Below are positions 1-64,000 of a DNA stretch of 64,000 nucleotides, in pieces; the first letter of the stretch is position 1; each line of letters begins with the position of its first letter. Position numbers and translations under genes: made by a program. Source of the stretch: a virus. Its lineage: Duplodnaviria > Caudoviricetes. The stretch is taken from positions 1 to 64,000 of the IMG/VR virus record IMGVR_UViG_3300025358_000002; one strand, given 5' to 3'. The notes under the pieces were generated by a model. The model saw only the letters and a list, made by a program, of their open reading frames with translations, was not told the DNA's origin and searched no databases.

Positions 1-2
1 CT

Positions 3-965
3 CCAGGATCTCCTATTCTTACTCCAGCAGCTCCTGGTGGTGGTCAAGGCGGTGGTGGTCAATCACCAATTTATAGAATGCCAAAAGATCCAACGCCTCC
101 TCCAGGATCTCCTATTCTTACTCCAGCTCGTCCTACTCCAGCAGCTCCTACTCCTACTCCAGCAGCTCCTATTAATACTCCAGCTCGTCCTACTCCAGGA
201 GCTCCTACTCCTACTCCAGCAGCTCCTGGTGGTGGTCAAGGCGGTGGTGGTCAATCACCAATTGAAGATATTGAAAGCAAAGCTAAAAATGCTGCCGCAG
301 ATACACGCTGGTTTAATGGTTCCTCAGAGAGTATCCTCGCAAGACTAGACAGATTGCAGGACATCCTTGACACTACAAGGACTGCCGCTAGCCAGCCAAA
401 CGTTAACACGACGGATCTCGAGCGTTACGCAAACATCATTACTGAGCTTGGTGCTGAAAAGGAAACTTTGGAAAAGATTGCTTCAGAGTATGTAGACTTT
501 GACACCGAACAATACCTCAACAACCTTCCTGGTGGCACAATTGCCAAGGAATACCGTTTGAGCAGCGCAGGCACTTTTGACATTGGCGAAGATGACGGAA
601 GCCTCCTGTACCGTACCGCTGCTTCTCTAAACAGCGAATACGAATACGCAGACTGGATCAACTTTGTTACTGCTGGTGCTGAGGTGTGGGTAGAAGACCA
701 GAGCCACCACCTTCTTGACAGCCACCTTAATACTCGTGAAGCCGCTGTTTACTATGTAGAGCGTAAGACACTGCCAATCCTAGATGTTGAGAAGCGCGCT
801 GCTATTATTGACAATTTTGTCGACAATGTAGAAATCTGCCGCAGAGCAAAGAAGGAAGGTAGCGCCTTCCATGCCATCAAGTCTGCTAGAATCAACAAGG
901 TTGCTTCCAGCTTGAAAGAGCAAAATATTGATCAATCATTTGGGGATAACCTTAACTGGTTGTAA
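3..965 (+). CDS. 5'-truncated hypothetical protein with Pro/Gly repeat region; putative internal head protein
   Basis: Frame is open from nt 3 (PGSPILTPAAPGGGQGGGGQSPIYRM...), so the ORF-track start at 78 is internal; C-terminal globular part has several [KR]xA motifs. Confidence 0.75.
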   Translation, partial: PGSPILTPAAPGGGQGGGGQSPIYRMPKDPTPPPGSPILTPARPTPAAPTPTPAAPINTPARPTPGAPTPTPAAPGGGQGGGGQSPIEDIESKAKNAAADTRWFNGSSESILARLDRLQDILDTTRTAASQPNVNTTDLERYANIITELGAEKETLEKIASEYVDFDTEQYLNNLPGGTIAKEYRLSSAGTFDIGEDDGSLLYRTAASLNSEYEYADWINFVTAGAEVWVEDQSHHLLDSHLNTREAAVYYVERKTLPILDVEKRAAIIDNFVDNVEICRRAKKEGSAFHAIKSARINKVASSLKEQNIDQSFGDNLNWL

Positions 966-967
966 CA

Positions 968-1474
968 ATGGATAAAATCTGGAATGGTTTTAGGGTTGTA
1001 GGTGCCGTAGAAGACGACACCATTGAAAAGCCCAAAACACCGCCTCTTGCCACAGAATTACAAAAATTGTTGGCTGATGTCGCATTGTTTTATCACACGG
1101 TTCACGAATTCCACTGGAATGTTGTTGGATTAGATTTTTACGAATACCACAAGCTATTTGATGAAATAGTGAGTGATGTATACGAAAGCATTGACCCTAT
1201 TGCAGAAAATATCCGCAAACTTGGTGGTCGTGTAAAGTACAGCATGAGCAACCTCGTTGGCATTGCCAGCTTGCAAGAGGTTGAAGAAGGAAGCGTCGAA
1301 GCAAGAAGCTTGACATATGAGTTAGTTCAGCTAAACTCTAAGCTCATTACTACTTTAATGACGACATTTGATTTAGCAAACAAATCCAACCAACAGGGCA
1401 TCGCCAACTTCCTTGCTGAGCGCATTGACATGCATCAGAAGTGGGATTGGTTCTTAAAATCTTCTATTAAATAA
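968..1474 (+). CDS. dps: Dps / ferritin-like DNA-protection protein
   Basis: Dps signatures HEFHWNVVG-DFYEYHKLFDE and IDPIAENIRKLGG; C-terminal HQKWDWFL. Confidence 0.9.
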   Translation: MDKIWNGFRVVGAVEDDTIEKPKTPPLATELQKLLADVALFYHTVHEFHWNVVGLDFYEYHKLFDEIVSDVYESIDPIAENIRKLGGRVKYSMSNLVGIASLQEVEEGSVEARSLTYELVQLNSKLITTLMTTFDLANKSNQQGIANFLAERIDMHQKWDWFLKSSIK

Positions 1475-1704
1475 TGGATAACGTTTCTATTAACATCGGC
1501 AATGTCGTTGCCATTCTCACAGCTATTCTTAGCGAGCAAGAAGATCTCGCGTACGAAATGGTACTTGATAGTGACCCAATCGAGCTGTTCAGCGCACTTA
1601 CTGGTATTCTTCTTAGTTCATTAAACCGTTTGTCGCAATTGACAAACGTTACAACAGATTCCTATCTAAAGGATCTGGGAATTCTAGCTTATAAAACACA
1701 ATGA
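1474..1704 (+). CDS. hypothetical protein
   Basis: TAATG coupling with dps, ATGA overlap with next gene. Confidence 0.7.
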   Translation: MDNVSINIGNVVAILTAILSEQEDLAYEMVLDSDPIELFSALTGILLSSLNRLSQLTNVTTDSYLKDLGILAYKTQ

Positions 1705-2000
1705 GCGATTTTATAGAACTACCAGATGGAATCAGTTTAAATCGTCGTAATAACGATTTTTACATTGAATTGGAATATGAATTAATAGAAACAATTAAAT
1801 GCAACAAATGTCCAGTTGCATACGAGAGCTTCCTCATGTCTAATGCCAGCAGACATGAGGGACAAATTATGATACGGCCCTCTAACAATAACGTGTGGAA
1901 AAATACGTTATCTAAGGACCGTAATAAAGCGTTAAAGAATTTGCAATATACTTTAACTTTAAAGTTTGACAACCATAAGCAAAGGTGTAATAATGATTAG
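1701..2000 (+). CDS. hypothetical protein (AT-rich, one CxxC)
   Basis: Coupled ORF in operon. Confidence 0.6.
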   Translation: MSDFIELPDGISLNRRNNDFYIELEYELIETIKCNKCPVAYESFLMSNASRHEGQIMIRPSNNNVWKNTLSKDRNKALKNLQYTLTLKFDNHKQRCNND

Positions 2001-2157
2001 GTACAGCACACAACCGAAGAAGAGCGCCCACGTTTTGACTGACAGCCCGACAGCACCAATTGTTACAACTGGTGACGTTCGTGGTTTGCTCGGTACAAAA
2101 GAAGACGAGAAATCTCGAACTTTGTTGGACCTCGACGCGGATGACAACAACGAATAG
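1993..2157 (+). CDS. small hypothetical protein (MIRYSTQPKKSAH...)
   Basis: ATG 1993 after AAGGTG; fills the gap between neighbours. Confidence 0.55.
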   Translation: MIRYSTQPKKSAHVLTDSPTAPIVTTGDVRGLLGTKEDEKSRTLLDLDADDNNE

Positions 2158-3022
2158 GACAACTGTGACGAAACAACTGGCTGAAAAAGATCCAGCAACA
2201 CACATTGTAATTCCTGATACTCAAGCCAAAGACGGAGTCCCCACCGACCACCTTACTTGGATTGGTAACTATATTGTGGAAGAATTCCACAACCAAGATG
2301 TAAAGATTATTCACCTTGGTGACCATGCTGACATGCCAGCCCTTTCAATGTACGACAAGGGCAAGAAGAGCATGGAGGGTCGACGTGTCAAAGCAGACAT
2401 TGAAGCTGCAAACGAACACTGGCGCATCCTCAACCAACCGTTATACGATTATAACGATAACAAGCGCAAGAGCAAGCACGCTATATGGAATCCAGAGCGT
2501 CACATACTCCTTGGTAATCACGAAGATCGCATCAACAGAGCAACAGAAATGGATGCTCAAATTGACGGGTTGTTTAGCACTGACGATCTTGATTACGCAA
2601 GAAGCGGATGGAGAGTAAGCCCGTTTAAGAAAATTTTGTGGTTGGATGGAGTGGCTTACAGCCATTTTTTTTATAATCACATGACGGGTGTACCTTACGG
2701 TGGTAACATTGATACACGTCTCAAGACCATTGGTCACTCATTTACAATGGGTCATCAGCAAACATTCCTTTACGGTATGAGATACGTCAACGATAGCAAT
2801 GAACCTTACTCACAGCACGGCCTTGTAGCTGGTGCATGCTATTTGCACGACGAAGATTACAAGGGGCCACAAGGCAACGCACACTTTCGAGGTATTGTTG
2901 TGAAGCACGGTGTACAAAACGGCAGCTACGACATTCAGCAGATCTCTCTTGATTCTTTGTGCCGTAGATACGAGGGCATGGGCGTAGAACGGTTTAAAAA
3001 GCTTAAGTATCCGCATATGTAG
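2141..3022 (+). CDS. calcineurin-like metallophosphoesterase
   Basis: Motifs IPDTQ, HLGDHADM, LGNHEDR, YSH, GHQQ; start chosen at ATG 2141. Confidence 0.85.
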   Translation: MTTTNRTTVTKQLAEKDPATHIVIPDTQAKDGVPTDHLTWIGNYIVEEFHNQDVKIIHLGDHADMPALSMYDKGKKSMEGRRVKADIEAANEHWRILNQPLYDYNDNKRKSKHAIWNPERHILLGNHEDRINRATEMDAQIDGLFSTDDLDYARSGWRVSPFKKILWLDGVAYSHFFYNHMTGVPYGGNIDTRLKTIGHSFTMGHQQTFLYGMRYVNDSNEPYSQHGLVAGACYLHDEDYKGPQGNAHFRGIVVKHGVQNGSYDIQQISLDSLCRRYEGMGVERFKKLKYPHM

Positions 3023-3025
3023 TAT

Positions 3026-4246
3026 ATGGATAAAAATCCTCAACAACAAAGGAAGAATTTCCGCTGTGTCTTTAGCCCGTATGTGACAAAAGACAACCGT
3101 GAAGGCGTGATTCGTTCTATCATGTCACAGTTTGAGGGATATGAAGCAGATCCTGAAGTTACTGAGCATGGCGATGGGTTTACCCTCAGCTTGATGCTAG
3201 GACCGGAACTCAACGCTACTCTTGCAAGAGATAAGATTTTATGGAACAGGTTCGTTGAAAGTGTCAGCGCAGCTGAAGCTATCCGTAAGATTCAGATCCT
3301 GCGTCTGCCAAAAGCAGGTCTAATGGACTTTGGCGGCGATCGTCTTCCAGGTGAAGGAAGTGTTGGTGGCTTTGGGCCACAAGTAAATCCAATGACCGGC
3401 AATACTGGTGTTGATGAAAAATTAAACATTGATCTTAACCGTGCACCTAAGTACCAGATTGATGGAGACCCGAATGACACCCTTGGGCATCACGCCAGTG
3501 TCAGAAAGTACGCTGATCCAACAGATCTCGGTTCTGAAGACCAAGCGTTTGTTCATGGGCTTACCCCAGCAGATCTTACGAGCGATGCTAACCGTTTAGA
3601 GACGGGTGAACAAGATCAACTTGCAACAGGTCGTGCTTCTTTGCCAAAAGTGCTTTCTAGTTTTAAGAGAATTGCTATTGACACTGATGCAGGTAGTGCA
3701 TTTACGTTAAACGAGCCAAATGGGTTCCAAAGCGTTAACGATGCACCTCGAAGTGGTGGATTACACGAGAAGGCTACACCAGCTACCGGTATTGGTGGCG
3801 GTGCTCCTATTAGCGGTGCTAGCTGGTTTGTAACGCAACCTGGCAATGAACAAGGAACCGACCTTGGTACTGAGCGTAACAAGAATTACGACCTTTCTTC
3901 TTCATCAGCACCTCTTGGTGGCATTACTGCAAAATTTAAACGCATCTCTATGGAATCGCCAGCAGAATCTGAAGCAAAACGAGAAACAGAGCAAGAGTTT
4001 GGCGCAGAACCAAACATTCTGAGTGTAGGCACAACGCCAAACGTAGCAAACCCATATGGTCACACTGCATCTGTTCTTGACGGATCTGAGCATGACGAAG
4101 AGCAGGGTATTAAAAGAGAATATGGATCAACCCTAGATATGCTCGGAGTGGGTGAGCATCCACTTGCAGGTGCTGCTTATGGCTCCTTGTTTGGGATTAA
4201 CGAAACATACGATTACCAAGGTGATATAGATGACTACAACCTATAA
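3026..4246 (+). CDS. hypothetical protein, putative internal head protein
   Basis: 406 aa; acidic segments separated by RKYA, KRIA, KRIS, GHTA motifs. Confidence 0.7.
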   Translation: MDKNPQQQRKNFRCVFSPYVTKDNREGVIRSIMSQFEGYEADPEVTEHGDGFTLSLMLGPELNATLARDKILWNRFVESVSAAEAIRKIQILRLPKAGLMDFGGDRLPGEGSVGGFGPQVNPMTGNTGVDEKLNIDLNRAPKYQIDGDPNDTLGHHASVRKYADPTDLGSEDQAFVHGLTPADLTSDANRLETGEQDQLATGRASLPKVLSSFKRIAIDTDAGSAFTLNEPNGFQSVNDAPRSGGLHEKATPATGIGGGAPISGASWFVTQPGNEQGTDLGTERNKNYDLSSSSAPLGGITAKFKRISMESPAESEAKRETEQEFGAEPNILSVGTTPNVANPYGHTASVLDGSEHDEEQGIKREYGSTLDMLGVGEHPLAGAAYGSLFGINETYDYQGDIDDYNL

Positions 4247-4778
4247 GGTTTACGAAGCGGGCAAAGATCCAGTAAAGTACGTGCCAGGAGATTTTATCCT
4301 GGTTTCGACCAAGGGCGTCCTTGCTAAATTTATCCGCTTTGGTCAATTCATCCGTTATCACGGAAAAATGAAACCCTTTGCTCACTGGAACCATGCTGCC
4401 ATGGTTATCAATGAGAATGGCGACATTGTCGAAGCTGTTGGTCGTGGTGTCGTAATCAGCAACATTAGTGAGTACACAAACCAAGAGTATTACTATGTTT
4501 CTACCAAGCTGAACAAGCAGAGCCGTGATCAGACGATTGCTGCTTGCAACAGCTTTGTTAAAGACAAGTACGGGTGGCTTACCATCCTAAGTATTGCATT
4601 GGAGTTGGCAACTGGTATTAAGATGCAGTTCACCAACAGCAATACCATGATTTGCAGTGCTGTAGTAGCACAATCCCTATGGGCCGGTGGAGTAGTATTT
4701 GACCGCAACCCATATCAAATGATGCCTGCTGATTTGGCCGCATCTTTTAACATTCTGACGAAATTGTCAAATACTTGA
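4230..4778 (+). CDS. permuted papain-like amidase (YiiX/YebB-type NlpC/P60)
   Basis: PGDFILV, WNHAAMV, IVEA..GV, KYG, ICSAVVA: His precedes Cys (permuted order). Confidence 0.8.
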   Translation: MTTTYKVYEAGKDPVKYVPGDFILVSTKGVLAKFIRFGQFIRYHGKMKPFAHWNHAAMVINENGDIVEAVGRGVVISNISEYTNQEYYYVSTKLNKQSRDQTIAACNSFVKDKYGWLTILSIALELATGIKMQFTNSNTMICSAVVAQSLWAGGVVFDRNPYQMMPADLAASFNILTKLSNT

Positions 4779-4803
4779 TTTTTTGCGTTTTATGCAATAA
4801 ATT
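4775..4803 (+). promoter_or_regulatory. putative sigma-A promoter driving a leaderless mRNA
   Basis: TTGATT-17 nt-TAAATT; ATG 4810 lies 7 nt after the -10; no SD. Confidence 0.45.
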
Positions 4804-4809
4804 GATAAT

Positions 4810-4977
4810 ATGCAAAAAGCTACAATTACCATCAGTTATGATGCCCGTGATTCCCAGAGCGAAGAGCTCGCTAGCCAAGAGATCAGCGAAACTATCGCTG
4901 GACTTCTCAACAGCTTGCGTACTCAAGTAAACGGCGTCCAGGTAACCGTGAAGTTCCAAAACAACAAGGAGAAATAA
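4810..4977 (+). CDS. small hypothetical protein, 55 aa (MQKATITISYDARDSQ...), not in ORF track
   Basis: Read manually; TAATG coupling to the next gene. Confidence 0.65.
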   Translation: MQKATITISYDARDSQSEELASQEISETIAGLLNSLRTQVNGVQVTVKFQNNKEK

Positions 4978-5336
4978 TGTCCAATCCACTGAACACAACA
5001 ACAACTAGAGCTACAGGTCGTGCTTTTGTTGCTGCTATCGTTGGTGCTTTGATCGCTTGGGGTGCAACCAAGTGGGGTAAGTTCAACACCGGTACGTTTG
5101 CAGCACTTACGCCCGTTGCTTCTGGTCTGTACTACACAGCAATTACAGCTTTGGAGAAAAAGTACCCCAACCTCGGTTGGTTGCTTGGTACCCTTCCTCA
5201 GCCTAAGGCACCTGCTGTGTTCCCTACACCGGAGCCCACACCTGCTCCAGCACCAGCTCCTGCTCCAGCTGCCGCAAAGGCCCCTGCTGCCAAGAAGACA
5301 GCTGTTGTAAAGAAGGCTGCTCCTAAGAAGAAGTAG
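4977..5336 (+). CDS. membrane protein, holin-like, with Pro/Ala/Lys tail
   Basis: Two hydrophobic helices, then LEKKYPNLGWLLG and a basic C-terminus; SD AAGGAG. Confidence 0.6.
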   Translation: MSNPLNTTTTRATGRAFVAAIVGALIAWGATKWGKFNTGTFAALTPVASGLYYTAITALEKKYPNLGWLLGTLPQPKAPAVFPTPEPTPAPAPAPAPAAAKAPAAKKTAVVKKAAPKKK

Positions 5337-5343
5337 TTCTTAG

Positions 5344-5416
5344 TCCCTGGTAGCTCAATTGGCAGAGCAACGCACTGTTAATGCGTGGGTTCCTGGTTCG
5401 AGTCCAGGCTGGGGAG
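5344..5416 (+). tRNA. tRNA-Asn(GTT)
   Basis: Cloverleaf: acceptor TCCCTGG/CTGGGGA, anticodon arm ACGCA-CTGTTAA-TGCGT, T-loop GTTCGAG; CCA not encoded. Confidence 0.93.
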
Positions 5417-5420
5417 CAAA

Positions 5421-5510
5421 GGATCGATGGCTGAGTGGCCGAAAGCACCGGTTTGCTAAACCGGCGAGGTGTTAAAGCCTCCGGTGGTTCGAATCCACCT
5501 CGGTCCGCCA
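5421..5510 (+). tRNA. tRNA-Ser(GCT)
   Basis: Anticodon arm CCGGT-TTGCTAA-ACCGG, long variable arm GAGG..CCTC, GTTCGAATCC, encoded CCA. Confidence 0.95.
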
Positions 5511-5511
5511 T

Positions 5512-5582
5512 TCTGGGGTAGTGTAAAGGTAGCACCGGAGTCTTTGGAACTTCTAGCCCTCGTTCGACCCGAGGCCCCAGAG
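5512..5582 (+). tRNA. tRNA-Gln(TTG)
   Basis: Acceptor TCTGGGG/CCCCAGA, anticodon arm GGAGT-CTTTGGA-ACTTC, T arm CCTCG-TTCGACC-CGAGG. Confidence 0.9.
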
Positions 5583-5583
5583 C

Positions 5584-5618
5584 TTTTGTTGAAGGTTCGA
5601 TCCCTAGTCCCTCAGCCA
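5584..5618 (+). pseudogene. 3'-half tRNA remnant (T-arm, acceptor strand, CCA)
   Basis: GAAGGTTCGATCCCTAGTCCCTCAGCCA with no matching 5' half. Confidence 0.6.
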
Positions 5619-5714
5619 AATTACACCATTTAAAAGTATCTTCTTCTTGTATGAGGTAGTGAGCGGTTTATGCTCATGTCCAGCGCCCTATTTGGCAAAG
5701 CAAGGAATAACACG

Positions 5715-7661
5715 ATGGCTTCGTTGTTTGATTATGATGAAAAGGAAATTGAAGTTCTTAGTGCGCATGTTGCTGGTAGCAAACTTGCAAACGCTAAGAA
5801 CGAATTGCTTGCAAACAAGCACGAATTCCTATTTCAGGCTCACTCACGTCGTGACCTTGCCAACCGCTTAGATCGTTACCAAGACGACATTGATATCATT
5901 GTCAATCGTAGACTTGCCAACATCCAAGACTCTAGAATCAAACTTGTACGATCAGTATACGATGAGTGGTCTATTCGCCACGCCAATTGTCAGATGTGCA
6001 AAATCGCTGCTGATACTGCTGCTGAAAAAGCAAAAGCAGATGCTGCTGCAAAAGCGAAAGCAGAAGCACCTAAACCTGCTCCTAAGCCTGCAGCACCAGC
6101 AACCAATGCACTTGCTGCTCCTTCTACTACTTCTACGCCCACAAAGAACAATCCTCTTGTTCCATCAGTAGGCAATCCGCTTGGAGCTGATGCCACTGGT
6201 AAGCCAGCTGTTACTCCTTCAACGTCAACATCAAACACGACACCTACTGTTAAACCTGGTACTACTCCTGCAGCTGGCACAGAAACTATTTCAAAGTCGC
6301 CAAGCACTACGCCTATTAAGGCTCCTGCTGCACCTGCTCCTAAACCAGCTCCTGCTGCACCTGCTCCAAAGCCAGCTCCTGCTCCAAAGCCAGCTCCTGC
6401 TCCTAAACCAGCTCCTGCTGCACCTGCTCCAAAGCCAGCTCCTGCTCCTAAACCTGCACCTGCTCCTAAACCAGCTCCTGCTGCACCTGCTCCAAAGCCA
6501 GCTCCTGCTCCTAAACCTGCACCTGCTCCTAAACCAGCTACTCCTACAAAGAATCCTGCACCGACCAATCCAATGCAGCCTGCTACTCCTGCGGGTAAAG
6601 CAATTGACAATGCTAAGAAAACGCTTACTACTCCTACAAAGAATCCTTTGCCGCCAGCAAACAACAACACTCCTGCAAAAAAGCAAGCACCTACACCGCA
6701 GGGCACCCCAACTGGATCACCGACTAAGACTGGTCCTGGCAAACCCAACGGCGTCAACAACACTCCTGCAAAAAAGCCTGCTACTCCTGCGGGTAAAGCA
6801 ATTGACAATGCTAAGAAAACGCTTACTACTCCTACAAAGAATCCTTTGCCGCCAGCAAACAACAACATGCCGCCTAAAAAGCCAATTGGCACATCTACTG
6901 GTGGTCAAGGCGGTGGTGGTCAAATTAAAACTCCTATAAAACAAAATACTTCAACAGGTGGTCCTGGTGGCTCCGGTGGAGGCGGTGTGCTTGGACCAAC
7001 TACTGGTGTTCAAAGTTCGCCTGGAACAGGCTCAGGTAATAAAGATATTAAAACTACTCCATCAGGTACTGGTGGTGGTGGTAAAGGACCAAATATTAAC
7101 ATTCTTGACCACCAAACAAACGGTGGTGGATCCGGTGGTGGTACTGGGATTTCAACAGGTCCAGGATCCGGTAGTAATGTAGACCCATCTATTAAAACTA
7201 AGATTGAAGATCCTAAAAAACAAATTACTACTCCATCAGGTACTGGTGGTGGTCAAATTAAAACTCCTCCTACTCCATCAGGTACTGGTGGTGGTCAAAT
7301 TAAAACTCCTCCTACTCCATCAGGTACTGGTGGTGGTCAAATTAAAACTCCTCCTACTCCATCAGGTACTGGTGGTGGTGGTCAAATTAAAACTCCTCCT
7401 ACTCCATCAGGTACTGGTGGTGGTCAAATTAAAACTCCTCCTACTCCATCAGGTACTGGTGGTGGATCCGGTGGATCAACTGATCAACCACAATCCGGAC
7501 CAACCGCAATGGGTGGTGGATCCGGTGGATCAACCGCAATGGGTGGAGGAGCTCCTGGACAACCTCCAGCGGGCGAAGCATTTGTACAGAACGGCGCAGA
7601 ACTACTTAGCCGTACGTCCATGAAAATTAGTAGCATCAGAAGCTATCTAATCAATAATTAA
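5715..7661 (+). CDS. low-complexity Pro/Ala/Lys/Gly repeat protein, paralog A
   Basis: SD AAGGA before ATG 5715; ~95 aa N-domain and C-terminal 12 aa shared with 7671-9413. Confidence 0.8.
   Translation: MASLFDYDEKEIEVLSAHVAGSKLANAKNELLANKHEFLFQAHSRRDLANRLDRYQDDIDIIVNRRLANIQDSRIKLVRSVYDEWSIRHANCQMCKIAADTAAEKAKADAAAKAKAEAPKPAPKPAAPATNALAAPSTTSTPTKNNPLVPSVGNPLGADATGKPAVTPSTSTSNTTPTVKPGTTPAAGTETISKSPSTTPIKAPAAPAPKPAPAAPAPKPAPAPKPAPAPKPAPAAPAPKPAPAPKPAPAPKPAPAAPAPKPAPAPKPAPAPKPATPTKNPAPTNPMQPATPAGKAIDNAKKTLTTPTKNPLPPANNNTPAKKQAPTPQGTPTGSPTKTGPGKPNGVNNTPAKKPATPAGKAIDNAKKTLTTPTKNPLPPANNNMPPKKPIGTSTGGQGGGGQIKTPIKQNTSTGGPGGSGGGGVLGPTTGVQSSPGTGSGNKDIKTTPSGTGGGGKGPNINILDHQTNGGGSGGGTGISTGPGSGSNVDPSIKTKIEDPKKQITTPSGTGGGQIKTPPTPSGTGGGQIKTPPTPSGTGGGQIKTPPTPSGTGGGGQIKTPPTPSGTGGGQIKTPPTPSGTGGGSGGSTDQPQSGPTAMGGGSGGSTAMGGGAPGQPPAGEAFVQNGAELLSRTSMKISSIRSYLINN
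6320..6540 (+). repeat. coding tandem repeats PAPKPA / PAAPAPK
   Basis: Repeated cctgctcc(t/a)aa(a/g)ccagct units. Confidence 0.85.
6577..6867 (+). repeat. 93-nt direct repeat (6577-6669 and 6775-6867)
   Basis: Identical copies encoding PATPAGKAIDNAKKTLTTPTKNPLPPANNN. Confidence 0.9.
7230..7465 (+). repeat. 42-nt coding tandem repeat (TPSGTGGGQIKTPP), about 5.5 copies
   Basis: actccatcaggtactggtggtggtcaaattaaaactcctcct repeated; one copy has an extra Gly codon. Confidence 0.9.
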
Positions 7662-7670
7662 AGGAATAAA

Positions 7671-9413
7671 ATGACATCAATGTTTGATTACGACGACACA
7701 GTGAACCTGGCATTCGATGCCAAGCTCGCTGGTAAGCAATTAGTGGCTGCTAAGCACGAGCTGCTCTCCCGCGCTGGAGAGTTCTTGTTCCTGGCACACA
7801 CCGACAAGGAGCTTGCTGGTCGCATGCAGATGGTAGAAGCAGACTTTGAAAAGGTTGCTTATCGTAAGCTTGCTAACGTTAGCGACTCAAAGGCTAAGCT
7901 TGTCCGTGCCGTTTACGACGAATGGCAGATCCGTCACGCATCTTGCGAAATGTGCAAGCTTGCATGGGGTTTGAACCCCATCTCTGACATTGGTCAAGCA
8001 ATCTCTGACGTTGGCGGTGCTGCTGGTAAGGCAACAACAGATGTCGTCAAGGGTTTGACCGATGCTGGTAAGGCAGTTGGTCGAGACGTTGGCAATGCAG
8101 CTAAGACTATTGGTAACGATGCCAAGGGTGTTGCTAAGGCAGTTGGTACCGGTGTTGGCGACGTAGCCAGAACTGTTGGTACTGGCGTCAGCGATGCTAC
8201 CAAGGCAGTTGGCAATGAAGTCAAGAAGCTTCCAGGTCAAGTCACAGATGTTGCCAAGACCGTTGGAAATGATGCCAAGGGTGTCGCACGTGCCGTAGGC
8301 ACTGGTGTTGGCGACGTAGCCAGAACTGTTGGAAATGATGCCAAGGGTGTTGCTAAGGCAGTTGGTAACGAAGTTCAAAAGCTTCCTAAGCAAGTTTCAG
8401 ACATCGCTGGTGGCGTTGGCCGCGCAATTGGCCAAGGCGCCAAGGATGTAGGCAACGCTGCCGGTAGCGCAGCCCGCTCTATCAGCAAGGGTGTTGACAT
8501 TGCTGCAAGCGACGTTAACCGCGGCCTTCAGAACGTTGGCCAAGGTGCCAAGGACGTTGCTAAGGCAGTTGGTCGAGACGTTGGCAGTGCAGCCAAGACC
8601 GTTGGAAATGATGCCAAGGGTGTCGCACGTGCCGTAGGCACTGGTGTTGGTGATGCAGTTCGTGGCGCTGAAGGCATTGCTAAGACAGTAGGTAAGGATG
8701 CACTTGGCGTTGCCAAGACTGTAGGTAAGGATGCACTTGGTGTAGCCAAGACAGTTGGCGAAGCCGCAATTGCTCCTGCTGTTGGTGTTGCCAAAGCAGA
8801 AGGTTCACTGGGCAGCCAGTTCATTCAGGGTTTTGAAGGCAAGAAGCCTGCTGCTCCTGCTAAGACTGGTCCTGGCAAGGCTGACGGTTTCAACCCTGCG
8901 CAGAACAAGTCTACTGGTCCTGTAAATGCACCAGCACCTCTTCGTTCAGCTCCACAGGCAACCGGCCTTGCTGCTGGTTCAGCCGCAAAGCCTGCACCAA
9001 AGCCAATGGGCACATCTACTGGTGGTCCTGGTGGCTCCGGTGGTGCTACCACTCAACCCAAGCCTGTAAACAAGGGAATTCACGGTGATCTTGGTCGCCC
9101 AGCACCCGCTCAGCCTGGTGACCGTGTCAAGCCTGGTGACCGTGTCAAGCCTGGTGACCGTGTCAAGCCTGGTGACCGCAGCACAGTAAACGTGAATAAC
9201 CAAAAGCCCAAGACTGGTCCAATTAAGCCAACCAAGTCAATGGCTGACACTGATCACGATGATGATGCAGGTGACAAGACCGAGCAAAACAAGAACGTTG
9301 GCGATGTCAAGAGAATGGTTACACCTCCTGCTGCTCCTGCTGGCGGCGGCGGCAGAGCGCCAAGAGTATCTTCAAAGATCGATTCCATCCGAGACTACTT
9401 GCGCAACAACTAA
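7671..9413 (+). CDS. paralog B with 11-residue amphipathic repeats and Pro-rich tail
   Basis: SD AAGGA; same N-domain as 5715; AKTVGNDAKGV/ARAVGTGVGDV repeats; PGDRVK repeat at 9112-9177. Confidence 0.85.
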   Translation: MTSMFDYDDTVNLAFDAKLAGKQLVAAKHELLSRAGEFLFLAHTDKELAGRMQMVEADFEKVAYRKLANVSDSKAKLVRAVYDEWQIRHASCEMCKLAWGLNPISDIGQAISDVGGAAGKATTDVVKGLTDAGKAVGRDVGNAAKTIGNDAKGVAKAVGTGVGDVARTVGTGVSDATKAVGNEVKKLPGQVTDVAKTVGNDAKGVARAVGTGVGDVARTVGNDAKGVAKAVGNEVQKLPKQVSDIAGGVGRAIGQGAKDVGNAAGSAARSISKGVDIAASDVNRGLQNVGQGAKDVAKAVGRDVGSAAKTVGNDAKGVARAVGTGVGDAVRGAEGIAKTVGKDALGVAKTVGKDALGVAKTVGEAAIAPAVGVAKAEGSLGSQFIQGFEGKKPAAPAKTGPGKADGFNPAQNKSTGPVNAPAPLRSAPQATGLAAGSAAKPAPKPMGTSTGGPGGSGGATTQPKPVNKGIHGDLGRPAPAQPGDRVKPGDRVKPGDRVKPGDRSTVNVNNQKPKTGPIKPTKSMADTDHDDDAGDKTEQNKNVGDVKRMVTPPAAPAGGGGRAPRVSSKIDSIRDYLRNN

Positions 9414-9425
9414 GCAAAGAAATAG

Positions 9426-12400
9426 TTGAGCATGTACAACTCTGCATACAGCTTGAGAGTTCCACCAAAGGTAGCGAACCAAGATCGGGATGATGAAGAT
9501 CTTATAAAGGTTGAAGATACACAAACCTTAATCAACAACCTTACCTTTGGTGGAACACGAGCAGATAACGTTGGACTTGTCGGGGTTACACCTGACATGT
9601 GGGATAAAACACGTGCCGCATGGGCCAGTGGACAATTTCCCAGTGTAGATGACCTTCTACCCGGACGTACTGCTAGAAACACGCATGCTGGTTTTAAGAA
9701 GCGTGTAGCTAGTATGCCAGCACTTGTCACTACTGGCCAAGTTGAAACAGAAGCTAGTGATCGCGGTTTAGGCGGCGCTGAAGTAGAAGCGTACATTGCC
9801 AATCACCCAACTAGAACTGGTGTTGCTAAAACGTTTGAAAACATTAAGCATTTTGAAAGTGGGCGTCACTTTGATATTGACCTGAGCTATGTACCAGATG
9901 GTACGGACTCATTCCGCTTAAAAGCAAAAGTAAAAACAAGAAGTGGGCAGAACGTCCACGGCGATCATGTCTTTGACGTTGCTAGCGGCAAGTGGCACCC
10001 AGAATCAGATGTTACAGCTACGTATGACGGGTACAATCCAATCGATGTATTGACGGAAGCGCCAGAAGATTTCCACGACGTTGTCGGTACGGCATGGAAG
10101 TTGCCACACCCAACATTGGCTTCATGCAAAACGTGCCACAGATCCCCCAAGTTTTTGCGCAAAATGCTTGAGCTTCTTGATCCCAAGAAGTGCACCACGT
10201 GTGGAAAAGTAGGACGTCTACCAGAGTATGATTACGAATCAGGTAGCTGGGAAGGCAACAGAGAAACCAGCGCGTTTAGCCAGTGGCGTGGACGCATCTG
10301 TGCAAACGACAAGTGTGCTAATAAGGGTAAGAACGTAGCTACTGAGCCTGCTTACGTAGATACGGAAAACTTTGACATCATTCTTCCTGGTGAACAAGGT
10401 CGTCAGGAAAGACGTCAATACATTCTTACTCCAGAAAAAATTCGTCACATCAACGAAACGTTAAGACCAAGAACAATTGAAAATATTGATCAAGCAACAA
10501 AGTTGTTAACGGCCGCTAGAGATTTAAAAGACCTAAGCGAAAACGGAGATTTTCAAGCCGCAGTTAAAGCTTGGAATGATGGTCAAAACCGATTGCACGA
10601 AATTAATCGTGCTTTGAGCAATCACAGACTTGTCGCAAAATATGAAGAGGGAAGAGAATTTAGCGAAGACCACCTTCCTTTTGAAACGGTGTACGACAAC
10701 GATGAATTCTCTTCAAGAATAAATGGGAACAACGTAAAAGCAATTCAACTGCCCATTCAATCTCCGGTTTGCGATCACCAAGAATGCGATAGCTACGGTC
10801 AACCAATTGCAGTAAAAAATGACAAACGACCAGACACAAAACCAGTTTGCCAACACTGCATGAGAAGTTCTGATGATGGCGTTGATGTCGCACAAAGACC
10901 AGACGGTTATTCACGTTGCAACCCTATGACATACGGTGCCAACACATGTGCACCAATGCCAGATCGTATTACTGACCCCAAAACGTACTTTGGTTTCTTG
11001 ACGCCAGATCCCGACAATAAGCTACCTGTTGCTAAGCGTCTTAAAAAGGGTCTTGCTATCATGTTTGGTCGTACCCGTCAAGAGCGCGACCGCATGAGTC
11101 CGTATGGGTCTTACCCGGGAATGCAAGCAACGCTAGTAAAGCGTCCTGGTGGTTCTGTAGAAAACAAAATCAATGGTGAGTATGTATCTGTCAACCACGG
11201 TTTTGAGCGAGCAAGCGATTACATGCGGTATGGTCCAGAAAGTGGCCATGCACCGTTTGTTTACCTGGGTACAGCGGGCAGAAATTTTGATAGCGATTTG
11301 TACAGAGTAGACCCAAGCAACCCTTACGACGCAGATGAAATTATTAACCGTGCTCGAGACGAAAAAATCACTCCAGATCTGTTTAAGCAGTTGACTGCCA
11401 CGCCAGTAATTGATGGCGGAGACAAGTTTGAGGCAGAGCATGACTTAGGTGGCGATGCAAGCTACAGCTTCAATGCCCCAGGTTCTACTGAAGAAGAAAC
11501 ACCTGGCATTACATTTGGTCCCAAGGGTCTTACCGCAGCAGATATTGCGCAAGATCAGCCAGACCTATACAAACCAGAACCAGCAATAGACTCAAAGGGC
11601 AACATCATCGCCCCTGGTCTTGACCAAGATACGTGGGATATTTTTACCGGTAGAAAGAACCGAGAAATATCAACAGTTGGTCAAATAATGGATTACATCC
11701 GTGGGATAACTGGTGGCGGTGATTTACCAATCAACCACCGTCCTAAGCGCAAAAAGCGTTCGTTCAAGATTTCGTCAATAGACAATGGTGATCTTTCGTA
11801 CGCAATTGAGGACTCCAGCGATCCAAACGATCCAGAGCTTAGACAATTAGAATCTATGCCACCACGCATTGAACAAGATCCCTCTTTTGTCTTTAGAGAC
11901 GATAGCGTTCTACTACCACAAAAACCAGAAACAACGGCAGACTGCGGTTACTGCGGTAGTTTCTCTAAATACAACGAACCGGAAAACGCTGTTTTCAATG
12001 ACAGCAAGCCCCACTGCGGTGAATGCAGAGATCCTCGATGCAGAGGTGCGCGCGGAAAAAAGGCTCACTGCTCTAGCTGTCCACAATCAGAAAAATGTAA
12101 GGGCCGTGAGCGTTGGTGGTACAAGTTTAAGGGTTTCAAGTGCCCAGCATGCTTGAACACGGGCAAGGTTAAATTCAATAGACAGCACTGTGTAAGTTGC
12201 AAGAACAACGAATGCAAGGGGCCAGACAACCCACAAACTTCACATTGCACAGGATGTTCGGAACACGCTAAAGAACAAGCTGGCCAAGATCACGATACTA
12301 CTCGCGGTTTGCACGCAAGATTCCCTGACGAAATCCCCACGGAATTTTTGGATCCAGAACTTGGAATTTCTGGTAAAGGTACAACACGAGCTAAAGAAAG

Positions 12401-13121
12401 AACGCTTGACGAAGTTGTCGGAGAAGCCCCAGAAGCATCAAAGGTTATCAACGAGCGTTTTAAGAAAAAGCTCTTTGACCCAGAAGCAGAAGGTGTTTTC
12501 CCCACCGAAGAATCTATGGCATATGGCCAGGATGTTGCCAGAGAAATTCGTGCAGAAGACCTTGCAGAAGGCTACGTAGCACCCTTGCCTGAAGAACAAG
12601 ATCTTGCTACACTTAATCAATACGGTCCGACAGCGTTGTTTAATAGCGGGATTAAGCTAAAAACTGTAGACAGCAAAGATGTGCAGCAAGCACTCGAGTC
12701 TGACATTCAAAACGACCTCATGGAAAGAAGTACCTACAGCCCTGTTCAACAAGCCCGTTTTGATGATCCTTCAATCATTGAACTGCGTAATAACGTTGCA
12801 GAAATGGTTGAGGACAACTACAACGATGACGACGATCAGCCGGTTGTTGAAAGTGCAACACCTGTTCTTGACGGTGTGATTGACGAAAGAGTGAATAGGC
12901 GCAGTTTTACTACTACTCCAGTAATTGAGCATGACATCAATTGCAAGAAATGCAACCGAGGAATTATTAAGTTCGACCAAGTTTCACCCGAAGAAATGGC
13001 ATCTATCAATAGAAGCATTGAAGATGGTACGGCGCGTATTAACAGCCAGACCAAGAATGAATTGGAAAGACGTAAGCTAATCAGTCAGTTAACGGCAGAC
13101 GCTTATAAGTGTAAAGGTTAA
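9426..13121 (+). CDS. large Cys-rich (multi-CxxC) hypothetical protein
   Basis: 1231 aa ORF with more than 10 CxxC/CxxxxC motifs; start 9426 or 9432. Confidence 0.8.
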   Translation: MSMYNSAYSLRVPPKVANQDRDDEDLIKVEDTQTLINNLTFGGTRADNVGLVGVTPDMWDKTRAAWASGQFPSVDDLLPGRTARNTHAGFKKRVASMPALVTTGQVETEASDRGLGGAEVEAYIANHPTRTGVAKTFENIKHFESGRHFDIDLSYVPDGTDSFRLKAKVKTRSGQNVHGDHVFDVASGKWHPESDVTATYDGYNPIDVLTEAPEDFHDVVGTAWKLPHPTLASCKTCHRSPKFLRKMLELLDPKKCTTCGKVGRLPEYDYESGSWEGNRETSAFSQWRGRICANDKCANKGKNVATEPAYVDTENFDIILPGEQGRQERRQYILTPEKIRHINETLRPRTIENIDQATKLLTAARDLKDLSENGDFQAAVKAWNDGQNRLHEINRALSNHRLVAKYEEGREFSEDHLPFETVYDNDEFSSRINGNNVKAIQLPIQSPVCDHQECDSYGQPIAVKNDKRPDTKPVCQHCMRSSDDGVDVAQRPDGYSRCNPMTYGANTCAPMPDRITDPKTYFGFLTPDPDNKLPVAKRLKKGLAIMFGRTRQERDRMSPYGSYPGMQATLVKRPGGSVENKINGEYVSVNHGFERASDYMRYGPESGHAPFVYLGTAGRNFDSDLYRVDPSNPYDADEIINRARDEKITPDLFKQLTATPVIDGGDKFEAEHDLGGDASYSFNAPGSTEEETPGITFGPKGLTAADIAQDQPDLYKPEPAIDSKGNIIAPGLDQDTWDIFTGRKNREISTVGQIMDYIRGITGGGDLPINHRPKRKKRSFKISSIDNGDLSYAIEDSSDPNDPELRQLESMPPRIEQDPSFVFRDDSVLLPQKPETTADCGYCGSFSKYNEPENAVFNDSKPHCGECRDPRCRGARGKKAHCSSCPQSEKCKGRERWWYKFKGFKCPACLNTGKVKFNRQHCVSCKNNECKGPDNPQTSHCTGCSEHAKEQAGQDHDTTRGLHARFPDEIPTEFLDPELGISGKGTTRAKERTLDEVVGEAPEASKVINERFKKKLFDPEAEGVFPTEESMAYGQDVAREIRAEDLAEGYVAPLPEEQDLATLNQYGPTALFNSGIKLKTVDSKDVQQALESDIQNDLMERSTYSPVQQARFDDPSIIELRNNVAEMVEDNYNDDDDQPVVESATPVLDGVIDERVNRRSFTTTPVIEHDINCKKCNRGIIKFDQVSPEEMASINRSIEDGTARINSQTKNELERRKLISQLTADAYKCKG

Positions 13122-13122
13122 C

Positions 13123-13821
13123 ATGGAAAACCAAGAAAGAAAAATTGTTGCCGGTATACCGGTACACAGTCAAACATGCGTAGTCGCTAGACACCGCAGA
13201 AGAATGCCAGATCGTATGTTTGAGCTTGTATATGGCTTTCCTAAAACTTCAATGCCAGCGTGTGGACCCGACCCGTTAAATAAGCCAGAGGCAAAACAAT
13301 ACGACGAAGATGGCAATATTATCACAAAGACAAAACAAGAAAAAGAAGAAGAGCGCGAAACAACAGAAAGATATAGCCCTAGCAGAGATCGTACTCGCGC
13401 CATGGCTTTGGTAATGACCGACCGCTCTCACATTTGTTCTTGCGTTGCTCACGAACCAATATTTAGAGATCACAATGCATCGATGCTTATACACGCGCAA
13501 GATCTTAGACCAACAAGAAACCCTGGTGAATCCAAAAATGACCAGAGAATTATGGACTCTCTGGCATTGACACGTTTGCGGAATGCAATGAGACGAATGA
13601 ATATATTCCAGCAAAAAGCACGTACCAGAGAAGAACTTATCAATCAACGCCAACAACAGCCAGACGACCCCAACGATTTTGGCAATGAAGATTTTGGTGT
13701 TTACGCCGGTACTGACAGACCTCAGGAAGCGCCAACTTTTGATGTTTCTCAATTCCTTGGTGAAGATTCCGGTTGGAAAGAATACGTGCAGGGTCCCGAC
13801 GAAGAAGAAGGCTTCTTTTAA
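13123..13821 (+). CDS. hypothetical protein
   Basis: 232 aa, tightly packed, N-terminal RKIVA. Confidence 0.75.
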   Translation: MENQERKIVAGIPVHSQTCVVARHRRRMPDRMFELVYGFPKTSMPACGPDPLNKPEAKQYDEDGNIITKTKQEKEEERETTERYSPSRDRTRAMALVMTDRSHICSCVAHEPIFRDHNASMLIHAQDLRPTRNPGESKNDQRIMDSLALTRLRNAMRRMNIFQQKARTREELINQRQQQPDDPNDFGNEDFGVYAGTDRPQEAPTFDVSQFLGEDSGWKEYVQGPDEEEGFF

Positions 13822-13823
13822 TA

Positions 13824-16463
13824 ATGCGTAAATTTCGTTTTAACAAGTCTGCAGCAGATCAACCACTGTCACCAGACAGCCCTGTCCAGATACCTGATTG
13901 GTTCCCTGATACAGAAGAAGGTCCTAAAAATAATACTGTCAGTTTTGATCAATGGGTTGCCAACGAAGCACACCGCAAGGGTGTAGAAGAATTTGTTGCA
14001 AAACAAAGAAAAAACAGAGCAGAACGCAGACGCATTTCTCAGCCTTACGGCGTTTACAGCTTTGATGATGATTTAAATCCAATTATCGACATCTATCACC
14101 AATCACAACAGCAATGGAAAAACAACCTTGATGCAAGAGGTCGTTTGAAAGTAATCGAGCAAAGAAGATACCTTGAACACCCAGATAGCGGCTACGAATC
14201 AACCGTAATTCCGTTAGAGTCGTATGTTCACAAACCAGAGTTCGTTAAGCTAGCTCCTAACGGACTTACTGTGTTCAGACGCAAAACGACAAATGGCACA
14301 AGACTGACCACTGCTGTCGACAAAGCACAAAAAATTGTTGACCAAGCTCGGGCCACAGAAATGCTCCGTTCAAGCACGGGCGGTGCAAAGGTTGTTGACG
14401 AGTTGGATCCTGAGCATCCGCTTAACATTCTTCAAGCTTTTGGACCAGAAGCTGTTTACTCTCGTATTTTTACCGATAATCGTATGCCAATGGCAGCTGC
14501 AGCTCCCAGTGGAGAAGACAGCGCAGCAGAACAAGAAAGAATGGCAAGAACTAAGCTATGTATCTGTGACCACGCTGAGGAACACCACGTTAGTGCAAAA
14601 GAAGCAGCTGATCGACCAGACGAGACTCTGCAAATTCACGAATTTACTCCACAGTATGTTATCGACGCAGCAACTGGTCGCGCTGTACCTGGTTCAACAG
14701 TTAGAGCGAATCAGTCAATTTTGCGTCATGCTTTGTTGACACCAAACAGAAGCGATAACCCCAGCAAGGTAGAACCCAAGGTCGTTAGAGCTGACAAAGG
14801 TATGGGTTCTGCTTATATGCCAATCGCTCGTATTGGTCTAACGGGTAGCCGTGTAACCAAGGTATACATTAGGCCAACTGGCAAAGACAAGTATGGCAAT
14901 GACATCGCTGCTGTTGTGGCAGAGAAACCCAACACCAGTGCATTTAAAACATGTCCTGGAGACAAGGCTCGTGGGATTAAATGCTTTGGCGGCAAGCTGA
15001 ACCCACGTCGTACCATAAGCAGCATTGAATGCCAAGACGATATGAAGGGCAACCCGATCTACTCGCAAGATGGCAGCAGACAAATTGCTGTAGGTCTTGG
15101 TGGCGGGAAAATCAGAATCCTTAATCAAGAAGATTGCCCAACATGTAAAGATTGTAAAGGTTCTTTGGGACACTGGCAGAACAACAAGTCTGGGAACACA
15201 TGGATCCCATGTACCACTTGTCACGATGGTGAGAAAAGCACCGGCAAAGATCTTTCTGCGCTGGAGTCTACGCAATGTGGCAACTGCCCTTCCGAGAACT
15301 CATCGATTCCTCTTACCGATAACAATCTGTGCCGCATTTGTGGCGGAACAGGACGTGTTAACGAACGTTACAGAGAAGGCGATCGAGTATTGCCAAGACC
15401 ACAAACTGAAGTGTACAGAGAAGAACAGCGATTGTTTGAAGGCGTTCCAGTAACATTTGAAACGTTTGATTCCAGTGGTTGGGGCGACAGCCACATTGAC
15501 GGATACGGGCCTCCAAAAGCAGATTGCAAAATATGTCATGGAGACACTGAGTACCAAGATGCAAACACTGGTCTGCCCTGCAAGTGCAGTATTGGATCCT
15601 TTTCATCTGGAGAATTGATTGCTCCTAAGGATTTTAGAGGTGTAACACCAAACGGTATTAATTGCCCATTGTTCCTTTACCAAGCTGCTCTTAAAAAGCA
15701 CTTTGAAGGTCGAAAGGGTTCGAACCCACACACATTGATAACTGACTGGGATTTCGTTGATCCATTGACAAACCTGCCACGCAACGAAACAGCACCAGAC
15801 GGAAGACCTTCACTAACTTATTCAGCACAAGATACAGGGCTCGCACTCTCAGCTGATGGTGAATCAAGAGTAAACGTTGAGGACAGAAGCATCCCAGCAT
15901 CAAGATACTTGGGTATGTACATGCCTGGCAACAGCTTTACTCCTGAAGAGGTTGAACAATTGACACAACGCAGTATCAAGCACAGGCAGAGCAGAAACGC
16001 TAAATACCGCGCAGGTTCTATGGAGTTGCATGATATAGCAGAAGTGTTAGAAAAGCGCTTCGCGTCTATGCCAATCAACATCCCCGGCGTAAACATTGCA
16101 GCACCCACCGTAAAGAAAAAGGTGGATGGCACGATGGATGCCACAACAATGCACCCAAGAGTGCAGCAAGCTGCTTCTGATATTGAAAGTAAACTGCCAA
16201 ACATCGGTGTTGACCCAAGTACTCTTAGCGATACTTTGCCTAAGGTATTGGAAAGTGCTTCACGCGTAGAACACGCTCGTGACTCCGGAGCACCTGAAGA
16301 TGAACACTTTGACAACTATCAGCGTTCGTTGAACGACCTGCTGGATGACACCATCAGAAGACACGGTAGAGAAACTGCTGACAAACTTCCAGAATTGTTG
16401 CAGGGTCTACCATCATCTCCCATTATTTCTACACCAGTACCTAAGACGGAAGATATTTCTTAA
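13824..16463 (+). CDS. large hypothetical protein with DnaJ-like CxxCxGxG zinc-finger repeats
   Basis: ATG 13824 (MRKFRFNKSAAD); CKDCKGSLG, CRICGGTG, CKICHGD. Confidence 0.8.
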   Translation: MRKFRFNKSAADQPLSPDSPVQIPDWFPDTEEGPKNNTVSFDQWVANEAHRKGVEEFVAKQRKNRAERRRISQPYGVYSFDDDLNPIIDIYHQSQQQWKNNLDARGRLKVIEQRRYLEHPDSGYESTVIPLESYVHKPEFVKLAPNGLTVFRRKTTNGTRLTTAVDKAQKIVDQARATEMLRSSTGGAKVVDELDPEHPLNILQAFGPEAVYSRIFTDNRMPMAAAAPSGEDSAAEQERMARTKLCICDHAEEHHVSAKEAADRPDETLQIHEFTPQYVIDAATGRAVPGSTVRANQSILRHALLTPNRSDNPSKVEPKVVRADKGMGSAYMPIARIGLTGSRVTKVYIRPTGKDKYGNDIAAVVAEKPNTSAFKTCPGDKARGIKCFGGKLNPRRTISSIECQDDMKGNPIYSQDGSRQIAVGLGGGKIRILNQEDCPTCKDCKGSLGHWQNNKSGNTWIPCTTCHDGEKSTGKDLSALESTQCGNCPSENSSIPLTDNNLCRICGGTGRVNERYREGDRVLPRPQTEVYREEQRLFEGVPVTFETFDSSGWGDSHIDGYGPPKADCKICHGDTEYQDANTGLPCKCSIGSFSSGELIAPKDFRGVTPNGINCPLFLYQAALKKHFEGRKGSNPHTLITDWDFVDPLTNLPRNETAPDGRPSLTYSAQDTGLALSADGESRVNVEDRSIPASRYLGMYMPGNSFTPEEVEQLTQRSIKHRQSRNAKYRAGSMELHDIAEVLEKRFASMPINIPGVNIAAPTVKKKVDGTMDATTMHPRVQQAASDIESKLPNIGVDPSTLSDTLPKVLESASRVEHARDSGAPEDEHFDNYQRSLNDLLDDTIRRHGRETADKLPELLQGLPSSPIISTPVPKTEDIS

Positions 16464-18662
16464 ATGACAAACAAGAGATTCAACGCAAAATATGCTATGG
16501 ACCCAGACCGGGTATATTCATTGGGCGATCTCGAGGGTCTCGAGGGCGTTAATGGTGATTTTAACGTCCTTGATGAGAATGGTCAACCTATCAGCAGCGA
16601 AGAATATGAACCGTTGGATGATTTCGATTTTGACAGTGGTGACCCAATTGAAGTAGAAGAACCAGAAAAAGTTGATCTAAGCCGTGCCCTTTTTGGACCG
16701 ATTACTACTTTAACCCCTAAACCTATAGACAGAAATCTATTATCAACACCTATCAGCATAGTTCCGCAACCCACTCGTTATAACCCAAACCCTGCAGCGA
16801 GGCCTTTAATTATTGAGAATACGAACACGGGTGAAAAAGAACGTCTTAAAATTAAAGAAAAATATGTGCATGATCCTAAATTATGGGTCGCACATGTAAA
16901 ACAAGAAGTTGCTAAGAAGCTCTTCAGACAAGTAAACGATCCAGTTGCAGCAGAAGCAAGTCGTCAAAAAGAAGAACTCACAGTAGCAAACTTAGAAGCC
17001 AACAACCACATGAGTGCTGTGTATCGGTTAATGGAAGAAGCGCAAAGAATTTCTCCTGAAACGCAGTGCCCTACGTGCAATGGAAATGGTTGTCTGCACC
17101 CTAGATGCTTGGGTACTGGTCACTGGGGTGACCCATCTTCATTGGCAAACATCCGTGCAAACGTTGATGCATTCAACAATGACTTAGATTTTCATCAAAG
17201 CGTATGTATTGGCCACACGTGTTATACCGAAGGCACTGACAAGAAAGCGCTTAAGTGCACTTATAAGCCAATTGTAGACCGCTTATTACGCGAACCTAAT
17301 GCAGAAAAGAACATCATACCATCAACGTCTGAGATCAGAGGTCGTAAAAAAACCGGAATTGCAATGCTTGACAAGATTTTGTCAAGGAGAGAAGTAATTG
17401 ACGAGTTCAAGCCCACAGCACCTTTGCTTAAACTGCTTGGAACGCGTAAGGACGATCAAGAACCCGGCATCGGAACGTTGTGCCACTACTTGAATTTTGA
17501 CAAGATTCAAACAGGAACCGGCACCAATGGCATCGATTTCAGCAAGGGAACAGACAATTCTAATGTTTTTAGTTCTGGTGGCGACTCAAGAGGCGGTGGC
17601 GGTAGAGACAAGCAATCGTTTGCTGTTCCAGTATCAAAAAATGATGATGGAACCTATGATATCCTTGTCTCTTACAGACCATCTACTGCGATCAACAAAA
17701 ACTACCGCAACAGAATGAAGGGCAAAGTAAAGAGAGGAATGACATTCCTCTTTAGTGCTGGTAGAGATGCCATCTCAAGTCGTAACGATGATTCTAACGA
17801 GCACAAGAAGCTGACCAAACATCTCGGCAATTTGTTCGACAGTGTTGCCCACTATTTTGGCGAAGAGCGTTCTCCGGTAACAGGATTTGACGTTGTCAGA
17901 CCAGGTGAGCGTATTTACGGTGACAGAGTAATGCAAATCGTTAAGAACGTAAGTGGCAATTATCTGGCACCTGTCGGTGACACTACTGCAGCGGCAATCT
18001 GTGACTCTGGTGAAATGCCAGCAAAAAACAGAAAAAAGCGTACCTTTACAAGAGTGCGCGTTGGCACTGGTTTTGATGAACAGAGCCTTAGGAATTTTGC
18101 GCTTAGCGGCAGTGAAGAAGTTTCATCTGCCATTCATGCTCTTAGAAATCACGGTATGCGACAGCTTGAACGCATCAAGCAGAAAGCTCTCCCAACACAG
18201 CCAAAGTACATTCAGGATGCTTTTAACGGTGTAAATTTTGACTTCTTAGAAGGTGTTACTCCCCACGGACACGGCATTGATACACCAAGCGAAGACATTG
18301 GAACGCACTGGACTGACTACGCAGGACCTCTTGAGACAGTGCAACCTAGAGGAAAGCCCGAAAAAGACATACAACCCGTATTTAATAGTGGTGGTTTGCT
18401 GCCAGAAGTTGATACAACACAACCAATTGCTGGGTTTGAGCCCGAAAAGATGCCAGAGGTACCGCCTCGGACTCAAGAAGCAATTGCCACTCCAAGCAGA
18501 CAAAACGCTGTTCTCAAGATGATCCAGCAAGCAGCGGGACCAGAATCTGTAGATACGCCAGAGAAAAGAAAGCGCGCAATCGATGGATTCCGTTCAGAAG
18601 GCGGTATCGATGGAAGTTTCCGCGCGCTTGGAATACCTACAGAAGAAAACAAGGAACAATAA
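16464..18662 (+). CDS. large hypothetical protein with CxxCxGxG motif
   Basis: 732 aa; CPTCNGNGC..RCLGTG; N-terminus MTNKRFNAKYA. Confidence 0.8.
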   Translation: MTNKRFNAKYAMDPDRVYSLGDLEGLEGVNGDFNVLDENGQPISSEEYEPLDDFDFDSGDPIEVEEPEKVDLSRALFGPITTLTPKPIDRNLLSTPISIVPQPTRYNPNPAARPLIIENTNTGEKERLKIKEKYVHDPKLWVAHVKQEVAKKLFRQVNDPVAAEASRQKEELTVANLEANNHMSAVYRLMEEAQRISPETQCPTCNGNGCLHPRCLGTGHWGDPSSLANIRANVDAFNNDLDFHQSVCIGHTCYTEGTDKKALKCTYKPIVDRLLREPNAEKNIIPSTSEIRGRKKTGIAMLDKILSRREVIDEFKPTAPLLKLLGTRKDDQEPGIGTLCHYLNFDKIQTGTGTNGIDFSKGTDNSNVFSSGGDSRGGGGRDKQSFAVPVSKNDDGTYDILVSYRPSTAINKNYRNRMKGKVKRGMTFLFSAGRDAISSRNDDSNEHKKLTKHLGNLFDSVAHYFGEERSPVTGFDVVRPGERIYGDRVMQIVKNVSGNYLAPVGDTTAAAICDSGEMPAKNRKKRTFTRVRVGTGFDEQSLRNFALSGSEEVSSAIHALRNHGMRQLERIKQKALPTQPKYIQDAFNGVNFDFLEGVTPHGHGIDTPSEDIGTHWTDYAGPLETVQPRGKPEKDIQPVFNSGGLLPEVDTTQPIAGFEPEKMPEVPPRTQEAIATPSRQNAVLKMIQQAAGPESVDTPEKRKRAIDGFRSEGGIDGSFRALGIPTEENKEQ

Positions 18663-19090
18663 TGCCAGTATTTAAAGTATCTTCTAAATTAAACAAAACG
18701 AGTGTAATGATCGATCTTGTTGATAAAACCGCTCATTGCGAAGACTGCACACGTCCGTCAACCAAGGCTAACCCAGTAATTAGTTTAGGTTTAGCACCGG
18801 ACGGTATTCGTGAGATCTTCTCGCATGTCAACTGCCCATCTGCCAATGACAGAAGAGTGGTGGCAGAAGAAGAGCGTAACAGAGAGATTCACCACAGCTC
18901 TGCAGAAAACAATCCGTTTGCGTTTGCCGATAGATTCCGTCACATTGCTACTGATTCAATGGTTAGCAGCACAGTAGAGCAAACATTCCCAACAAACCCG
19001 CAGTCAAGCATGGATGTCAAGAATATGACAACCAAGCAGGTAGACGCCAACTACGACTCGAGCGGAACCCCCGTACCACCCAAGAATTAA
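18662..19090 (+). CDS. hypothetical protein
   Basis: TAATG coupling; CxxC...HxxC. Confidence 0.7.
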   Translation: MPVFKVSSKLNKTSVMIDLVDKTAHCEDCTRPSTKANPVISLGLAPDGIREIFSHVNCPSANDRRVVAEEERNREIHHSSAENNPFAFADRFRHIATDSMVSSTVEQTFPTNPQSSMDVKNMTTKQVDANYDSSGTPVPPKN

Positions 19091-19146
19091 TAATGTAATT
19101 CGCTGGGGTAATTACCCTAGTGTATGTATCCAATACAGGAGAAATC

Positions 19147-19731
19147 ATGGAACCACGTTTGAATATCAAGGTAGCAGACCTTTTCGACAGAACAGCAGCT
19201 GGAGCAGACACTATGGCTTCTCCTGTTGACGTAGACTTCGAGTCATGGGAAGAGCCATGGGAAGAAGACTTCTTTACGCCGCAAAGCGACTTCCAGGAAA
19301 ACATGCGAGCATACATGGAGCAGCGCAATGGCCTTGGTGCTCAGATTCAACAGTATGCTGACCAGGGTATGGCTGGAAACATGCTCAAGAACCCTGCTCA
19401 GGACCGCGCATTGATGGTTATGGAGCCAGAAACTGCAGGCACGCCAGATCTCGTCCTCGCACCTGAAATGCTCGGAAAAGGTGCTAGCAAGATTGCTTCA
19501 CAAGTTGTAGGCTTTAACAACACACAGATTACACCCGACTGCACATTTGGCGTTGTCGCCTCCTCAAAGACTGGTTCACTGGTCAGTGCTCGCGTAGTAG
19601 CAGAAACCCCTAACACCAAAATTGCCGGTACGATTATCGCTGTTGGTGACCGTGAGTTTGCTGTTGTGTGGGATGACAAGACTGCTTCTGTAGAGCGCAA
19701 GGCAGACTACGAGTTGGTAATTACTCAATAA
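19147..19731 (+). CDS. hypothetical protein, putative head-associated
   Basis: SD GGAGA before ATG 19147; IKVA, DRTA, SKIA motifs. Confidence 0.75.
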   Translation: MEPRLNIKVADLFDRTAAGADTMASPVDVDFESWEEPWEEDFFTPQSDFQENMRAYMEQRNGLGAQIQQYADQGMAGNMLKNPAQDRALMVMEPETAGTPDLVLAPEMLGKGASKIASQVVGFNNTQITPDCTFGVVASSKTGSLVSARVVAETPNTKIAGTIIAVGDREFAVVWDDKTASVERKADYELVITQ

Positions 19732-19734
19732 CCC

Positions 19735-20406
19735 ATGTTCAGAACCCAAAAAACTAAGATCGTCTCTACTCCGTTAGAGGAGGTCCTTGAGGTTGAAGAG
19801 CCAATGTTTGAGCCCACATGGGAGCAGGATTGGCCAGATGAAGATCCATGGGAAGATACATGGATCGAAGAAGAACCAGAGCTTCAGCAGATTTCAAACA
19901 TAGAATACATTGCCGTAGAATATGTTGAGAACGAGATGCAATGGGGAAAACTTACTAACTATGATGGTTATCAGTTTAGTTACCAGTGGGATACTAGATC
20001 GAACAGAATTGTGCGACTGGTTGGCAACCGCGTAGATAAGCTGGTTTGGGATCTGTGCGATGACGTTTTACGCAAATATTATGTCAGGCCAGAGCCCAAA
20101 AAGGTCGAAGAACCACTTGGGCCACAGATCGAGCAAGCAGTTAATAATGCTCTCACTCCTGTAGCCAATGCTTTTAAGAATCTTGATAGCAAGGTCGAGA
20201 AAGCACTGACTGCAAAACCCGCTCCAGCACCTGCTCCTGTACAGGCTGCTCCAGCACCAAGGCCACAGACAGTTCAATCAGCACCTATGCCAACTAGTGA
20301 TGTGCCAGCAATAAACGTAGCCGACAATGACATTAGCGCCAATGCAATGAGATTCTTGCAGGAATCTAATGTTCAAGATCTCGGCATAGACTATATGAGT
20401 CTCTAG
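19735..20406 (+). CDS. hypothetical protein
   Basis: 223 aa; acidic N-terminus, Pro/Ala linker. Confidence 0.75.
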   Translation: MFRTQKTKIVSTPLEEVLEVEEPMFEPTWEQDWPDEDPWEDTWIEEEPELQQISNIEYIAVEYVENEMQWGKLTNYDGYQFSYQWDTRSNRIVRLVGNRVDKLVWDLCDDVLRKYYVRPEPKKVEEPLGPQIEQAVNNALTPVANAFKNLDSKVEKALTAKPAPAPAPVQAAPAPRPQTVQSAPMPTSDVPAINVADNDISANAMRFLQESNVQDLGIDYMSL

Positions 20407-20414
20407 GAGAGATT

Positions 20415-21134
20415 ATGGAATTCGCAGAAGGATACGGTCCAAAGCAAGTAAAGAAGCCTTATGTTCTGGGTCAGTTCGTTACCGTATATGGTAACGACGG
20501 TACACCTGGTGCTGTTAACCCTGCTGCAACCGCGTACACACCAGTATCTTCCGGTAGTGAGATCACCCTCAATCAATTATGGGCCGGTGGCGTAGTAGGC
20601 GTATTGAGTCCCGGCCTCAACCTCAACGTTAATGGTAATGGCAATACAGACACCTCATTCATCTTTGCCCCTGGTGCTGCAACTGCAATCACTGACTTGA
20701 CCACGGCTGTTCTTAACCTGACACCATCAACAACATTCTCTGGTAGTGCCGGTATTTCATGGCAGGGTTCATATGACCGTTATTCTGCCGCAGATGTTTC
20801 TTGGAACGTAATCGCAACTGGCACAGTAACCAGTGGTGGTGGATCACTTAATCTTAACCAATCTGGCATTGGTAGCGTAGTTTACAACGCTTACCGCATC
20901 GTTGCCAGCGGTACACCGGGAGCCGGAATCATCAACTGGTCTATCCCTGGATTCTTCCTTGACATTAATGCTCAGAGCATTGGTCAGAACGCCACATATG
21001 CTAACGGTGGTATTGGACAGCTTAATATCCAGGACAATGACAGAATTACAATTAGCGGTGGTCAGCAGACCGGATACTCAGAAGATCCAGAACCACTCGC
21101 TGCAATCAAGAATAACGCAGACTACTACGGCTAA
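20415..21134 (+). CDS. putative virion structural protein (beta-rich, SG-rich)
   Basis: SD AGGAG; G/S/T/N-rich, few charged residues. Confidence 0.65.
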   Translation: MEFAEGYGPKQVKKPYVLGQFVTVYGNDGTPGAVNPAATAYTPVSSGSEITLNQLWAGGVVGVLSPGLNLNVNGNGNTDTSFIFAPGAATAITDLTTAVLNLTPSTTFSGSAGISWQGSYDRYSAADVSWNVIATGTVTSGGGSLNLNQSGIGSVVYNAYRIVASGTPGAGIINWSIPGFFLDINAQSIGQNATYANGGIGQLNIQDNDRITISGGQQTGYSEDPEPLAAIKNNADYYG

Positions 21135-21143
21135 GGAGTTGAC

Positions 21144-21332
21144 ATGGAAAGACAACAGAATATAAGATTGGCACGTACACGTCACGTAGGAGCGAATTTC
21201 GACTTCAATGGCAACCCTATTATCCAGAACAATTCTGGTGGTACCGTTCGCCTTAGTGGTCCTATTAGCACATACTCCTGTGGGCACCAATCAATTCCAG
21301 GCATCGATACCTGCAGTTGCCAAGCATATTAG
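21144..21332 (+). CDS. small hypothetical protein
   Basis: SD AAGGAG; CGH...CSC. Confidence 0.65.
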   Translation: MERQQNIRLARTRHVGANFDFNGNPIIQNNSGGTVRLSGPISTYSCGHQSIPGIDTCSCQAY

Positions 21333-21344
21333 GACACACATTAA

Positions 21345-23702
21345 ATGGCAAGAGAAGACTGGAGCGCATCTGCTGAGCTAGGCCGTATGAGATCGGCTGG
21401 CATCACAGGTCCCCGTAATCCTGTAGCACGACGCGTTGCTAATCAAGACTTGCTTAACATGGCACGTACCCCAGGTGCAATGGGCGCCATGAGCTCTAGC
21501 CCTCTCCTGGGGCCCTCTGAAGGACGTTCACGACTCAACTCTTTGAGTGCTAACGATTTCCTTGGCGAAGCTGGTATGTCACGTACTGCTAACCGCAGAA
21601 CTGCTGCAGCTACCGGCTCAGATGCACAGTGGGCTTGGCCTAAGTTGCACGACCCATTTGAATACTGGCGTGAGCGCACGTGGTGGTTCAACATGGAAGA
21701 CCCAGACGAGCAGACACGTAAGATTCGTGACTGGGCTCGTTTGCTTTACACCACTCACTATCTTGTCCCTTCTTTGATTGACATTTATACTCGTTACCCA
21801 TTGCTGGACGTCGAGTTAATCCACCCAGACAAGAGAATCGCTGATTTCTACAACGATCTATTTTTTGATGGTCTTAACTATAACGAATTCCTTTTCGACC
21901 TTGGTCGTGAGCACTGGACCGTTGGTGAAGTATTTGCCATGGGTTCTTGGCACGATGGTATTGGTGCATGGGAAGAAGATGAGATCATCAACCCTAACGA
22001 CGTTATTGTCGCTAAAAACCGTGCACTGAGAACGTATCAGTACCACATTAAGGTACCTGAAGAAATCAAGAAGCTTATTGAGCGTCGCGATCCTCCACAG
22101 GAATACGCAATGCTTATGCAACTCTACCCAGACGTTGTAGCCTGGGCCAGACAAGATAAAGAAATCCCTGTTTCTGATGTCATCATGAAGCAGATTAAAT
22201 TTAAAACCAACCCATGGAGCGAACATGGCACTCCTATTCTACTTCGTGCTTTTCGCATGCTTATGCTTGAGGAGTCTCTCAACGCGGCCCAAGATGCCAT
22301 TGCTGACAGATTATATTCTCCTCTTATTCTGGCTACTCTTGGTCTTCCTGATGTAGACCAGGATGGACCATGGGTACCTGACGCACAGGAACTCCAGGCT
22401 TTGCGAGATGACCTTTCTATGGCCATCAACTCAGACTTCCGTCTGATGACATACCACCACGGCCTTACTATCCAGAATGCATTCGGTCGTGAATCAATGC
22501 CACGCCTGGATGCTGACTTTATGCGTGTCGAGTCTAAGGTCATGCAGGTATTCGGTATTGGTGCTGACTTGCTCCAGGGTGGTAATGGCGGTACGTATGC
22601 TGCCGGTGCTCTTAACCGAGAGCTGATTACTCAGATGCTGAGTACTTACCAGCACAAGATCGAACAGTTCATCCGTTCCCGTATGGAACCAGTAGCAGAA
22701 AGACAAGGACACTATGAGATGCGTAACGTGGGTGGCCAAATGGTACCTGTTATGGAAACTGTTCTTATGGTTGATGAGGAAACTGGCGCTGAATATGTTG
22801 AAGAACGACCCAAGCTGGCCATTCCGGAGGTCCGCTTCCGTTCGATGAACCTGAGAGACGAGACCGTAGAACGCGGCTTCCTTCAGCAGCTTATGGCCTC
22901 TGGTTTCCCAATCTCTCTTGGTACGCTCGCTGTCAACATCCCGATTGACTTCGATGATGAAATCGAAGCCCGCAAGGATGAGAAGATCAAGACAGTTGTT
23001 GCTGAGCAGCAGTACAAGCGTGAACTGTTTAACCGTCTTACTGTTCTGCAGCTCCCTATTCCGCCAGAGTATGTTCAGGAATACCAGGCTTACATGGCTA
23101 TGCTCGAAAACCCTGCACTTGGTGCTCAGCTTGCTCCTGGTGCTATGGCTGGTCTTATTATTCCGCCTGCAGCACCTAACATGACAGGTGAAGTAGCCCA
23201 GAAGAGTGATGCTGCAATGGGTGCTCAGATTTACCCAAGTGTCAACAATATGGCACAGCAGATGCAAGCTCAAGCTAGCACACAGCGTGGCACTGAACGT
23301 CAGCGTCCTGTTGAATCATACGAGCAGCGCAAGAACGCTCCTAAGCCCAACAAGAAGGGACCAAAGAATGGTCCTCAGAAGAGAACTGCAAGCGTAAGCG
23401 GTTGGGATGATGATTACGATGATACTCCATTCGAGACCATTACGTATGGTGATCGCATGAAGTTTGCAGTGCCATGGGAGAGCAAGAAGCGCAAGCGCAT
23501 GAAGCTTGCTCGCGGTATGAAGATTGTTGCTGACGACAGCTACGAGAAGTTTAATGAAGACGAGTTCAAGAAACACTTGGCATCCATCATCGATGAACCA
23601 ATGATTCAAGAGCCCACCAATCTTGATGAGCACAGCAGCGGCGAAGGTGGCATGGATCAACCTGCAAGAAAACAAATAGATCCTACTGTTGAAGATTTAT
23701 AG
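21345..23702 (+). CDS. portal protein (Bxz1-like)
   Basis: WARLLYTTHYLVPSLIDIY, GREHWTVGE, HGTPILLRAF resemble the cluster C portal (recall); lies upstream of protease and MCP. Confidence 0.8.
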   Translation: MAREDWSASAELGRMRSAGITGPRNPVARRVANQDLLNMARTPGAMGAMSSSPLLGPSEGRSRLNSLSANDFLGEAGMSRTANRRTAAATGSDAQWAWPKLHDPFEYWRERTWWFNMEDPDEQTRKIRDWARLLYTTHYLVPSLIDIYTRYPLLDVELIHPDKRIADFYNDLFFDGLNYNEFLFDLGREHWTVGEVFAMGSWHDGIGAWEEDEIINPNDVIVAKNRALRTYQYHIKVPEEIKKLIERRDPPQEYAMLMQLYPDVVAWARQDKEIPVSDVIMKQIKFKTNPWSEHGTPILLRAFRMLMLEESLNAAQDAIADRLYSPLILATLGLPDVDQDGPWVPDAQELQALRDDLSMAINSDFRLMTYHHGLTIQNAFGRESMPRLDADFMRVESKVMQVFGIGADLLQGGNGGTYAAGALNRELITQMLSTYQHKIEQFIRSRMEPVAERQGHYEMRNVGGQMVPVMETVLMVDEETGAEYVEERPKLAIPEVRFRSMNLRDETVERGFLQQLMASGFPISLGTLAVNIPIDFDDEIEARKDEKIKTVVAEQQYKRELFNRLTVLQLPIPPEYVQEYQAYMAMLENPALGAQLAPGAMAGLIIPPAAPNMTGEVAQKSDAAMGAQIYPSVNNMAQQMQAQASTQRGTERQRPVESYEQRKNAPKPNKKGPKNGPQKRTASVSGWDDDYDDTPFETITYGDRMKFAVPWESKKRKRMKLARGMKIVADDSYEKFNEDEFKKHLASIIDEPMIQEPTNLDEHSSGEGGMDQPARKQIDPTVEDL

Positions 23703-23760
23703 ACAACACAAAATTGCATAATTAAATAGGAAGTGCAATTTTTTATTCAAGGATAACCCC

Positions 23761-23949
23761 ATGAGCACACTGTTTAATAATGAAACGCCGCGCATGTTGC
23801 CAAAGCAAGCATTCAATAAGGCCAGTTTCTTAAGCGTCGTAAGCCCTCTCGTTAAGCTAGAGATCATTAAGGAAGGTGAAGGGCTTAAGTGTCGCAATGC
23901 TCACAAGTTGAACCTTGCTGATAGTATCTATGAAAAAATCGAGGACTAA
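23761..23949 (+). CDS. small hypothetical protein
   Basis: SD AAGGA, coupled to the next gene. Confidence 0.6.
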   Translation: MSTLFNNETPRMLPKQAFNKASFLSVVSPLVKLEIIKEGEGLKCRNAHKLNLADSIYEKIED

Positions 23950-24326
23950 TGATCCTCGCCACTTTCTTCAACACTTCCAATACTTGGTTCAGTTACATTT
24001 CCAATTTCTTCTTTGCTGCTGCTGGGTTTGGTACCGTAGCGCGCATTATTTACAAGCTTATTACTAAGCATAGCGATAAGAAGCTTGAAGAGCTTGAGAA
24101 GCAGATTGCAGCTAGCAAATCCGATCAGGATGATAAATTTGAATTGCTTTTCAGCCAATTCAAAACAAATGGCGGTTCAAGCCCCAAAGACCAGTGGAAC
24201 CGACTAGAAACAAAGGTTGACCACCTAATGGGTATTGAAGCCCACGTAGATAAGCTTAGCCAGTCTATTGATCGCCACCTTGGTTACCACGAAGGTCTCA
24301 GAGCAGCACACGAAGACGAGGAATAA
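23949..24326 (+). CDS. membrane-anchored coiled-coil protein (possible lysis accessory)
   Basis: N-terminal TM helix, coiled coil, NGGSS motif common in actinophage membrane proteins. Confidence 0.6.
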   Translation: MILATFFNTSNTWFSYISNFFFAAAGFGTVARIIYKLITKHSDKKLEELEKQIAASKSDQDDKFELLFSQFKTNGGSSPKDQWNRLETKVDHLMGIEAHVDKLSQSIDRHLGYHEGLRAAHEDEE

Positions 24327-24328
24327 TT

Positions 24329-24808
24329 GTGAATTGGAATAAACGATATAATTTAAATAAAATTGCTTTTCCATTAGAAATTATACCTGCTCAACCAGAG
24401 AAAAAAAAGAAAACAACTTTCATAAAAAACCAAGAAGGTGAATTAGTTTCACATACACCCATCATTCCTGGTACACCTGAAATGTTACGGGATAAAGGCA
24501 CTTGTGATAATTGTGGTGTAAAAATTGGACCTTTTAGCGTTTCTGGCGGTCGTGGTGAACAAATTAGTGAAGGTTATTATTTAAATCCTAAAACTAATAA
24601 ATGGACAAGTTTACAAAATATTCAAAAAGGTATAGTTGATGTTTCTCGGACACAAGCTATAAATGCTATACCAACTAGTATTTTGTCGCCTACCACTCCA
24701 GTTCTTTGTTCAGAACACGCCGCACAAGCAGCAACATTAATGAATAATTTTAATTCTTCAACTGATTTAGATAATAAAGAGCTTACAATACCTGAACACT
24801 GGTTTTAA
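24329..24808 (+). CDS. AT-rich hypothetical protein
   Basis: GTG start after GAGGA; CDNC...CSEH; visibly lower GC than flanks. Confidence 0.65.
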   Translation: MNWNKRYNLNKIAFPLEIIPAQPEKKKKTTFIKNQEGELVSHTPIIPGTPEMLRDKGTCDNCGVKIGPFSVSGGRGEQISEGYYLNPKTNKWTSLQNIQKGIVDVSRTQAINAIPTSILSPTTPVLCSEHAAQAATLMNNFNSSTDLDNKELTIPEHWF

Positions 24809-24809
24809 C

Positions 24810-25205
24810 ATGGCAAGGACATTCAGACACCCTATTACGGGCGATGATATCGGCCTTGGCAAACATATTTCTTGGAAGATCCAGTTTTCTATCCGCAACT
24901 GGTATTTCATAGGTGCCATCACTTTTATAACATTGTTTTGCGCCGTATGGGGAACAATAAATATTGCCGTTATTGGTTGGTGGAACGTATGGGCCTCATA
25001 CATGGCATTGTTTATTGAATCAATTGTCGGCATCAGTATGTTTGAGCAGACTCGTGCAGACGCAAAAGTCATTAGAGAAACACTGGGAAAAATTCAAGAA
25101 TTGCTTTTGAAGATAAATCAGCTTCTTGAACTTGAAAAAGAACAATCTAAGGAAGTACACAATCTGGTAGATGTCTTGGAAGACGAGATCAATCTCCATC
25201 ACTAA
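24810..25205 (+). CDS. DUF1003-like membrane protein
   Basis: WYFI..TM..W...N..TM..Q.R.D followed by coiled coil. Confidence 0.6.
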   Translation: MARTFRHPITGDDIGLGKHISWKIQFSIRNWYFIGAITFITLFCAVWGTINIAVIGWWNVWASYMALFIESIVGISMFEQTRADAKVIRETLGKIQELLLKINQLLELEKEQSKEVHNLVDVLEDEINLHH

Positions 25206-25271
25206 TATTTAACATAGTATTAAACATTACGACGATGTAAAAACTGTGTTAACACAAACTAGGTTACGAAC

Positions 25272-25934
25272 ATGATTAAATTTGGTGCACCAACTGTAAG
25301 CCTTATGGGCAAAAGCGTTCAAGCTGGTAACAACCAGCCTATTGACCTGCACCCTGTTACGTTTGCAGACTTCAAAGAATTCTCTCCTGAAAAGGGATTT
25401 CTTTATGTTGCATCCAGAGCAATCTCATCTCGAGTAAATGCTAACTACGACGGTTGGCCTGTAGATCAGATCAAGAAAAGCTACAAGACTTTTATCGGTC
25501 GCCCAATCTACGTAGAGCATAACAACTCAGATCCTGATCGTGCTCGCGGTGTAATTCTTGACGCTATTTATCGTGAAACAAAACTCGCATCTGGAATTAT
25601 TGACGCCAGTGTTTATTGCTTGATGGAAGTTGACGCTGTTACTTTTCCTAAGCTTGCAGCTGCAATTGAAAACGGCAAGCTAAATGCAGTGAGTATGGGT
25701 GCCGACGTTGATGGCACTCAATGCTCAGCTTGCGGAAAATACGCAAGCAAGCCATCAGAATTCTGTACTCACATTCCTCGCCTTAAGGGTAGGAACGTTA
25801 CAGTATACAAGGCCGGTAAGCGTGTTGAGAGCCTGGTATACGAAAGCTGTATCAATCCAAACTTCTTTGAACTTAGTTTCGTTTTTGAACCTGCTGACGA
25901 ATCCGCTTGGCTTGTACAGAAGAGACGCTTCTAA
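25272..25934 (+). CDS. prohead (capsid maturation) protease with Zn-ribbon insertion
   Basis: VEHNN, AVSMG, CSACG..FCTH, FELSFVFEPAD; position between portal and MCP. Confidence 0.75.
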   Translation: MIKFGAPTVSLMGKSVQAGNNQPIDLHPVTFADFKEFSPEKGFLYVASRAISSRVNANYDGWPVDQIKKSYKTFIGRPIYVEHNNSDPDRARGVILDAIYRETKLASGIIDASVYCLMEVDAVTFPKLAAAIENGKLNAVSMGADVDGTQCSACGKYASKPSEFCTHIPRLKGRNVTVYKAGKRVESLVYESCINPNFFELSFVFEPADESAWLVQKRRF

Positions 25935-26677
25935 TGCCAAAGCTTAACGTTAGCGACAGCGTAATGAAGTACGCGTTGGAAACGATAAGAGTTCCTATCT
26001 CTATCCTTGGCGACTGCCCTCAGTGCGGAAGCAACGGATTCAGAGATGGTATCTGCCCAGACTGTGCGTTTATTCACCCAAACGTACAGGCTGCAATCCA
26101 GGAATGGCAAGCAGCAATGGGCATCCAACAAACAGAAGAGCAGATGAAGCAGACCCCTAAAGCTGCTTTCAGAAGCTTGTCGTTTGTAGATGTTCTGCCT
26201 GGGAACAACAACTTCAACGGCTATGACCTCTCCGGTGTTTCCAGCGGTAAGGTCAAGTGCCCGCAGTGTGGAGATTTAACGTTTGTTAACGATTCCCTTA
26301 AAAAGGGAGAAATATCGGGTTCTTGCGAAAATCCAAAATGTGGTCACGAAATTGCTGGAGCTTTAGGATTTAAAAGACCCAAGTTCTTGGGTATAGATCC
26401 TAGGATGCTAAAAAAAGTTAAACGAAACTTTCTTAGCCCTGCGAGTTTAAAGATCGAAGAAAACAAAAAGAAGTTGGAGAAGAACAAGAAAAAGGGAGCT
26501 GCTGAACAACAGCAGCAGCCTATGGATCTTGGTGCTCTTCAAGATGATTCAATGAATGCACATAACGATGCGACTACTCGTATGAAGCAGTTCCTTCAAC
26601 AAGGTGCAGGAATTGAAGCTCAACAAAATTACCAGATCAAACAAGAGAACGCTAACAACAGCGAGGAGCAACAATGA
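25934..26677 (+). CDS. Zn-ribbon protein of the head module
   Basis: TAATG coupling; CPQCG..CPDC and CPQCG..CENPKCG. Confidence 0.7.
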   Translation: MPKLNVSDSVMKYALETIRVPISILGDCPQCGSNGFRDGICPDCAFIHPNVQAAIQEWQAAMGIQQTEEQMKQTPKAAFRSLSFVDVLPGNNNFNGYDLSGVSSGKVKCPQCGDLTFVNDSLKKGEISGSCENPKCGHEIAGALGFKRPKFLGIDPRMLKKVKRNFLSPASLKIEENKKKLEKNKKKGAAEQQQQPMDLGALQDDSMNAHNDATTRMKQFLQQGAGIEAQQNYQIKQENANNSEEQQ

Positions 26678-28062
26678 GCCGTTTCGATAACGAAATGTCT
26701 AGATACGCAGACAATGCTTACCAAATGCATGGTCTCTCCGGACAAACCACTACTCCAAGACAGATGCCTTATGACCAAACTAGCTTGGTTGGCACTGAGC
26801 CTATGCCTGGTGTATACCAAGCTCCGCCAGCTGTAAATGAAGTACAGAACTGGGTTGCTGACCAACCCATTGGTATGATGGTGCAGGTAACTGACCTTGA
26901 TGCTGCTGACCCTGCAGACGGTTCACCCGGTGAGATCTTCGGTATGCCCGGTAACTCTGCCGTATACGCTGAGGGCCGCCAGATGGCTGCTAGCGTAAGC
27001 GTAGATCCAATTGATGAGAGTCTGTACAATGTTTACAAGGCTTCACGTGAGATCCGCGATGCAATTGACAACGAGATCGATTTTGATTTCTCTCGTCTTA
27101 TGACTGCTGCTAACGAGGCCGCTACGGTTGTTCGTTTTGCTAGCGTAGATTACTCAGTCAATGAAGTTATGGGTACCGTAGCTTCAATCATTGGCGACAT
27201 CGAAAGCGACCTCGCTACTACTTACAACTTTCACCAGGCTGCCACCGACCTCTACGCTCTTGAAGGTCTCCTCGAGGACATCAACAAGACTGCAGCTAAG
27301 AAGTGTGTTGGCGAAGAGTGCGAAAAGCCTGCCACCGAAGGTTCAAGATTCTGTGGCCCAGAGGGTTGCAAGGGTTCAAACAAGAAGGAAGGTTCTGTTT
27401 ACCTTGCTTCCAATGGTGACTGGTACTACGCCGACACTGTTGACCACTGGCAGGGCCAGGATGGTAACTTCTACTTTGCCACCAACGGTAACCAGGAGAC
27501 TCTGCAGATTGTAGACGTTCGCGACCTTGACGACCAAGCTGGCGTCTGGGACCGTGAGCTTGTCATGCAACCTAGCTTCCACACCGACGTTCAGGTTCCT
27601 GAGTACGTCAACGGTGAAGACGCTGGTTACGTACCGTTCTACAACGATGGTGCCGAGACCGGCATCATTCCTGGCCAAGAGCCTCACAAGCAGGAAGTAT
27701 GGCCTTACGATGGCACCAACCCTGCATTCGTTCCTTACCAGCAGGGCGTTGTCGCTGCTGTTCAGGACACCCGCGAAAGAATTTTTGACAGTCTCAACCT
27801 TGTAGACCGTCTTGAGAAGATGGGCATGGTAAATCCTGACGACCGTGCTAAGCATCTTGCAAAGTTTGAGCAAATGGACGGTGTTAAGCTAGCTGGTTTT
27901 GTAGCTTCACTTGACATGCTCGAAGAATCTGGGGCTCGTCAACCCCGGAGCCAAAAGGTGGCAAGTGGGTCAAACCGCATGCCCGAAATGGGTCGGTTGA
28001 CAACGGCCTCAACAGTTACTCGTCAAAGCGTTGCTTCTGACGACTGGCTGATGACACTTTAA
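26674..28062 (+). CDS. probable scaffolding / prohead core protein
   Basis: Acidic, helical C-terminus, directly upstream of decoration protein and MCP; SD GAGGAG. Confidence 0.55.
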   Translation: MSRFDNEMSRYADNAYQMHGLSGQTTTPRQMPYDQTSLVGTEPMPGVYQAPPAVNEVQNWVADQPIGMMVQVTDLDAADPADGSPGEIFGMPGNSAVYAEGRQMAASVSVDPIDESLYNVYKASREIRDAIDNEIDFDFSRLMTAANEAATVVRFASVDYSVNEVMGTVASIIGDIESDLATTYNFHQAATDLYALEGLLEDINKTAAKKCVGEECEKPATEGSRFCGPEGCKGSNKKEGSVYLASNGDWYYADTVDHWQGQDGNFYFATNGNQETLQIVDVRDLDDQAGVWDRELVMQPSFHTDVQVPEYVNGEDAGYVPFYNDGAETGIIPGQEPHKQEVWPYDGTNPAFVPYQQGVVAAVQDTRERIFDSLNLVDRLEKMGMVNPDDRAKHLAKFEQMDGVKLAGFVASLDMLEESGARQPRSQKVASGSNRMPEMGRLTTASTVTRQSVASDDWLMTL

Positions 28063-28090
28063 CCAATCCCTAACTAAGGAGAAAGAAAAA

Positions 28091-28612
28091 ATGCTTCAAT
28101 TGAATAGCATCGCTAACGTTGGGGTTCACCGCACGTGCACTCCATTGTACGAGAAGTACGAAGCCACGCCTTACAACACGTTCCTGGACCCTTCGGACAC
28201 CACGAACATCTACTCGGGCATGGTCATGTACCGTACGGGTCCTGACACTGTAGCAAACGCTGGTTCAGCTGCTTCAACAGCTGGTGCCAAGCCTTTCGGT
28301 CTCAGCTGCTTGGACCGCAATCCCAACATTGACGATGTAACTCAGGTTGGTGTAAACGCTTGGGCAGTATGGTTGGGTGGCTCTAACGCCTTCTTCAACA
28401 TTACGGCTCCTGCTTTTGACACGACTCAGGCTTACACTGTCAACTCGAACGGTACTCGTACCTTGCTGTACACCGCCTCTGGAACTGGTCAGATCACTAC
28501 CGTATCAGGTGCTGCAGGAACGCTCGCTAGCGTCCCAGTTGCTGAACTGATCGACGTCATCAGCCCCACCCAGATTACAATCCGTCTCGTACCATTCGGC
28601 GCAACGGCCTAA
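28091..28612 (+). CDS. capsid decoration / minor capsid protein
   Basis: Strong SD AAGGAG; immediately before MCP; beta-rich. Confidence 0.65.
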   Translation: MLQLNSIANVGVHRTCTPLYEKYEATPYNTFLDPSDTTNIYSGMVMYRTGPDTVANAGSAASTAGAKPFGLSCLDRNPNIDDVTQVGVNAWAVWLGGSNAFFNITAPAFDTTQAYTVNSNGTRTLLYTASGTGQITTVSGAAGTLASVPVAELIDVISPTQITIRLVPFGATA

Positions 28613-28632
28613 TTCTGAAAGGAATATGAACA

Positions 28633-29631
28633 ATGTCAAATAACTACGCTGATCACTTGGCACCTCGCACTGCCAAGAAGTCTGACGACTACGTCGCCGG
28701 TATCGTCGAGGCTCAAGAGCGCCTTGCTGCCGCTACTGGTCGTAAGACTGCTACTCGTGAAGAGAAGCAACGTCGTCTCGCCGGTATCCTTGCCGACAAG
28801 GACAACTACATGGTCCGTCTGGGCCAGGGTATGATTGGTCCCATCCAGCTGAAGCTCCGTTACCAGGGTATGACCCGTAACGTCCTCCTGGAAGACCCGC
28901 TCACCCCTGGTGTACCTGTCATGTACGACGTACTTGACGAGTACGGTCAGGCTTACATTCTTTCCGGTAACGAAGGTGAAGTCCGCGTGACGCCCTTCGA
29001 AGGTAAGAAGGTTCCAGTCCGTTTGTTCCGTATCGCTACCTTCCCTCAGATCAAGAAGGAAGACTTGTGGTACCTCCGCGTAAACATCGTGGAGTACGCT
29101 CAGGACATGTCCAAGCAAGCCATCATGATGCAGGAAGACTCCCGTTTGATCACAGTCCTCGAGGCTGCTATCAACAACTACGCCGTTGACCCCAACCACA
29201 CCGTTTCACCTAACCACATCGTGAACGAGCTCTCGGGTTACATCACCCCTGACTCACTCTACGACTTGGTCGCTCTCATTGAAGTCCACCAGTTGGAGGC
29301 TTCACGTCTGTTGTTCAACCCGATCGACTACCGTGACCTCTACAAGTGGGACATCAACCAGACCGGTTGGGCCTTCAAGGACCGTGTTGTTGCCGGTGAG
29401 CGCATCGTTCAGTTCGGTGGTTTCCAGGTTCAGCGTTCGATTGAGGTACCTCAGGGCACCGTTTACATGACCCCAAGCCCCGAGTTCCTCGGTGTCTTCC
29501 CCGTCATGTACTCACTCGACGTCGAAGAGAACCACACCCCAGAGAAGTTCCACAAGGGTTGGGTCATGGACGAGCTCGTCTCCGAGATCGTTCTCAACCC
29601 CCGTGGTCTGGGCAAGATCGTTAAGGCTTAG
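28633..29631 (+). CDS. major capsid protein (Bxz1/cluster C-like)
   Basis: RLGQGMIGPIQLKLRYQG..RNVLLED.LTPGVP, WDINQTGWAFKD, PEFLGVFPVMYSLDVEEN, KGWVMDELV, LNPRG match the recalled Bxz1 MCP; highly biased codons. Confidence 0.92.
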   Translation: MSNNYADHLAPRTAKKSDDYVAGIVEAQERLAAATGRKTATREEKQRRLAGILADKDNYMVRLGQGMIGPIQLKLRYQGMTRNVLLEDPLTPGVPVMYDVLDEYGQAYILSGNEGEVRVTPFEGKKVPVRLFRIATFPQIKKEDLWYLRVNIVEYAQDMSKQAIMMQEDSRLITVLEAAINNYAVDPNHTVSPNHIVNELSGYITPDSLYDLVALIEVHQLEASRLLFNPIDYRDLYKWDINQTGWAFKDRVVAGERIVQFGGFQVQRSIEVPQGTVYMTPSPEFLGVFPVMYSLDVEENHTPEKFHKGWVMDELVSEIVLNPRGLGKIVKA

Positions 29632-29650
29632 TCTTAACAAACGTACCAGT

Positions 29651-29687
29651 GCCGGGGAGGTCGGATCCTTTGAGATCGCTCCCCGGT
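29651..29687 (+). terminator. GC-rich hairpin after MCP (terminator or 3' stabiliser)
   Basis: CCGGGGAG...CTCCCCGG with inner GATC/GATC; no U-tract. Confidence 0.55.
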
Positions 29688-29781
29688 CATCGTACCAAAT
29701 TCGCATTAAAAACTACAGATTTCCTAGATCTGTTAGCAGTGTGCAAAATGTGCACATTGCCTTGAAACAAGGAGAAACAAA

Positions 29782-30351
29782 ATGGCAAGAACAGTATCAA
29801 AGTCAAGCGATACAAGCTCAGAGAGTACAACAATTCCAGTAGTGGATCTGGGTGGACACTTTGAAGAGCATGTACCGGATGCAGCAGACAGATCTGCAGC
29901 ACTCCAAAAGCGTGCTCCAGCATCATTCCAAGGTATGCAGGACATTAAGACTGCAGACTGGATTGAGAACTTGATGGATGGATCAACGGTGTTTGCTAGC
30001 GATAAGGGTAGCTTCAAGCTAAACGGCGCTGGTTTCCACGGAAGCATCCAGCCTATTGCTGAAGAGATTCGCAAGGATCCATACCTGTTGAGAGCCGTAC
30101 AACGTGGACGCATTGCTTTCATCACAGCCGAAGAAGCAGAAAGCAAGATCGCTGAACTCAGAGATGAGAACAGCACAAGCGAGAGCCACATGGATCACCT
30201 CCGTGAAAGTCTCGCTGCAGGAGCTAGTGAAAACACTGGTCTGTACAAGATTCCACTGCCTGATGAAGCCGAGCCTAAGCCTGGCAAGACTCAGACATGG
30301 GAAGAGGTTTGGGCCAGCAGCACCAGCACACCTAAGCCAAAGAACGTATAA
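29782..30351 (+). CDS. hypothetical protein
   Basis: SD AAGGAG; 189 aa. Confidence 0.75.
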   Translation: MARTVSKSSDTSSESTTIPVVDLGGHFEEHVPDAADRSAALQKRAPASFQGMQDIKTADWIENLMDGSTVFASDKGSFKLNGAGFHGSIQPIAEEIRKDPYLLRAVQRGRIAFITAEEAESKIAELRDENSTSESHMDHLRESLAAGASENTGLYKIPLPDEAEPKPGKTQTWEEVWASSTSTPKPKNV

Positions 30352-30393
30352 CAACCGGTGGACTGCAAAGCTCCACCTTTATAAGGAGCTTAA

Positions 30394-30660
30394 ATGAGCG
30401 AAGAGACCAAGAACACAGTGAAGCCCAGCGACGCCGTTGCTGAGCCACTGGGTGCTATCATCCCGAGCGGTACGGTGCTTAGCGGCACCACCATCTACAA
30501 CGAGCCATGGTTCAACGTTTGGGTTCCTCAGACGTTTGCCGGTACTGTTGTTAGCGGTTCTGCCACAGTTACTCTTAGCGGTAACGGCTGGAACGGTCAA
30601 AACAACCAGGGTCTGATTTTTCAGAATGACCAATACAACACAACTGTGAGAGGATTCTAA
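30394..30660 (+). CDS. small SG-rich virion protein
   Basis: SD AAGGAG; 4 SG in 88 aa. Confidence 0.65.
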   Translation: MSEETKNTVKPSDAVAEPLGAIIPSGTVLSGTTIYNEPWFNVWVPQTFAGTVVSGSATVTLSGNGWNGQNNQGLIFQNDQYNTTVRGF

Positions 30661-30661
30661 C

Positions 30662-31399
30662 ATGGCTACAACACCCAACGTCGGTCAGGAACAGCAGAAT
30701 AAGCTGAACCTTCGCGGAGTAACTCGTGGTGGTGCAACACCAGGTATGGTAACACCACCTGTTGATGTCGCCATCATGGTCAATGCTGCTGCCACAACCA
30801 GCGGTATCTTGGAACTCTCAGTTGGTACTGGTACAACAACCTTCACCATCAGTGGTTCAAACGGTGTTACCACCACCCTTACTGGTACCGCAACTGGTAC
30901 ACAGGTTAGCGGTTTGGTCTCTGCACTTGCAGCTGGTCCTTTGAGCGGTTACACGTTCTACGTTAACGAGGGTCTTTCTAACTACCTGTACAACACCACA
31001 ACGAGCATCATTGTTCCTTCCGGTGTTACATTGACGGTTGTTAGTGGTACCGGTGCTGTCCCAACCCTGACTGCTTTTGCTCTCAGCGGTACTGAGGCAA
31101 CCACCTACCCCAACTACGTAGGTACTCCAAACGCTGCTCCTACATGGATCGATGACGCTACAGCCCACTCATATGTAGTAGGTTTCAACGGCAACATCCT
31201 TGGCGGTACAATCCTGAACGCTTCCGGCATTGCTACAACTAGCGGTGCCCTGGTTACCCAACAACAAGTACGTCAGATTCTTACTGGCGCAAATGTTGAC
31301 GGTGGTAGCTCAGACCAGCGTCTCAACGGTTACTTCGCTTCATATAGCGGTAACCTGTACCAGACTGGCCAGAAGAGAACTCAGCGCCAGCAGAACTAA
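30662..31399 (+). CDS. SG/Thr-rich virion protein
   Basis: 10 SG in 245 aa, beta-rich composition. Confidence 0.7.
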   Translation: MATTPNVGQEQQNKLNLRGVTRGGATPGMVTPPVDVAIMVNAAATTSGILELSVGTGTTTFTISGSNGVTTTLTGTATGTQVSGLVSALAAGPLSGYTFYVNEGLSNYLYNTTTSIIVPSGVTLTVVSGTGAVPTLTAFALSGTEATTYPNYVGTPNAAPTWIDDATAHSYVVGFNGNILGGTILNASGIATTSGALVTQQQVRQILTGANVDGGSSDQRLNGYFASYSGNLYQTGQKRTQRQQN

Positions 31400-31539
31400 T
31401 GGAACACTTACCTTTTTCAATAAAGGTAGAAGCAGTAATCGTAAGAGCCAATGGTGACCAGGAATTTCTTGGCGCCATTGGTTCTACTGCATTAAGGGAA
31501 GAAAATGAACACAGTATTGACATCAGCGACAAGAAATAG
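31399..31539 (+). CDS. small hypothetical protein, 46 aa (MEHLPFSIKVEAVIVRANGD...), not in ORF track
   Basis: TAATG coupling, read manually. Confidence 0.5.
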   Translation: MEHLPFSIKVEAVIVRANGDQEFLGAIGSTALREENEHSIDISDKK

Positions 31540-32110
31540 CCTTGTCAACGTCATTACAGGTTCTGGCTATTCCTTGAGTAAGCCAAAATACCTCTCTTGG
31601 GGAACTGGTGTAAGCCCTGCGCTACCCACAGATATTGCTCTTAGCAACCCGATCAGCGGTGTTATCTCTGGAACTGTCAGTACCGTTTCTACCGTTACAT
31701 CAGGTGATACGTACTTCTGTACGGGTACTTTTACTGCTAGTGGGATTGTTTCGGTTACCGAGGTAGGTCTTTTTACCAGTCAGTCTAGTTCAGCCGTAGG
31801 CACTCTTGCAAATCAAGTTGGACCCACAGATACCACTATCACAGTGAGTGGCTATAGCGGCTTTCCAGGCACCTTTCCGTTCAATGTGCAGGTGCTCACC
31901 GAAGTAATGACAGTGACATCTGGAAACGGCACGAATGTCTTCAATGTAATTCGCAACGCAAACGGCTCTAGTAGAGTGCTGGGCACAATCCCAATGTTTA
32001 CTCCGGTCGTAGGACCGGCTGGTTATATGTTCTTGAAAAGCACATTTTCAAGTATTAACTTATACCCAGGGGATAATTTACAATTTAATATCAGCGTACA
32101 ATTCTCTTAG
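31505..32110 (+). CDS. fibre-attachment-type structural protein
   Basis: YLSWGTG..P...D.AL and VTEVGLF typical of fibre N-terminal anchor domains; inserted TEVMTVT..VIR module. Confidence 0.6.
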   Translation: MNTVLTSATRNSLVNVITGSGYSLSKPKYLSWGTGVSPALPTDIALSNPISGVISGTVSTVSTVTSGDTYFCTGTFTASGIVSVTEVGLFTSQSSSAVGTLANQVGPTDTTITVSGYSGFPGTFPFNVQVLTEVMTVTSGNGTNVFNVIRNANGSSRVLGTIPMFTPVVGPAGYMFLKSTFSSINLYPGDNLQFNISVQFS

Positions 32111-32117
32111 GATCTAA

Positions 32118-34751
32118 ATGGCTTACCCCACATATACAACTCCTAGATCAATCGCTGGCGCAGCTGCACCTTCCTATCTTTCTGCAACGCTTGCTAGCGG
32201 GTATTCTGCTGGGCAAACAGTTACAATTGGCAATACATCTGGCTGGTATGAAGTAAGCTCAAGCGGCACTGCCACCACAAACCCATTGGGAACTAGTGGT
32301 GTATTTACGTTGGTGGTTGATTACGGCCTCAGCACAGAGGAAAAGATCCTGTGCGCATCCGGTGCTATCTCTATTGGTGTTAATGCAGTAATCCCAGTGT
32401 GGACAGACGGTACACACAACGGCCGTGGCTGGGATGGAACAAAATCAGTAGCACATGCTACGGGTAGTGGCACCAACCCTAATGTATTCCTCGTTAGAAC
32501 TGCAGTAGATGACCTTCAGTTCAATACATCAGCGGCCACACTAACCAACAACCTTGCTACTCTTTCGGGTCAATATGTCGTCACTAGCGGCATTGTAACT
32601 AATACAACTACCAATGTTGCTGCTCTTAGCGGTTCACTCGCTACCTTGTCTGGCCAATATGTTGTCACCTCTGGCATTGTTACAGCTCAAGCTGGTTACA
32701 TTTCTACGATCTCAGGCAAGCAAGTAACTGATGAAGCAAATATTGCTAGTTTTTCAGGCAGCTTGGCAACCCTCAGTGGTCAATATGTAACAACCAGTGG
32801 GATTGTAACCAGCCACACTGGGTCAATTGCAAGCATCAGCGGTAGCCTTACTACTCTTTCTGGACAGTTTGTTGTGCTAAGTGGTGCATACGCTGCCACT
32901 TCAGGTAGCCTAAACACCGTAAGCGGAGTCGCTTACTCTGCTTTGCAACGATCAGGTGGCACTATCAGCGGTGCATTGAATATCACCAGCCCCATCCTTG
33001 GTGGTGTAACTGCTACTAGCGGACAATCTCTTGTATGGAACAGCACACAATGGGTGCCAGCAACGGTTAGTGGCGGTGGTGGAGGGATCACTTCTCTTAC
33101 CGGTGACGTAACTGCAACCGGCACAGGTGCAGTCGCTGCAACTCTGGTTGGTACAACCGCTGTTAGTGGTGTGGTAAATGCCATTGTCAATAACAACTCA
33201 ACAGTAACAGGAACAGTTGCAAACCTTGCCACATTGAGTGGACAATTCGTTACACTTTCAGGTCAGTTTGCGACCCTTAGCGGCGCCTATGCAACCACAT
33301 CAGGCAACCTCAATACAACAAATGCTAATGTAGCAAGCTTAAGCGGCCAATTTGCTTCACTTTCAGGACAATACTTAACAACGTCTGGCATAGTTACTAC
33401 TGCTACCGGTAACATTGCTACCCTTACCAGTAACCTCGCTACCCTTAGCGGACAATATGCAACCACATCAGGAATCCTCACAACGCTATCTGGTCAATTT
33501 GTTGCATTGTCTGGTGCATACGCCACAACATCAGGCAATTTAAATACAACTAATGCTAACGTTGCAACTCTTTCAGGACAATTTGTAACATTATCTGGGC
33601 AATACAATACAACTAGCGGGATTGTAACTTCCCACACAAGTTCAATTGCTTTAATTAGTGGCAGCTTGAACACTCTTTCAGGGCAATACGTTGCTACATC
33701 AGGCAGTCTAACAACGTTATCGGGTCAGTTTGTAGCACTCAGTGGCGCTTATGCCACTACATCAGGTAACTTAAATACAACCAATACAAATGTATCGAAT
33801 CTTAGTGGTCAGTTTGCTTCATTGTCAGGTCAGTACCTAACAACTTCGGGAATAGTTACTACTGCAACTGGCAACATTGCTACATTAACTAGCAACTTAG
33901 CTACCCTGAGCGGTCAATATGTTGCTACGTCTGGAAGTCTTACAACTCTTAGTGGTCAATTTGTAACATTAAGCGGTGCATATGCAGCGACTTCAAGTTC
34001 TTTGAACACACTTTCTGGACAGTATGTAGCCACTAGTGGTAGCCTTACAACTTTGTCAGGTCAGTTTGTAACGCTTAGTGGGCAATATAACACAACATCT
34101 GGTATTGTTACTGGTCACACGAGCTCTATCGCGCTAATTTCAGGCAACCTTAACACCGTTAGTGGTGTAGCTTATGCTGCCCTGCCAGGATCCGGTGGAA
34201 CTATTAGCGGCAACCTTGTTGTTGCTTCTGGTCTTACTGTATCTGGCACATCAACACACATTGGTAACTCTACGTTTAGTGGTACTCTTACAGTGGCAAG
34301 TGCCATTATCAACCCTATCCTTCAGGGTGCTTATGAAGTTGTATCTTACAGTGGATCAACCGTGCTTAGCGGAACGGCTACTCCAGCTACGCTTAATGCA
34401 GCAAACAGCTCTTTCTATTTCTATAACACAGCACCATCTGGTTCATATACAGTAGCAATCACCGGAGCACCAACCGTGTCTGGTAGAAGCGCCACTTTTG
34501 CTTTGCTTGTAAATAATGGTTCTACGGCTTATTTGCCCAGCAACGTTACCATTAATGGTAATCAAGCGGGTGCAAGTAGCTCAGCACTCCCATTGCAGGG
34601 TGCGACAAACAATAACATTACTACATTTTACCAAGGTGGCACAGCATGGTCTTCAGCGGATGCAAGCACTCTTGATTCATACACGTTTACTGTGATCTGC
34701 ACGTCATCCACCCCAACATGGACATTGTTAGCAGGATTGACAAAGTTCTAA
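32118..34751 (+). CDS. long fibre protein with SG-containing heptad coiled coil
   Basis: Heptads such as LATLSGQ/YVVTSGI; C-terminal domain ending DSYTFTVIC...AGLTKF. Confidence 0.8.
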   Translation: MAYPTYTTPRSIAGAAAPSYLSATLASGYSAGQTVTIGNTSGWYEVSSSGTATTNPLGTSGVFTLVVDYGLSTEEKILCASGAISIGVNAVIPVWTDGTHNGRGWDGTKSVAHATGSGTNPNVFLVRTAVDDLQFNTSAATLTNNLATLSGQYVVTSGIVTNTTTNVAALSGSLATLSGQYVVTSGIVTAQAGYISTISGKQVTDEANIASFSGSLATLSGQYVTTSGIVTSHTGSIASISGSLTTLSGQFVVLSGAYAATSGSLNTVSGVAYSALQRSGGTISGALNITSPILGGVTATSGQSLVWNSTQWVPATVSGGGGGITSLTGDVTATGTGAVAATLVGTTAVSGVVNAIVNNNSTVTGTVANLATLSGQFVTLSGQFATLSGAYATTSGNLNTTNANVASLSGQFASLSGQYLTTSGIVTTATGNIATLTSNLATLSGQYATTSGILTTLSGQFVALSGAYATTSGNLNTTNANVATLSGQFVTLSGQYNTTSGIVTSHTSSIALISGSLNTLSGQYVATSGSLTTLSGQFVALSGAYATTSGNLNTTNTNVSNLSGQFASLSGQYLTTSGIVTTATGNIATLTSNLATLSGQYVATSGSLTTLSGQFVTLSGAYAATSSSLNTLSGQYVATSGSLTTLSGQFVTLSGQYNTTSGIVTGHTSSIALISGNLNTVSGVAYAALPGSGGTISGNLVVASGLTVSGTSTHIGNSTFSGTLTVASAIINPILQGAYEVVSYSGSTVLSGTATPATLNAANSSFYFYNTAPSGSYTVAITGAPTVSGRSATFALLVNNGSTAYLPSNVTINGNQAGASSSALPLQGATNNNITTFYQGGTAWSSADASTLDSYTFTVICTSSTPTWTLLAGLTKF

Positions 34752-35773
34752 TGCCACTCGTAACTACATTCGCAAACGATGCTATCCAAGCACTCAATGT
34801 GTTTTCTTCGCAAACTGTAGTAGCTGTTACAGGATCACACATTTATTTTAACGCTTCAAATACTTATACTTTTACCGTTCCATCAGGTGTAACTCAAATT
34901 TCAGTCCTTGCTATCGGGGGTGGTGGCGGTGCTGCTGGTGGTGTAATTGCTGGTCAGAATGGCACTGCTTCAACCGTAAAGAACAGTGGTGGAACGACCC
35001 TTATCAGTGCCGGTGGTGGTTCTAGAGGAGCAAGCGGTGTCCCAGGCACAGGCGGAACTGCTTCATTCGGAACTGGTGTCACGGGAACAGGATATTCAGG
35101 TGGTTCTGGTGGTTTGCGTGGTGGCGGTGGCGCAGGTGGTTACACAGGTGCTGGTGGTGCTGGTGGTGCTACAGCGTCTTCGGCTGGTTCGGCAGGTACA
35201 GGTGGTGCTGCCGGTGGTGGTGGCTCGCCATCGTCAAACGGTGGTGGCGGTGGTGGAACGGGCGTTTATGGCTCTGGTTCCAACGGCGCAGGTGGTAACT
35301 CAACAGTAGGCTCACCAACAGAGGGCGGTCAGCCGGGTTCCAATGTCACTTACACGGCTGGCGCAGGTGGGCCCGGTGGCAACAACACGTCGTCTACTTC
35401 AGAGGGCGGTGACATTGGTTCCTATCCATACACGGGTCTTGTCGCTGGTTCGTCAACCGGACTTCAATCGAACACCGTATATTCGGGTGGTGGAAACGCT
35501 AGTGGTGCTGCTGGTGGCGGAGGAGGCGGTTGGCCCGGTGGTGGTGGTGCTGGGCAGAACTCCACAGGGGGTGGTGGAGGCGCTTTAGCCTACGCCAATC
35601 TTAGTGTTTCACCGGGTCAGACCTACACGATAAATGTTGGAACTGGCGGAGGCGGATATGGTAACGGTGCCGGTGGAGCATCTGGCGTTGTCCGCATTGT
35701 CTGGAATACAACATCAACGCCATCATTCCCATCAACTAATGTTGCTTCAACTACAAATGAAGTGTATAACTAA
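34751..35773 (+). CDS. glycine-rich adhesin-like protein
   Basis: FTVPSGVTQISVLAIGGGGG...VSPGQTYTINVGTGG...GVVRIVW; polyglycine runs; TAATG coupling to the fibre. Confidence 0.7.
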   Translation: MPLVTTFANDAIQALNVFSSQTVVAVTGSHIYFNASNTYTFTVPSGVTQISVLAIGGGGGAAGGVIAGQNGTASTVKNSGGTTLISAGGGSRGASGVPGTGGTASFGTGVTGTGYSGGSGGLRGGGGAGGYTGAGGAGGATASSAGSAGTGGAAGGGGSPSSNGGGGGGTGVYGSGSNGAGGNSTVGSPTEGGQPGSNVTYTAGAGGPGGNNTSSTSEGGDIGSYPYTGLVAGSSTGLQSNTVYSGGGNASGAAGGGGGGWPGGGGAGQNSTGGGGGALAYANLSVSPGQTYTINVGTGGGGYGNGAGGASGVVRIVWNTTSTPSFPSTNVASTTNEVYN

Positions 35774-36102
35774 TGCTAGGTAACCGAGGATATTACAGCG
35801 CAAACGCCAAAGTGTATGAAGGCTACCGTGGTATACGTAAGCTGCAATCTTATATATTAAACATCTTGTTGGTTGAATTTGGTAAAGTACAACCACTTAT
35901 CAATGTTAATAATTATGCATTAGATAACGATCAAAATCTTGATAATGCTGGCAACTTCACTGCGAATAATGACCAGCCAGGTCTTAATTGGATAGAACCA
36001 ATAATTCCTGCTAGCGAAGGGTACACCGCAGAAGAAGTCCTGCAACCCAATGACTTTACAGAACCTGACTATCCGTCTGGCGAGGATGTAGTGCCTTCTT
36101 GA
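35773..36102 (+). CDS. hypothetical protein
   Basis: Coupled ORF. Confidence 0.6.
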   Translation: MLGNRGYYSANAKVYEGYRGIRKLQSYILNILLVEFGKVQPLINVNNYALDNDQNLDNAGNFTANNDQPGLNWIEPIIPASEGYTAEEVLQPNDFTEPDYPSGEDVVPS

Positions 36103-36136
36103 TTTTACCTTAGTTAATAGACCAAAAGGAGATAGT

Positions 36137-36685
36137 ATGAACGACACACGCAACGCACAAGTAGCCTGGGCTGAATGGGGCGTAGCCAACCACCAGCACT
36201 TTAATTATTCAGAAGGTGCTGACCGCATGAACGCCATTGGTGTTTGGCCTCCCAAGTTTCCCATCAATACCGACTGCTCGGGTTCTTGCACCCTGTGGGC
36301 ATTCCTTGCCAATGGCAATGACCCAAACGGCCTTAACTTTGACCACGAAGGCTACACTGGCACATTCCTTAGCCACGAAGAGCACCTTGCTCTCTGGGTT
36401 AAGAATGCTAAGGGTGTTCTTGTAGAAGACGTTTTGCCAGGTGACTACGTAGTTTATGGACCTGGAACGGGCGAACATGTAGCGATTGTCGTGGAGGTAC
36501 ACGGCAATGACATTTTGACCGTTTCACACGGCGCACAAGGTGGACCTGGCTATTGCTGGATTAATGCTCCTAAGACAGTTCCTTCACGTGGTTATCCATT
36601 TGATGGCCGTACCCCACAGACGTTTCTCCGCAATGTAACTGACACAGCTAAGACTGTCCGTACCCCCGACAACCTCCCAAAGTAG
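36137..36685 (+). CDS. NlpC/P60 peptidoglycan hydrolase (candidate endolysin)
   Basis: DCSG, GYTGT, PGDYVVYG, HVAIVV, SHG; SD AAGGAG. Confidence 0.8.
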   Translation: MNDTRNAQVAWAEWGVANHQHFNYSEGADRMNAIGVWPPKFPINTDCSGSCTLWAFLANGNDPNGLNFDHEGYTGTFLSHEEHLALWVKNAKGVLVEDVLPGDYVVYGPGTGEHVAIVVEVHGNDILTVSHGAQGGPGYCWINAPKTVPSRGYPFDGRTPQTFLRNVTDTAKTVRTPDNLPK

Positions 36686-36690
36686 TTTAA

Positions 36691-37674
36691 ATGACACGTT
36701 ATCGTCAAAATTTCTTATCAGGAACAGCATCTAATGTTATTGCTAATACCAACCAGCTGACAATTACTGGTACGGGATTTCCCACAAACATTCCAGCTGG
36801 CCAATACATGGCAATTACGCTGAACCCAGGATATTACGGCACTACCGCAAGCCCTGAAGTTATCTACATTAACAGTAACACCACCTCCACTGTAGCTAGC
36901 GTTACGGCTAGAGCCCAAGAATCCAGTGTACTCACCAGTGGAACATTGGTTCCTTGGGTTGCTGGTCCTTTGGTAGCTGACTACGATGTAACAAACCTTA
37001 CATCAACCGGTACGTTGTCGTTGAACAATGGACTTAGTGTTGCAGGATCAAGCACCCTCAGCACAACAAACGTTAATGGAGTGCTTACAGTCCAAAGCGC
37101 AATTGTCGCAAATGGTACATACTCAACATTTAATACGGGTATCCTTTCTAATGGGAGCGCAACTTTTAACAACAGTGTTGCCGTAAACAGCACAATTACC
37201 GGCATACCCAAAGCAAGAATGTACGGTGTAGGTACGACTGTAAACTCAAGCACTTATACAACCATCCAAACAGTTGTTACTGGTACATATGGGTTTGTTT
37301 CTGGTGGTATGACCTATTCTAATAATGGTCTTACTGTTCCATATACCGGCTATTACCAGATCAGTGCATCCATTGGTTATTCAGCATATGGTGCTTATGG
37401 TGAACCAGCCGCCTCCGGTGTATACGGGTGTCAGCTTGGCATTTACACAACATCAACAGGTACAAGCACTGGATATTACGTCGCAGCAGACGCTTATATT
37501 GCAGGAGTGCCTGTAGCTGGGTTGATTCCAGAAACGGTTGTTTTGTCTGACATTATTCCGTTAAATGCTGGCAACACAATTACTTTGATTGGTTGGGCTC
37601 CTAGCTTGGCTCTTGCCGGTTCAGTTGCTGGTGCACAAACAACATACGTATCTATTCACTATATCGGTAGCTAA
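36691..37674 (+). CDS. minor tail / fibre protein with C1q-like C-terminal domain
   Basis: PEVIYI..RAQE N-module; LTVPYTGYYQISASI...LNAGNTITL. Confidence 0.6.
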   Translation: MTRYRQNFLSGTASNVIANTNQLTITGTGFPTNIPAGQYMAITLNPGYYGTTASPEVIYINSNTTSTVASVTARAQESSVLTSGTLVPWVAGPLVADYDVTNLTSTGTLSLNNGLSVAGSSTLSTTNVNGVLTVQSAIVANGTYSTFNTGILSNGSATFNNSVAVNSTITGIPKARMYGVGTTVNSSTYTTIQTVVTGTYGFVSGGMTYSNNGLTVPYTGYYQISASIGYSAYGAYGEPAASGVYGCQLGIYTTSTGTSTGYYVAADAYIAGVPVAGLIPETVVLSDIIPLNAGNTITLIGWAPSLALAGSVAGAQTTYVSIHYIGS

Positions 37675-38537
37675 TGAGAGTACGTCCTATCCCACAATAC
37701 GCAGCCGAGCCATTGGGAATCACAACGTACATCAGCGGTTCTCTTGCTGATCCTGACAATCAATACGTTTGGATCAACATTACAAACACTGATAATGGCA
37801 CTGTGGTGCTCGCTTCTGGACAAGCAACGTGGGAAAGCACGGGTACATACCAGTACACAACCAACTCTAGCCAGACAGCAATTCAAGGAAACTACGCAAC
37901 CACTTGGAACTACGCCATCAATGGTAGCCCAAGAACGTACGTAGATAATTTTATCATTACTGATCAGATGCCGTATTGGAGCAATCTGGATACGGAACAA
38001 CGTCAGCTGGTGACGGGTATTGTGCACCGACTTGACAAGAGTTTTGACAGTACTGCTGGTGGTCCATACTTGCAGGAACTCAATCAGAGTGGTTTCTTGA
38101 TGTATGAAGAAGTGGCCATGGTTATGCAAGACGAAACAATGGACTACATCAACTTCGAATTTCAACCGATCTTTAGCCCTGCTTATCAGGTTGGTATCAA
38201 CGCTACTGTTCCTTTTCCAACCACGTATTACGGTGTCTTGTCTACACAAACGTACGCTCACTTCTTGAAGCACATTGCTCGTAACTACATTGAACAACCA
38301 ACGCCAGCTGGTATGAACGCTGCTTGGATGGACCGTCGAGATTACTACAACCGTTGGTGGCAGTTGTACCTGTTTGACAAGGAAGTTGCTGACAAGCAAC
38401 TCCGTCAGATGAAACGTCAATACATGGTTGGTTCCAAGAGATCCCTTTTGGTTGCTGGTGGTCTTATTCCGCGTATGTTCACGAATCCGAGCCGACCGCA
38501 TTTTCAATATGCAGCGGTTAATATGGGTGGAGTTTAA
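37674..38537 (+). CDS. head-tail adaptor / neck protein
   Basis: Position; Ig-like N-part plus helical DRRDYYNRW domain. Confidence 0.55.
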   Translation: MRVRPIPQYAAEPLGITTYISGSLADPDNQYVWINITNTDNGTVVLASGQATWESTGTYQYTTNSSQTAIQGNYATTWNYAINGSPRTYVDNFIITDQMPYWSNLDTEQRQLVTGIVHRLDKSFDSTAGGPYLQELNQSGFLMYEEVAMVMQDETMDYINFEFQPIFSPAYQVGINATVPFPTTYYGVLSTQTYAHFLKHIARNYIEQPTPAGMNAAWMDRRDYYNRWWQLYLFDKEVADKQLRQMKRQYMVGSKRSLLVAGGLIPRMFTNPSRPHFQYAAVNMGGV

Positions 38538-38538
38538 T

Positions 38539-39198
38539 ATGTGCATGGGTTGTAAGACAGGAACAAAAAAACGTACGACACGCACTTATACCTGCACGCG
38601 TTGTAACGAAGAACGTACACAAAACTCATGTGGACGCCTACGTGAAGTATGTGATGTTTGCAGAAACAAAAAAAACCCATGTGAGTGTGGTTGCGGTGGT
38701 TTTGTAAAAGCTGCACTGAATAATTCTAAATTTATCAGTGGGCATAACATTAATTTGCTTACAATTGATGAACAACGTCGCCGTAGGTCTTTACAGCGTA
38801 AACGGTACGTAGAACTTAATCCAGATGGCCCTTCAGTTGCAACTCGTGCCAAGATTGCCAAAACCGTCAGCCAACGTCACAAAGAAGGCGCGTTTGTAAA
38901 TGCCTACGGGAATAAGGTATCTAAGGTAGAATTGTCGTTAAAGCCTGTCCTCGAACCACTTGGCTACGAACACACTGGTGAGGGTGGTTTTCACATCCGC
39001 GCTAAAGGCGGCAAGACTCGTATTCCAGACTATGTTAAGCGTGATACCCGTGAGATTGTAGAAGTATGGGGAACATACTGGCATCGTGGCGAGAACCCGC
39101 AGGATCTTATTGACTGGTATGCAGAGCAAGGTTGGAATGCCCGCGTGGTATGGGAAAATGAAGTAGCCGAATTTGCCGTAAACATGGGTGGAGTATAG
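38539..39198 (+). mobile_element. free-standing homing-type endonuclease (Zn fingers, NUMOD3-like, Vsr/DUF559-like PD-(D/E)xK domain)
   Basis: CxxC pairs, CECGCG..KFISGHN, SVATRAKIAK, PDY..IVEVWGTYWH..VWENE; flanked by duplicated AVNMGGV-stop. Confidence 0.8.
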
Positions 39199-39199
39199 T

Positions 39200-39889
39200 G
39201 TGTCGGGTATCAATCCACAGCCAGGCCCAGTAGTCTCAGGCACAGGCACAGGTTTAAGCTACCAAGTTGAAAGCCCAATGCTTGTTGTCAAGCAGAAGGA
39301 AATCTGGGCACAGACAGATCAGCAACGTTTTCATGATGAAGCTTTGCAATGGTACGGAGAAGAAGCCATCGTACGTCAACTGTGGCGTGCAGAAGATCAG
39401 GTCAATGGGCTGGTCAATTACTGTCTCACTTGTCAAGACAGCCCAAACCCTACAGCACCGTCGCTGGCAACGCAGAGCCGTGTAAACCAGGTGTACCGTC
39501 AGACTGGTAACAGCTACTGTCCAGACTGCTACGGTACGACATTCAGTGGTGGTTTCAAGCCAATCTGCTACCACCTTTACATGATCGCTGCCGACACACC
39601 ACAGCAACGCTCCAACCTCAGCACTGGTCAGTTCTGGAAGAACACTCCTCAAGTACAGTTCAGTTGGTACCCAGAAATTCGCGTTGGAGACCTGGTGATC
39701 CGTGTAAACCAATGGACTAACGGCACTCCAACATCTTTGGGTGAACGTTTTGCCGTAAGCACGGTAAACCCTAACTCAATTCGCACAGGCCCTGGTCAAA
39801 GCTACAACACAACAACGTACGTCAATCAAACAACCACGTTGGAGAATGTACCACCAAGCCACCCATACTATGGAGTGCCAGTTATATGA
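39200..39889 (+). CDS. head-tail connector / neck protein
   Basis: GTG 39200 after GGAG; CPDCYGTTFSGGF, IRVGDLVIR. Confidence 0.6.
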   Translation: MSGINPQPGPVVSGTGTGLSYQVESPMLVVKQKEIWAQTDQQRFHDEALQWYGEEAIVRQLWRAEDQVNGLVNYCLTCQDSPNPTAPSLATQSRVNQVYRQTGNSYCPDCYGTTFSGGFKPICYHLYMIAADTPQQRSNLSTGQFWKNTPQVQFSWYPEIRVGDLVIRVNQWTNGTPTSLGERFAVSTVNPNSIRTGPGQSYNTTTYVNQTTTLENVPPSHPYYGVPVI

Positions 39890-40410
39890 GCGAGATGGTC
39901 CCAGTACCAGAGCAAATTGCTAGACAAATTGCAATGAGAGCTGTAGAAATTGCGCGCGTTATTGGTCCACGCAAAACCGGTAAAGCCCTTCTTGGTTTGA
40001 CACCTATTTCACAAGAAGGTATTATTGGTATAGATGCTAGTGAAGAAGTAAGTTATATTCTTGATCTAGACCAGGGTATTGAAGAGCACCCTATGACCAA
40101 CCTTGCTGGTCGTAACGTGCCAGTGCGCAGTCCTGGTGGAACAATATTTTTCCGCAGAGCTACAGAAAACAACATTGGTACTATTCCGATTATTACTAGG
40201 CTTTCAAAAGACGGAAGAATCTACAACGGTAAGCCGGAATGGACCTACCCTGCAAAGCCCGGCCTCAACTTTATTCAACGTTCACTAGAGATGAGCGTAG
40301 ACGAATGGTGCAGATCCGCAAACACTCAAAAAGTCGTTGACATGATGCTATTATCGTCTATCAAAGATGATGTAAGCATGTTTGTTTATGGAAAGAAAGC
40401 CAGCGTATAA
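39886..40410 (+). CDS. neck / tail-completion protein
   Basis: P.KTG..., LDQG...H, F..R motifs; position. Confidence 0.5.
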   Translation: MSEMVPVPEQIARQIAMRAVEIARVIGPRKTGKALLGLTPISQEGIIGIDASEEVSYILDLDQGIEEHPMTNLAGRNVPVRSPGGTIFFRRATENNIGTIPIITRLSKDGRIYNGKPEWTYPAKPGLNFIQRSLEMSVDEWCRSANTQKVVDMMLLSSIKDDVSMFVYGKKASV

Positions 40411-41087
40411 TGTTCGTAACAGCCGTAAAAACAACAATTATCGAAGCATTAAACGCAGGATTTAGCCAGCTGTCTAGCCACCCCGTTGATAATAGTTTAG
40501 ATCTTGTTCCCAATAGTATAACCATTGAGTATCCGCTAGAGTTAGTAGCGTGGCCAACCATTCTTGTGCAATTCCGCGCAAGCAAGGTTCAATGGACTGG
40601 ACTCAATCCAGATATTTATTCTGTTTCATCCAGCGGTATTTCTATTAGTGGCACCACATATTCGGGTACCGTAGTAAACAGAACCGGTTATTTTGAGGGA
40701 AGTATTGACCTTCAAATCATGGCAATGCACTCAGAAGAGCGCGACCGCCTTATGGACAGCGTTACAAACTTGATCCTTATGGGTGCGGGTAGCCCCGCTA
40801 GCTCCGCTTTCTACGCCAGTATCTACAACAACGACCTGGTTGGATTGACGCTGTTGCCCAGCACCTATACCAATTTGGGTGACAGCATTAGCTCAGGAAC
40901 TCCGTGGAGCCCAGAGGAATTAACTTACGAAGCCAGCTTCCGCATCAACTGCATTGGCGACTTCTACGAAACAAAATACAACTACGAATTGCCACAGATC
41001 ACAACAATTGTTACGAGTGGGACCCAATACTACCCATCAGTTTCATCGTTGTACCAGCCAGGAACCCCCTGGTATCCGCTTCCTTAA
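40410..41087 (+). CDS. tail terminator-like protein
   Basis: Directly upstream of sheath; IEYP...WPTILV, IMAMHSEERDRLMD. Confidence 0.6.
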   Translation: MFVTAVKTTIIEALNAGFSQLSSHPVDNSLDLVPNSITIEYPLELVAWPTILVQFRASKVQWTGLNPDIYSVSSSGISISGTTYSGTVVNRTGYFEGSIDLQIMAMHSEERDRLMDSVTNLILMGAGSPASSAFYASIYNNDLVGLTLLPSTYTNLGDSISSGTPWSPEELTYEASFRINCIGDFYETKYNYELPQITTIVTSGTQYYPSVSSLYQPGTPWYPLP

Positions 41088-41152
41088 TAAAACTATGAAA
41101 AGAAGTATTGTAAAACTACGCAGATTCTGCACAAGACCGTGAAGGAGATTGT

Positions 41153-42946
41153 ATGCCCAATACCCCTATTACCAACTATTTCACGCCTGGTGTGTATGTA
41201 ACCCAGTCGGGTACTTCGCTGGCCTCAGTCAGCAATGCAAACATCAACATTGCTATTGTCGCTGACCAGCCTACGCCAGGTACAAGCACCGACACGTTCT
41301 ACGGTGTAGTCCCTGCGAGTGGCCTTAACATTGGTCAGCTCACTACACCAATGGTTAACACGACTTCTACTGGTACGTATTCTAACTACGCCGGTTACAC
41401 CGTGACCTGGGTGAACTCACTCGGTGTTACAGTTACCGGTACTTACGGTACCAACTTTACAGTCTCCACACCAAGCGGTAGCCCATTTAGCTACCTTACA
41501 ACCAGCGGTACTGCTGCCAACACAAACCTTGTAACTGTAACGGGTAACGGTACGCAGTGGGTGTTTAACACGACCACAACGAATAACATTGTTGCCGGTT
41601 CTCTCGTAACCATCACCGCTGTAACAGGTACTGTCGCTTTCGCTAGCGGTACGTACACCGTTGCAAGTGCTAACTCAAGCGCTTTCTACATCAACAACAC
41701 CACAAACGGCGGTATCGGTTCAACGACAATTACGGGTACTGCAACACAGAACGTTGTTCCTAGTGGCACCGTAGGCATTAGCTACGGCCACAACTGGGGT
41801 GCATACGGCAAGTTCCCTAACTTCAACGCACTTACCACTGCAATTGGTCCAGCAGTTAGCGGAACAACCATCGTAAACCCAGCAGTTCTTGCAGCACAAC
41901 TTGCTTTCCAAAACGGTGCAAGCAACGTAAGCATCATGCCGGTTGCCAGAATTTCTACAAGCAACACTGGTCCTGCACAGTTGAGCGACTGGACACGTAC
42001 TTTTACTGCTTCTAGCGGTATCAACAGTGACCCAACGTACTTGATGAGTTTGACCGGAGTAGACGTTATCGTTCCTCTTTACGGGTTTGTTAGCACAAGC
42101 GGCGCAACAAATGGTCAGATCATTCCTTACGGCGCAGGCACATTGGCAAGCGGCATCAACACTTACCTGAACAACCAGTTCTCATATGGTACAATGCAGC
42201 GTGCATTCATCGGTGTTGATGGCACTGCCAACCAGGTAACCTCCACAGCACTTGCATCACTTGCACAGTCTTTCTACAGCAAGCGAATCAGCTTGGTTTA
42301 CCCTGCTGTTGTTAACTACAACCCAGGATTCAACGCAGTTACTGGCTTGAGCACAACGAGCTTCAACATCCCTGGCTATTACATGGCTGCTGCTATTGCT
42401 GGTGTATTTGCCAACCAGCCCACCGTAGCTACGCCAATCACAAACAAGACCGTTGCAGGCTTCTCAAGCATCCCTAACCAGATCAGCGAGATCGACGCAT
42501 CAACTAACTACCTGCCGTATGGTATTACCACTGTACGACAGAAGCGCGACGGTAACTTCTGGATTCTCCAAGGTTTGACAACTGATACTACGTCATGGGT
42601 TAGCCAGGAAATCTCAATCAACGCTATTGGCGACTTGCTTACACGCAACGTAAGAACAGACCTTGTCAATAGCCAACTTGTTGGTGGTCCATTGACCAAC
42701 GTAACTTCAGCAGCCGTTCTCGGCACTGTACAGGCTACGTTGACCAATGCTCTTAGTGATGGTTTAATCCAGTCTTACCAAAACCTTAGCTTGTCGCTAA
42801 ACCCAGCAACACCAACAACCGTAAACGTCACATTCCAATACGCTCCGACGTATCCGATCAACTACATCCAAGTTAGCCTGAGCCTTAACACTCAGACTGG
42901 TACCGTAGTTGCTCAGAATGCTCAGAGCAACTTTGTAGTCTACTAG
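41153..42946 (+). CDS. contractile tail sheath protein
   Basis: PGVYV N-terminus, AFQNGA, AAAIAG, ITNK.V.GF, QGLTT, YAPTYPINYIQV. Confidence 0.9.
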   Translation: MPNTPITNYFTPGVYVTQSGTSLASVSNANINIAIVADQPTPGTSTDTFYGVVPASGLNIGQLTTPMVNTTSTGTYSNYAGYTVTWVNSLGVTVTGTYGTNFTVSTPSGSPFSYLTTSGTAANTNLVTVTGNGTQWVFNTTTTNNIVAGSLVTITAVTGTVAFASGTYTVASANSSAFYINNTTNGGIGSTTITGTATQNVVPSGTVGISYGHNWGAYGKFPNFNALTTAIGPAVSGTTIVNPAVLAAQLAFQNGASNVSIMPVARISTSNTGPAQLSDWTRTFTASSGINSDPTYLMSLTGVDVIVPLYGFVSTSGATNGQIIPYGAGTLASGINTYLNNQFSYGTMQRAFIGVDGTANQVTSTALASLAQSFYSKRISLVYPAVVNYNPGFNAVTGLSTTSFNIPGYYMAAAIAGVFANQPTVATPITNKTVAGFSSIPNQISEIDASTNYLPYGITTVRQKRDGNFWILQGLTTDTTSWVSQEISINAIGDLLTRNVRTDLVNSQLVGGPLTNVTSAAVLGTVQATLTNALSDGLIQSYQNLSLSLNPATPTTVNVTFQYAPTYPINYIQVSLSLNTQTGTVVAQNAQSNFVVY

Positions 42947-42954
42947 GAGAATAT

Positions 42955-43428
42955 ATGGCAAAGTCCACATTCCGCGTAGGTGGAGGATACACCGCGTTCG
43001 TATACAACGGTCAGCCGTTGATTTACGCTCAGGTAATCAACGAGCGCGCTCCTTCACCCGTCGCATCACCAACACCGGTTCAGCCACTTGACTCGCCATA
43101 TCCTATCGAAATCGCGTTGCCCATTGCTCTTACCGCTGGATCAATTGAGCTTACGTTCCTAGAACAATGGAATGCAGAAGTCTGGGCACAGCTCGGCAGC
43201 AACTTCACCACAGCTTCTGACCTCCTTGACGTGTTCAAGGCCCAGCTGGCACAAGGTGAAGTGACATGCGTAAAGATCATCAATAAGCCAGACGGTACAC
43301 AACGCAAGATTGTTTACCAGGGGTGCGTCGTTACAAACGTCCAGATTGATGAAATGATATCTATTGGTGTAATGACAATTCCTAAGATTGTTACAATCTC
43401 GTATCGCTCAAGAAAAGAACTCTTCTAA
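42955..43428 (+). CDS. tail tube protein
   Basis: Follows sheath; 157 aa; GSIELTFLEQWN, YQGCVV. Confidence 0.8.
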   Translation: MAKSTFRVGGGYTAFVYNGQPLIYAQVINERAPSPVASPTPVQPLDSPYPIEIALPIALTAGSIELTFLEQWNAEVWAQLGSNFTTASDLLDVFKAQLAQGEVTCVKIINKPDGTQRKIVYQGCVVTNVQIDEMISIGVMTIPKIVTISYRSRKELF

Positions 43429-43445
43429 GAAAGGTAACTTAAACA

Positions 43446-44447
43446 ATGTCTGCTCGTTCTTTTGTTATTCAACTCCAGCCAGGTCAAGGCCAGGCTCTCC
43501 TTCCTGATCACCGCAAGATGATCCCTGGTGTACAGTACGTCGTTGACGCTGACACCTTCAACCGGATCTCTCTTAGCGCACGTCAGAACGTAATCCAAGT
43601 TGTAACAGTCAACATGGATGCTACTAACACTGGTGCTACCAGCGTTAGCGGTACCTATGTTCCCGCCCAAGCTTCTTCAGGTATCAACCGTCAGGTGTTC
43701 GGTGCTGGTCAATCAGCGCTTAACATCCTTGGTACCGTAAGCCCTAACGCATCAACATTCAGCCTTGCTGGATTTGCTGCACAGGGTTGGAGCGCCGGTG
43801 GTGAGACTGGTTCCAACACTGGTATTAGCACTCCTCAGTCAACTTTGAGCGGTAATGCTGTCAATGTTGCTTTGACAAGCCCAGACGGTGCTCGCTACGT
43901 ACTCGGTTACAACGGCACCGCATCAACCATCTCTGGTGGTTGGGCTACCGTATGGTATGACTACAACAACCGCTACATCTCAACTGCTTCTGGTGTTTCT
44001 TTGCTCGTTAAGCAGGACAGCCTCGGCACGCCTTACGCTGTCAGCGTCAACACGACTTTGTCAGGTGTAAACGGTAACGTTGTTACTGTCGGCACAAAGC
44101 AGGGTGAGTTCGCAGGTATTGCTCTCACGAACATTCCTGCCGGTAACTTCGGTTTCATTCAGATCGAGGGTACCTGCCCAAGCGCAGTTGTGGCTTCCGG
44201 TACTGCTGTAGGTGCTACCGTAGCTGTTAGCGGCACAAGCAACAACGGTGTTCTTGCCGTTCCTGCAACCACCACTACATCTGTCAGCACTGCTGGTGTT
44301 GTAACTGGTTCAGCCCTTGCTAACAACACTGTTGGTACAGTTCTTACTGCTCCTGCATCAGGCACCAATGGTCAGTTCTACTCGGTCATTGAGATCCGCA
44401 GCCGCCGCTCCAAGAAGCCCTACAACCGCTTCCTGAACAAGAACTAA
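43446..44447 (+). CDS. SG-rich structural protein with cement-like C-terminal domain
   Basis: FAGIALTNIPAGNFGFIQIEG resembles capsid-cement folds; biased codons. Confidence 0.5.
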   Translation: MSARSFVIQLQPGQGQALLPDHRKMIPGVQYVVDADTFNRISLSARQNVIQVVTVNMDATNTGATSVSGTYVPAQASSGINRQVFGAGQSALNILGTVSPNASTFSLAGFAAQGWSAGGETGSNTGISTPQSTLSGNAVNVALTSPDGARYVLGYNGTASTISGGWATVWYDYNNRYISTASGVSLLVKQDSLGTPYAVSVNTTLSGVNGNVVTVGTKQGEFAGIALTNIPAGNFGFIQIEGTCPSAVVASGTAVGATVAVSGTSNNGVLAVPATTTTSVSTAGVVTGSALANNTVGTVLTAPASGTNGQFYSVIEIRSRRSKKPYNRFLNKN

Positions 44448-44489
44448 CAAATAGTTGGTAGGCCGAAAGGCCCTAGACCCAAAGGTAAC

Positions 44490-45014
44490 ATGACAACAAA
44501 GAAGAACAACGGATGGGGGATTGAAGACCTCTCCCAGACCGGTGATGCAAACATTGATTCATTCCCAAACGAGTGGAAAGATGAGTTTGAAGGGTTGCTG
44601 TTTCTCGGCAAGCTTGAAACTGAAGTCACAAGTATTCCTTATCACAAATTTGTGGTAAGAACCCTTACAGTTAATGAAAAGCTAGAGGTTAGCCTACTAG
44701 CAAAGCCATTCATCGAAACGATCGGTTACGGTCGTGCTTACAGAGCCTCTGTAGTTGCAGCAGGCCTTGTAAGCGTGGATGGTAGAGACATGGTCCCATT
44801 GAGTAAGGGGATCAATGTCATTAGACAAAAGTATGAGTATATCGTTAACAACTGGTACGACACAGTTGTCGACATCTTGTATCAGGAAATCGACAAGCTC
44901 GAGACCAAGGTTATCCTTATCCTCCAAGAGTTGGGCATCATTGATGCCCTTATCCCCCTTGACGTCTTTGAAAAGACAGAAGAGGAAAAGGATACCCCAA
45001 AAGGTGGAGAGTAG
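44490..45014 (+). CDS. tail assembly chaperone (G-like)
   Basis: Position before tape measure; ends at slippery site. Confidence 0.75.
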   Translation: MTTKKNNGWGIEDLSQTGDANIDSFPNEWKDEFEGLLFLGKLETEVTSIPYHKFVVRTLTVNEKLEVSLLAKPFIETIGYGRAYRASVVAAGLVSVDGRDMVPLSKGINVIRQKYEYIVNNWYDTVVDILYQEIDKLETKVILILQELGIIDALIPLDVFEKTEEEKDTPKGGE

Positions 45015-45418
45015 ATCCGTACATCATTGAGGAAAGCGAATTAGCTTATCAACAAGGTGTATTGAACAAGCCCAACCTTAACATGGTTCAGCAAGCAATG
45101 CTTTCTGTCGTTAGAATCCGTAAGAACGAAGAAGAATACGATCTGGAAGTTGCTAAGTTTGAGCAGAATATGTTCATCAACAATCCTGAGCTTTACAAAA
45201 AGTACATGGAAAAGAAGGAACAAGACGCTATCAGTGGCAACACTGACATTCAGTGGCTTGCTCCTGAGAGTGTTGAAGAAGCTGCTGAGTTGGTAAACCT
45301 GTTTAGCGATATCGATAAACAGCTCAAAGAGATGGAAGACAACCCAGATTCACCGTCAGCAAGTTTCCTAGATTTGTTTGGCGGTATCAACGTGGACGAG
45401 ATTGGAGGTGATGAGTAA
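44490..45418 (+). CDS. tail assembly chaperone GT-like, -1 frameshift product
   Basis: C CCA AAA at 44996-45002; -1 frame open from 45002 into ORF 45062-45418. Confidence 0.75.
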
Positions 45419-47682
45419 TGCCAGATCCGATACAATTACAATTTGAATTCCCTGACGATGCTGGTCCGTTATCCGAACGATTTAATACCCTCGGCACAAT
45501 TTCTAGTCAGATGCGTGACGACTGGCAAACCATTTCCGATTCAATGCAGAGTACTCTTGATAAGGCCGTAGATATGCGGTCTAAGATTGTAGAGCCTCTT
45601 AACGAAATGCTTACTGGCATGAAGAGTGTCGTTGATCTTGTTTCTCAAGGCATTAAAGATAATGCTACAGGTGCCAAGGAAGTTCTGGCCACCATCAACA
45701 CTATCCTTCAGAGCTCAAACAGCATTAACGCTGTTATGAATAGAACAGGACAAAACGGTCCTGGAGCTGCCAGCCAAGGTTTCTCTAATCCTCTTGCCAA
45801 TCCTATGGCATGGGGAGCGTACGCCAACCAGATGCACAACTATAGCTCCGACCCTTTCTGGAGTGCAAGCAGTCGAGAGTCGCAGTTTGCTGACCCTAAC
45901 CACCCAGACTTCTTTGAAAGTAGGGCACGCATTGTTCCTACCGAAGAAGAGTTGGGTGGAACTGCTGCAGCTACCAGCAGGAAAAGATCAAGTGTTCCTG
46001 TAGAAGAACCATACGAAGAAGATCAAATCCCACATGCCAGTGGAAGATTGGCTGATGAAGCTCAATATGACACTGCAAGAGCTTCATACAGACCTCAATC
46101 CGCCATTCCTCTTAATATTTCTGAATTGTATCCTAATTTAGCTAATGCTGGTTATTTTGACAATCTAAATAACTACAACTATCAGCACGCTCCAAGCATG
46201 GCAATTTCTGGTTTAACGCAAACCATGCAAGACAGTGCAATCGGTCAGCTCCTTGGCATGATCCCAGGTGCGAACACTATCATTCCTGGTATGTCCAACA
46301 TTGCTCAATCTTATGCAAAATGGGCAAGTGCTGGGCAACAATATCAAGCACCTGCACCTGGTGAAGAAGTTGGCCCAGCACCGGCTGGCAATTTCTATAC
46401 ACAAGCTCAACAAGCATTGATGTCTAAGCTTGATTCACTGGTTGGTTCTTTAGACCGTTTTACTCAATCCAGCACTGCGGTAAATGCAGCAGGAATTATG
46501 AGCACAAGCATGGTTGCTTACAATCAGTTTAAAGTAGCAAACAATGCTATCCGCTCAGATATTTCTTACCCGATGCAAGCGTTGGGCGACATTACTGGTA
46601 CGGTAAGCCCCACACAGTTTGCTTCATACAAAGCTCAAGCACTTGGTTACAACATACCTGAAAAAGCTTTGTACAGTACTACTGACGCTTACACAGCAAT
46701 GCTGGCTGCCCAGCAGCTTGGTTACCGAGGGCCTGGTGAGGTCACTAATTACGAGAACTTAGACTATCAACTTCAGACAGGGTATGGTCTTAGTCACGGT
46801 GAAACCCAGCAGCTTATGAGTTCTGCGCTTGCCTATGGTCTTGACCTTAATCAATACACCACTGGTTACGAGCAAGCAAGAAAACTGGGCGCAAGCACCG
46901 ACACAAACATGGCTTATGTAAGCCAGAACTATCAGCTTGGTGCTGGTACAGCGGCAAGCCTTGGCTTCCGTGGTAGTGCTGCCACAGCGTTTGGTAATGC
47001 TGCCGTAGGATTTGGTGCTGGCAATTTTGTTGCTCAAGCTGCCGGTATGACCGGTCAGGAACTTATGGGTACTCCGCTGGGTATTGCTTTGTTCGCGCAA
47101 CAAGCTGGCACTTCATTCATGGACTCATACTCAGCAGCTCAGAACATGGGGGCAGCACAAGCAACCAAACTGCAGTCTCAGGCCATGATGCAGTTATTGC
47201 AACAGATTGGTATTCCGGTCAACACAATTAGCAAGCCTTCCGACCTTAACCCTTATGCAATTAAACTAAGTTTAATTCTCCCTCAGCTTGGTGTTACTGA
47301 TGTTACAACACCACAACAGGCAGTTGTTTGGGCGTACAGTATAATTGCACAGGCTAGAAACCTACCCAATACAACCTCTATGCTTAGTAGTTATACTCAA
47401 CCAACGACAGCATCGGGTACGGCCACGCAAGGTGTTCCATCAACATCAACATTCCTTAACAGCTTAACCACTGACACTAGTGCATTGGGAATAGCTGCAA
47501 TGAATAACGGATTGAACGTAGCCGGAACTTCATCGTCGACATCGGCCACCACATCTAATGGAGTCACCGTACAAGTGGCGTTGGCACCAGGATTACAGAA
47601 CATCCTTACTGCTGCAGTTCAAAGCGCAAACGCTAGCGTGACAAGCCCATCAGCAAGAGTTAATCAGACCACTACTTCATAA
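45418..47682 (+). CDS. tape measure protein
   Basis: Follows chaperones; Ala/Gly/Gln-rich helical, 754 aa; SD GGAGG. Confidence 0.7.
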   Translation: MPDPIQLQFEFPDDAGPLSERFNTLGTISSQMRDDWQTISDSMQSTLDKAVDMRSKIVEPLNEMLTGMKSVVDLVSQGIKDNATGAKEVLATINTILQSSNSINAVMNRTGQNGPGAASQGFSNPLANPMAWGAYANQMHNYSSDPFWSASSRESQFADPNHPDFFESRARIVPTEEELGGTAAATSRKRSSVPVEEPYEEDQIPHASGRLADEAQYDTARASYRPQSAIPLNISELYPNLANAGYFDNLNNYNYQHAPSMAISGLTQTMQDSAIGQLLGMIPGANTIIPGMSNIAQSYAKWASAGQQYQAPAPGEEVGPAPAGNFYTQAQQALMSKLDSLVGSLDRFTQSSTAVNAAGIMSTSMVAYNQFKVANNAIRSDISYPMQALGDITGTVSPTQFASYKAQALGYNIPEKALYSTTDAYTAMLAAQQLGYRGPGEVTNYENLDYQLQTGYGLSHGETQQLMSSALAYGLDLNQYTTGYEQARKLGASTDTNMAYVSQNYQLGAGTAASLGFRGSAATAFGNAAVGFGAGNFVAQAAGMTGQELMGTPLGIALFAQQAGTSFMDSYSAAQNMGAAQATKLQSQAMMQLLQQIGIPVNTISKPSDLNPYAIKLSLILPQLGVTDVTTPQQAVVWAYSIIAQARNLPNTTSMLSSYTQPTTASGTATQGVPSTSTFLNSLTTDTSALGIAAMNNGLNVAGTSSSTSATTSNGVTVQVALAPGLQNILTAAVQSANASVTSPSARVNQTTTS

Positions 47683-48248
47683 TGACAATTATTAATCCGC
47701 CTAACATGCTTGTTGATGACAAGCCAAGTAATGCTACGGCAACGCTTGTTGACAACACTACCGGCATTACATACAGTTTCCCATACAACGTCAACTCAGT
47801 TAACTGGACCTACCAGATGAACACAACCAGCATGAGCACCATTGGTGGTCGTGTGACACAACTTCTTTCTGCTCGAGCCAACACGGTTGTAATCCAGGGA
47901 GAAGCTGGCAGTAGAGAAAAATTGCTCACACTCTACGGCAATTTTAAAACCATGCAAGACAACCAGAACATTTATAAAACAAGTGCGACGCTTAACATCC
48001 CACGACAGGGCGGCCAATCTTCTTTCTTCAACACCCATGTTTGGCTTGAGCAAATGCAAATTGGTTGGAGTGTTGACACTGTTGTTTACCCATACAGCAT
48101 GGCATTTGAGATCGACAACGATCTCAGTGGAAATTCAGCGTTATCAACAGCAATTGTAAACGATGCGTTGAACAGAATTACAAGTGGTATTGGATACAAT
48201 TCCAACTACCTTGGTTTCACTTCCCAAAGCGTAAACATTAGCTTATAG
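47682..48248 (+). CDS. baseplate / tube-initiator protein
   Basis: After tape measure; FPYNVN...TIGGRVTQLL. Confidence 0.55.
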   Translation: MTIINPPNMLVDDKPSNATATLVDNTTGITYSFPYNVNSVNWTYQMNTTSMSTIGGRVTQLLSARANTVVIQGEAGSREKLLTLYGNFKTMQDNQNIYKTSATLNIPRQGGQSSFFNTHVWLEQMQIGWSVDTVVYPYSMAFEIDNDLSGNSALSTAIVNDALNRITSGIGYNSNYLGFTSQSVNISL

Positions 48249-48259
48249 ATAGGAGAATT

Positions 48260-48427
48260 ATGGCACAAGATTACACATACTCAAACTGCAAGATCTCCTC
48301 GCCTATCTTGCAGCCCGACAAGCAAACAGTTCAATTTAACGGTCTAGCTTGGAGCGTAAACGGGATGATTCATCAGGTTTCTAGTAACGATCAAAGTTGG
48401 CAAACATGGCTGGGAATGCAACAGTAA
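48260..48427 (+). CDS. small hypothetical protein, 55 aa, not in ORF track
   Basis: SD AGGAG, MAQDYTYSNCKISSP... Confidence 0.6.
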   Translation: MAQDYTYSNCKISSPILQPDKQTVQFNGLAWSVNGMIHQVSSNDQSWQTWLGMQQ

Positions 48428-49071
48428 CACTCTTTGATGGTAACAGATCCATCACGTTTGAAGTATGGCTTCAGAGTTTCTCTACTGCCACTACCAATGA
48501 ATTTGCTTCTACGCAAGTACGCTCAGGCGTTTGCTGGATGCCAATTCGTCGTGCAGAAATGTCCGTCTCATTCTCTATTGTGTGGCCACTTGTCAGTTTT
48601 AGAAAAAGCAAGGACTTGGGATTTGAAAATTTCGATCCTAAAGACGGATTTGGGAAGATGCAGTACTTCCAGGATGTTATCCGCAAGCATCAGTTAGCAC
48701 TTGTAAACGGCGGGACCAACACACCCATGGTTCTGAATTACTACAACAACAGTGATCCCGGCTCGCCCATCTACAACACGCTGATTAGCAAAGACCCTCT
48801 ACCTGCTTTGCAATACACAGGCTGGATTCAGAATGTAGAAAAGAACTATATTAGATTCCAGAGCGCTTATCAAACAAGTTACAACATGGTTGTTATAAAC
48901 AAGAACCAATCAAATCCAGCACTACCGTCATTCCAGAATTCAACATCTAACACTGTATTGTCCAGAACATATGCACCCACTGCTGCTACTCAGAACTTGT
49001 ACGGTAAGAATTGGATCAACGTGAATACAGTGGCAAGTGGCACTAGCTTAATTCAAGGACTTCCCAAATAA
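48406..49071 (+). CDS. baseplate protein
   Basis: Position in the tail module. Confidence 0.55.
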   Translation: MAGNATVTLFDGNRSITFEVWLQSFSTATTNEFASTQVRSGVCWMPIRRAEMSVSFSIVWPLVSFRKSKDLGFENFDPKDGFGKMQYFQDVIRKHQLALVNGGTNTPMVLNYYNNSDPGSPIYNTLISKDPLPALQYTGWIQNVEKNYIRFQSAYQTSYNMVVINKNQSNPALPSFQNSTSNTVLSRTYAPTAATQNLYGKNWINVNTVASGTSLIQGLPK

Positions 49072-51848
49072 TGAGTTGGAATAAATCAGGTACATTCACG
49101 TACACACCAGATATTAGCTGCTCTATCAGCACGATCAACAACGGTGTTATTGACGTATCTGCTGATATCACAAACTTCCAGGTCACAAGAAACATGAATG
49201 CCACAAGCTCATTCACAATGACGCTTGCCAACCCTAGACGTAAGTACAACCGCGTAATCAATACGATGGACAAAATTACGGTGTTTCTTAAAAGAACAAA
49301 TTTTGTTCAAGTTTTTACGGGGTATGTGACGCTGGCACCGATCGAGACGTTGGTGCCAACACCGGTAACAGTAAACGCTTACTGTACGTTGAGAAATTTG
49401 CAGCAGACGTTCTGGGATGACACGCTTCTGCAGTTTCAATCTTTGTTGCTTAACTACATGGACAGCTCTGCATCCAGCAGCAACGCTACCTTGAATGATG
49501 GTGGTATTGCTCAGGTCATTGTCAACCTACTTACCAAGGTAGCTGGATGGGATCCAAGCAGAATCCACATCGCTCCAGTACCACAGAAGTTCCTTGATAT
49601 CGCCGGTTCAATTGCAAAGAACCAAGACCTTTACAATTCTACGCTTAACCAAGCAGCGGTAGAAAACATCGCAACCATTCTTGGTGTCAACAATATTACC
49701 AGTGGCAAAAGCGTATCCAAAGGCAAGTATACATACGGCAAAGTACAAACCATTAACGACACGTCTGCGCCGGACGGTGGTGTAGGTACAGCGTTCTCAA
49801 TCTCTCGTTTTGTTGCCCTAAAGACTGCTGGTCTTAACGGAGGTAAAAAGTACTTCCCAGGTAAGAACAGTTTGAATGCAGTCGACTATAGCTCTATAAA
49901 AGACGACACTTACTACTGCTCTCTACCGTTCAGTTACATAACCAACACAAGCGTTAGCGGTGTAAACGCAGCAAAGCAATGGGTTTCTTATAACCCATAT
50001 AACCCTAATGGTATGGACTACAACGGACGTTTGCTTATTGCTTCCAACGATAAGACCAACCAGGTAGTTGTACTGAGAGCCACAAGTGTCACGCAGAAAA
50101 CAGATGCAAACAGCAACCTTATTTATCAGAACGGTTCAACTGTTGCTGATCCCAATGTTAACTACGGCCAGGTACACCCTGGCGTTGTAGCTTATCTTAA
50201 TGGTGCTGTAAGCGATCCAACACTATGGACCGAGAAAATTCCTGTCGATTTCTCATACGTAAAGGTTGCATGGGCTGACGAATCACAGGTTTCTGTTCCA
50301 GGGCCACAGCCAACAATTGCCCAGTCGTCCTCCAACAACATCGATTCATATCTTGGCATCAACACTCAATCCGCCACCACGTCTACTGTTCTTACCAGCG
50401 CAGCGAAAGCATTGCTTACATACTTAGACCAACAGATTGGTGCTATGTACAGCCAGGCTACAAGCGGGCCTGAGTACAGAGAAACCCCCAACAACCCATA
50501 CACTCACTCCGGTGGTTGGTTCGACTGTTCTGGACTTGTGCAATGGGCATACAGACAAATTGGCATTAACATCGGCGCCAACACTTTTGCACAGTGGGGT
50601 GCTGGTAATAACTCGGATGCCAATGAGAACGGTTTGTTTATCCCTAAAAGTCAGATGCCACAAGTTGGAGACTTGCTTTTCTGGGATGTGCCAGGGGACT
50701 ATAAGCCAGGAGTAAACGGTCCACAACCTGCACACGTTATGTGCTTAACGCAGGATTTTGATCCTAAAACTGGTGTAGGCCAAGTAATCTCAGCTTCAGA
50801 TTATGGTAGGCCAGTAGCTTATGGCTCAATTGTTTGGAGTCAGATCAAGAATGGCGGTGCTCCTCCCGGCTGGGGCATGTCATACATGGGTGCACGTAGA
50901 CCACTATCCAAGATCTCTGGTATTGCAGGTTCGATAACACGACCCATCTCTGTGCCCAGTACTTCTGCATACTCCAACTACACAGGATCAGGTGCTTCAA
51001 ACTTTGCCACATCCAGCGGTTCAACGTCTGACAACGCCACCATTCTTACGGACATTCAAGGATGGAACACCACGTGGATTGCACCCAACTATAACATCAC
51101 CGCAACCACACTTCAGGGAACGCCCCAAGCATTTTCGCTTGACAATCCGTTGCTACAGGACCTTGACCAGGTAATTTCTGCTGGTCTTAGATCGTATATG
51201 AGCGCGCCAAACGGCGACTTCATTGCTTGGTTCCCTGATTACTACGGTGTTTACGGTCAAGACCCTGCACTTGAAATCTCTGATATTGAAATTATTGACT
51301 TCCAGATCTATCACAATGATGACGCATTAGCAACTCACATTGCCGTGATCGGTGACACTACTGGTATTGGTAGCTCTATCAACATGGTCGACTTCATGAC
51401 CACTCAGGGCATTGTGAGTATTCAAGACGCCACCACTATGCAATTGTTGTTCGGCACGCTCAAGAACAATGCATCTACCGACGAACAAAATGCTCAGATT
51501 GCCATCAAGTTCTTGAATAGATATGGCGTTAGACCACAAGTCTCCCAGCAGAATATGCTGCACAGTCATGCATTAGAGTACTTCTTTGCTTTGCAAACGT
51601 TCATGGCTCAATGGGGAGCACAGTTCGTTAGCAACGTAACGTTCACTTTTATGCCTGAGCTGTACCCAGGAATGAGAATCGTTATCAACTTGGACAACGA
51701 AAATGGTGGCCAGGATCAATACCAGTTCTATTGCACACAGGTTACACACAATGGTGACCGTGTGGCTGGATTTACTACGCAAGCAACGCTGACTGCACCC
51801 ATGAAGAACGGCGTAGTGATGCACTACGGTTTGGATTTTGTGTCATGA
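49071..51848 (+). CDS. baseplate hub with inserted NlpC/P60 peptidoglycan hydrolase domain
   Basis: Hub-like N- and C-parts (FTGYV, FMPELYPGMRI, VTH); FDCSGLVQWAY..VGDLLFW..HV. Confidence 0.8.
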   Translation: MSWNKSGTFTYTPDISCSISTINNGVIDVSADITNFQVTRNMNATSSFTMTLANPRRKYNRVINTMDKITVFLKRTNFVQVFTGYVTLAPIETLVPTPVTVNAYCTLRNLQQTFWDDTLLQFQSLLLNYMDSSASSSNATLNDGGIAQVIVNLLTKVAGWDPSRIHIAPVPQKFLDIAGSIAKNQDLYNSTLNQAAVENIATILGVNNITSGKSVSKGKYTYGKVQTINDTSAPDGGVGTAFSISRFVALKTAGLNGGKKYFPGKNSLNAVDYSSIKDDTYYCSLPFSYITNTSVSGVNAAKQWVSYNPYNPNGMDYNGRLLIASNDKTNQVVVLRATSVTQKTDANSNLIYQNGSTVADPNVNYGQVHPGVVAYLNGAVSDPTLWTEKIPVDFSYVKVAWADESQVSVPGPQPTIAQSSSNNIDSYLGINTQSATTSTVLTSAAKALLTYLDQQIGAMYSQATSGPEYRETPNNPYTHSGGWFDCSGLVQWAYRQIGINIGANTFAQWGAGNNSDANENGLFIPKSQMPQVGDLLFWDVPGDYKPGVNGPQPAHVMCLTQDFDPKTGVGQVISASDYGRPVAYGSIVWSQIKNGGAPPGWGMSYMGARRPLSKISGIAGSITRPISVPSTSAYSNYTGSGASNFATSSGSTSDNATILTDIQGWNTTWIAPNYNITATTLQGTPQAFSLDNPLLQDLDQVISAGLRSYMSAPNGDFIAWFPDYYGVYGQDPALEISDIEIIDFQIYHNDDALATHIAVIGDTTGIGSSINMVDFMTTQGIVSIQDATTMQLLFGTLKNNASTDEQNAQIAIKFLNRYGVRPQVSQQNMLHSHALEYFFALQTFMAQWGAQFVSNVTFTFMPELYPGMRIVINLDNENGGQDQYQFYCTQVTHNGDRVAGFTTQATLTAPMKNGVVMHYGLDFVS

Positions 51849-52630
51849 GTGTAATTAGCAAGAAGGTAGATACTAACGATGGTGTACGCAAGGTTGTTTT
51901 AACAACTTACCCTGAGCTGCACCCACTCAGCCAGGCCCCGAACGCTGCTCAAAACTACTACTGCTTGGCATTTGACATGAAGGGTTTTCAGTATCAGGTT
52001 GATCTGCAGGCTATGCCACCAGGAGTTACGATTGATCAGCTGGCTCCCAACCAGGTGTGGTGGGTGGAAAAGCGCACTTCTTTATATCGCTTGTATCTAT
52101 ACGCTGGCCTCCAAGATCCTTCAACATTACAGATTGACAGTACCGCTTCACTGCCAGCACTCCAAAACATAACTACGTACAGTGGCACATATGTAAACCC
52201 CATACTTACTTCTGCTTATGAAACCGTGGCGTTCAATCCAGGGGTTTCGCTAAGTGGTATTGTTAACCCAGTAATTATGAACACCGCCAGCGGTTCATTC
52301 TATTACTACCCAACTGCACCTACTGGTCAGTACAGCATTGCAATAACTGGTATGCCTACCATGCAGGGTCAAAGCGCAACATTTGCTTTGCTCGTTGCCA
52401 ATGGGCCTGCTGCTTATCTCCCTTCCTCTATAGTTATTAACGGAGTTCCAGCATCTTCGGGAGGGCTACCGGCCCAGGGATCTACATACAACAACATCAC
52501 TACGTACTATCAGGGTGGTTATGTTTGGACATCTGCTGACCCGAACACGGTGGATTCATACACGTTTACCGTGATCTGCACATCATCTAAGCCCACCTAT
52601 GCGGTCTTTGCGGGCCTGACTAAGTTCTAA
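51845..52630 (+). CDS. baseplate (spike-position) protein carrying a copy of the fibre C-terminal domain
   Basis: Between hub and gp25-like gene; C-terminus homologous to 32118-34751. Confidence 0.6.
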   Translation: MSVISKKVDTNDGVRKVVLTTYPELHPLSQAPNAAQNYYCLAFDMKGFQYQVDLQAMPPGVTIDQLAPNQVWWVEKRTSLYRLYLYAGLQDPSTLQIDSTASLPALQNITTYSGTYVNPILTSAYETVAFNPGVSLSGIVNPVIMNTASGSFYYYPTAPTGQYSIAITGMPTMQGQSATFALLVANGPAAYLPSSIVINGVPASSGGLPAQGSTYNNITTYYQGGYVWTSADPNTVDSYTFTVICTSSKPTYAVFAGLTKF

Positions 52631-52668
52631 CAGCAATGTACTATAACCCTTATTTTACATAAGATATT

Positions 52669-53130
52669 ATGAAGACGATCACAGTTAGCAACGGCGATAT
52701 TCAATTAAACAGCGGAAAACTGCAGTTTTCCTATGGTTCAAATAAACTAGCACAAGACATTGCTTTGTGGCTTGAAGAACCTTTGGGGACGGGGTGGACT
52801 ACACCTAATTTTGGTAGCCTTCTTCCTGGCATGATCGGTCAATCTCAGACTAGCGGAACACCCGCAAGCATTGAAACTGAGATAATTAGAGTGTTACAGT
52901 TGTACCAGGGCAATCAAATCTTGGCACTACAAAATGCGCAAAATTCTGCTCAACTATCGATCTGGAATAGAAACGAGATTATACAAAACATTGTTTCTGT
53001 CAACGCAACGGTCTCAAACAACAACGGGACACAGATTAATGCCACCATTGTCATTCAAACACTTGCTGGCAACCTTGTTAACTTAATCGCTTCTATCAAT
53101 AACAACGGAGTCACGGTCCAAAATGGCTGA
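52669..53130 (+). CDS. baseplate wedge subunit (gp25-like)
   Basis: KLAQDI..WL.EPLG...PNFGSLL..MIG. Confidence 0.7.
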   Translation: MKTITVSNGDIQLNSGKLQFSYGSNKLAQDIALWLEEPLGTGWTTPNFGSLLPGMIGQSQTSGTPASIETEIIRVLQLYQGNQILALQNAQNSAQLSIWNRNEIIQNIVSVNATVSNNNGTQINATIVIQTLAGNLVNLIASINNNGVTVQNG

Positions 53131-55648
53131 TACAACAGGAATTCTAGCTAGATTACAAGCAGCTCTCACCACGTACGACCCTTCATGGGACGTAAGCGTA
53201 GGCAGCCCTACCTACAAGATCTTTGAATCAGTTGCTCAGGAAATCGCAAACGCTAACAACAACTCTACGCTGCAGACTTACAGCTACAATATTAACACAA
53301 AATCCGGTAGTGACCTTGACACGTTTGTCAATTTGTTTGGTATCTATCGTCAGCTCGGTAAGAGATCTGTTGGAACCGTATCGTTTATTTCAAATACGCC
53401 AGCCATCAGTATCATCAATATTCCATTGGGAACTCAGGTAGCTGTACCAGTTGGCCCAAGGTACACAACGCCAATTTACTTCACCACTACTGCGCCTGCT
53501 ATTATCCCAATTGGCGGCACACAAACAAACGTGCCAGTCATTGGAACCCTGCCCGGTGTGTTCGGCAACGTTCCTGCTAATACCATTACGGCAATGGTAA
53601 CCACTCTTAACGGAGTCACGTCAATTGCCAATGTTAACCCCACTACTGGTGGTACTGATCCTGAAAGCGACGCCCAGCTTCGATCAAGATGGCAGGCTAC
53701 CGCATTCAACAACACTACCGGCACCAACGGTAAGTACATTGTTACTGCTTTGCAGAACCCAAACGTCAACCTTGCCAACGCTGTAAGCTCACAGTCTTTC
53801 TATGACGAACAGTTGTCAATTCAAGCAACGGTTAGTGGCGGCTCTAGCAACGTAACATTCCAGATGATTGCATACAGTGGCATGACTAACGTAGTAAGTG
53901 GCACTGTATACAGCGGAACCAATATCGTTACATATAGCGGCTTCACTTCATCAACAACTGGCACTGCACTTGCTTCTGGCCTTCAGGCAATGGTCAGTGG
54001 TGTTGCACCTAATTACGGTATTAACGTAACGGCAACACCTTCAGGAAACACAATCAACCAGGGTCTTAATATCCAATTCGGTGGACCTAGCCCATACCGC
54101 TTGACAATTGGTAGTGGCAACACGCTTAGTGCAAGTGGCGTAACAGGTGTTACTGGTGCAGTTACCATTAGTGGCACAACGTACACGGAATACGTACGTA
54201 GTGGCAACCCCGACATCGGTGCTCCAGGAACTTTGTCCTACAACCCAACATATAGCGGCTACCTATATCCACAGGGGAACGAGCTTGTAGGAACTAGCTT
54301 AAACTCAGCAAGTCAAACTGTATACGTTCCTAACTCTGACTACTACTACAACAGCGGTGGTACGTACACAGTAAGTGGTACCTTCTCGCCACAGCTGTTC
54401 TTGTCAATTGCTAACCCCACAAACAGCGGGACAATGTTTATTGGCAACACGGTTGAAGTGATCTCGGAATATAACCCTGCCTCCAATCGTTCATTGACAA
54501 TTACTAGCGGTAACTACGTAGACGTATTTATCGATGGTACAACAGCTGGCATTGCTACCGAACAAGTTGTGTTTAACCCATCCTTTACGTTGTCTTCGGG
54601 CAATAGCATCAGGTACTTGAACTCAGGGAACTACGTACTTGGTAGCGGTGGCAGCGCAGGCACTCACACAACAACCGATACTCAGGGTGACTACTACATC
54701 CCACTTGATCGTCAGCCACTTATCAACTTCCCATCGCAGCTCAGTGCAGCTTCTAGCGGAATTGCTGACACTTTTTTCCTTTACAATCCTATCAACAACA
54801 CTGGGGCAACTTACCCAATTTGTTTGAATCCATACAATTTTATTACGTTTACTGGAACCGTAACGGCGTCCCAATATACGTATATAAATGTTTACGGTGT
54901 AACAGTTACTGGATCCACCGTATCGGGTATTAACTTCGTTTCTGTTCCAAACGCAAACACGTTCCTGGCACCCGGGTTGGCGTTGGCACAAGATGGTAGT
55001 GGTATCCTCGGTGCTGGTACGTGGATTTCAAGTGTGTCGAGCAGCGGTATTTACTTGAGCTCATCGGTATCAAACAGCGGAACAACAACCTTTAGTGGTA
55101 AGTCCGTTGCTTATCCAATTTACGATAACACCAATCAAGCGAACAGTGTTCACTCGATGACAGGTATTGTTCTGGACGCATCCACACCGCCTTCAGGATG
55201 GCCATCTCAGCCATCTACTCCATCATGGGTACAGTACACACACAACTACAACAATGACGTTGTAGACGTAGAAGCACTTGTTCAGCAGAGCAGACCATTT
55301 GGTACCAACACCATGGTTCACCAGGCCGTCTTTCAGCGATTGAGTGTAAGCGTAAGAATCGTATTCTCCAGTGGGTACAGTCTGCCAATTGTTCAGTCGA
55401 GCATCTTGAACCAACTTCAGAACTATTTCAATGGCAGCGGGTATCTTTCTATCATCTCGTTTGCTCAGATTCAAACCCAGATCATGAACGTAGCTGGTGT
55501 ATCAAACGCACGTGTTACAAGTGTAAGCACAACGGCTCTGGATGGCACGGTTCTCAGTACATACACATCAGACTTCCTGCTTCCAAGCAACCAGTTACCA
55601 TTGATCAGCAACATTAATTACACAATTGTTGGAGCAAGCACCTTCTAA
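53123..55648 (+). CDS. baseplate J-like wedge protein with large SG-rich insertion
   Basis: DLDTFV..FGIYR, GNVPANTI, GGTDPESDAQLRSR, VAGVSNARV. Confidence 0.85.
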   Translation: MADTTGILARLQAALTTYDPSWDVSVGSPTYKIFESVAQEIANANNNSTLQTYSYNINTKSGSDLDTFVNLFGIYRQLGKRSVGTVSFISNTPAISIINIPLGTQVAVPVGPRYTTPIYFTTTAPAIIPIGGTQTNVPVIGTLPGVFGNVPANTITAMVTTLNGVTSIANVNPTTGGTDPESDAQLRSRWQATAFNNTTGTNGKYIVTALQNPNVNLANAVSSQSFYDEQLSIQATVSGGSSNVTFQMIAYSGMTNVVSGTVYSGTNIVTYSGFTSSTTGTALASGLQAMVSGVAPNYGINVTATPSGNTINQGLNIQFGGPSPYRLTIGSGNTLSASGVTGVTGAVTISGTTYTEYVRSGNPDIGAPGTLSYNPTYSGYLYPQGNELVGTSLNSASQTVYVPNSDYYYNSGGTYTVSGTFSPQLFLSIANPTNSGTMFIGNTVEVISEYNPASNRSLTITSGNYVDVFIDGTTAGIATEQVVFNPSFTLSSGNSIRYLNSGNYVLGSGGSAGTHTTTDTQGDYYIPLDRQPLINFPSQLSAASSGIADTFFLYNPINNTGATYPICLNPYNFITFTGTVTASQYTYINVYGVTVTGSTVSGINFVSVPNANTFLAPGLALAQDGSGILGAGTWISSVSSSGIYLSSSVSNSGTTTFSGKSVAYPIYDNTNQANSVHSMTGIVLDASTPPSGWPSQPSTPSWVQYTHNYNNDVVDVEALVQQSRPFGTNTMVHQAVFQRLSVSVRIVFSSGYSLPIVQSSILNQLQNYFNGSGYLSIISFAQIQTQIMNVAGVSNARVTSVSTTALDGTVLSTYTSDFLLPSNQLPLISNINYTIVGASTF

Positions 55649-56610
55649 TGCCGGGCAACGTCTTCCCAATATCTCCTCACTCTACCTTAGCCAAGAAGGT
55701 AGAGAACTTCCCTGAGCAGATTTACAACTTTAATGAGGGCGACAATCTCACAAACCTTATGACCATTTTGCTTGGCAACAGTGGAACTGGTCAGCTCAGA
55801 AATATTCAGACCGTAGCACGCCTTGGGCAAGAAATCATTGAGTTCAGTAACCTGGACAACATCCTCGGTCAAATCTACCAAATCAATAGAATTTCATCTG
55901 AGATCTATAGCTTCGCTACTAACCCGTTCATTGACCAGCTTCTTAATGCGCAATGGGAAGAAGTGCAACGTAAGGACGCTCTTTACCGCGAACGTTTGCT
56001 GGGAGCAGCGGAAGCATTTCAGATCGGTGCCAACCTATGGGGTATCCTCACCTTGTGCGAAGCTATCACTGGTATCAAGTTCTATGCGCTTGAAAGCTGG
56101 AGAACTCCTGGGTATGGCAGAGCAGGACTCAACGCAGGTCAAGAAATTGTTCTTATCCCCTTGGTTGACGGGAACGTATTCAAGTGGGATCAGAGCAAGG
56201 CTCAGGGAATTCTTTCTGCAATACAAAAGATTGTCCCCAACAACTACATCATTAGTTTTGGCAATCCATATCTGACAATGACGCAAGTGCCGCTAAGCAG
56301 CGTTACCGTTTCTGGCGGCAATCCAGTGGGTTATTCTGAATACTTTTATTTGCAGCCAACAGTAACGGCAACGAACATTTATACGCCAGCAAACATTACG
56401 CCAGGTGCTGGTACTAGATACTGGCTCACAAGAAATCAGCAAAGTGTTGCTCCATACTTTGCTCACTTACAGACTGAAGAAATCATCATTGACCTAACGG
56501 GCAACATTGTAAACGTTTCTAGCACAGATACAAATGGAAACGGTGCCCCAAGTAATAGCGTTGCCATCCCTACAGTACAAGTTACATCTACCCTTTATGG
56601 TGCACAATAA
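55648..56610 (+). CDS. baseplate wedge protein (gpI-like)
   Basis: FPEQIY, LDNILG, D..YRERL; follows J. Confidence 0.6.
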   Translation: MPGNVFPISPHSTLAKKVENFPEQIYNFNEGDNLTNLMTILLGNSGTGQLRNIQTVARLGQEIIEFSNLDNILGQIYQINRISSEIYSFATNPFIDQLLNAQWEEVQRKDALYRERLLGAAEAFQIGANLWGILTLCEAITGIKFYALESWRTPGYGRAGLNAGQEIVLIPLVDGNVFKWDQSKAQGILSAIQKIVPNNYIISFGNPYLTMTQVPLSSVTVSGGNPVGYSEYFYLQPTVTATNIYTPANITPGAGTRYWLTRNQQSVAPYFAHLQTEEIIIDLTGNIVNVSSTDTNGNGAPSNSVAIPTVQVTSTLYGAQ

Positions 56611-59600
56611 TGTCGATCATCCCAAGTAATACTGACCCGTTACAGGAATATGTAAGCGGTGGTGCGACTCCACCATTAACAATTAACGGGCTTGTATATA
56701 ACAAGATCTATGCACAAACAGGTGTGCTTGACACCATCAAGACCAACCAACGCACTGGGTATACAGATCCCAACATCAGCATTGTTAACGGGTCCAACAA
56801 CCTCACTATCTTTGACCAATTTGTTGAAAACACGTGGATCTCTAGCCAGCAATTCGGTGGACCCAACAGCCCTCCTGTTATCCTGACATACAATTTCAGT
56901 ACCAACACCTACTTTAACATTGTCAAACTGTATGCGCTTAATGTTCCATGCTTTGTTGAACTAGGTTGGATTGACACCAACAACAATTGGAACGCTCTTC
57001 CTGGTTCCTCCACGTTTGTTAACGCCGGTGGCTCTGATATCTACACCACTACTGACTGGTTGCCCCTTACATACAACGCACCGTCTACACAGTACACACC
57101 CAATTTAGCAATCCGGATCACACGCAACCAAGCGGTTCAAGGTATTAGCAATGGTATCCCTGTAGACCTTGCATACTCGGTGGGCCTTACATCCGTCAGT
57201 GTCCGTTTGCAAGTGCTGCAAGAATCTGATGTACCTTCTGCGGTTATCAACGGAACAAACTCCGTCAATACGCAGAACCGTTTTGGTTTCTTAGAGAACT
57301 ACACGTTTGTCAACGATCCTATAGCCAACATTTATGGCAATGACACTGCATTCTGGAAGTGTGCACCACAACCAACTGGCGACTCCATTGTTTATTTTTA
57401 CGCTCAGGTAAGTGACCCTACGCCAACAACGATCAACCGTCTATACATTGACCCAATGTACAGCGGATGTAAGTTCAACATCTACTGGACTACTCAGTCC
57501 ACTGCAGGTGGAACTGTTGACCCAGGTCAGTTCACATGGACACCAATTCAGAGAGACTTTAATCTGCGTAAAGGGCTCTATGATTTGCCAAACGTTACGT
57601 GTACGTACTTGAAGTTTGAGTTCACACAGCTTATACCAGAAGCATATGACCTGCCTGTTGACGTCATCACAAAAACTGTCAACGTGTTTCCTTCAGATGT
57701 TGAAGAATATTACAGTCAAATTGAAAGCAACATTATCGATGGAAACTCTGTTCAGTACAGTTTCCTTGGCAACAACAACAACCCACAAACTTCAACTACC
57801 ACAAACCTGAATGCTTCTACGCTGTTTGGCCTGTCTTCAAATACTATCAACAATGACATCTCTTGGCCAAACCTAGGTTCACTTAATTCTTCACAGCTTG
57901 GTAATACCACTACGACTGCTCTTACAACCAACTCCTACATTACTGACCCTACTTTTAGTTACAAAACCATTGACAACAATGGTAATTACAATAACGTTGC
58001 ATACAACCAGTTCTTGCAGCGTCGTTTCCCGTGGACAACCGTACACAACTACACTCAGATTACTATTGATCAGAGCTGGCACGAAGCCTACTTCACGGGT
58101 ATCCAGTATCTTACAGCGTTTTACGAACAACAGTTTGACGATATCCGCAGCAACCCAACCAATCTGATCGCAAGTAACGGCACCACCAACGGTTTTATTT
58201 CTCAGAATGTTAACTACGTGGGTCTTAACCCCGATGACACTGCCACAACAAAATGGTACTCAACTCTTGATACATTCACCAGTTTTAATATCGGTGCTCT
58301 TACTAGTGACTGGAGCAGTTTCTTAACAGATTCGCAAGTTCTTATGAACGATTCATCGGTTCTGCTTAGCCAGTACAGAGATAATTGTTCCGCCAGCGGT
58401 ATTGGCAACTTTGGAACCAGCACCATTGTTGCTGTTTCAGGTCTTGCCAGCAACAACTCTTATAGCATTCGTTCAGCAGCGTACCCAACATCGAGTAACG
58501 AAATTGCGTATACAGATGCAAACTTTATCACGATCAACAATTGGTCAGGTTTGAGCGGCACCACCGTAGCAACACAAAAAGTGTCTTGGATTTCTGGCAC
58601 TACAAGTGGTACCGCTAGCGGGTTGTCTGTTAGTGCTGGTGCATACACAGCTGTATACAACTTCACTATTCCAGGTGTAGCGGCAAGCGGTACTACGCCA
58701 TGGCTTCTTGATTTTGGTGCTCCAGCAGAGGGTGTTACTGGTTATGGTGTCTATAACCCAACGAACCAATCTTTAAGCTATTACTTCTACACAGGGGTAC
58801 AAGTATCCGGCAATAGCTCTGGCATCTCACAGGTAAGCGGAACGCTTAGTGCCTACACACAGTTCGTGAATTCATCCAATGCTCCTGTTAGCGGTACGGT
58901 CGTACCAGGATCTACGGTTACATTCGCATCCGGTAGCGGTAGCAACCTTGGCTACTTGACATCAACGAACTATACCAGCAGCATTCCAACAAACACAATC
59001 CAGCTCGTTATCAGTGGCTTTGGTAGCCCGTACAACTTGTACCAACTTGGTGCTTTCCCATCACCAACAACTACATGGACATCTCCACAAGACCGAAACA
59101 ACATGCGTGTAAGTGGTGTTGCCAGAATGTTCTTACCCTTTACTGATAAGGGTACATACAGAATTAGTTTATTTGCAAGCAACGGTGCAACGCAGACAGA
59201 GCTTGCGTTCAAGCAGTTCTCATCTGGGCAGATCCCTCTCAATACGTGGTTTGAAGTACAACTGGAATCTTTTACGGGTAAAAACTACTCCAATTTCTAC
59301 GTACAAATTACCCAGGTAAACCAGTTTGTTGACGAAGTATTTTACGTAAGTATGCTGTCACCCTTCTACCACCCAGTACGTTTTGAGTACAGCACTATTA
59401 GCGGAGCTGCAACCAACTACCAGGTAATCACTGGTCCTATTAATGATCCTACATATTTTGTGAGCACCACATCAGGTATTCCAGCCAGTGGTATTCAGCT
59501 GAGGATGACCGCTCTTGACCCAAACGTTTTCATTTCTGGAGTGAGTGTTGTTCCTTATTACAAGAGTAGTCCTTACTATGCAGAACTGGATATTGATTAC

Positions 59601-59744
59601 GTTGGCAACAGTAAAACCAACGAGGTCAGTTCACGTAGAGCTGTAGCGAACAAACCGTTCTTTCAGAATACTACTGAGGTTTATCCTCTCCGTTTCAATG
59701 TAGATACTGTAGTAGGACCTACGACAAATTACGTTTCAGCTTGA
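56610..59744 (+). CDS. large baseplate / tail structural protein
   Basis: 1044 aa beta-rich, end of the tail module. Confidence 0.7.
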   Translation: MSIIPSNTDPLQEYVSGGATPPLTINGLVYNKIYAQTGVLDTIKTNQRTGYTDPNISIVNGSNNLTIFDQFVENTWISSQQFGGPNSPPVILTYNFSTNTYFNIVKLYALNVPCFVELGWIDTNNNWNALPGSSTFVNAGGSDIYTTTDWLPLTYNAPSTQYTPNLAIRITRNQAVQGISNGIPVDLAYSVGLTSVSVRLQVLQESDVPSAVINGTNSVNTQNRFGFLENYTFVNDPIANIYGNDTAFWKCAPQPTGDSIVYFYAQVSDPTPTTINRLYIDPMYSGCKFNIYWTTQSTAGGTVDPGQFTWTPIQRDFNLRKGLYDLPNVTCTYLKFEFTQLIPEAYDLPVDVITKTVNVFPSDVEEYYSQIESNIIDGNSVQYSFLGNNNNPQTSTTTNLNASTLFGLSSNTINNDISWPNLGSLNSSQLGNTTTTALTTNSYITDPTFSYKTIDNNGNYNNVAYNQFLQRRFPWTTVHNYTQITIDQSWHEAYFTGIQYLTAFYEQQFDDIRSNPTNLIASNGTTNGFISQNVNYVGLNPDDTATTKWYSTLDTFTSFNIGALTSDWSSFLTDSQVLMNDSSVLLSQYRDNCSASGIGNFGTSTIVAVSGLASNNSYSIRSAAYPTSSNEIAYTDANFITINNWSGLSGTTVATQKVSWISGTTSGTASGLSVSAGAYTAVYNFTIPGVAASGTTPWLLDFGAPAEGVTGYGVYNPTNQSLSYYFYTGVQVSGNSSGISQVSGTLSAYTQFVNSSNAPVSGTVVPGSTVTFASGSGSNLGYLTSTNYTSSIPTNTIQLVISGFGSPYNLYQLGAFPSPTTTWTSPQDRNNMRVSGVARMFLPFTDKGTYRISLFASNGATQTELAFKQFSSGQIPLNTWFEVQLESFTGKNYSNFYVQITQVNQFVDEVFYVSMLSPFYHPVRFEYSTISGAATNYQVITGPINDPTYFVSTTSGIPASGIQLRMTALDPNVFISGVSVVPYYKSSPYYAELDIDYVGNSKTNEVSSRRAVANKPFFQNTTEVYPLRFNVDTVVGPTTNYVSA

Positions 59745-59769
59745 TCTTTTTCTTGATCGGTGATATGAT
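59741..59769 (+). promoter_or_regulatory. sigma-A promoter driving a leaderless mRNA
   Basis: TTGATC-17 nt-TATGAT with extended TG; ATG 59776 is 7 nt downstream. Confidence 0.6.
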
Positions 59770-59775
59770 TTGTTC

Positions 59776-61629
59776 ATGTCTTCAGATAAAGTTATATACA
59801 TCCAGAGAAGTGAAATTCTCAATGGAGTACTAAGATACAGCAGTCTGGACGAAGAAGTCAAGAAATTATTTTCATTGGATTCCTACGGTACTCTCCGGGA
59901 TCGTGACAAGATCAGCTTTTTTGATGACTTGATCAGGTATAACGGTTACGAATTGCAGTTTGAAGATCAAGATGCTGAGGACAGGTACTACTCCCTCTTG
60001 GCATGTAGTAGGAACCCGTACGAGGTGAACAGTCCTTTCTTGGATGATCACCAGCTCTTCCCATTTCAACACATCGGGTTGAACTACGTCTGGGAACAAC
60101 TGCATTCTAGCAAACCAAGGGTGCTGGTCCAGTGGGACACTGGTGCTGGTAAGACTCTTCTCAGTTGCTTGACCAGCCAGAAATTGTTCGATGCTGGCGA
60201 TGTGGACCTTGTTCTGGTCTTCTGCAAAAAGATCAAGCAGTACGACTGGGAGCAAGAGTACCGTCGTATGACCCATCTTACTGTTGCACGTGTTGGCGAG
60301 AAGATGACCCGTGCCAAGCGTCATGCATTTTATGAGCAAGATAAGTCGCAGGTGCTAGTTCTTAATTACGAGAAAGTGCGTGACGGATCTCTCAAGAAGG
60401 TCAAGGGAGAACGTCGACGCGTTAAATCGTATGACCGCACTGACCTTCAGCAGATACTCGAGATGGCGTCCGACAAGCGTGTGCTGGTTGTCATTGATGA
60501 ATCACAGAAGATTAACACTGGCACTAGTTTATTGAGTGATGGGTTTACTCGCTTGATCAACGAAGTGGCAGACACTATGGTGCTGGCGCTTACAGCTACT
60601 CCCTACACCACCAGCCCACTGAACATCCGCAACATTATGTCAGTGGTTGCTCCTGGTATACCGGATGTAAGCGACATGAGTCGCGACAAATTTAAGTCCA
60701 TGTACGGCAAAGAGTTTGGTCTCTTTAACAATGGGTTTGTCCAGGAAGTGTACGTCAAGGAATGGGACCGTGCCAAGCTCCCTATCTTGGGTAAGAAGCA
60801 CGAGGACTGGACGCACATCGCAATGAAGAGTGACCCTACTATTGCAGCCCAGTTTCCTGAGAGTATGCCCAAGCGTCTGGTGTACGAGCTGTCAGATCTT
60901 GACCGTGAGATCTACGACTGGGCGGAAGAGCGTGCTCGAGAAAAGTACAACCCTGACAATCAGGTAGCCAACTGGTCATACATTGACACCCTGCGCATGA
61001 TCTGCAACACCACCGAGGGACTGAAGAACAGTGACAGCAAGTTCGCCAAGGAAATCGTGGCAGAATTTGGCAGCGACATCAGCATCCAGAACAGCTCCAA
61101 GTATCAACTGATCGAGGGCAACCTTGAATCCTACATTGAAAATGGCGACAAGTCTGTGCTGTTTACGTTCTGGACAAACGGAACGCTGTTCCCTTATCTC
61201 GAAGCCCTAAGGGCTAAGTTCTCTGGCGTACCCATCCTCCCTATCTGGGGCGTGGGCATGAGCAGCGACGAAGTAACCAAGAATATCAAAACATTCAACG
61301 ACACCAAAGGACCGGCCATCCTGATCACCAGTGATGTCGGTCAGGAAGGGCTGAATCTGTATGCGCCATACCTCTGGAATATTGAGATTCCAAGAACTTA
61401 TGCGGAATATAAACAAAGAGCTAACCGAATTAACCGAGCTGACTCGAAATCAAAGGGAATTAATCACACTTGGATCTACCGCCCAGTTGCGAGCAATACA
61501 ATCGAAGAGCGCGTTGATAGTAAAGTTCTGCGAAGAAGAGCTGAAGCGGAATCTATCCGTGGAGTAGTCGACGAGCTAGGCGACATGGAAGACACTATTG
61601 ATCTAACCCCTAAGGGTTTTCTTTTCTAG
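59776..61629 (+). CDS. SNF2-family (SF2) helicase/ATPase
   Basis: DTGAGKT, IDESQKI, LTATP, SDVGQEGLNL, QRANRINR, TIEE. Confidence 0.88.
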   Translation: MSSDKVIYIQRSEILNGVLRYSSLDEEVKKLFSLDSYGTLRDRDKISFFDDLIRYNGYELQFEDQDAEDRYYSLLACSRNPYEVNSPFLDDHQLFPFQHIGLNYVWEQLHSSKPRVLVQWDTGAGKTLLSCLTSQKLFDAGDVDLVLVFCKKIKQYDWEQEYRRMTHLTVARVGEKMTRAKRHAFYEQDKSQVLVLNYEKVRDGSLKKVKGERRRVKSYDRTDLQQILEMASDKRVLVVIDESQKINTGTSLLSDGFTRLINEVADTMVLALTATPYTTSPLNIRNIMSVVAPGIPDVSDMSRDKFKSMYGKEFGLFNNGFVQEVYVKEWDRAKLPILGKKHEDWTHIAMKSDPTIAAQFPESMPKRLVYELSDLDREIYDWAEERAREKYNPDNQVANWSYIDTLRMICNTTEGLKNSDSKFAKEIVAEFGSDISIQNSSKYQLIEGNLESYIENGDKSVLFTFWTNGTLFPYLEALRAKFSGVPILPIWGVGMSSDEVTKNIKTFNDTKGPAILITSDVGQEGLNLYAPYLWNIEIPRTYAEYKQRANRINRADSKSKGINHTWIYRPVASNTIEERVDSKVLRRRAEAESIRGVVDELGDMEDTIDLTPKGFLF

Positions 61630-61678
61630 AAAGGATGTAAAGGTGGGGAGAACTTGGTCCCAGATAGTGAGGCGGCTG

Positions 61679-61773
61679 AATGTTTATCGTCGTCTCCAGA
61701 AGGGCCCGGTCTTCCTCGGGGGTCGCAGTCGGTGTCATACTTTGACTCCCCCCGAGGCCCTTCTGTAAACATT
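61679..61773 (+). promoter_or_regulatory. long structured leader upstream of whiB
   Basis: AATGTTTA/TAAACATT, CAGAAGGGC/GCCCTTCTG, CTCGGGGG/CCCCCGAG, AGTC/GACT pairings. Confidence 0.55.
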
Positions 61774-62133
61774 ATGCAATTAACAATTGATTACAGCTGG
61801 CAAAACAATGCCACGTGCAGCACCATGGACCTCAATGATTTTTTCTTAGGTCACGGTAAAAAATATTCAAAAGCAGTATCTGATGCGTGCACCTCTTGTC
61901 CGGTAAACAAAGAATGCTTAGACCATGCATTGAAGTATGAAGAGTATGGTTTTTGGGCTAACACCACGCCGCAAAGACGAGTAAAGATGCGCAAGGAACT
62001 TGGCATCAAGGTAGAAAGCATCACGTACGAATCTCAAAAAGCTGCTGACAAAGATGCTGCCAAGATAGAAGAGACGCGTGTTAAGATTAGAGGGCGCGGC
62101 AGAAAGCCACGCAATCTTCAGGAGCAGCTATGA
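61774..62133 (+). CDS. whiB: WhiB-family Fe-S transcription factor
   Basis: W...A.C..DFF..ACTSCPV..ECL.HAL..GFWA; C-terminal AT-hook-like RGRGRKPR. Confidence 0.85.
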   Translation: MQLTIDYSWQNNATCSTMDLNDFFLGHGKKYSKAVSDACTSCPVNKECLDHALKYEEYGFWANTTPQRRVKMRKELGIKVESITYESQKAADKDAAKIEETRVKIRGRGRKPRNLQEQL

Positions 62134-62831
62134 GATCAGTTAGAGTCGGTTTGGTAATCCCCGTATTGAATAACTTCGATCAAGCAATCGATGCCATCTA
62201 CTCAGCTAAGAGTGAAAACGATCTTAGGATCTACATCCAACCACAGTATCGTTATCAGGTGCCATTGGCAGCAGCATGGAATCGTGGCATCAAACAAGCT
62301 TACAATGATGGCTGTGTTGTTACTATTGTTAGTAACGACGACGTTCTGTTCGCCCCAAACACCATCGATGAACTGGCCGATGCGGCTAGAGACATGAACG
62401 ACGATGAGATCATGGTGCACCCCAACGACATCCTGGAAATACTGGATGACCCGTCAGAAATTTTATTCTTAGACGAATGGGGCGACGAACCACTTAGTCA
62501 CGAAGATCAAACATTCTCGTGCTTTGCTATCAGATCAGACTTTACTTCTGAGATGGGTACGTTCGATGAGAACTTTGACCCAGCCTGGTGGGAAGACACT
62601 GACATGAAGTACCGTATCAATCTCATGGGTTACAAACGTGTGCGTACACACATTCCATATGTGCACCTGCGCCACCAGTCAACACAGAAGCTGAACCTTC
62701 CACTCAACTCATTGAAGAGTGGCGAATACTATGCTAAGAAGTGGGGTAGCAACGGTAGAGGCTTGACAGAAACGTTTACCAACCCGTATAATGATCCTAG
62801 CTTAAGTCCTACAGAGTGGAGAAAACTGTGA
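62130..62831 (+). CDS. glycosyltransferase family 2 (GT-A)
   Basis: LVIPV, AAAWNRGI, SNDDV, FDENFDPAWWEDTD, HL. Confidence 0.85.
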   Translation: MRSVRVGLVIPVLNNFDQAIDAIYSAKSENDLRIYIQPQYRYQVPLAAAWNRGIKQAYNDGCVVTIVSNDDVLFAPNTIDELADAARDMNDDEIMVHPNDILEILDDPSEILFLDEWGDEPLSHEDQTFSCFAIRSDFTSEMGTFDENFDPAWWEDTDMKYRINLMGYKRVRTHIPYVHLRHQSTQKLNLPLNSLKSGEYYAKKWGSNGRGLTETFTNPYNDPSLSPTEWRKL

Positions 62832-64000
62832 GCAAGACGCGCGTATTGGCATGGGGCGACTACGCCTGCAGTACTGGATTCGGCACCGTGATGAAGAACA
62901 TCATGAGTGAGTTAAACAATACTGGCAAGTATGAGATTGACGTTGTGGGTGTCAACTATGACGGTGGCCCATACGACACTGAGAAGTGGCCAGGCACACT
63001 GTGGCCAGCCATCAGCGCACTGCGCACACAGGGTCCATACGGTGACGTGTTCGGTCGACAGGTATTCCTAGACCTGCTGGGAACACGTGAGTACGATGTT
63101 GTGTTTATCGTGCAAGACACGTTCATCGTTCTGCCAATCGTAGCTCAGATCCTCGAGCTGCAGCGCACTAAAACTAAGACGTTCTCCACTGTTTACTACT
63201 ACCCGTTCGACTGCGCACCACGAGAAGAGTGGGTCACTCAGTGTGTTGCTAGCTTTGACTTCCCTGTTGCTTATACGGAATACGCAAAGAACGAAAGCCG
63301 AAAGTTCATTGGTGGTTTGGCAGACAAGCAGCACGTTATCTACCACGGTACCAACACCAAGGACTTCTACCCATTGTCACCAACCGACAAAGAATCTGCA
63401 CGCCAGTCAATCTTCCCAGCTCAGCTGCAAGACAAGTTTATTATCACCAATGTCAACCGTAACCAGGGGCGCAAGGATGTGTCTCGTAGCTTGATGATTC
63501 TCAAGCAGCTGAAAGACATGGGTGTTAAGGAAGCATTCCTTTACATGCACATGCAGGAGACGGACTTCGGTGGCAGCCTTATGCAAATGGCACAAGCTAT
63601 TGGTGTTAAGCCAAGCGAAGACTTCACCGTACCAGACCCACGTCAGTTCGGTGCGCACAGTGGATTTCCCATTGAGTTTCTCAACGGTATCTACAACGCT
63701 AGTGACTGCTACTTGACCACCACACACGGTGAGGGTTGGGGACTTAGTATCACTGAATCTATGGCCACCAAGCTTCCTGTTGTTGCTCCTGACAACACCT
63801 CAGCACCTGAGATCCTGGGTAATGACCGTGGCTGGAGAATTAGCAGTGGCCGTACACCTTCGCACTGGATTATCAAGGACAACGACAACGAGCGTATGCG
63901 TCCGCTGATGGATGTTGAAGAGGCCGCCAACACCATCAAGTACATCATGGACAACCCTGACGAAGCTGCTCGGCGTGCTGAGAATGCTTACGCATGGATC
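62828..64000 (+). CDS. glycosyltransferase family 4 (GT-B), 3'-truncated, not in ORF track
   Basis: GTGA overlap; MSKTRVLAWGDYACSTGFGTV..., IYHG, NVNRNQGRKD, YNASD...GEGWGLSITESMA..PVVA. Confidence 0.88.
   Translation, partial: MSKTRVLAWGDYACSTGFGTVMKNIMSELNNTGKYEIDVVGVNYDGGPYDTEKWPGTLWPAISALRTQGPYGDVFGRQVFLDLLGTREYDVVFIVQDTFIVLPIVAQILELQRTKTKTFSTVYYYPFDCAPREEWVTQCVASFDFPVAYTEYAKNESRKFIGGLADKQHVIYHGTNTKDFYPLSPTDKESARQSIFPAQLQDKFIITNVNRNQGRKDVSRSLMILKQLKDMGVKEAFLYMHMQETDFGGSLMQMAQAIGVKPSEDFTVPDPRQFGAHSGFPIEFLNGIYNASDCYLTTTHGEGWGLSITESMATKLPVVAPDNTSAPEILGNDRGWRISSGRTPSHWIIKDNDNERMRPLMDVEEAANTIKYIMDNPDEAARRAENAYAWI

Follow-up and report, generated by a model that had tools for sequence, protein, structure and literature searches.

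The genome of an uncultured freshwater actinobacterial phage (Duplodnaviria; Caudoviricetes) raises the question of why the dipeptide Ser-Gly (SG) occurs at 2-4 times the chance frequency in its fibre, baseplate and outer tail proteins, and whether this excess is connected with the sugar genes that follow the tail region. Virion glycosylation in phages has been described for a small number of mycobacteriophages, and the literature that we consulted contains no simple acceptor rule for it; if SG were the modified site, glycosylated phage proteins would be predictable from sequence alone. We analyzed a stretch of 64,000 nucleotides (hereafter, the window), positions 1 to 64,000 of the IMG/VR record IMGVR_UViG_3300025358_000002, for which a preliminary description had proposed that adjacent glycosyltransferases modify SG sites across the whole particle. 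All genes for which individual coordinates are given below are on the plus strand.

Distribution and specificity of the Ser-Gly excess

For each protein, the expected number of SG was derived from its Ser and Gly content, and z values were obtained by shuffling that protein 500 times. The per-protein hand counts of the preliminary description were reproduced exactly, and in composition-preserving shuffles SG is enriched but the reverse dipeptide, GS, is not. Among the non-fibre tail and virion proteins taken together, SG is the most over-represented of the 400 dipeptides (140 vs 80.1 expected), whereas GS and TG stand at 0.77x and 1.03x expectation, respectively. Outside positions 20415-59744 of the 107-kb genome, SG is at expectation (98 vs 91.4). 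The excess is restricted to the outer tail proteins, the fibre and proteins encoded after the capsid gene; the tube protein contains no SG, the helicase one, the major head protein two, and the portal and tape measure three each. The pattern is thus not virion-wide, as had been suggested, given the two SG of the major head protein; what does stand is an excess at the peptide level in outer proteins, for Ser and not Thr, and for SG and not GS.

The strongest signal comes from the 877-aa fibre (32118-34751), with 69 SG vs 16.4 expected (z 14.8) and 14 GS; 30% of the SG of the whole region are in this one protein. The baseplate wedge protein J (53123-55648) has 30 SG vs 10.3 expected (z 7.2), and a 1044-aa distal or minor tail protein (56610-59744; phrog_2840, minor tail protein) has 23 vs 8.3 (z 5.7). 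Three short proteins whose genes follow the head gene are SG-rich as well: an 88-aa protein encoded downstream of the major head gene (30394-30660; 4 SG vs 0.8 expected, z 4.3; no PHROG match), a 245-aa protein (30662-31399; 10 vs 2.6, z 5.0), for which seven relatives sum to 47 SG vs 15.3 expected and 12 GS, and a 201-aa protein (31505-32110; 8 vs 3.2, z 3.3), whose relatives sum to 59 SG vs 26.1 expected and whose N-terminus is similar to that of a fibre-like protein from one of the compared loci (L106). The 1044-aa and 201-aa proteins had been absent from the initial list of SG-rich proteins.

Three further proteins show an excess that is weak in each case taken alone. The tail sheath (41153-42946; weak match to Pfam Phage_sheath_1C) has 10 SG vs 5.5 expected (z 1.9), and the count bears out the earlier observation that all of these are in the N-terminal portion (10 vs 4.0 expected in residues 1-340) and none in the C-terminal core (0 vs 1.6 in residues 341-597). 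A 333-aa protein encoded after the tube gene (43446-44447) shows a mild excess (9 vs 4.4, z 2.6), and a 225-aa neck/tail protein (40410-41087) has 5 SG vs 2.0 expected (z 2.5). The latter does contain the SSSGISISGTTYSG loop that had been ascribed to a tail terminator, but the terminator label itself matches no named family, the protein belonging to phrog_2748 (function unknown).

That this pattern is an artefact of Ser/Gly-rich composition, of slippage or of a favoured DNA word is very improbable. The SG-rich proteins are indeed rich in Ser, Gly and Thr, and in J the AGY codons are preferred for the Ser of SG (23 of 30). However, shuffles that preserve this composition yield z values up to 14.8 without GS enrichment, and SG is encoded with six different codons for Ser and four for Gly: the fibre serines, as already noted in the preliminary description, are encoded by both TCN (36) and AGY (33) codons and the glycines by all four. 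Tandem Repeats Finder detects almost no repeat in the fibre DNA, only a single 48-bp array. The shuffles, the dipeptide ranking, the codon diversity and the near absence of DNA repeats together lead us to reject this explanation. A shared SG-rich domain was likewise rejected because BLASTP revealed no similarity among the SG-rich proteins, which points to a cause at the level of the phage. When 50,697 phage records were searched by blastn with the tail region, no match was returned. These observations are best explained if SG is a peptide motif under selection and displayed on those parts of the particle that face outwards and evolve fast, namely the fibre shaft, the J insertion, the 1044-aa protein and the three short proteins whose genes follow the head gene.

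Conservation and structural setting of the Ser-Gly sites

The J protein (Pfam Baseplate_J, PF04865, E 2e-27; phrog_6) carries a large insertion, approximately residues 230-700, that contains 27 of its 30 SG. Its AF2 model (pLDDT 84) matches baseplate wedge chains of phiCD508, phi812 and Mu in Foldseek searches (E 1e-11 to 1e-9) and places 25 of the 30 SG in loops or at strand edges. In an alignment with 21 relatives, SG occupies 27 conserved columns, compared with 14 at most for any of 12 other dipeptides. Within the insertion, Ser is retained more tightly in SG than elsewhere (0.51 vs 0.32); the Gly of SG is as well conserved as other Gly. In the J comparison, SG is enriched but the classic turn dipeptides NG, GN and AG occur less often than expected, and lineage-specific SG amount to 1.46x expectation. 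In the 1044-aa protein, SG is found at 24 conserved columns among 22 sequences (11 at most for any of 12 other dipeptides), and the excess lies wholly at these positions (O/E outside the core 1.07), so that here the pattern fits a structural role as well.

The fibre consists of an N-terminal domain, a heptad shaft (approximately residues 140-700) and a C-terminal beta-sandwich. In the shaft, SG has a fixed position within the 7-residue repeat, 51 of the 68 spacings between SG being multiples of 7, and the fibre homologues in relatives show the same excess (z 8-16). The fibre matches the Pfam beta-roll family PF21300 (grass ice-binding type) in five stretches (83.6 bits vs a cut-off of 30, E 1e-23), a family in which Ser-Gly forms the turn of the beta-roll. 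With this family and with YadA-like head repeats, the shaft shares the 7-residue period, the Gly at the turn and the Ser that precedes it, but it differs in the lack of an Asn ladder. The hydrophobic positions of the shaft also fit the a/d pattern of a coiled-coil heptad, and the AF2 model of the monomer, computed from an 11-sequence alignment, has a pLDDT of 34.5 and assigns the shaft no secondary structure. A heptad fibre in another locus (L111), weakly similar to the shaft (29% identity, E 8e-4), shows no SG excess. When IMG/VR was scanned at the DNA level for runs of seven in-frame [S/T]-G heptads, most matches were trivial 21-bp tandem repeats and only one came from a member of the clade described below; no collection of independent SG-heptad fibres suitable for comparison emerged.

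The sugar cassette and its co-inheritance with the excess

The sugar genes form a cassette at 62130-66790, which extends beyond the end of the window, as had been thought possible, and encodes a weakly GT-A-like protein, a GT4, a 219-aa protein, a SAM methyltransferase, an NAD epimerase/dehydratase and a GT2. Directly upstream is the gene for a WhiB-like regulator (61654-62133; Pfam Whib, E 5.8e-13), and the order helicase-WhiB-GT4 is kept in relatives. The first cassette protein (233 aa, 62130-62831), originally described as a GT2, shows only a sub-threshold match to PF00535 (19.1 bits vs a cut-off of 23.3) and is a possible GT-A glycosyltransferase; copies 54-66% identical to it are present in many relatives. 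The GT4 (GT-B) glycosyltransferase is encoded at 62816-64000 in the window and up to 64099 of the record. It exceeds the cut-offs of PF00534 (39.8 bits vs 26.4) and PF13692 (31 bits vs 27) and contains an Ex7E motif in the C-terminal domain (residues 306-314); the GT2 of the cassette is likewise above the Pfam cut-off. Given that the GT4 also reaches the cut-off of PF20706, 'GT4 in conflict systems' (26 bits), a target other than a virion protein is possible. The other five cassette proteins have no standout transmembrane segment. With regard to DNA glycosylation as the role of the cassette, no thymidylate-synthase-like hydroxymethylase was found in the 72%-complete record or among the replication genes scanned.

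Genomic neighbourhoods were compared across IMG/VR loci; other contigs that encode J homologues are only 4-7 kb long, too short for sugar genes. In the two nearest J groups (36 IMG/VR relatives, 33-71% identical by tblastn), J is SG-rich in all 36 (z 3.5-9.9). The GT4 lies within 10 kb in 29 of them and elsewhere in the record in two, the remaining five being cut or very incomplete records; every record of this SG-rich clade that is long enough to judge encodes a GT4, 52-80% identical, after the helicase and WhiB. In 44 distant loci with J proteins 31-40% identical, all 36 scorable J proteins have z of at most 2.2, and no homologue of this GT4 was found. PF00534 was detected in 2 of 20 distant-relative records (1 of the 12 complete ones), and 18 of the 20 are without any GT1-family gene. 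The comparison with relatives lacking such enzymes, which had been put forward as a check, so far favours the proposal. However, the association comes from essentially one clade and reflects no more than one or two evolutionary events, and shared ancestry explains it equally well.

The GT4 is the sole sugar gene common to the whole SG-rich clade. Most relatives keep the SG excess with the GT4 only, or with the GT4 and the GT-A-like gene, which indicates that the whole cassette is not required for the pattern. Homologues of the GT4 form more than 100 clusters, all on phage-sized contigs (138 kb or less), and the gene is a conserved core gene rather than a sporadic accessory one. A tblastn search with the GT4 against the 50,697 phage records yielded 17 matches, none of them from Mycobacterium. 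In Tetrasphaera phage TJE1, where the GT4 is 38% identical, the SG excess in three distal tail proteins is modest (17 vs 6.7 expected). Among J homologues in general (n=138), the O/E ratio is 1.44 for SG vs 1.27 for GS; neither T4 gp34-37 nor the structural proteins of Myrna show an SG excess.

Competing explanations and relation to known systems

The most economical single cause of the excess would be that the conserved phage GT4 attaches O-glycans to the Ser of SG while the proteins are in the host cytoplasm, a reading that we put somewhat below an even chance. The variable neighbours of this gene (the GT-A-like protein, the GT2, the methyltransferase and the GDP-fucose-synthase-like epimerase/reductase) might then, in some lineages, lengthen the sugar or make it differ. 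The SG of the fibre shaft would serve two ends, its fixed place in each 7-residue repeat presenting an ordered row of sites. The full scenario, in which a single GT4 reads a two-residue code and thereby builds an O-glycan coat on the fibres, baseplate and distal tail throughout a large group of related actinobacterial phages from freshwater, with variable accessory enzymes diversifying the sugar, is more tentative. The original proposal that adjacent glycosyltransferases modify SG sites thus retains the SG excess, the sugar cassette and the co-inheritance of the GT4 in its favour; against it are the confinement to one clade, the dispensability of most of the cassette for the pattern, the lack of an SG excess in Myrna, which is reported to be glycosylated, and the position of the fibre SG in a structural repeat. 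We infer that the GT4 may act on protein with SG as its site, and anything said about a glycan has the same standing.

A code of this kind is plausible but confounded by shared ancestry, and it is equally likely that SG is a purely structural unit, serving turns or capping in beta-rich surface domains and the heptad of the fibre, that is simply inherited while the cassette acts elsewhere, for instance on host envelope precursors or in superinfection exclusion; this, too, seems to us a serious contender without being the probable answer. The strict heptad register and beta-roll match of the fibre, the location of the J sites at turns and strand edges, the concentration of the excess at positionally conserved columns of J and the 1044-aa protein, and the ordinary conservation of the Gly all fit such a role, as do the mild excess in J homologues at large and the behaviour of Myrna and of TJE1, which has a GT4 but little SG excess. 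A structural unit alone accounts less readily for an excess common to proteins of one phage clade without detectable sequence similarity, for the depletion of the classic turn pairs or for the tighter hold on the Ser; moreover, the excess is absent from T4 fibres, from distant J relatives and from the heptad fibre weakly similar to the shaft, and the GT4 is a core gene. The specificity for Ser and its conservation indicate a role of the side chain that is compatible with several functions, and nothing ties the GT4 to protein, so SG might mark another modification of Ser, such as phosphorylation or acylation, or an adhesion or solubility motif on exposed loops, independent of the GT4. We consider this improbable, as the annotated parts of the record contain no candidate enzyme besides the sugar cassette, and the GT4 is the one clade-wide companion gene found.

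If O-glycosylation by the GT4 is indeed the cause, abundant freshwater phages would bear a sugar coat on their host-recognition machinery that could affect adsorption, host range, particle stability and resistance to grazing or enzymes. If SG is structural, the case is a warning that a strong, clade-specific dipeptide bias beside sugar genes does not amount to evidence of a sequon.

Among phages, Che8, Corndog and Myrna are reported to have virion proteins that are glycosylated (Freeman et al. 2023, as related in PMC12363180). These are also actinobacterial phages with their own soluble glycosyltransferases, a virion protein being the proposed target in the present case, and Myrna, a myovirus, is a distant relative (J 30% identical, structural module syntenic). 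The GT4 described here differs in having no similarity to mycobacteriophage genes at E 1e-5, and its proposed targets are the fibre and baseplate proteins and not the capsid. The analogy with animal proteoglycan O-xylosylation, drawn in the preliminary description, extends to the acceptor dipeptide but fails on context: the 162 non-fibre SG sites are not enriched in neighbouring Asp or Glu, with Ala, Val, Tyr or Ile at -1 and Thr or Ile at +1, and the cassette yielded neither a xylosyltransferase-like gene nor one for a UDP-xylose synthase.

Other parallels come from bacterial surface proteins. SdgA and SdgB, which act on Ser-Asp repeats, and GtfA/B, which act on serine-rich repeat proteins, are O-GlcNAc transferases of Gram-positive adhesins; these are GT4-type GT-B enzymes and, as would be the case here, they glycosylate the Ser of a repeated dipeptide in surface proteins that resemble fibres. 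The phage GT4 is not a member of the SdgA/SdgB family (16 bits vs an NCBIfam cut-off of 800), and it matches a 505-aa group-1 glycosyltransferase chain (7ec1) with E 0.006 in the nucleotide-binding half only. The autotransporter heptosyltransferases (BAHT) TibC and Aah, which modify TibA and AIDA-I, belong to another family, whose members form dodecamers with an iron finger and take ADP-heptose as donor (PMC4358343), and no BAHT-like name appears when the six cassette proteins are compared with Pfam and NCBIfam. In TibA, the heptose is added by TibC to Ser but not to Thr, and one modified residue is Ser-313 in the context QNSGGAV; SG is not its sequon, given that the second mapped site, Ser-322, is Ser-Ala (PMC4358343). 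The arrangement nevertheless resembles the one proposed for the phage, in that a cytoplasmic enzyme places many sugars on serines, the target being a surface protein of repetitive beta-helical build in which these serines occupy the turns.

Ser-Gly excess in the tail proteins

The preliminary description proposed that the dipeptide Ser-Gly (SG), counted by hand, is a sugar-attachment site (sequon) on virion proteins for adjoining phage glycosyltransferases. We translated 58 ORFs and compared the SG and Gly-Ser (GS) counts of each protein with 500 shuffles of the same sequence. The hand counts all proved exact and, with composition taken into account, SG is far above expectation, with no enrichment of GS in the SG-excess proteins. 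The excess is strongest in the 877-aa fibre (32118-34751; 69 SG, 16.4 expected, z 14.8), followed by the baseplate wedge protein J (53123-55648; 30, 10.3 expected, z 7.2), a 1044-aa distal or minor tail protein that had been overlooked (56610-59744; 23, 8.3 expected, z 5.7), and the products of the genes starting at 30662 (10, 2.6 expected, z 5.0), 30394 (4, 0.8 expected, z 4.3) and 31505 (8, 3.2 expected, z 3.3). Taken singly, it is weak in the products of genes 43446 and 40410 (z about 2.5) and in the sheath (z 1.9), where all ten SG fall within residues 1-340 (10 versus 4.0 expected there). With the fibre left out, SG is the top positive outlier among the 400 dipeptides of the tail and virion proteins (140 versus 80.1); in the same set, the runner-up is Gly-Thr (128 versus 88), partly because of SGT, and Thr-Gly stands at 1.03 times expectation. 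The genome outside 20415-59744 contains 98 SG versus 91.4 expected.

SG in the fibre uses AGY and TCN serine codons about equally and all four types of glycine codon, and no DNA tandem repeats worth naming lie behind the dipeptide. Because SG, not GS, is enriched over shuffles, the codons are mixed and there is no notable DNA repeat, the excess is selected at the peptide level rather than produced by DNA slippage, as originally argued. In J, AGY encodes 23 of the 30 SG serines versus 30 of the 76 others, a bias not seen in the fibre. BLASTP detects no similarity among the SG-rich proteins, which rules out a shared domain as the cause of the excess. The flanks of the 162 non-fibre SG sites roughly follow [A/V/I/Y]-S-G-[T/I], with no acidic enrichment beside SG.

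Placement and conservation of Ser-Gly in the fibre and baseplate

Most of the fibre SG (56 of 69) lie within residues 131-700, and in 51 of 68 cases one SG follows the last at a distance of 7, 14 or 21 residues. The repeat unit, [L/T/I]-S-G-[Q/..]-[Y/L/F/V]-[V/T/A/N]-[T/A/S], matches the Pfam beta-roll PF21300, with 7-residue half-turns (E 1e-23), and the spacing of its two strongly hydrophobic positions, by 3 and 4 residues, is also that of a coiled coil; an AF2 monomer model from an 11-sequence alignment gave no fold (pLDDT 34.5). Whether the shaft is a beta-roll or a coiled coil, each repeat carries SG at one fixed position. SG is also elevated in the non-repeat N-terminal (6 versus 2.0 expected) and C-terminal (7 versus 2.6 expected) parts.

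At its C-terminal end the fibre (160 residues, 718-877) shares 59% identity with the C-terminal part of a 261-aa protein (51845-52630), whose gene immediately precedes the baseplate genes; two proteins of the phage therefore carry the same probable receptor-binding domain. SG is not in excess (9 versus 13 expected) in the 351-aa product of 34718-35773, which is 30% glycine, consists of long GGxGG runs and weakly matches phrog_4474 and the glycine-rich Pfam domain PF21722. In a 2036-aa fibre homologue at locus L100 (6001-12108), SG-heptad segments flank a block of GVAIG-type repeats that resemble those in the heads of trimeric autotransporter adhesins. Unrelated viral contigs (L123, L128, L131, L133, L156, L162, L166 and L192) carry LSG[DN]CSG or SG[IL]xGNV heptad arrays with 10-34 SG per short ORF, which may stem from in-frame reading of 21-bp tandem repeats.

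The AF2 model of J, built on a 38-row alignment, is of good quality (pLDDT 84.4), and its structural matches are wedge chains of phage baseplates. In this model, 25 of the 30 SG are at loops or strand edges; two are inside a helix, and 27 lie in an insertion (residues 230-700). An alignment of 21 J sequences has 27 columns in which at least 8 of them share SG, compared with 14 conserved columns for Gly-Thr and 8 or fewer for the remaining 11 dipeptides tested; at non-conserved columns SG is still at 1.46 times expectation, and NG, GN, AG and TG are at 0.5-0.7 times. Within the insertion, SG serines are retained at 0.51 versus 0.32 for other serines; the glycine of SG is retained like other glycines. 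The 1044-aa protein (22 sequences) has 24 conserved SG columns versus at most 11 for any other tested dipeptide, and non-conserved SG at expectation (1.07 times). What marks these proteins is therefore chiefly that unusually many SG positions are conserved, and the alignments suggest continuing SG gain only in J. Across relatives, the major head protein (28633-29631) is 96-99% identical, and the fibre, J and the 1044-aa protein just 41-80%; evolution is far faster in the outer tail than in the capsid.

The phage, its sugar genes and its relatives

The window, with GC at 47%, covers the initial 64 kb of a single IMG/VR-type virus record (106,865 bp, estimated completeness 72%) and encodes a contractile-tailed phage: besides J and the 1044-aa minor tail protein, there are genes for a portal (21345; phrog_2833), the major head protein (phrog_2522), a sheath (41153), a tube-like protein (42955), a tape-measure-sized protein (45418) and an NlpC/P60-domain hub protein (49071). 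After the tail genes come those for an SNF2-type helicase and a WhiB regulator, then the sugar genes. The presence of WhiB and the nearest cultured relatives of J (30-33% identity), namely cluster C mycobacteriophages including Myrna, and Rhodococcus phage E3, point to an actinobacterial host.

The sugar cassette (62130-66790) encodes a GT-A-like protein (62130-62831), a GT4 glycosyltransferase (62816-64099), a 219-aa protein with no assigned role, a SAM methyltransferase, an NAD epimerase/dehydratase (nearest model GDP-fucose synthase, with a score well under its cut-off) and a 195-aa GT2. Of the adjoining GT2 and GT4 initially named, the GT4 stands (PF00534, 39.8 bits, Ex7E motif); the gene at 62130-62831 yields a sub-threshold match only, and the GT2 of the cassette is a separate gene. 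Five of the six proteins show no prominent transmembrane segments, and the single hydrophobic stretch of GT4 is read as protein core rather than membrane. The best solved relative of GT4 is the chlorovirus glycosyltransferase B736L (E 2.7e-5); its resemblance to adhesin O-GlcNAc transferases is only generic. Its homologues form more than 100 clusters, every one on contigs no longer than 138 kb, and it is a core gene of the phage group. The cassette is modular: among relatives L004-L043, GT4 is a constant and about half also have the GT-A-like gene; the 219-aa gene recurs in L016 only, along with a weak methyltransferase match (37% identity), and the epimerase and second GT2 were seen in this record alone, save for a 23% epimerase-like match in L037/L043. 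The methyltransferase, the epimerase and the second GT2 are absent from most relatives; GT4 is the sole constant companion.

Profile-guided IMG/VR scans yielded 80 loci around J homologues. In the two nearest J groups (36 loci; 33-71% identity, tblastn), J is SG-rich in all 36 (16-32 SG, z 3.5-9.9), as are the fibres (z 8-16) and the homologues of the 1044-aa, 30662 and 31505 proteins. GT4 lies within 29 of these loci, after helicase and then WhiB (59-80% identity), and elsewhere in the record in two (67% and 52%); the five with no detected GT4 are cut or very incomplete records. In the 44 distant loci (31-40% identity), J is mostly about 600 aa long and lacks the insertion, with z of 2.2 or less in each of the 36 where it could be scored; none of the 44 has a GT4 homologue or SG above GS in genes neighbouring J. 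A PF00534 match is absent from 18 of 20 distant records and present in one of 12 complete ones. The expectation that relatives without these glycosyltransferases lack the excess thus holds in that distant records are mostly without PF00534 and SG-poor, but the association appears to be a single phylogenetic event.

Among 138 J homologues from a 1.8-billion-protein library, SG is at 1.44 and GS at 1.27 times expectation; z exceeds 5 in two only, and the strongest are the nearest relatives. T4 long-fibre proteins have no SG excess. Myrna, reported to be glycosylated (PMC12363180), has 88 SG versus 77 expected and 94 GS in 30 structural-region proteins. Tetrasphaera phage TJE1 encodes a 38% identical GT4 inside its own epimerase/methyltransferase cluster, with a modest SG excess (17 versus 6.7 expected in three distal tail proteins). 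An unrelated phage reached via a fibre match, IMGVR_UViG_3300008259_000013 (L112-L120; 174,551 bp, 36% GC), encodes four SG-rich fibre-region proteins, with z 4.3-7.7 and lengths of 262, 292, 461 and 596 aa; it also has three matches to the GT1 family, one within a 1120-aa protein.

Possible roles of Ser-Gly

That SG is a purely structural motif is a serious possibility, if a somewhat less than even one. Such a role accounts for the heptad register of the fibre, the occurrence of SG at turns and its positional conservation, but does not readily explain why a single dipeptide bias recurs in proteins of one clade that have no detectable sequence similarity, why SG is enriched when the classic turn pairs are depleted, or why the SG serine is specially retained. 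The simplest common cause is a factor at the level of the phage, for which GT4 is the sole candidate found across the clade. Action of GT4 on protein is a candidate role. That SG is a sequon for sugar attachment is a tentative reading, to which we give about the same chance as the structural one: the association with GT4 is apparently one event, Myrna (reportedly glycosylated) and TJE1 do not follow the pattern, and the head protein is not involved. Another serine-centred function of SG seems improbable.

For the sequon, TibC with TibA, SdgB and GtfA offer precedents, in which repetitive surface proteins are glycosylated at many serines while still in the cytoplasm. The substrates of SdgB and GtfA, both GT4 enzymes, are Ser-X repeats. 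TibC glycosylates serine, not threonine, of TibA, a Ser-Gly site included (PMC4358343).
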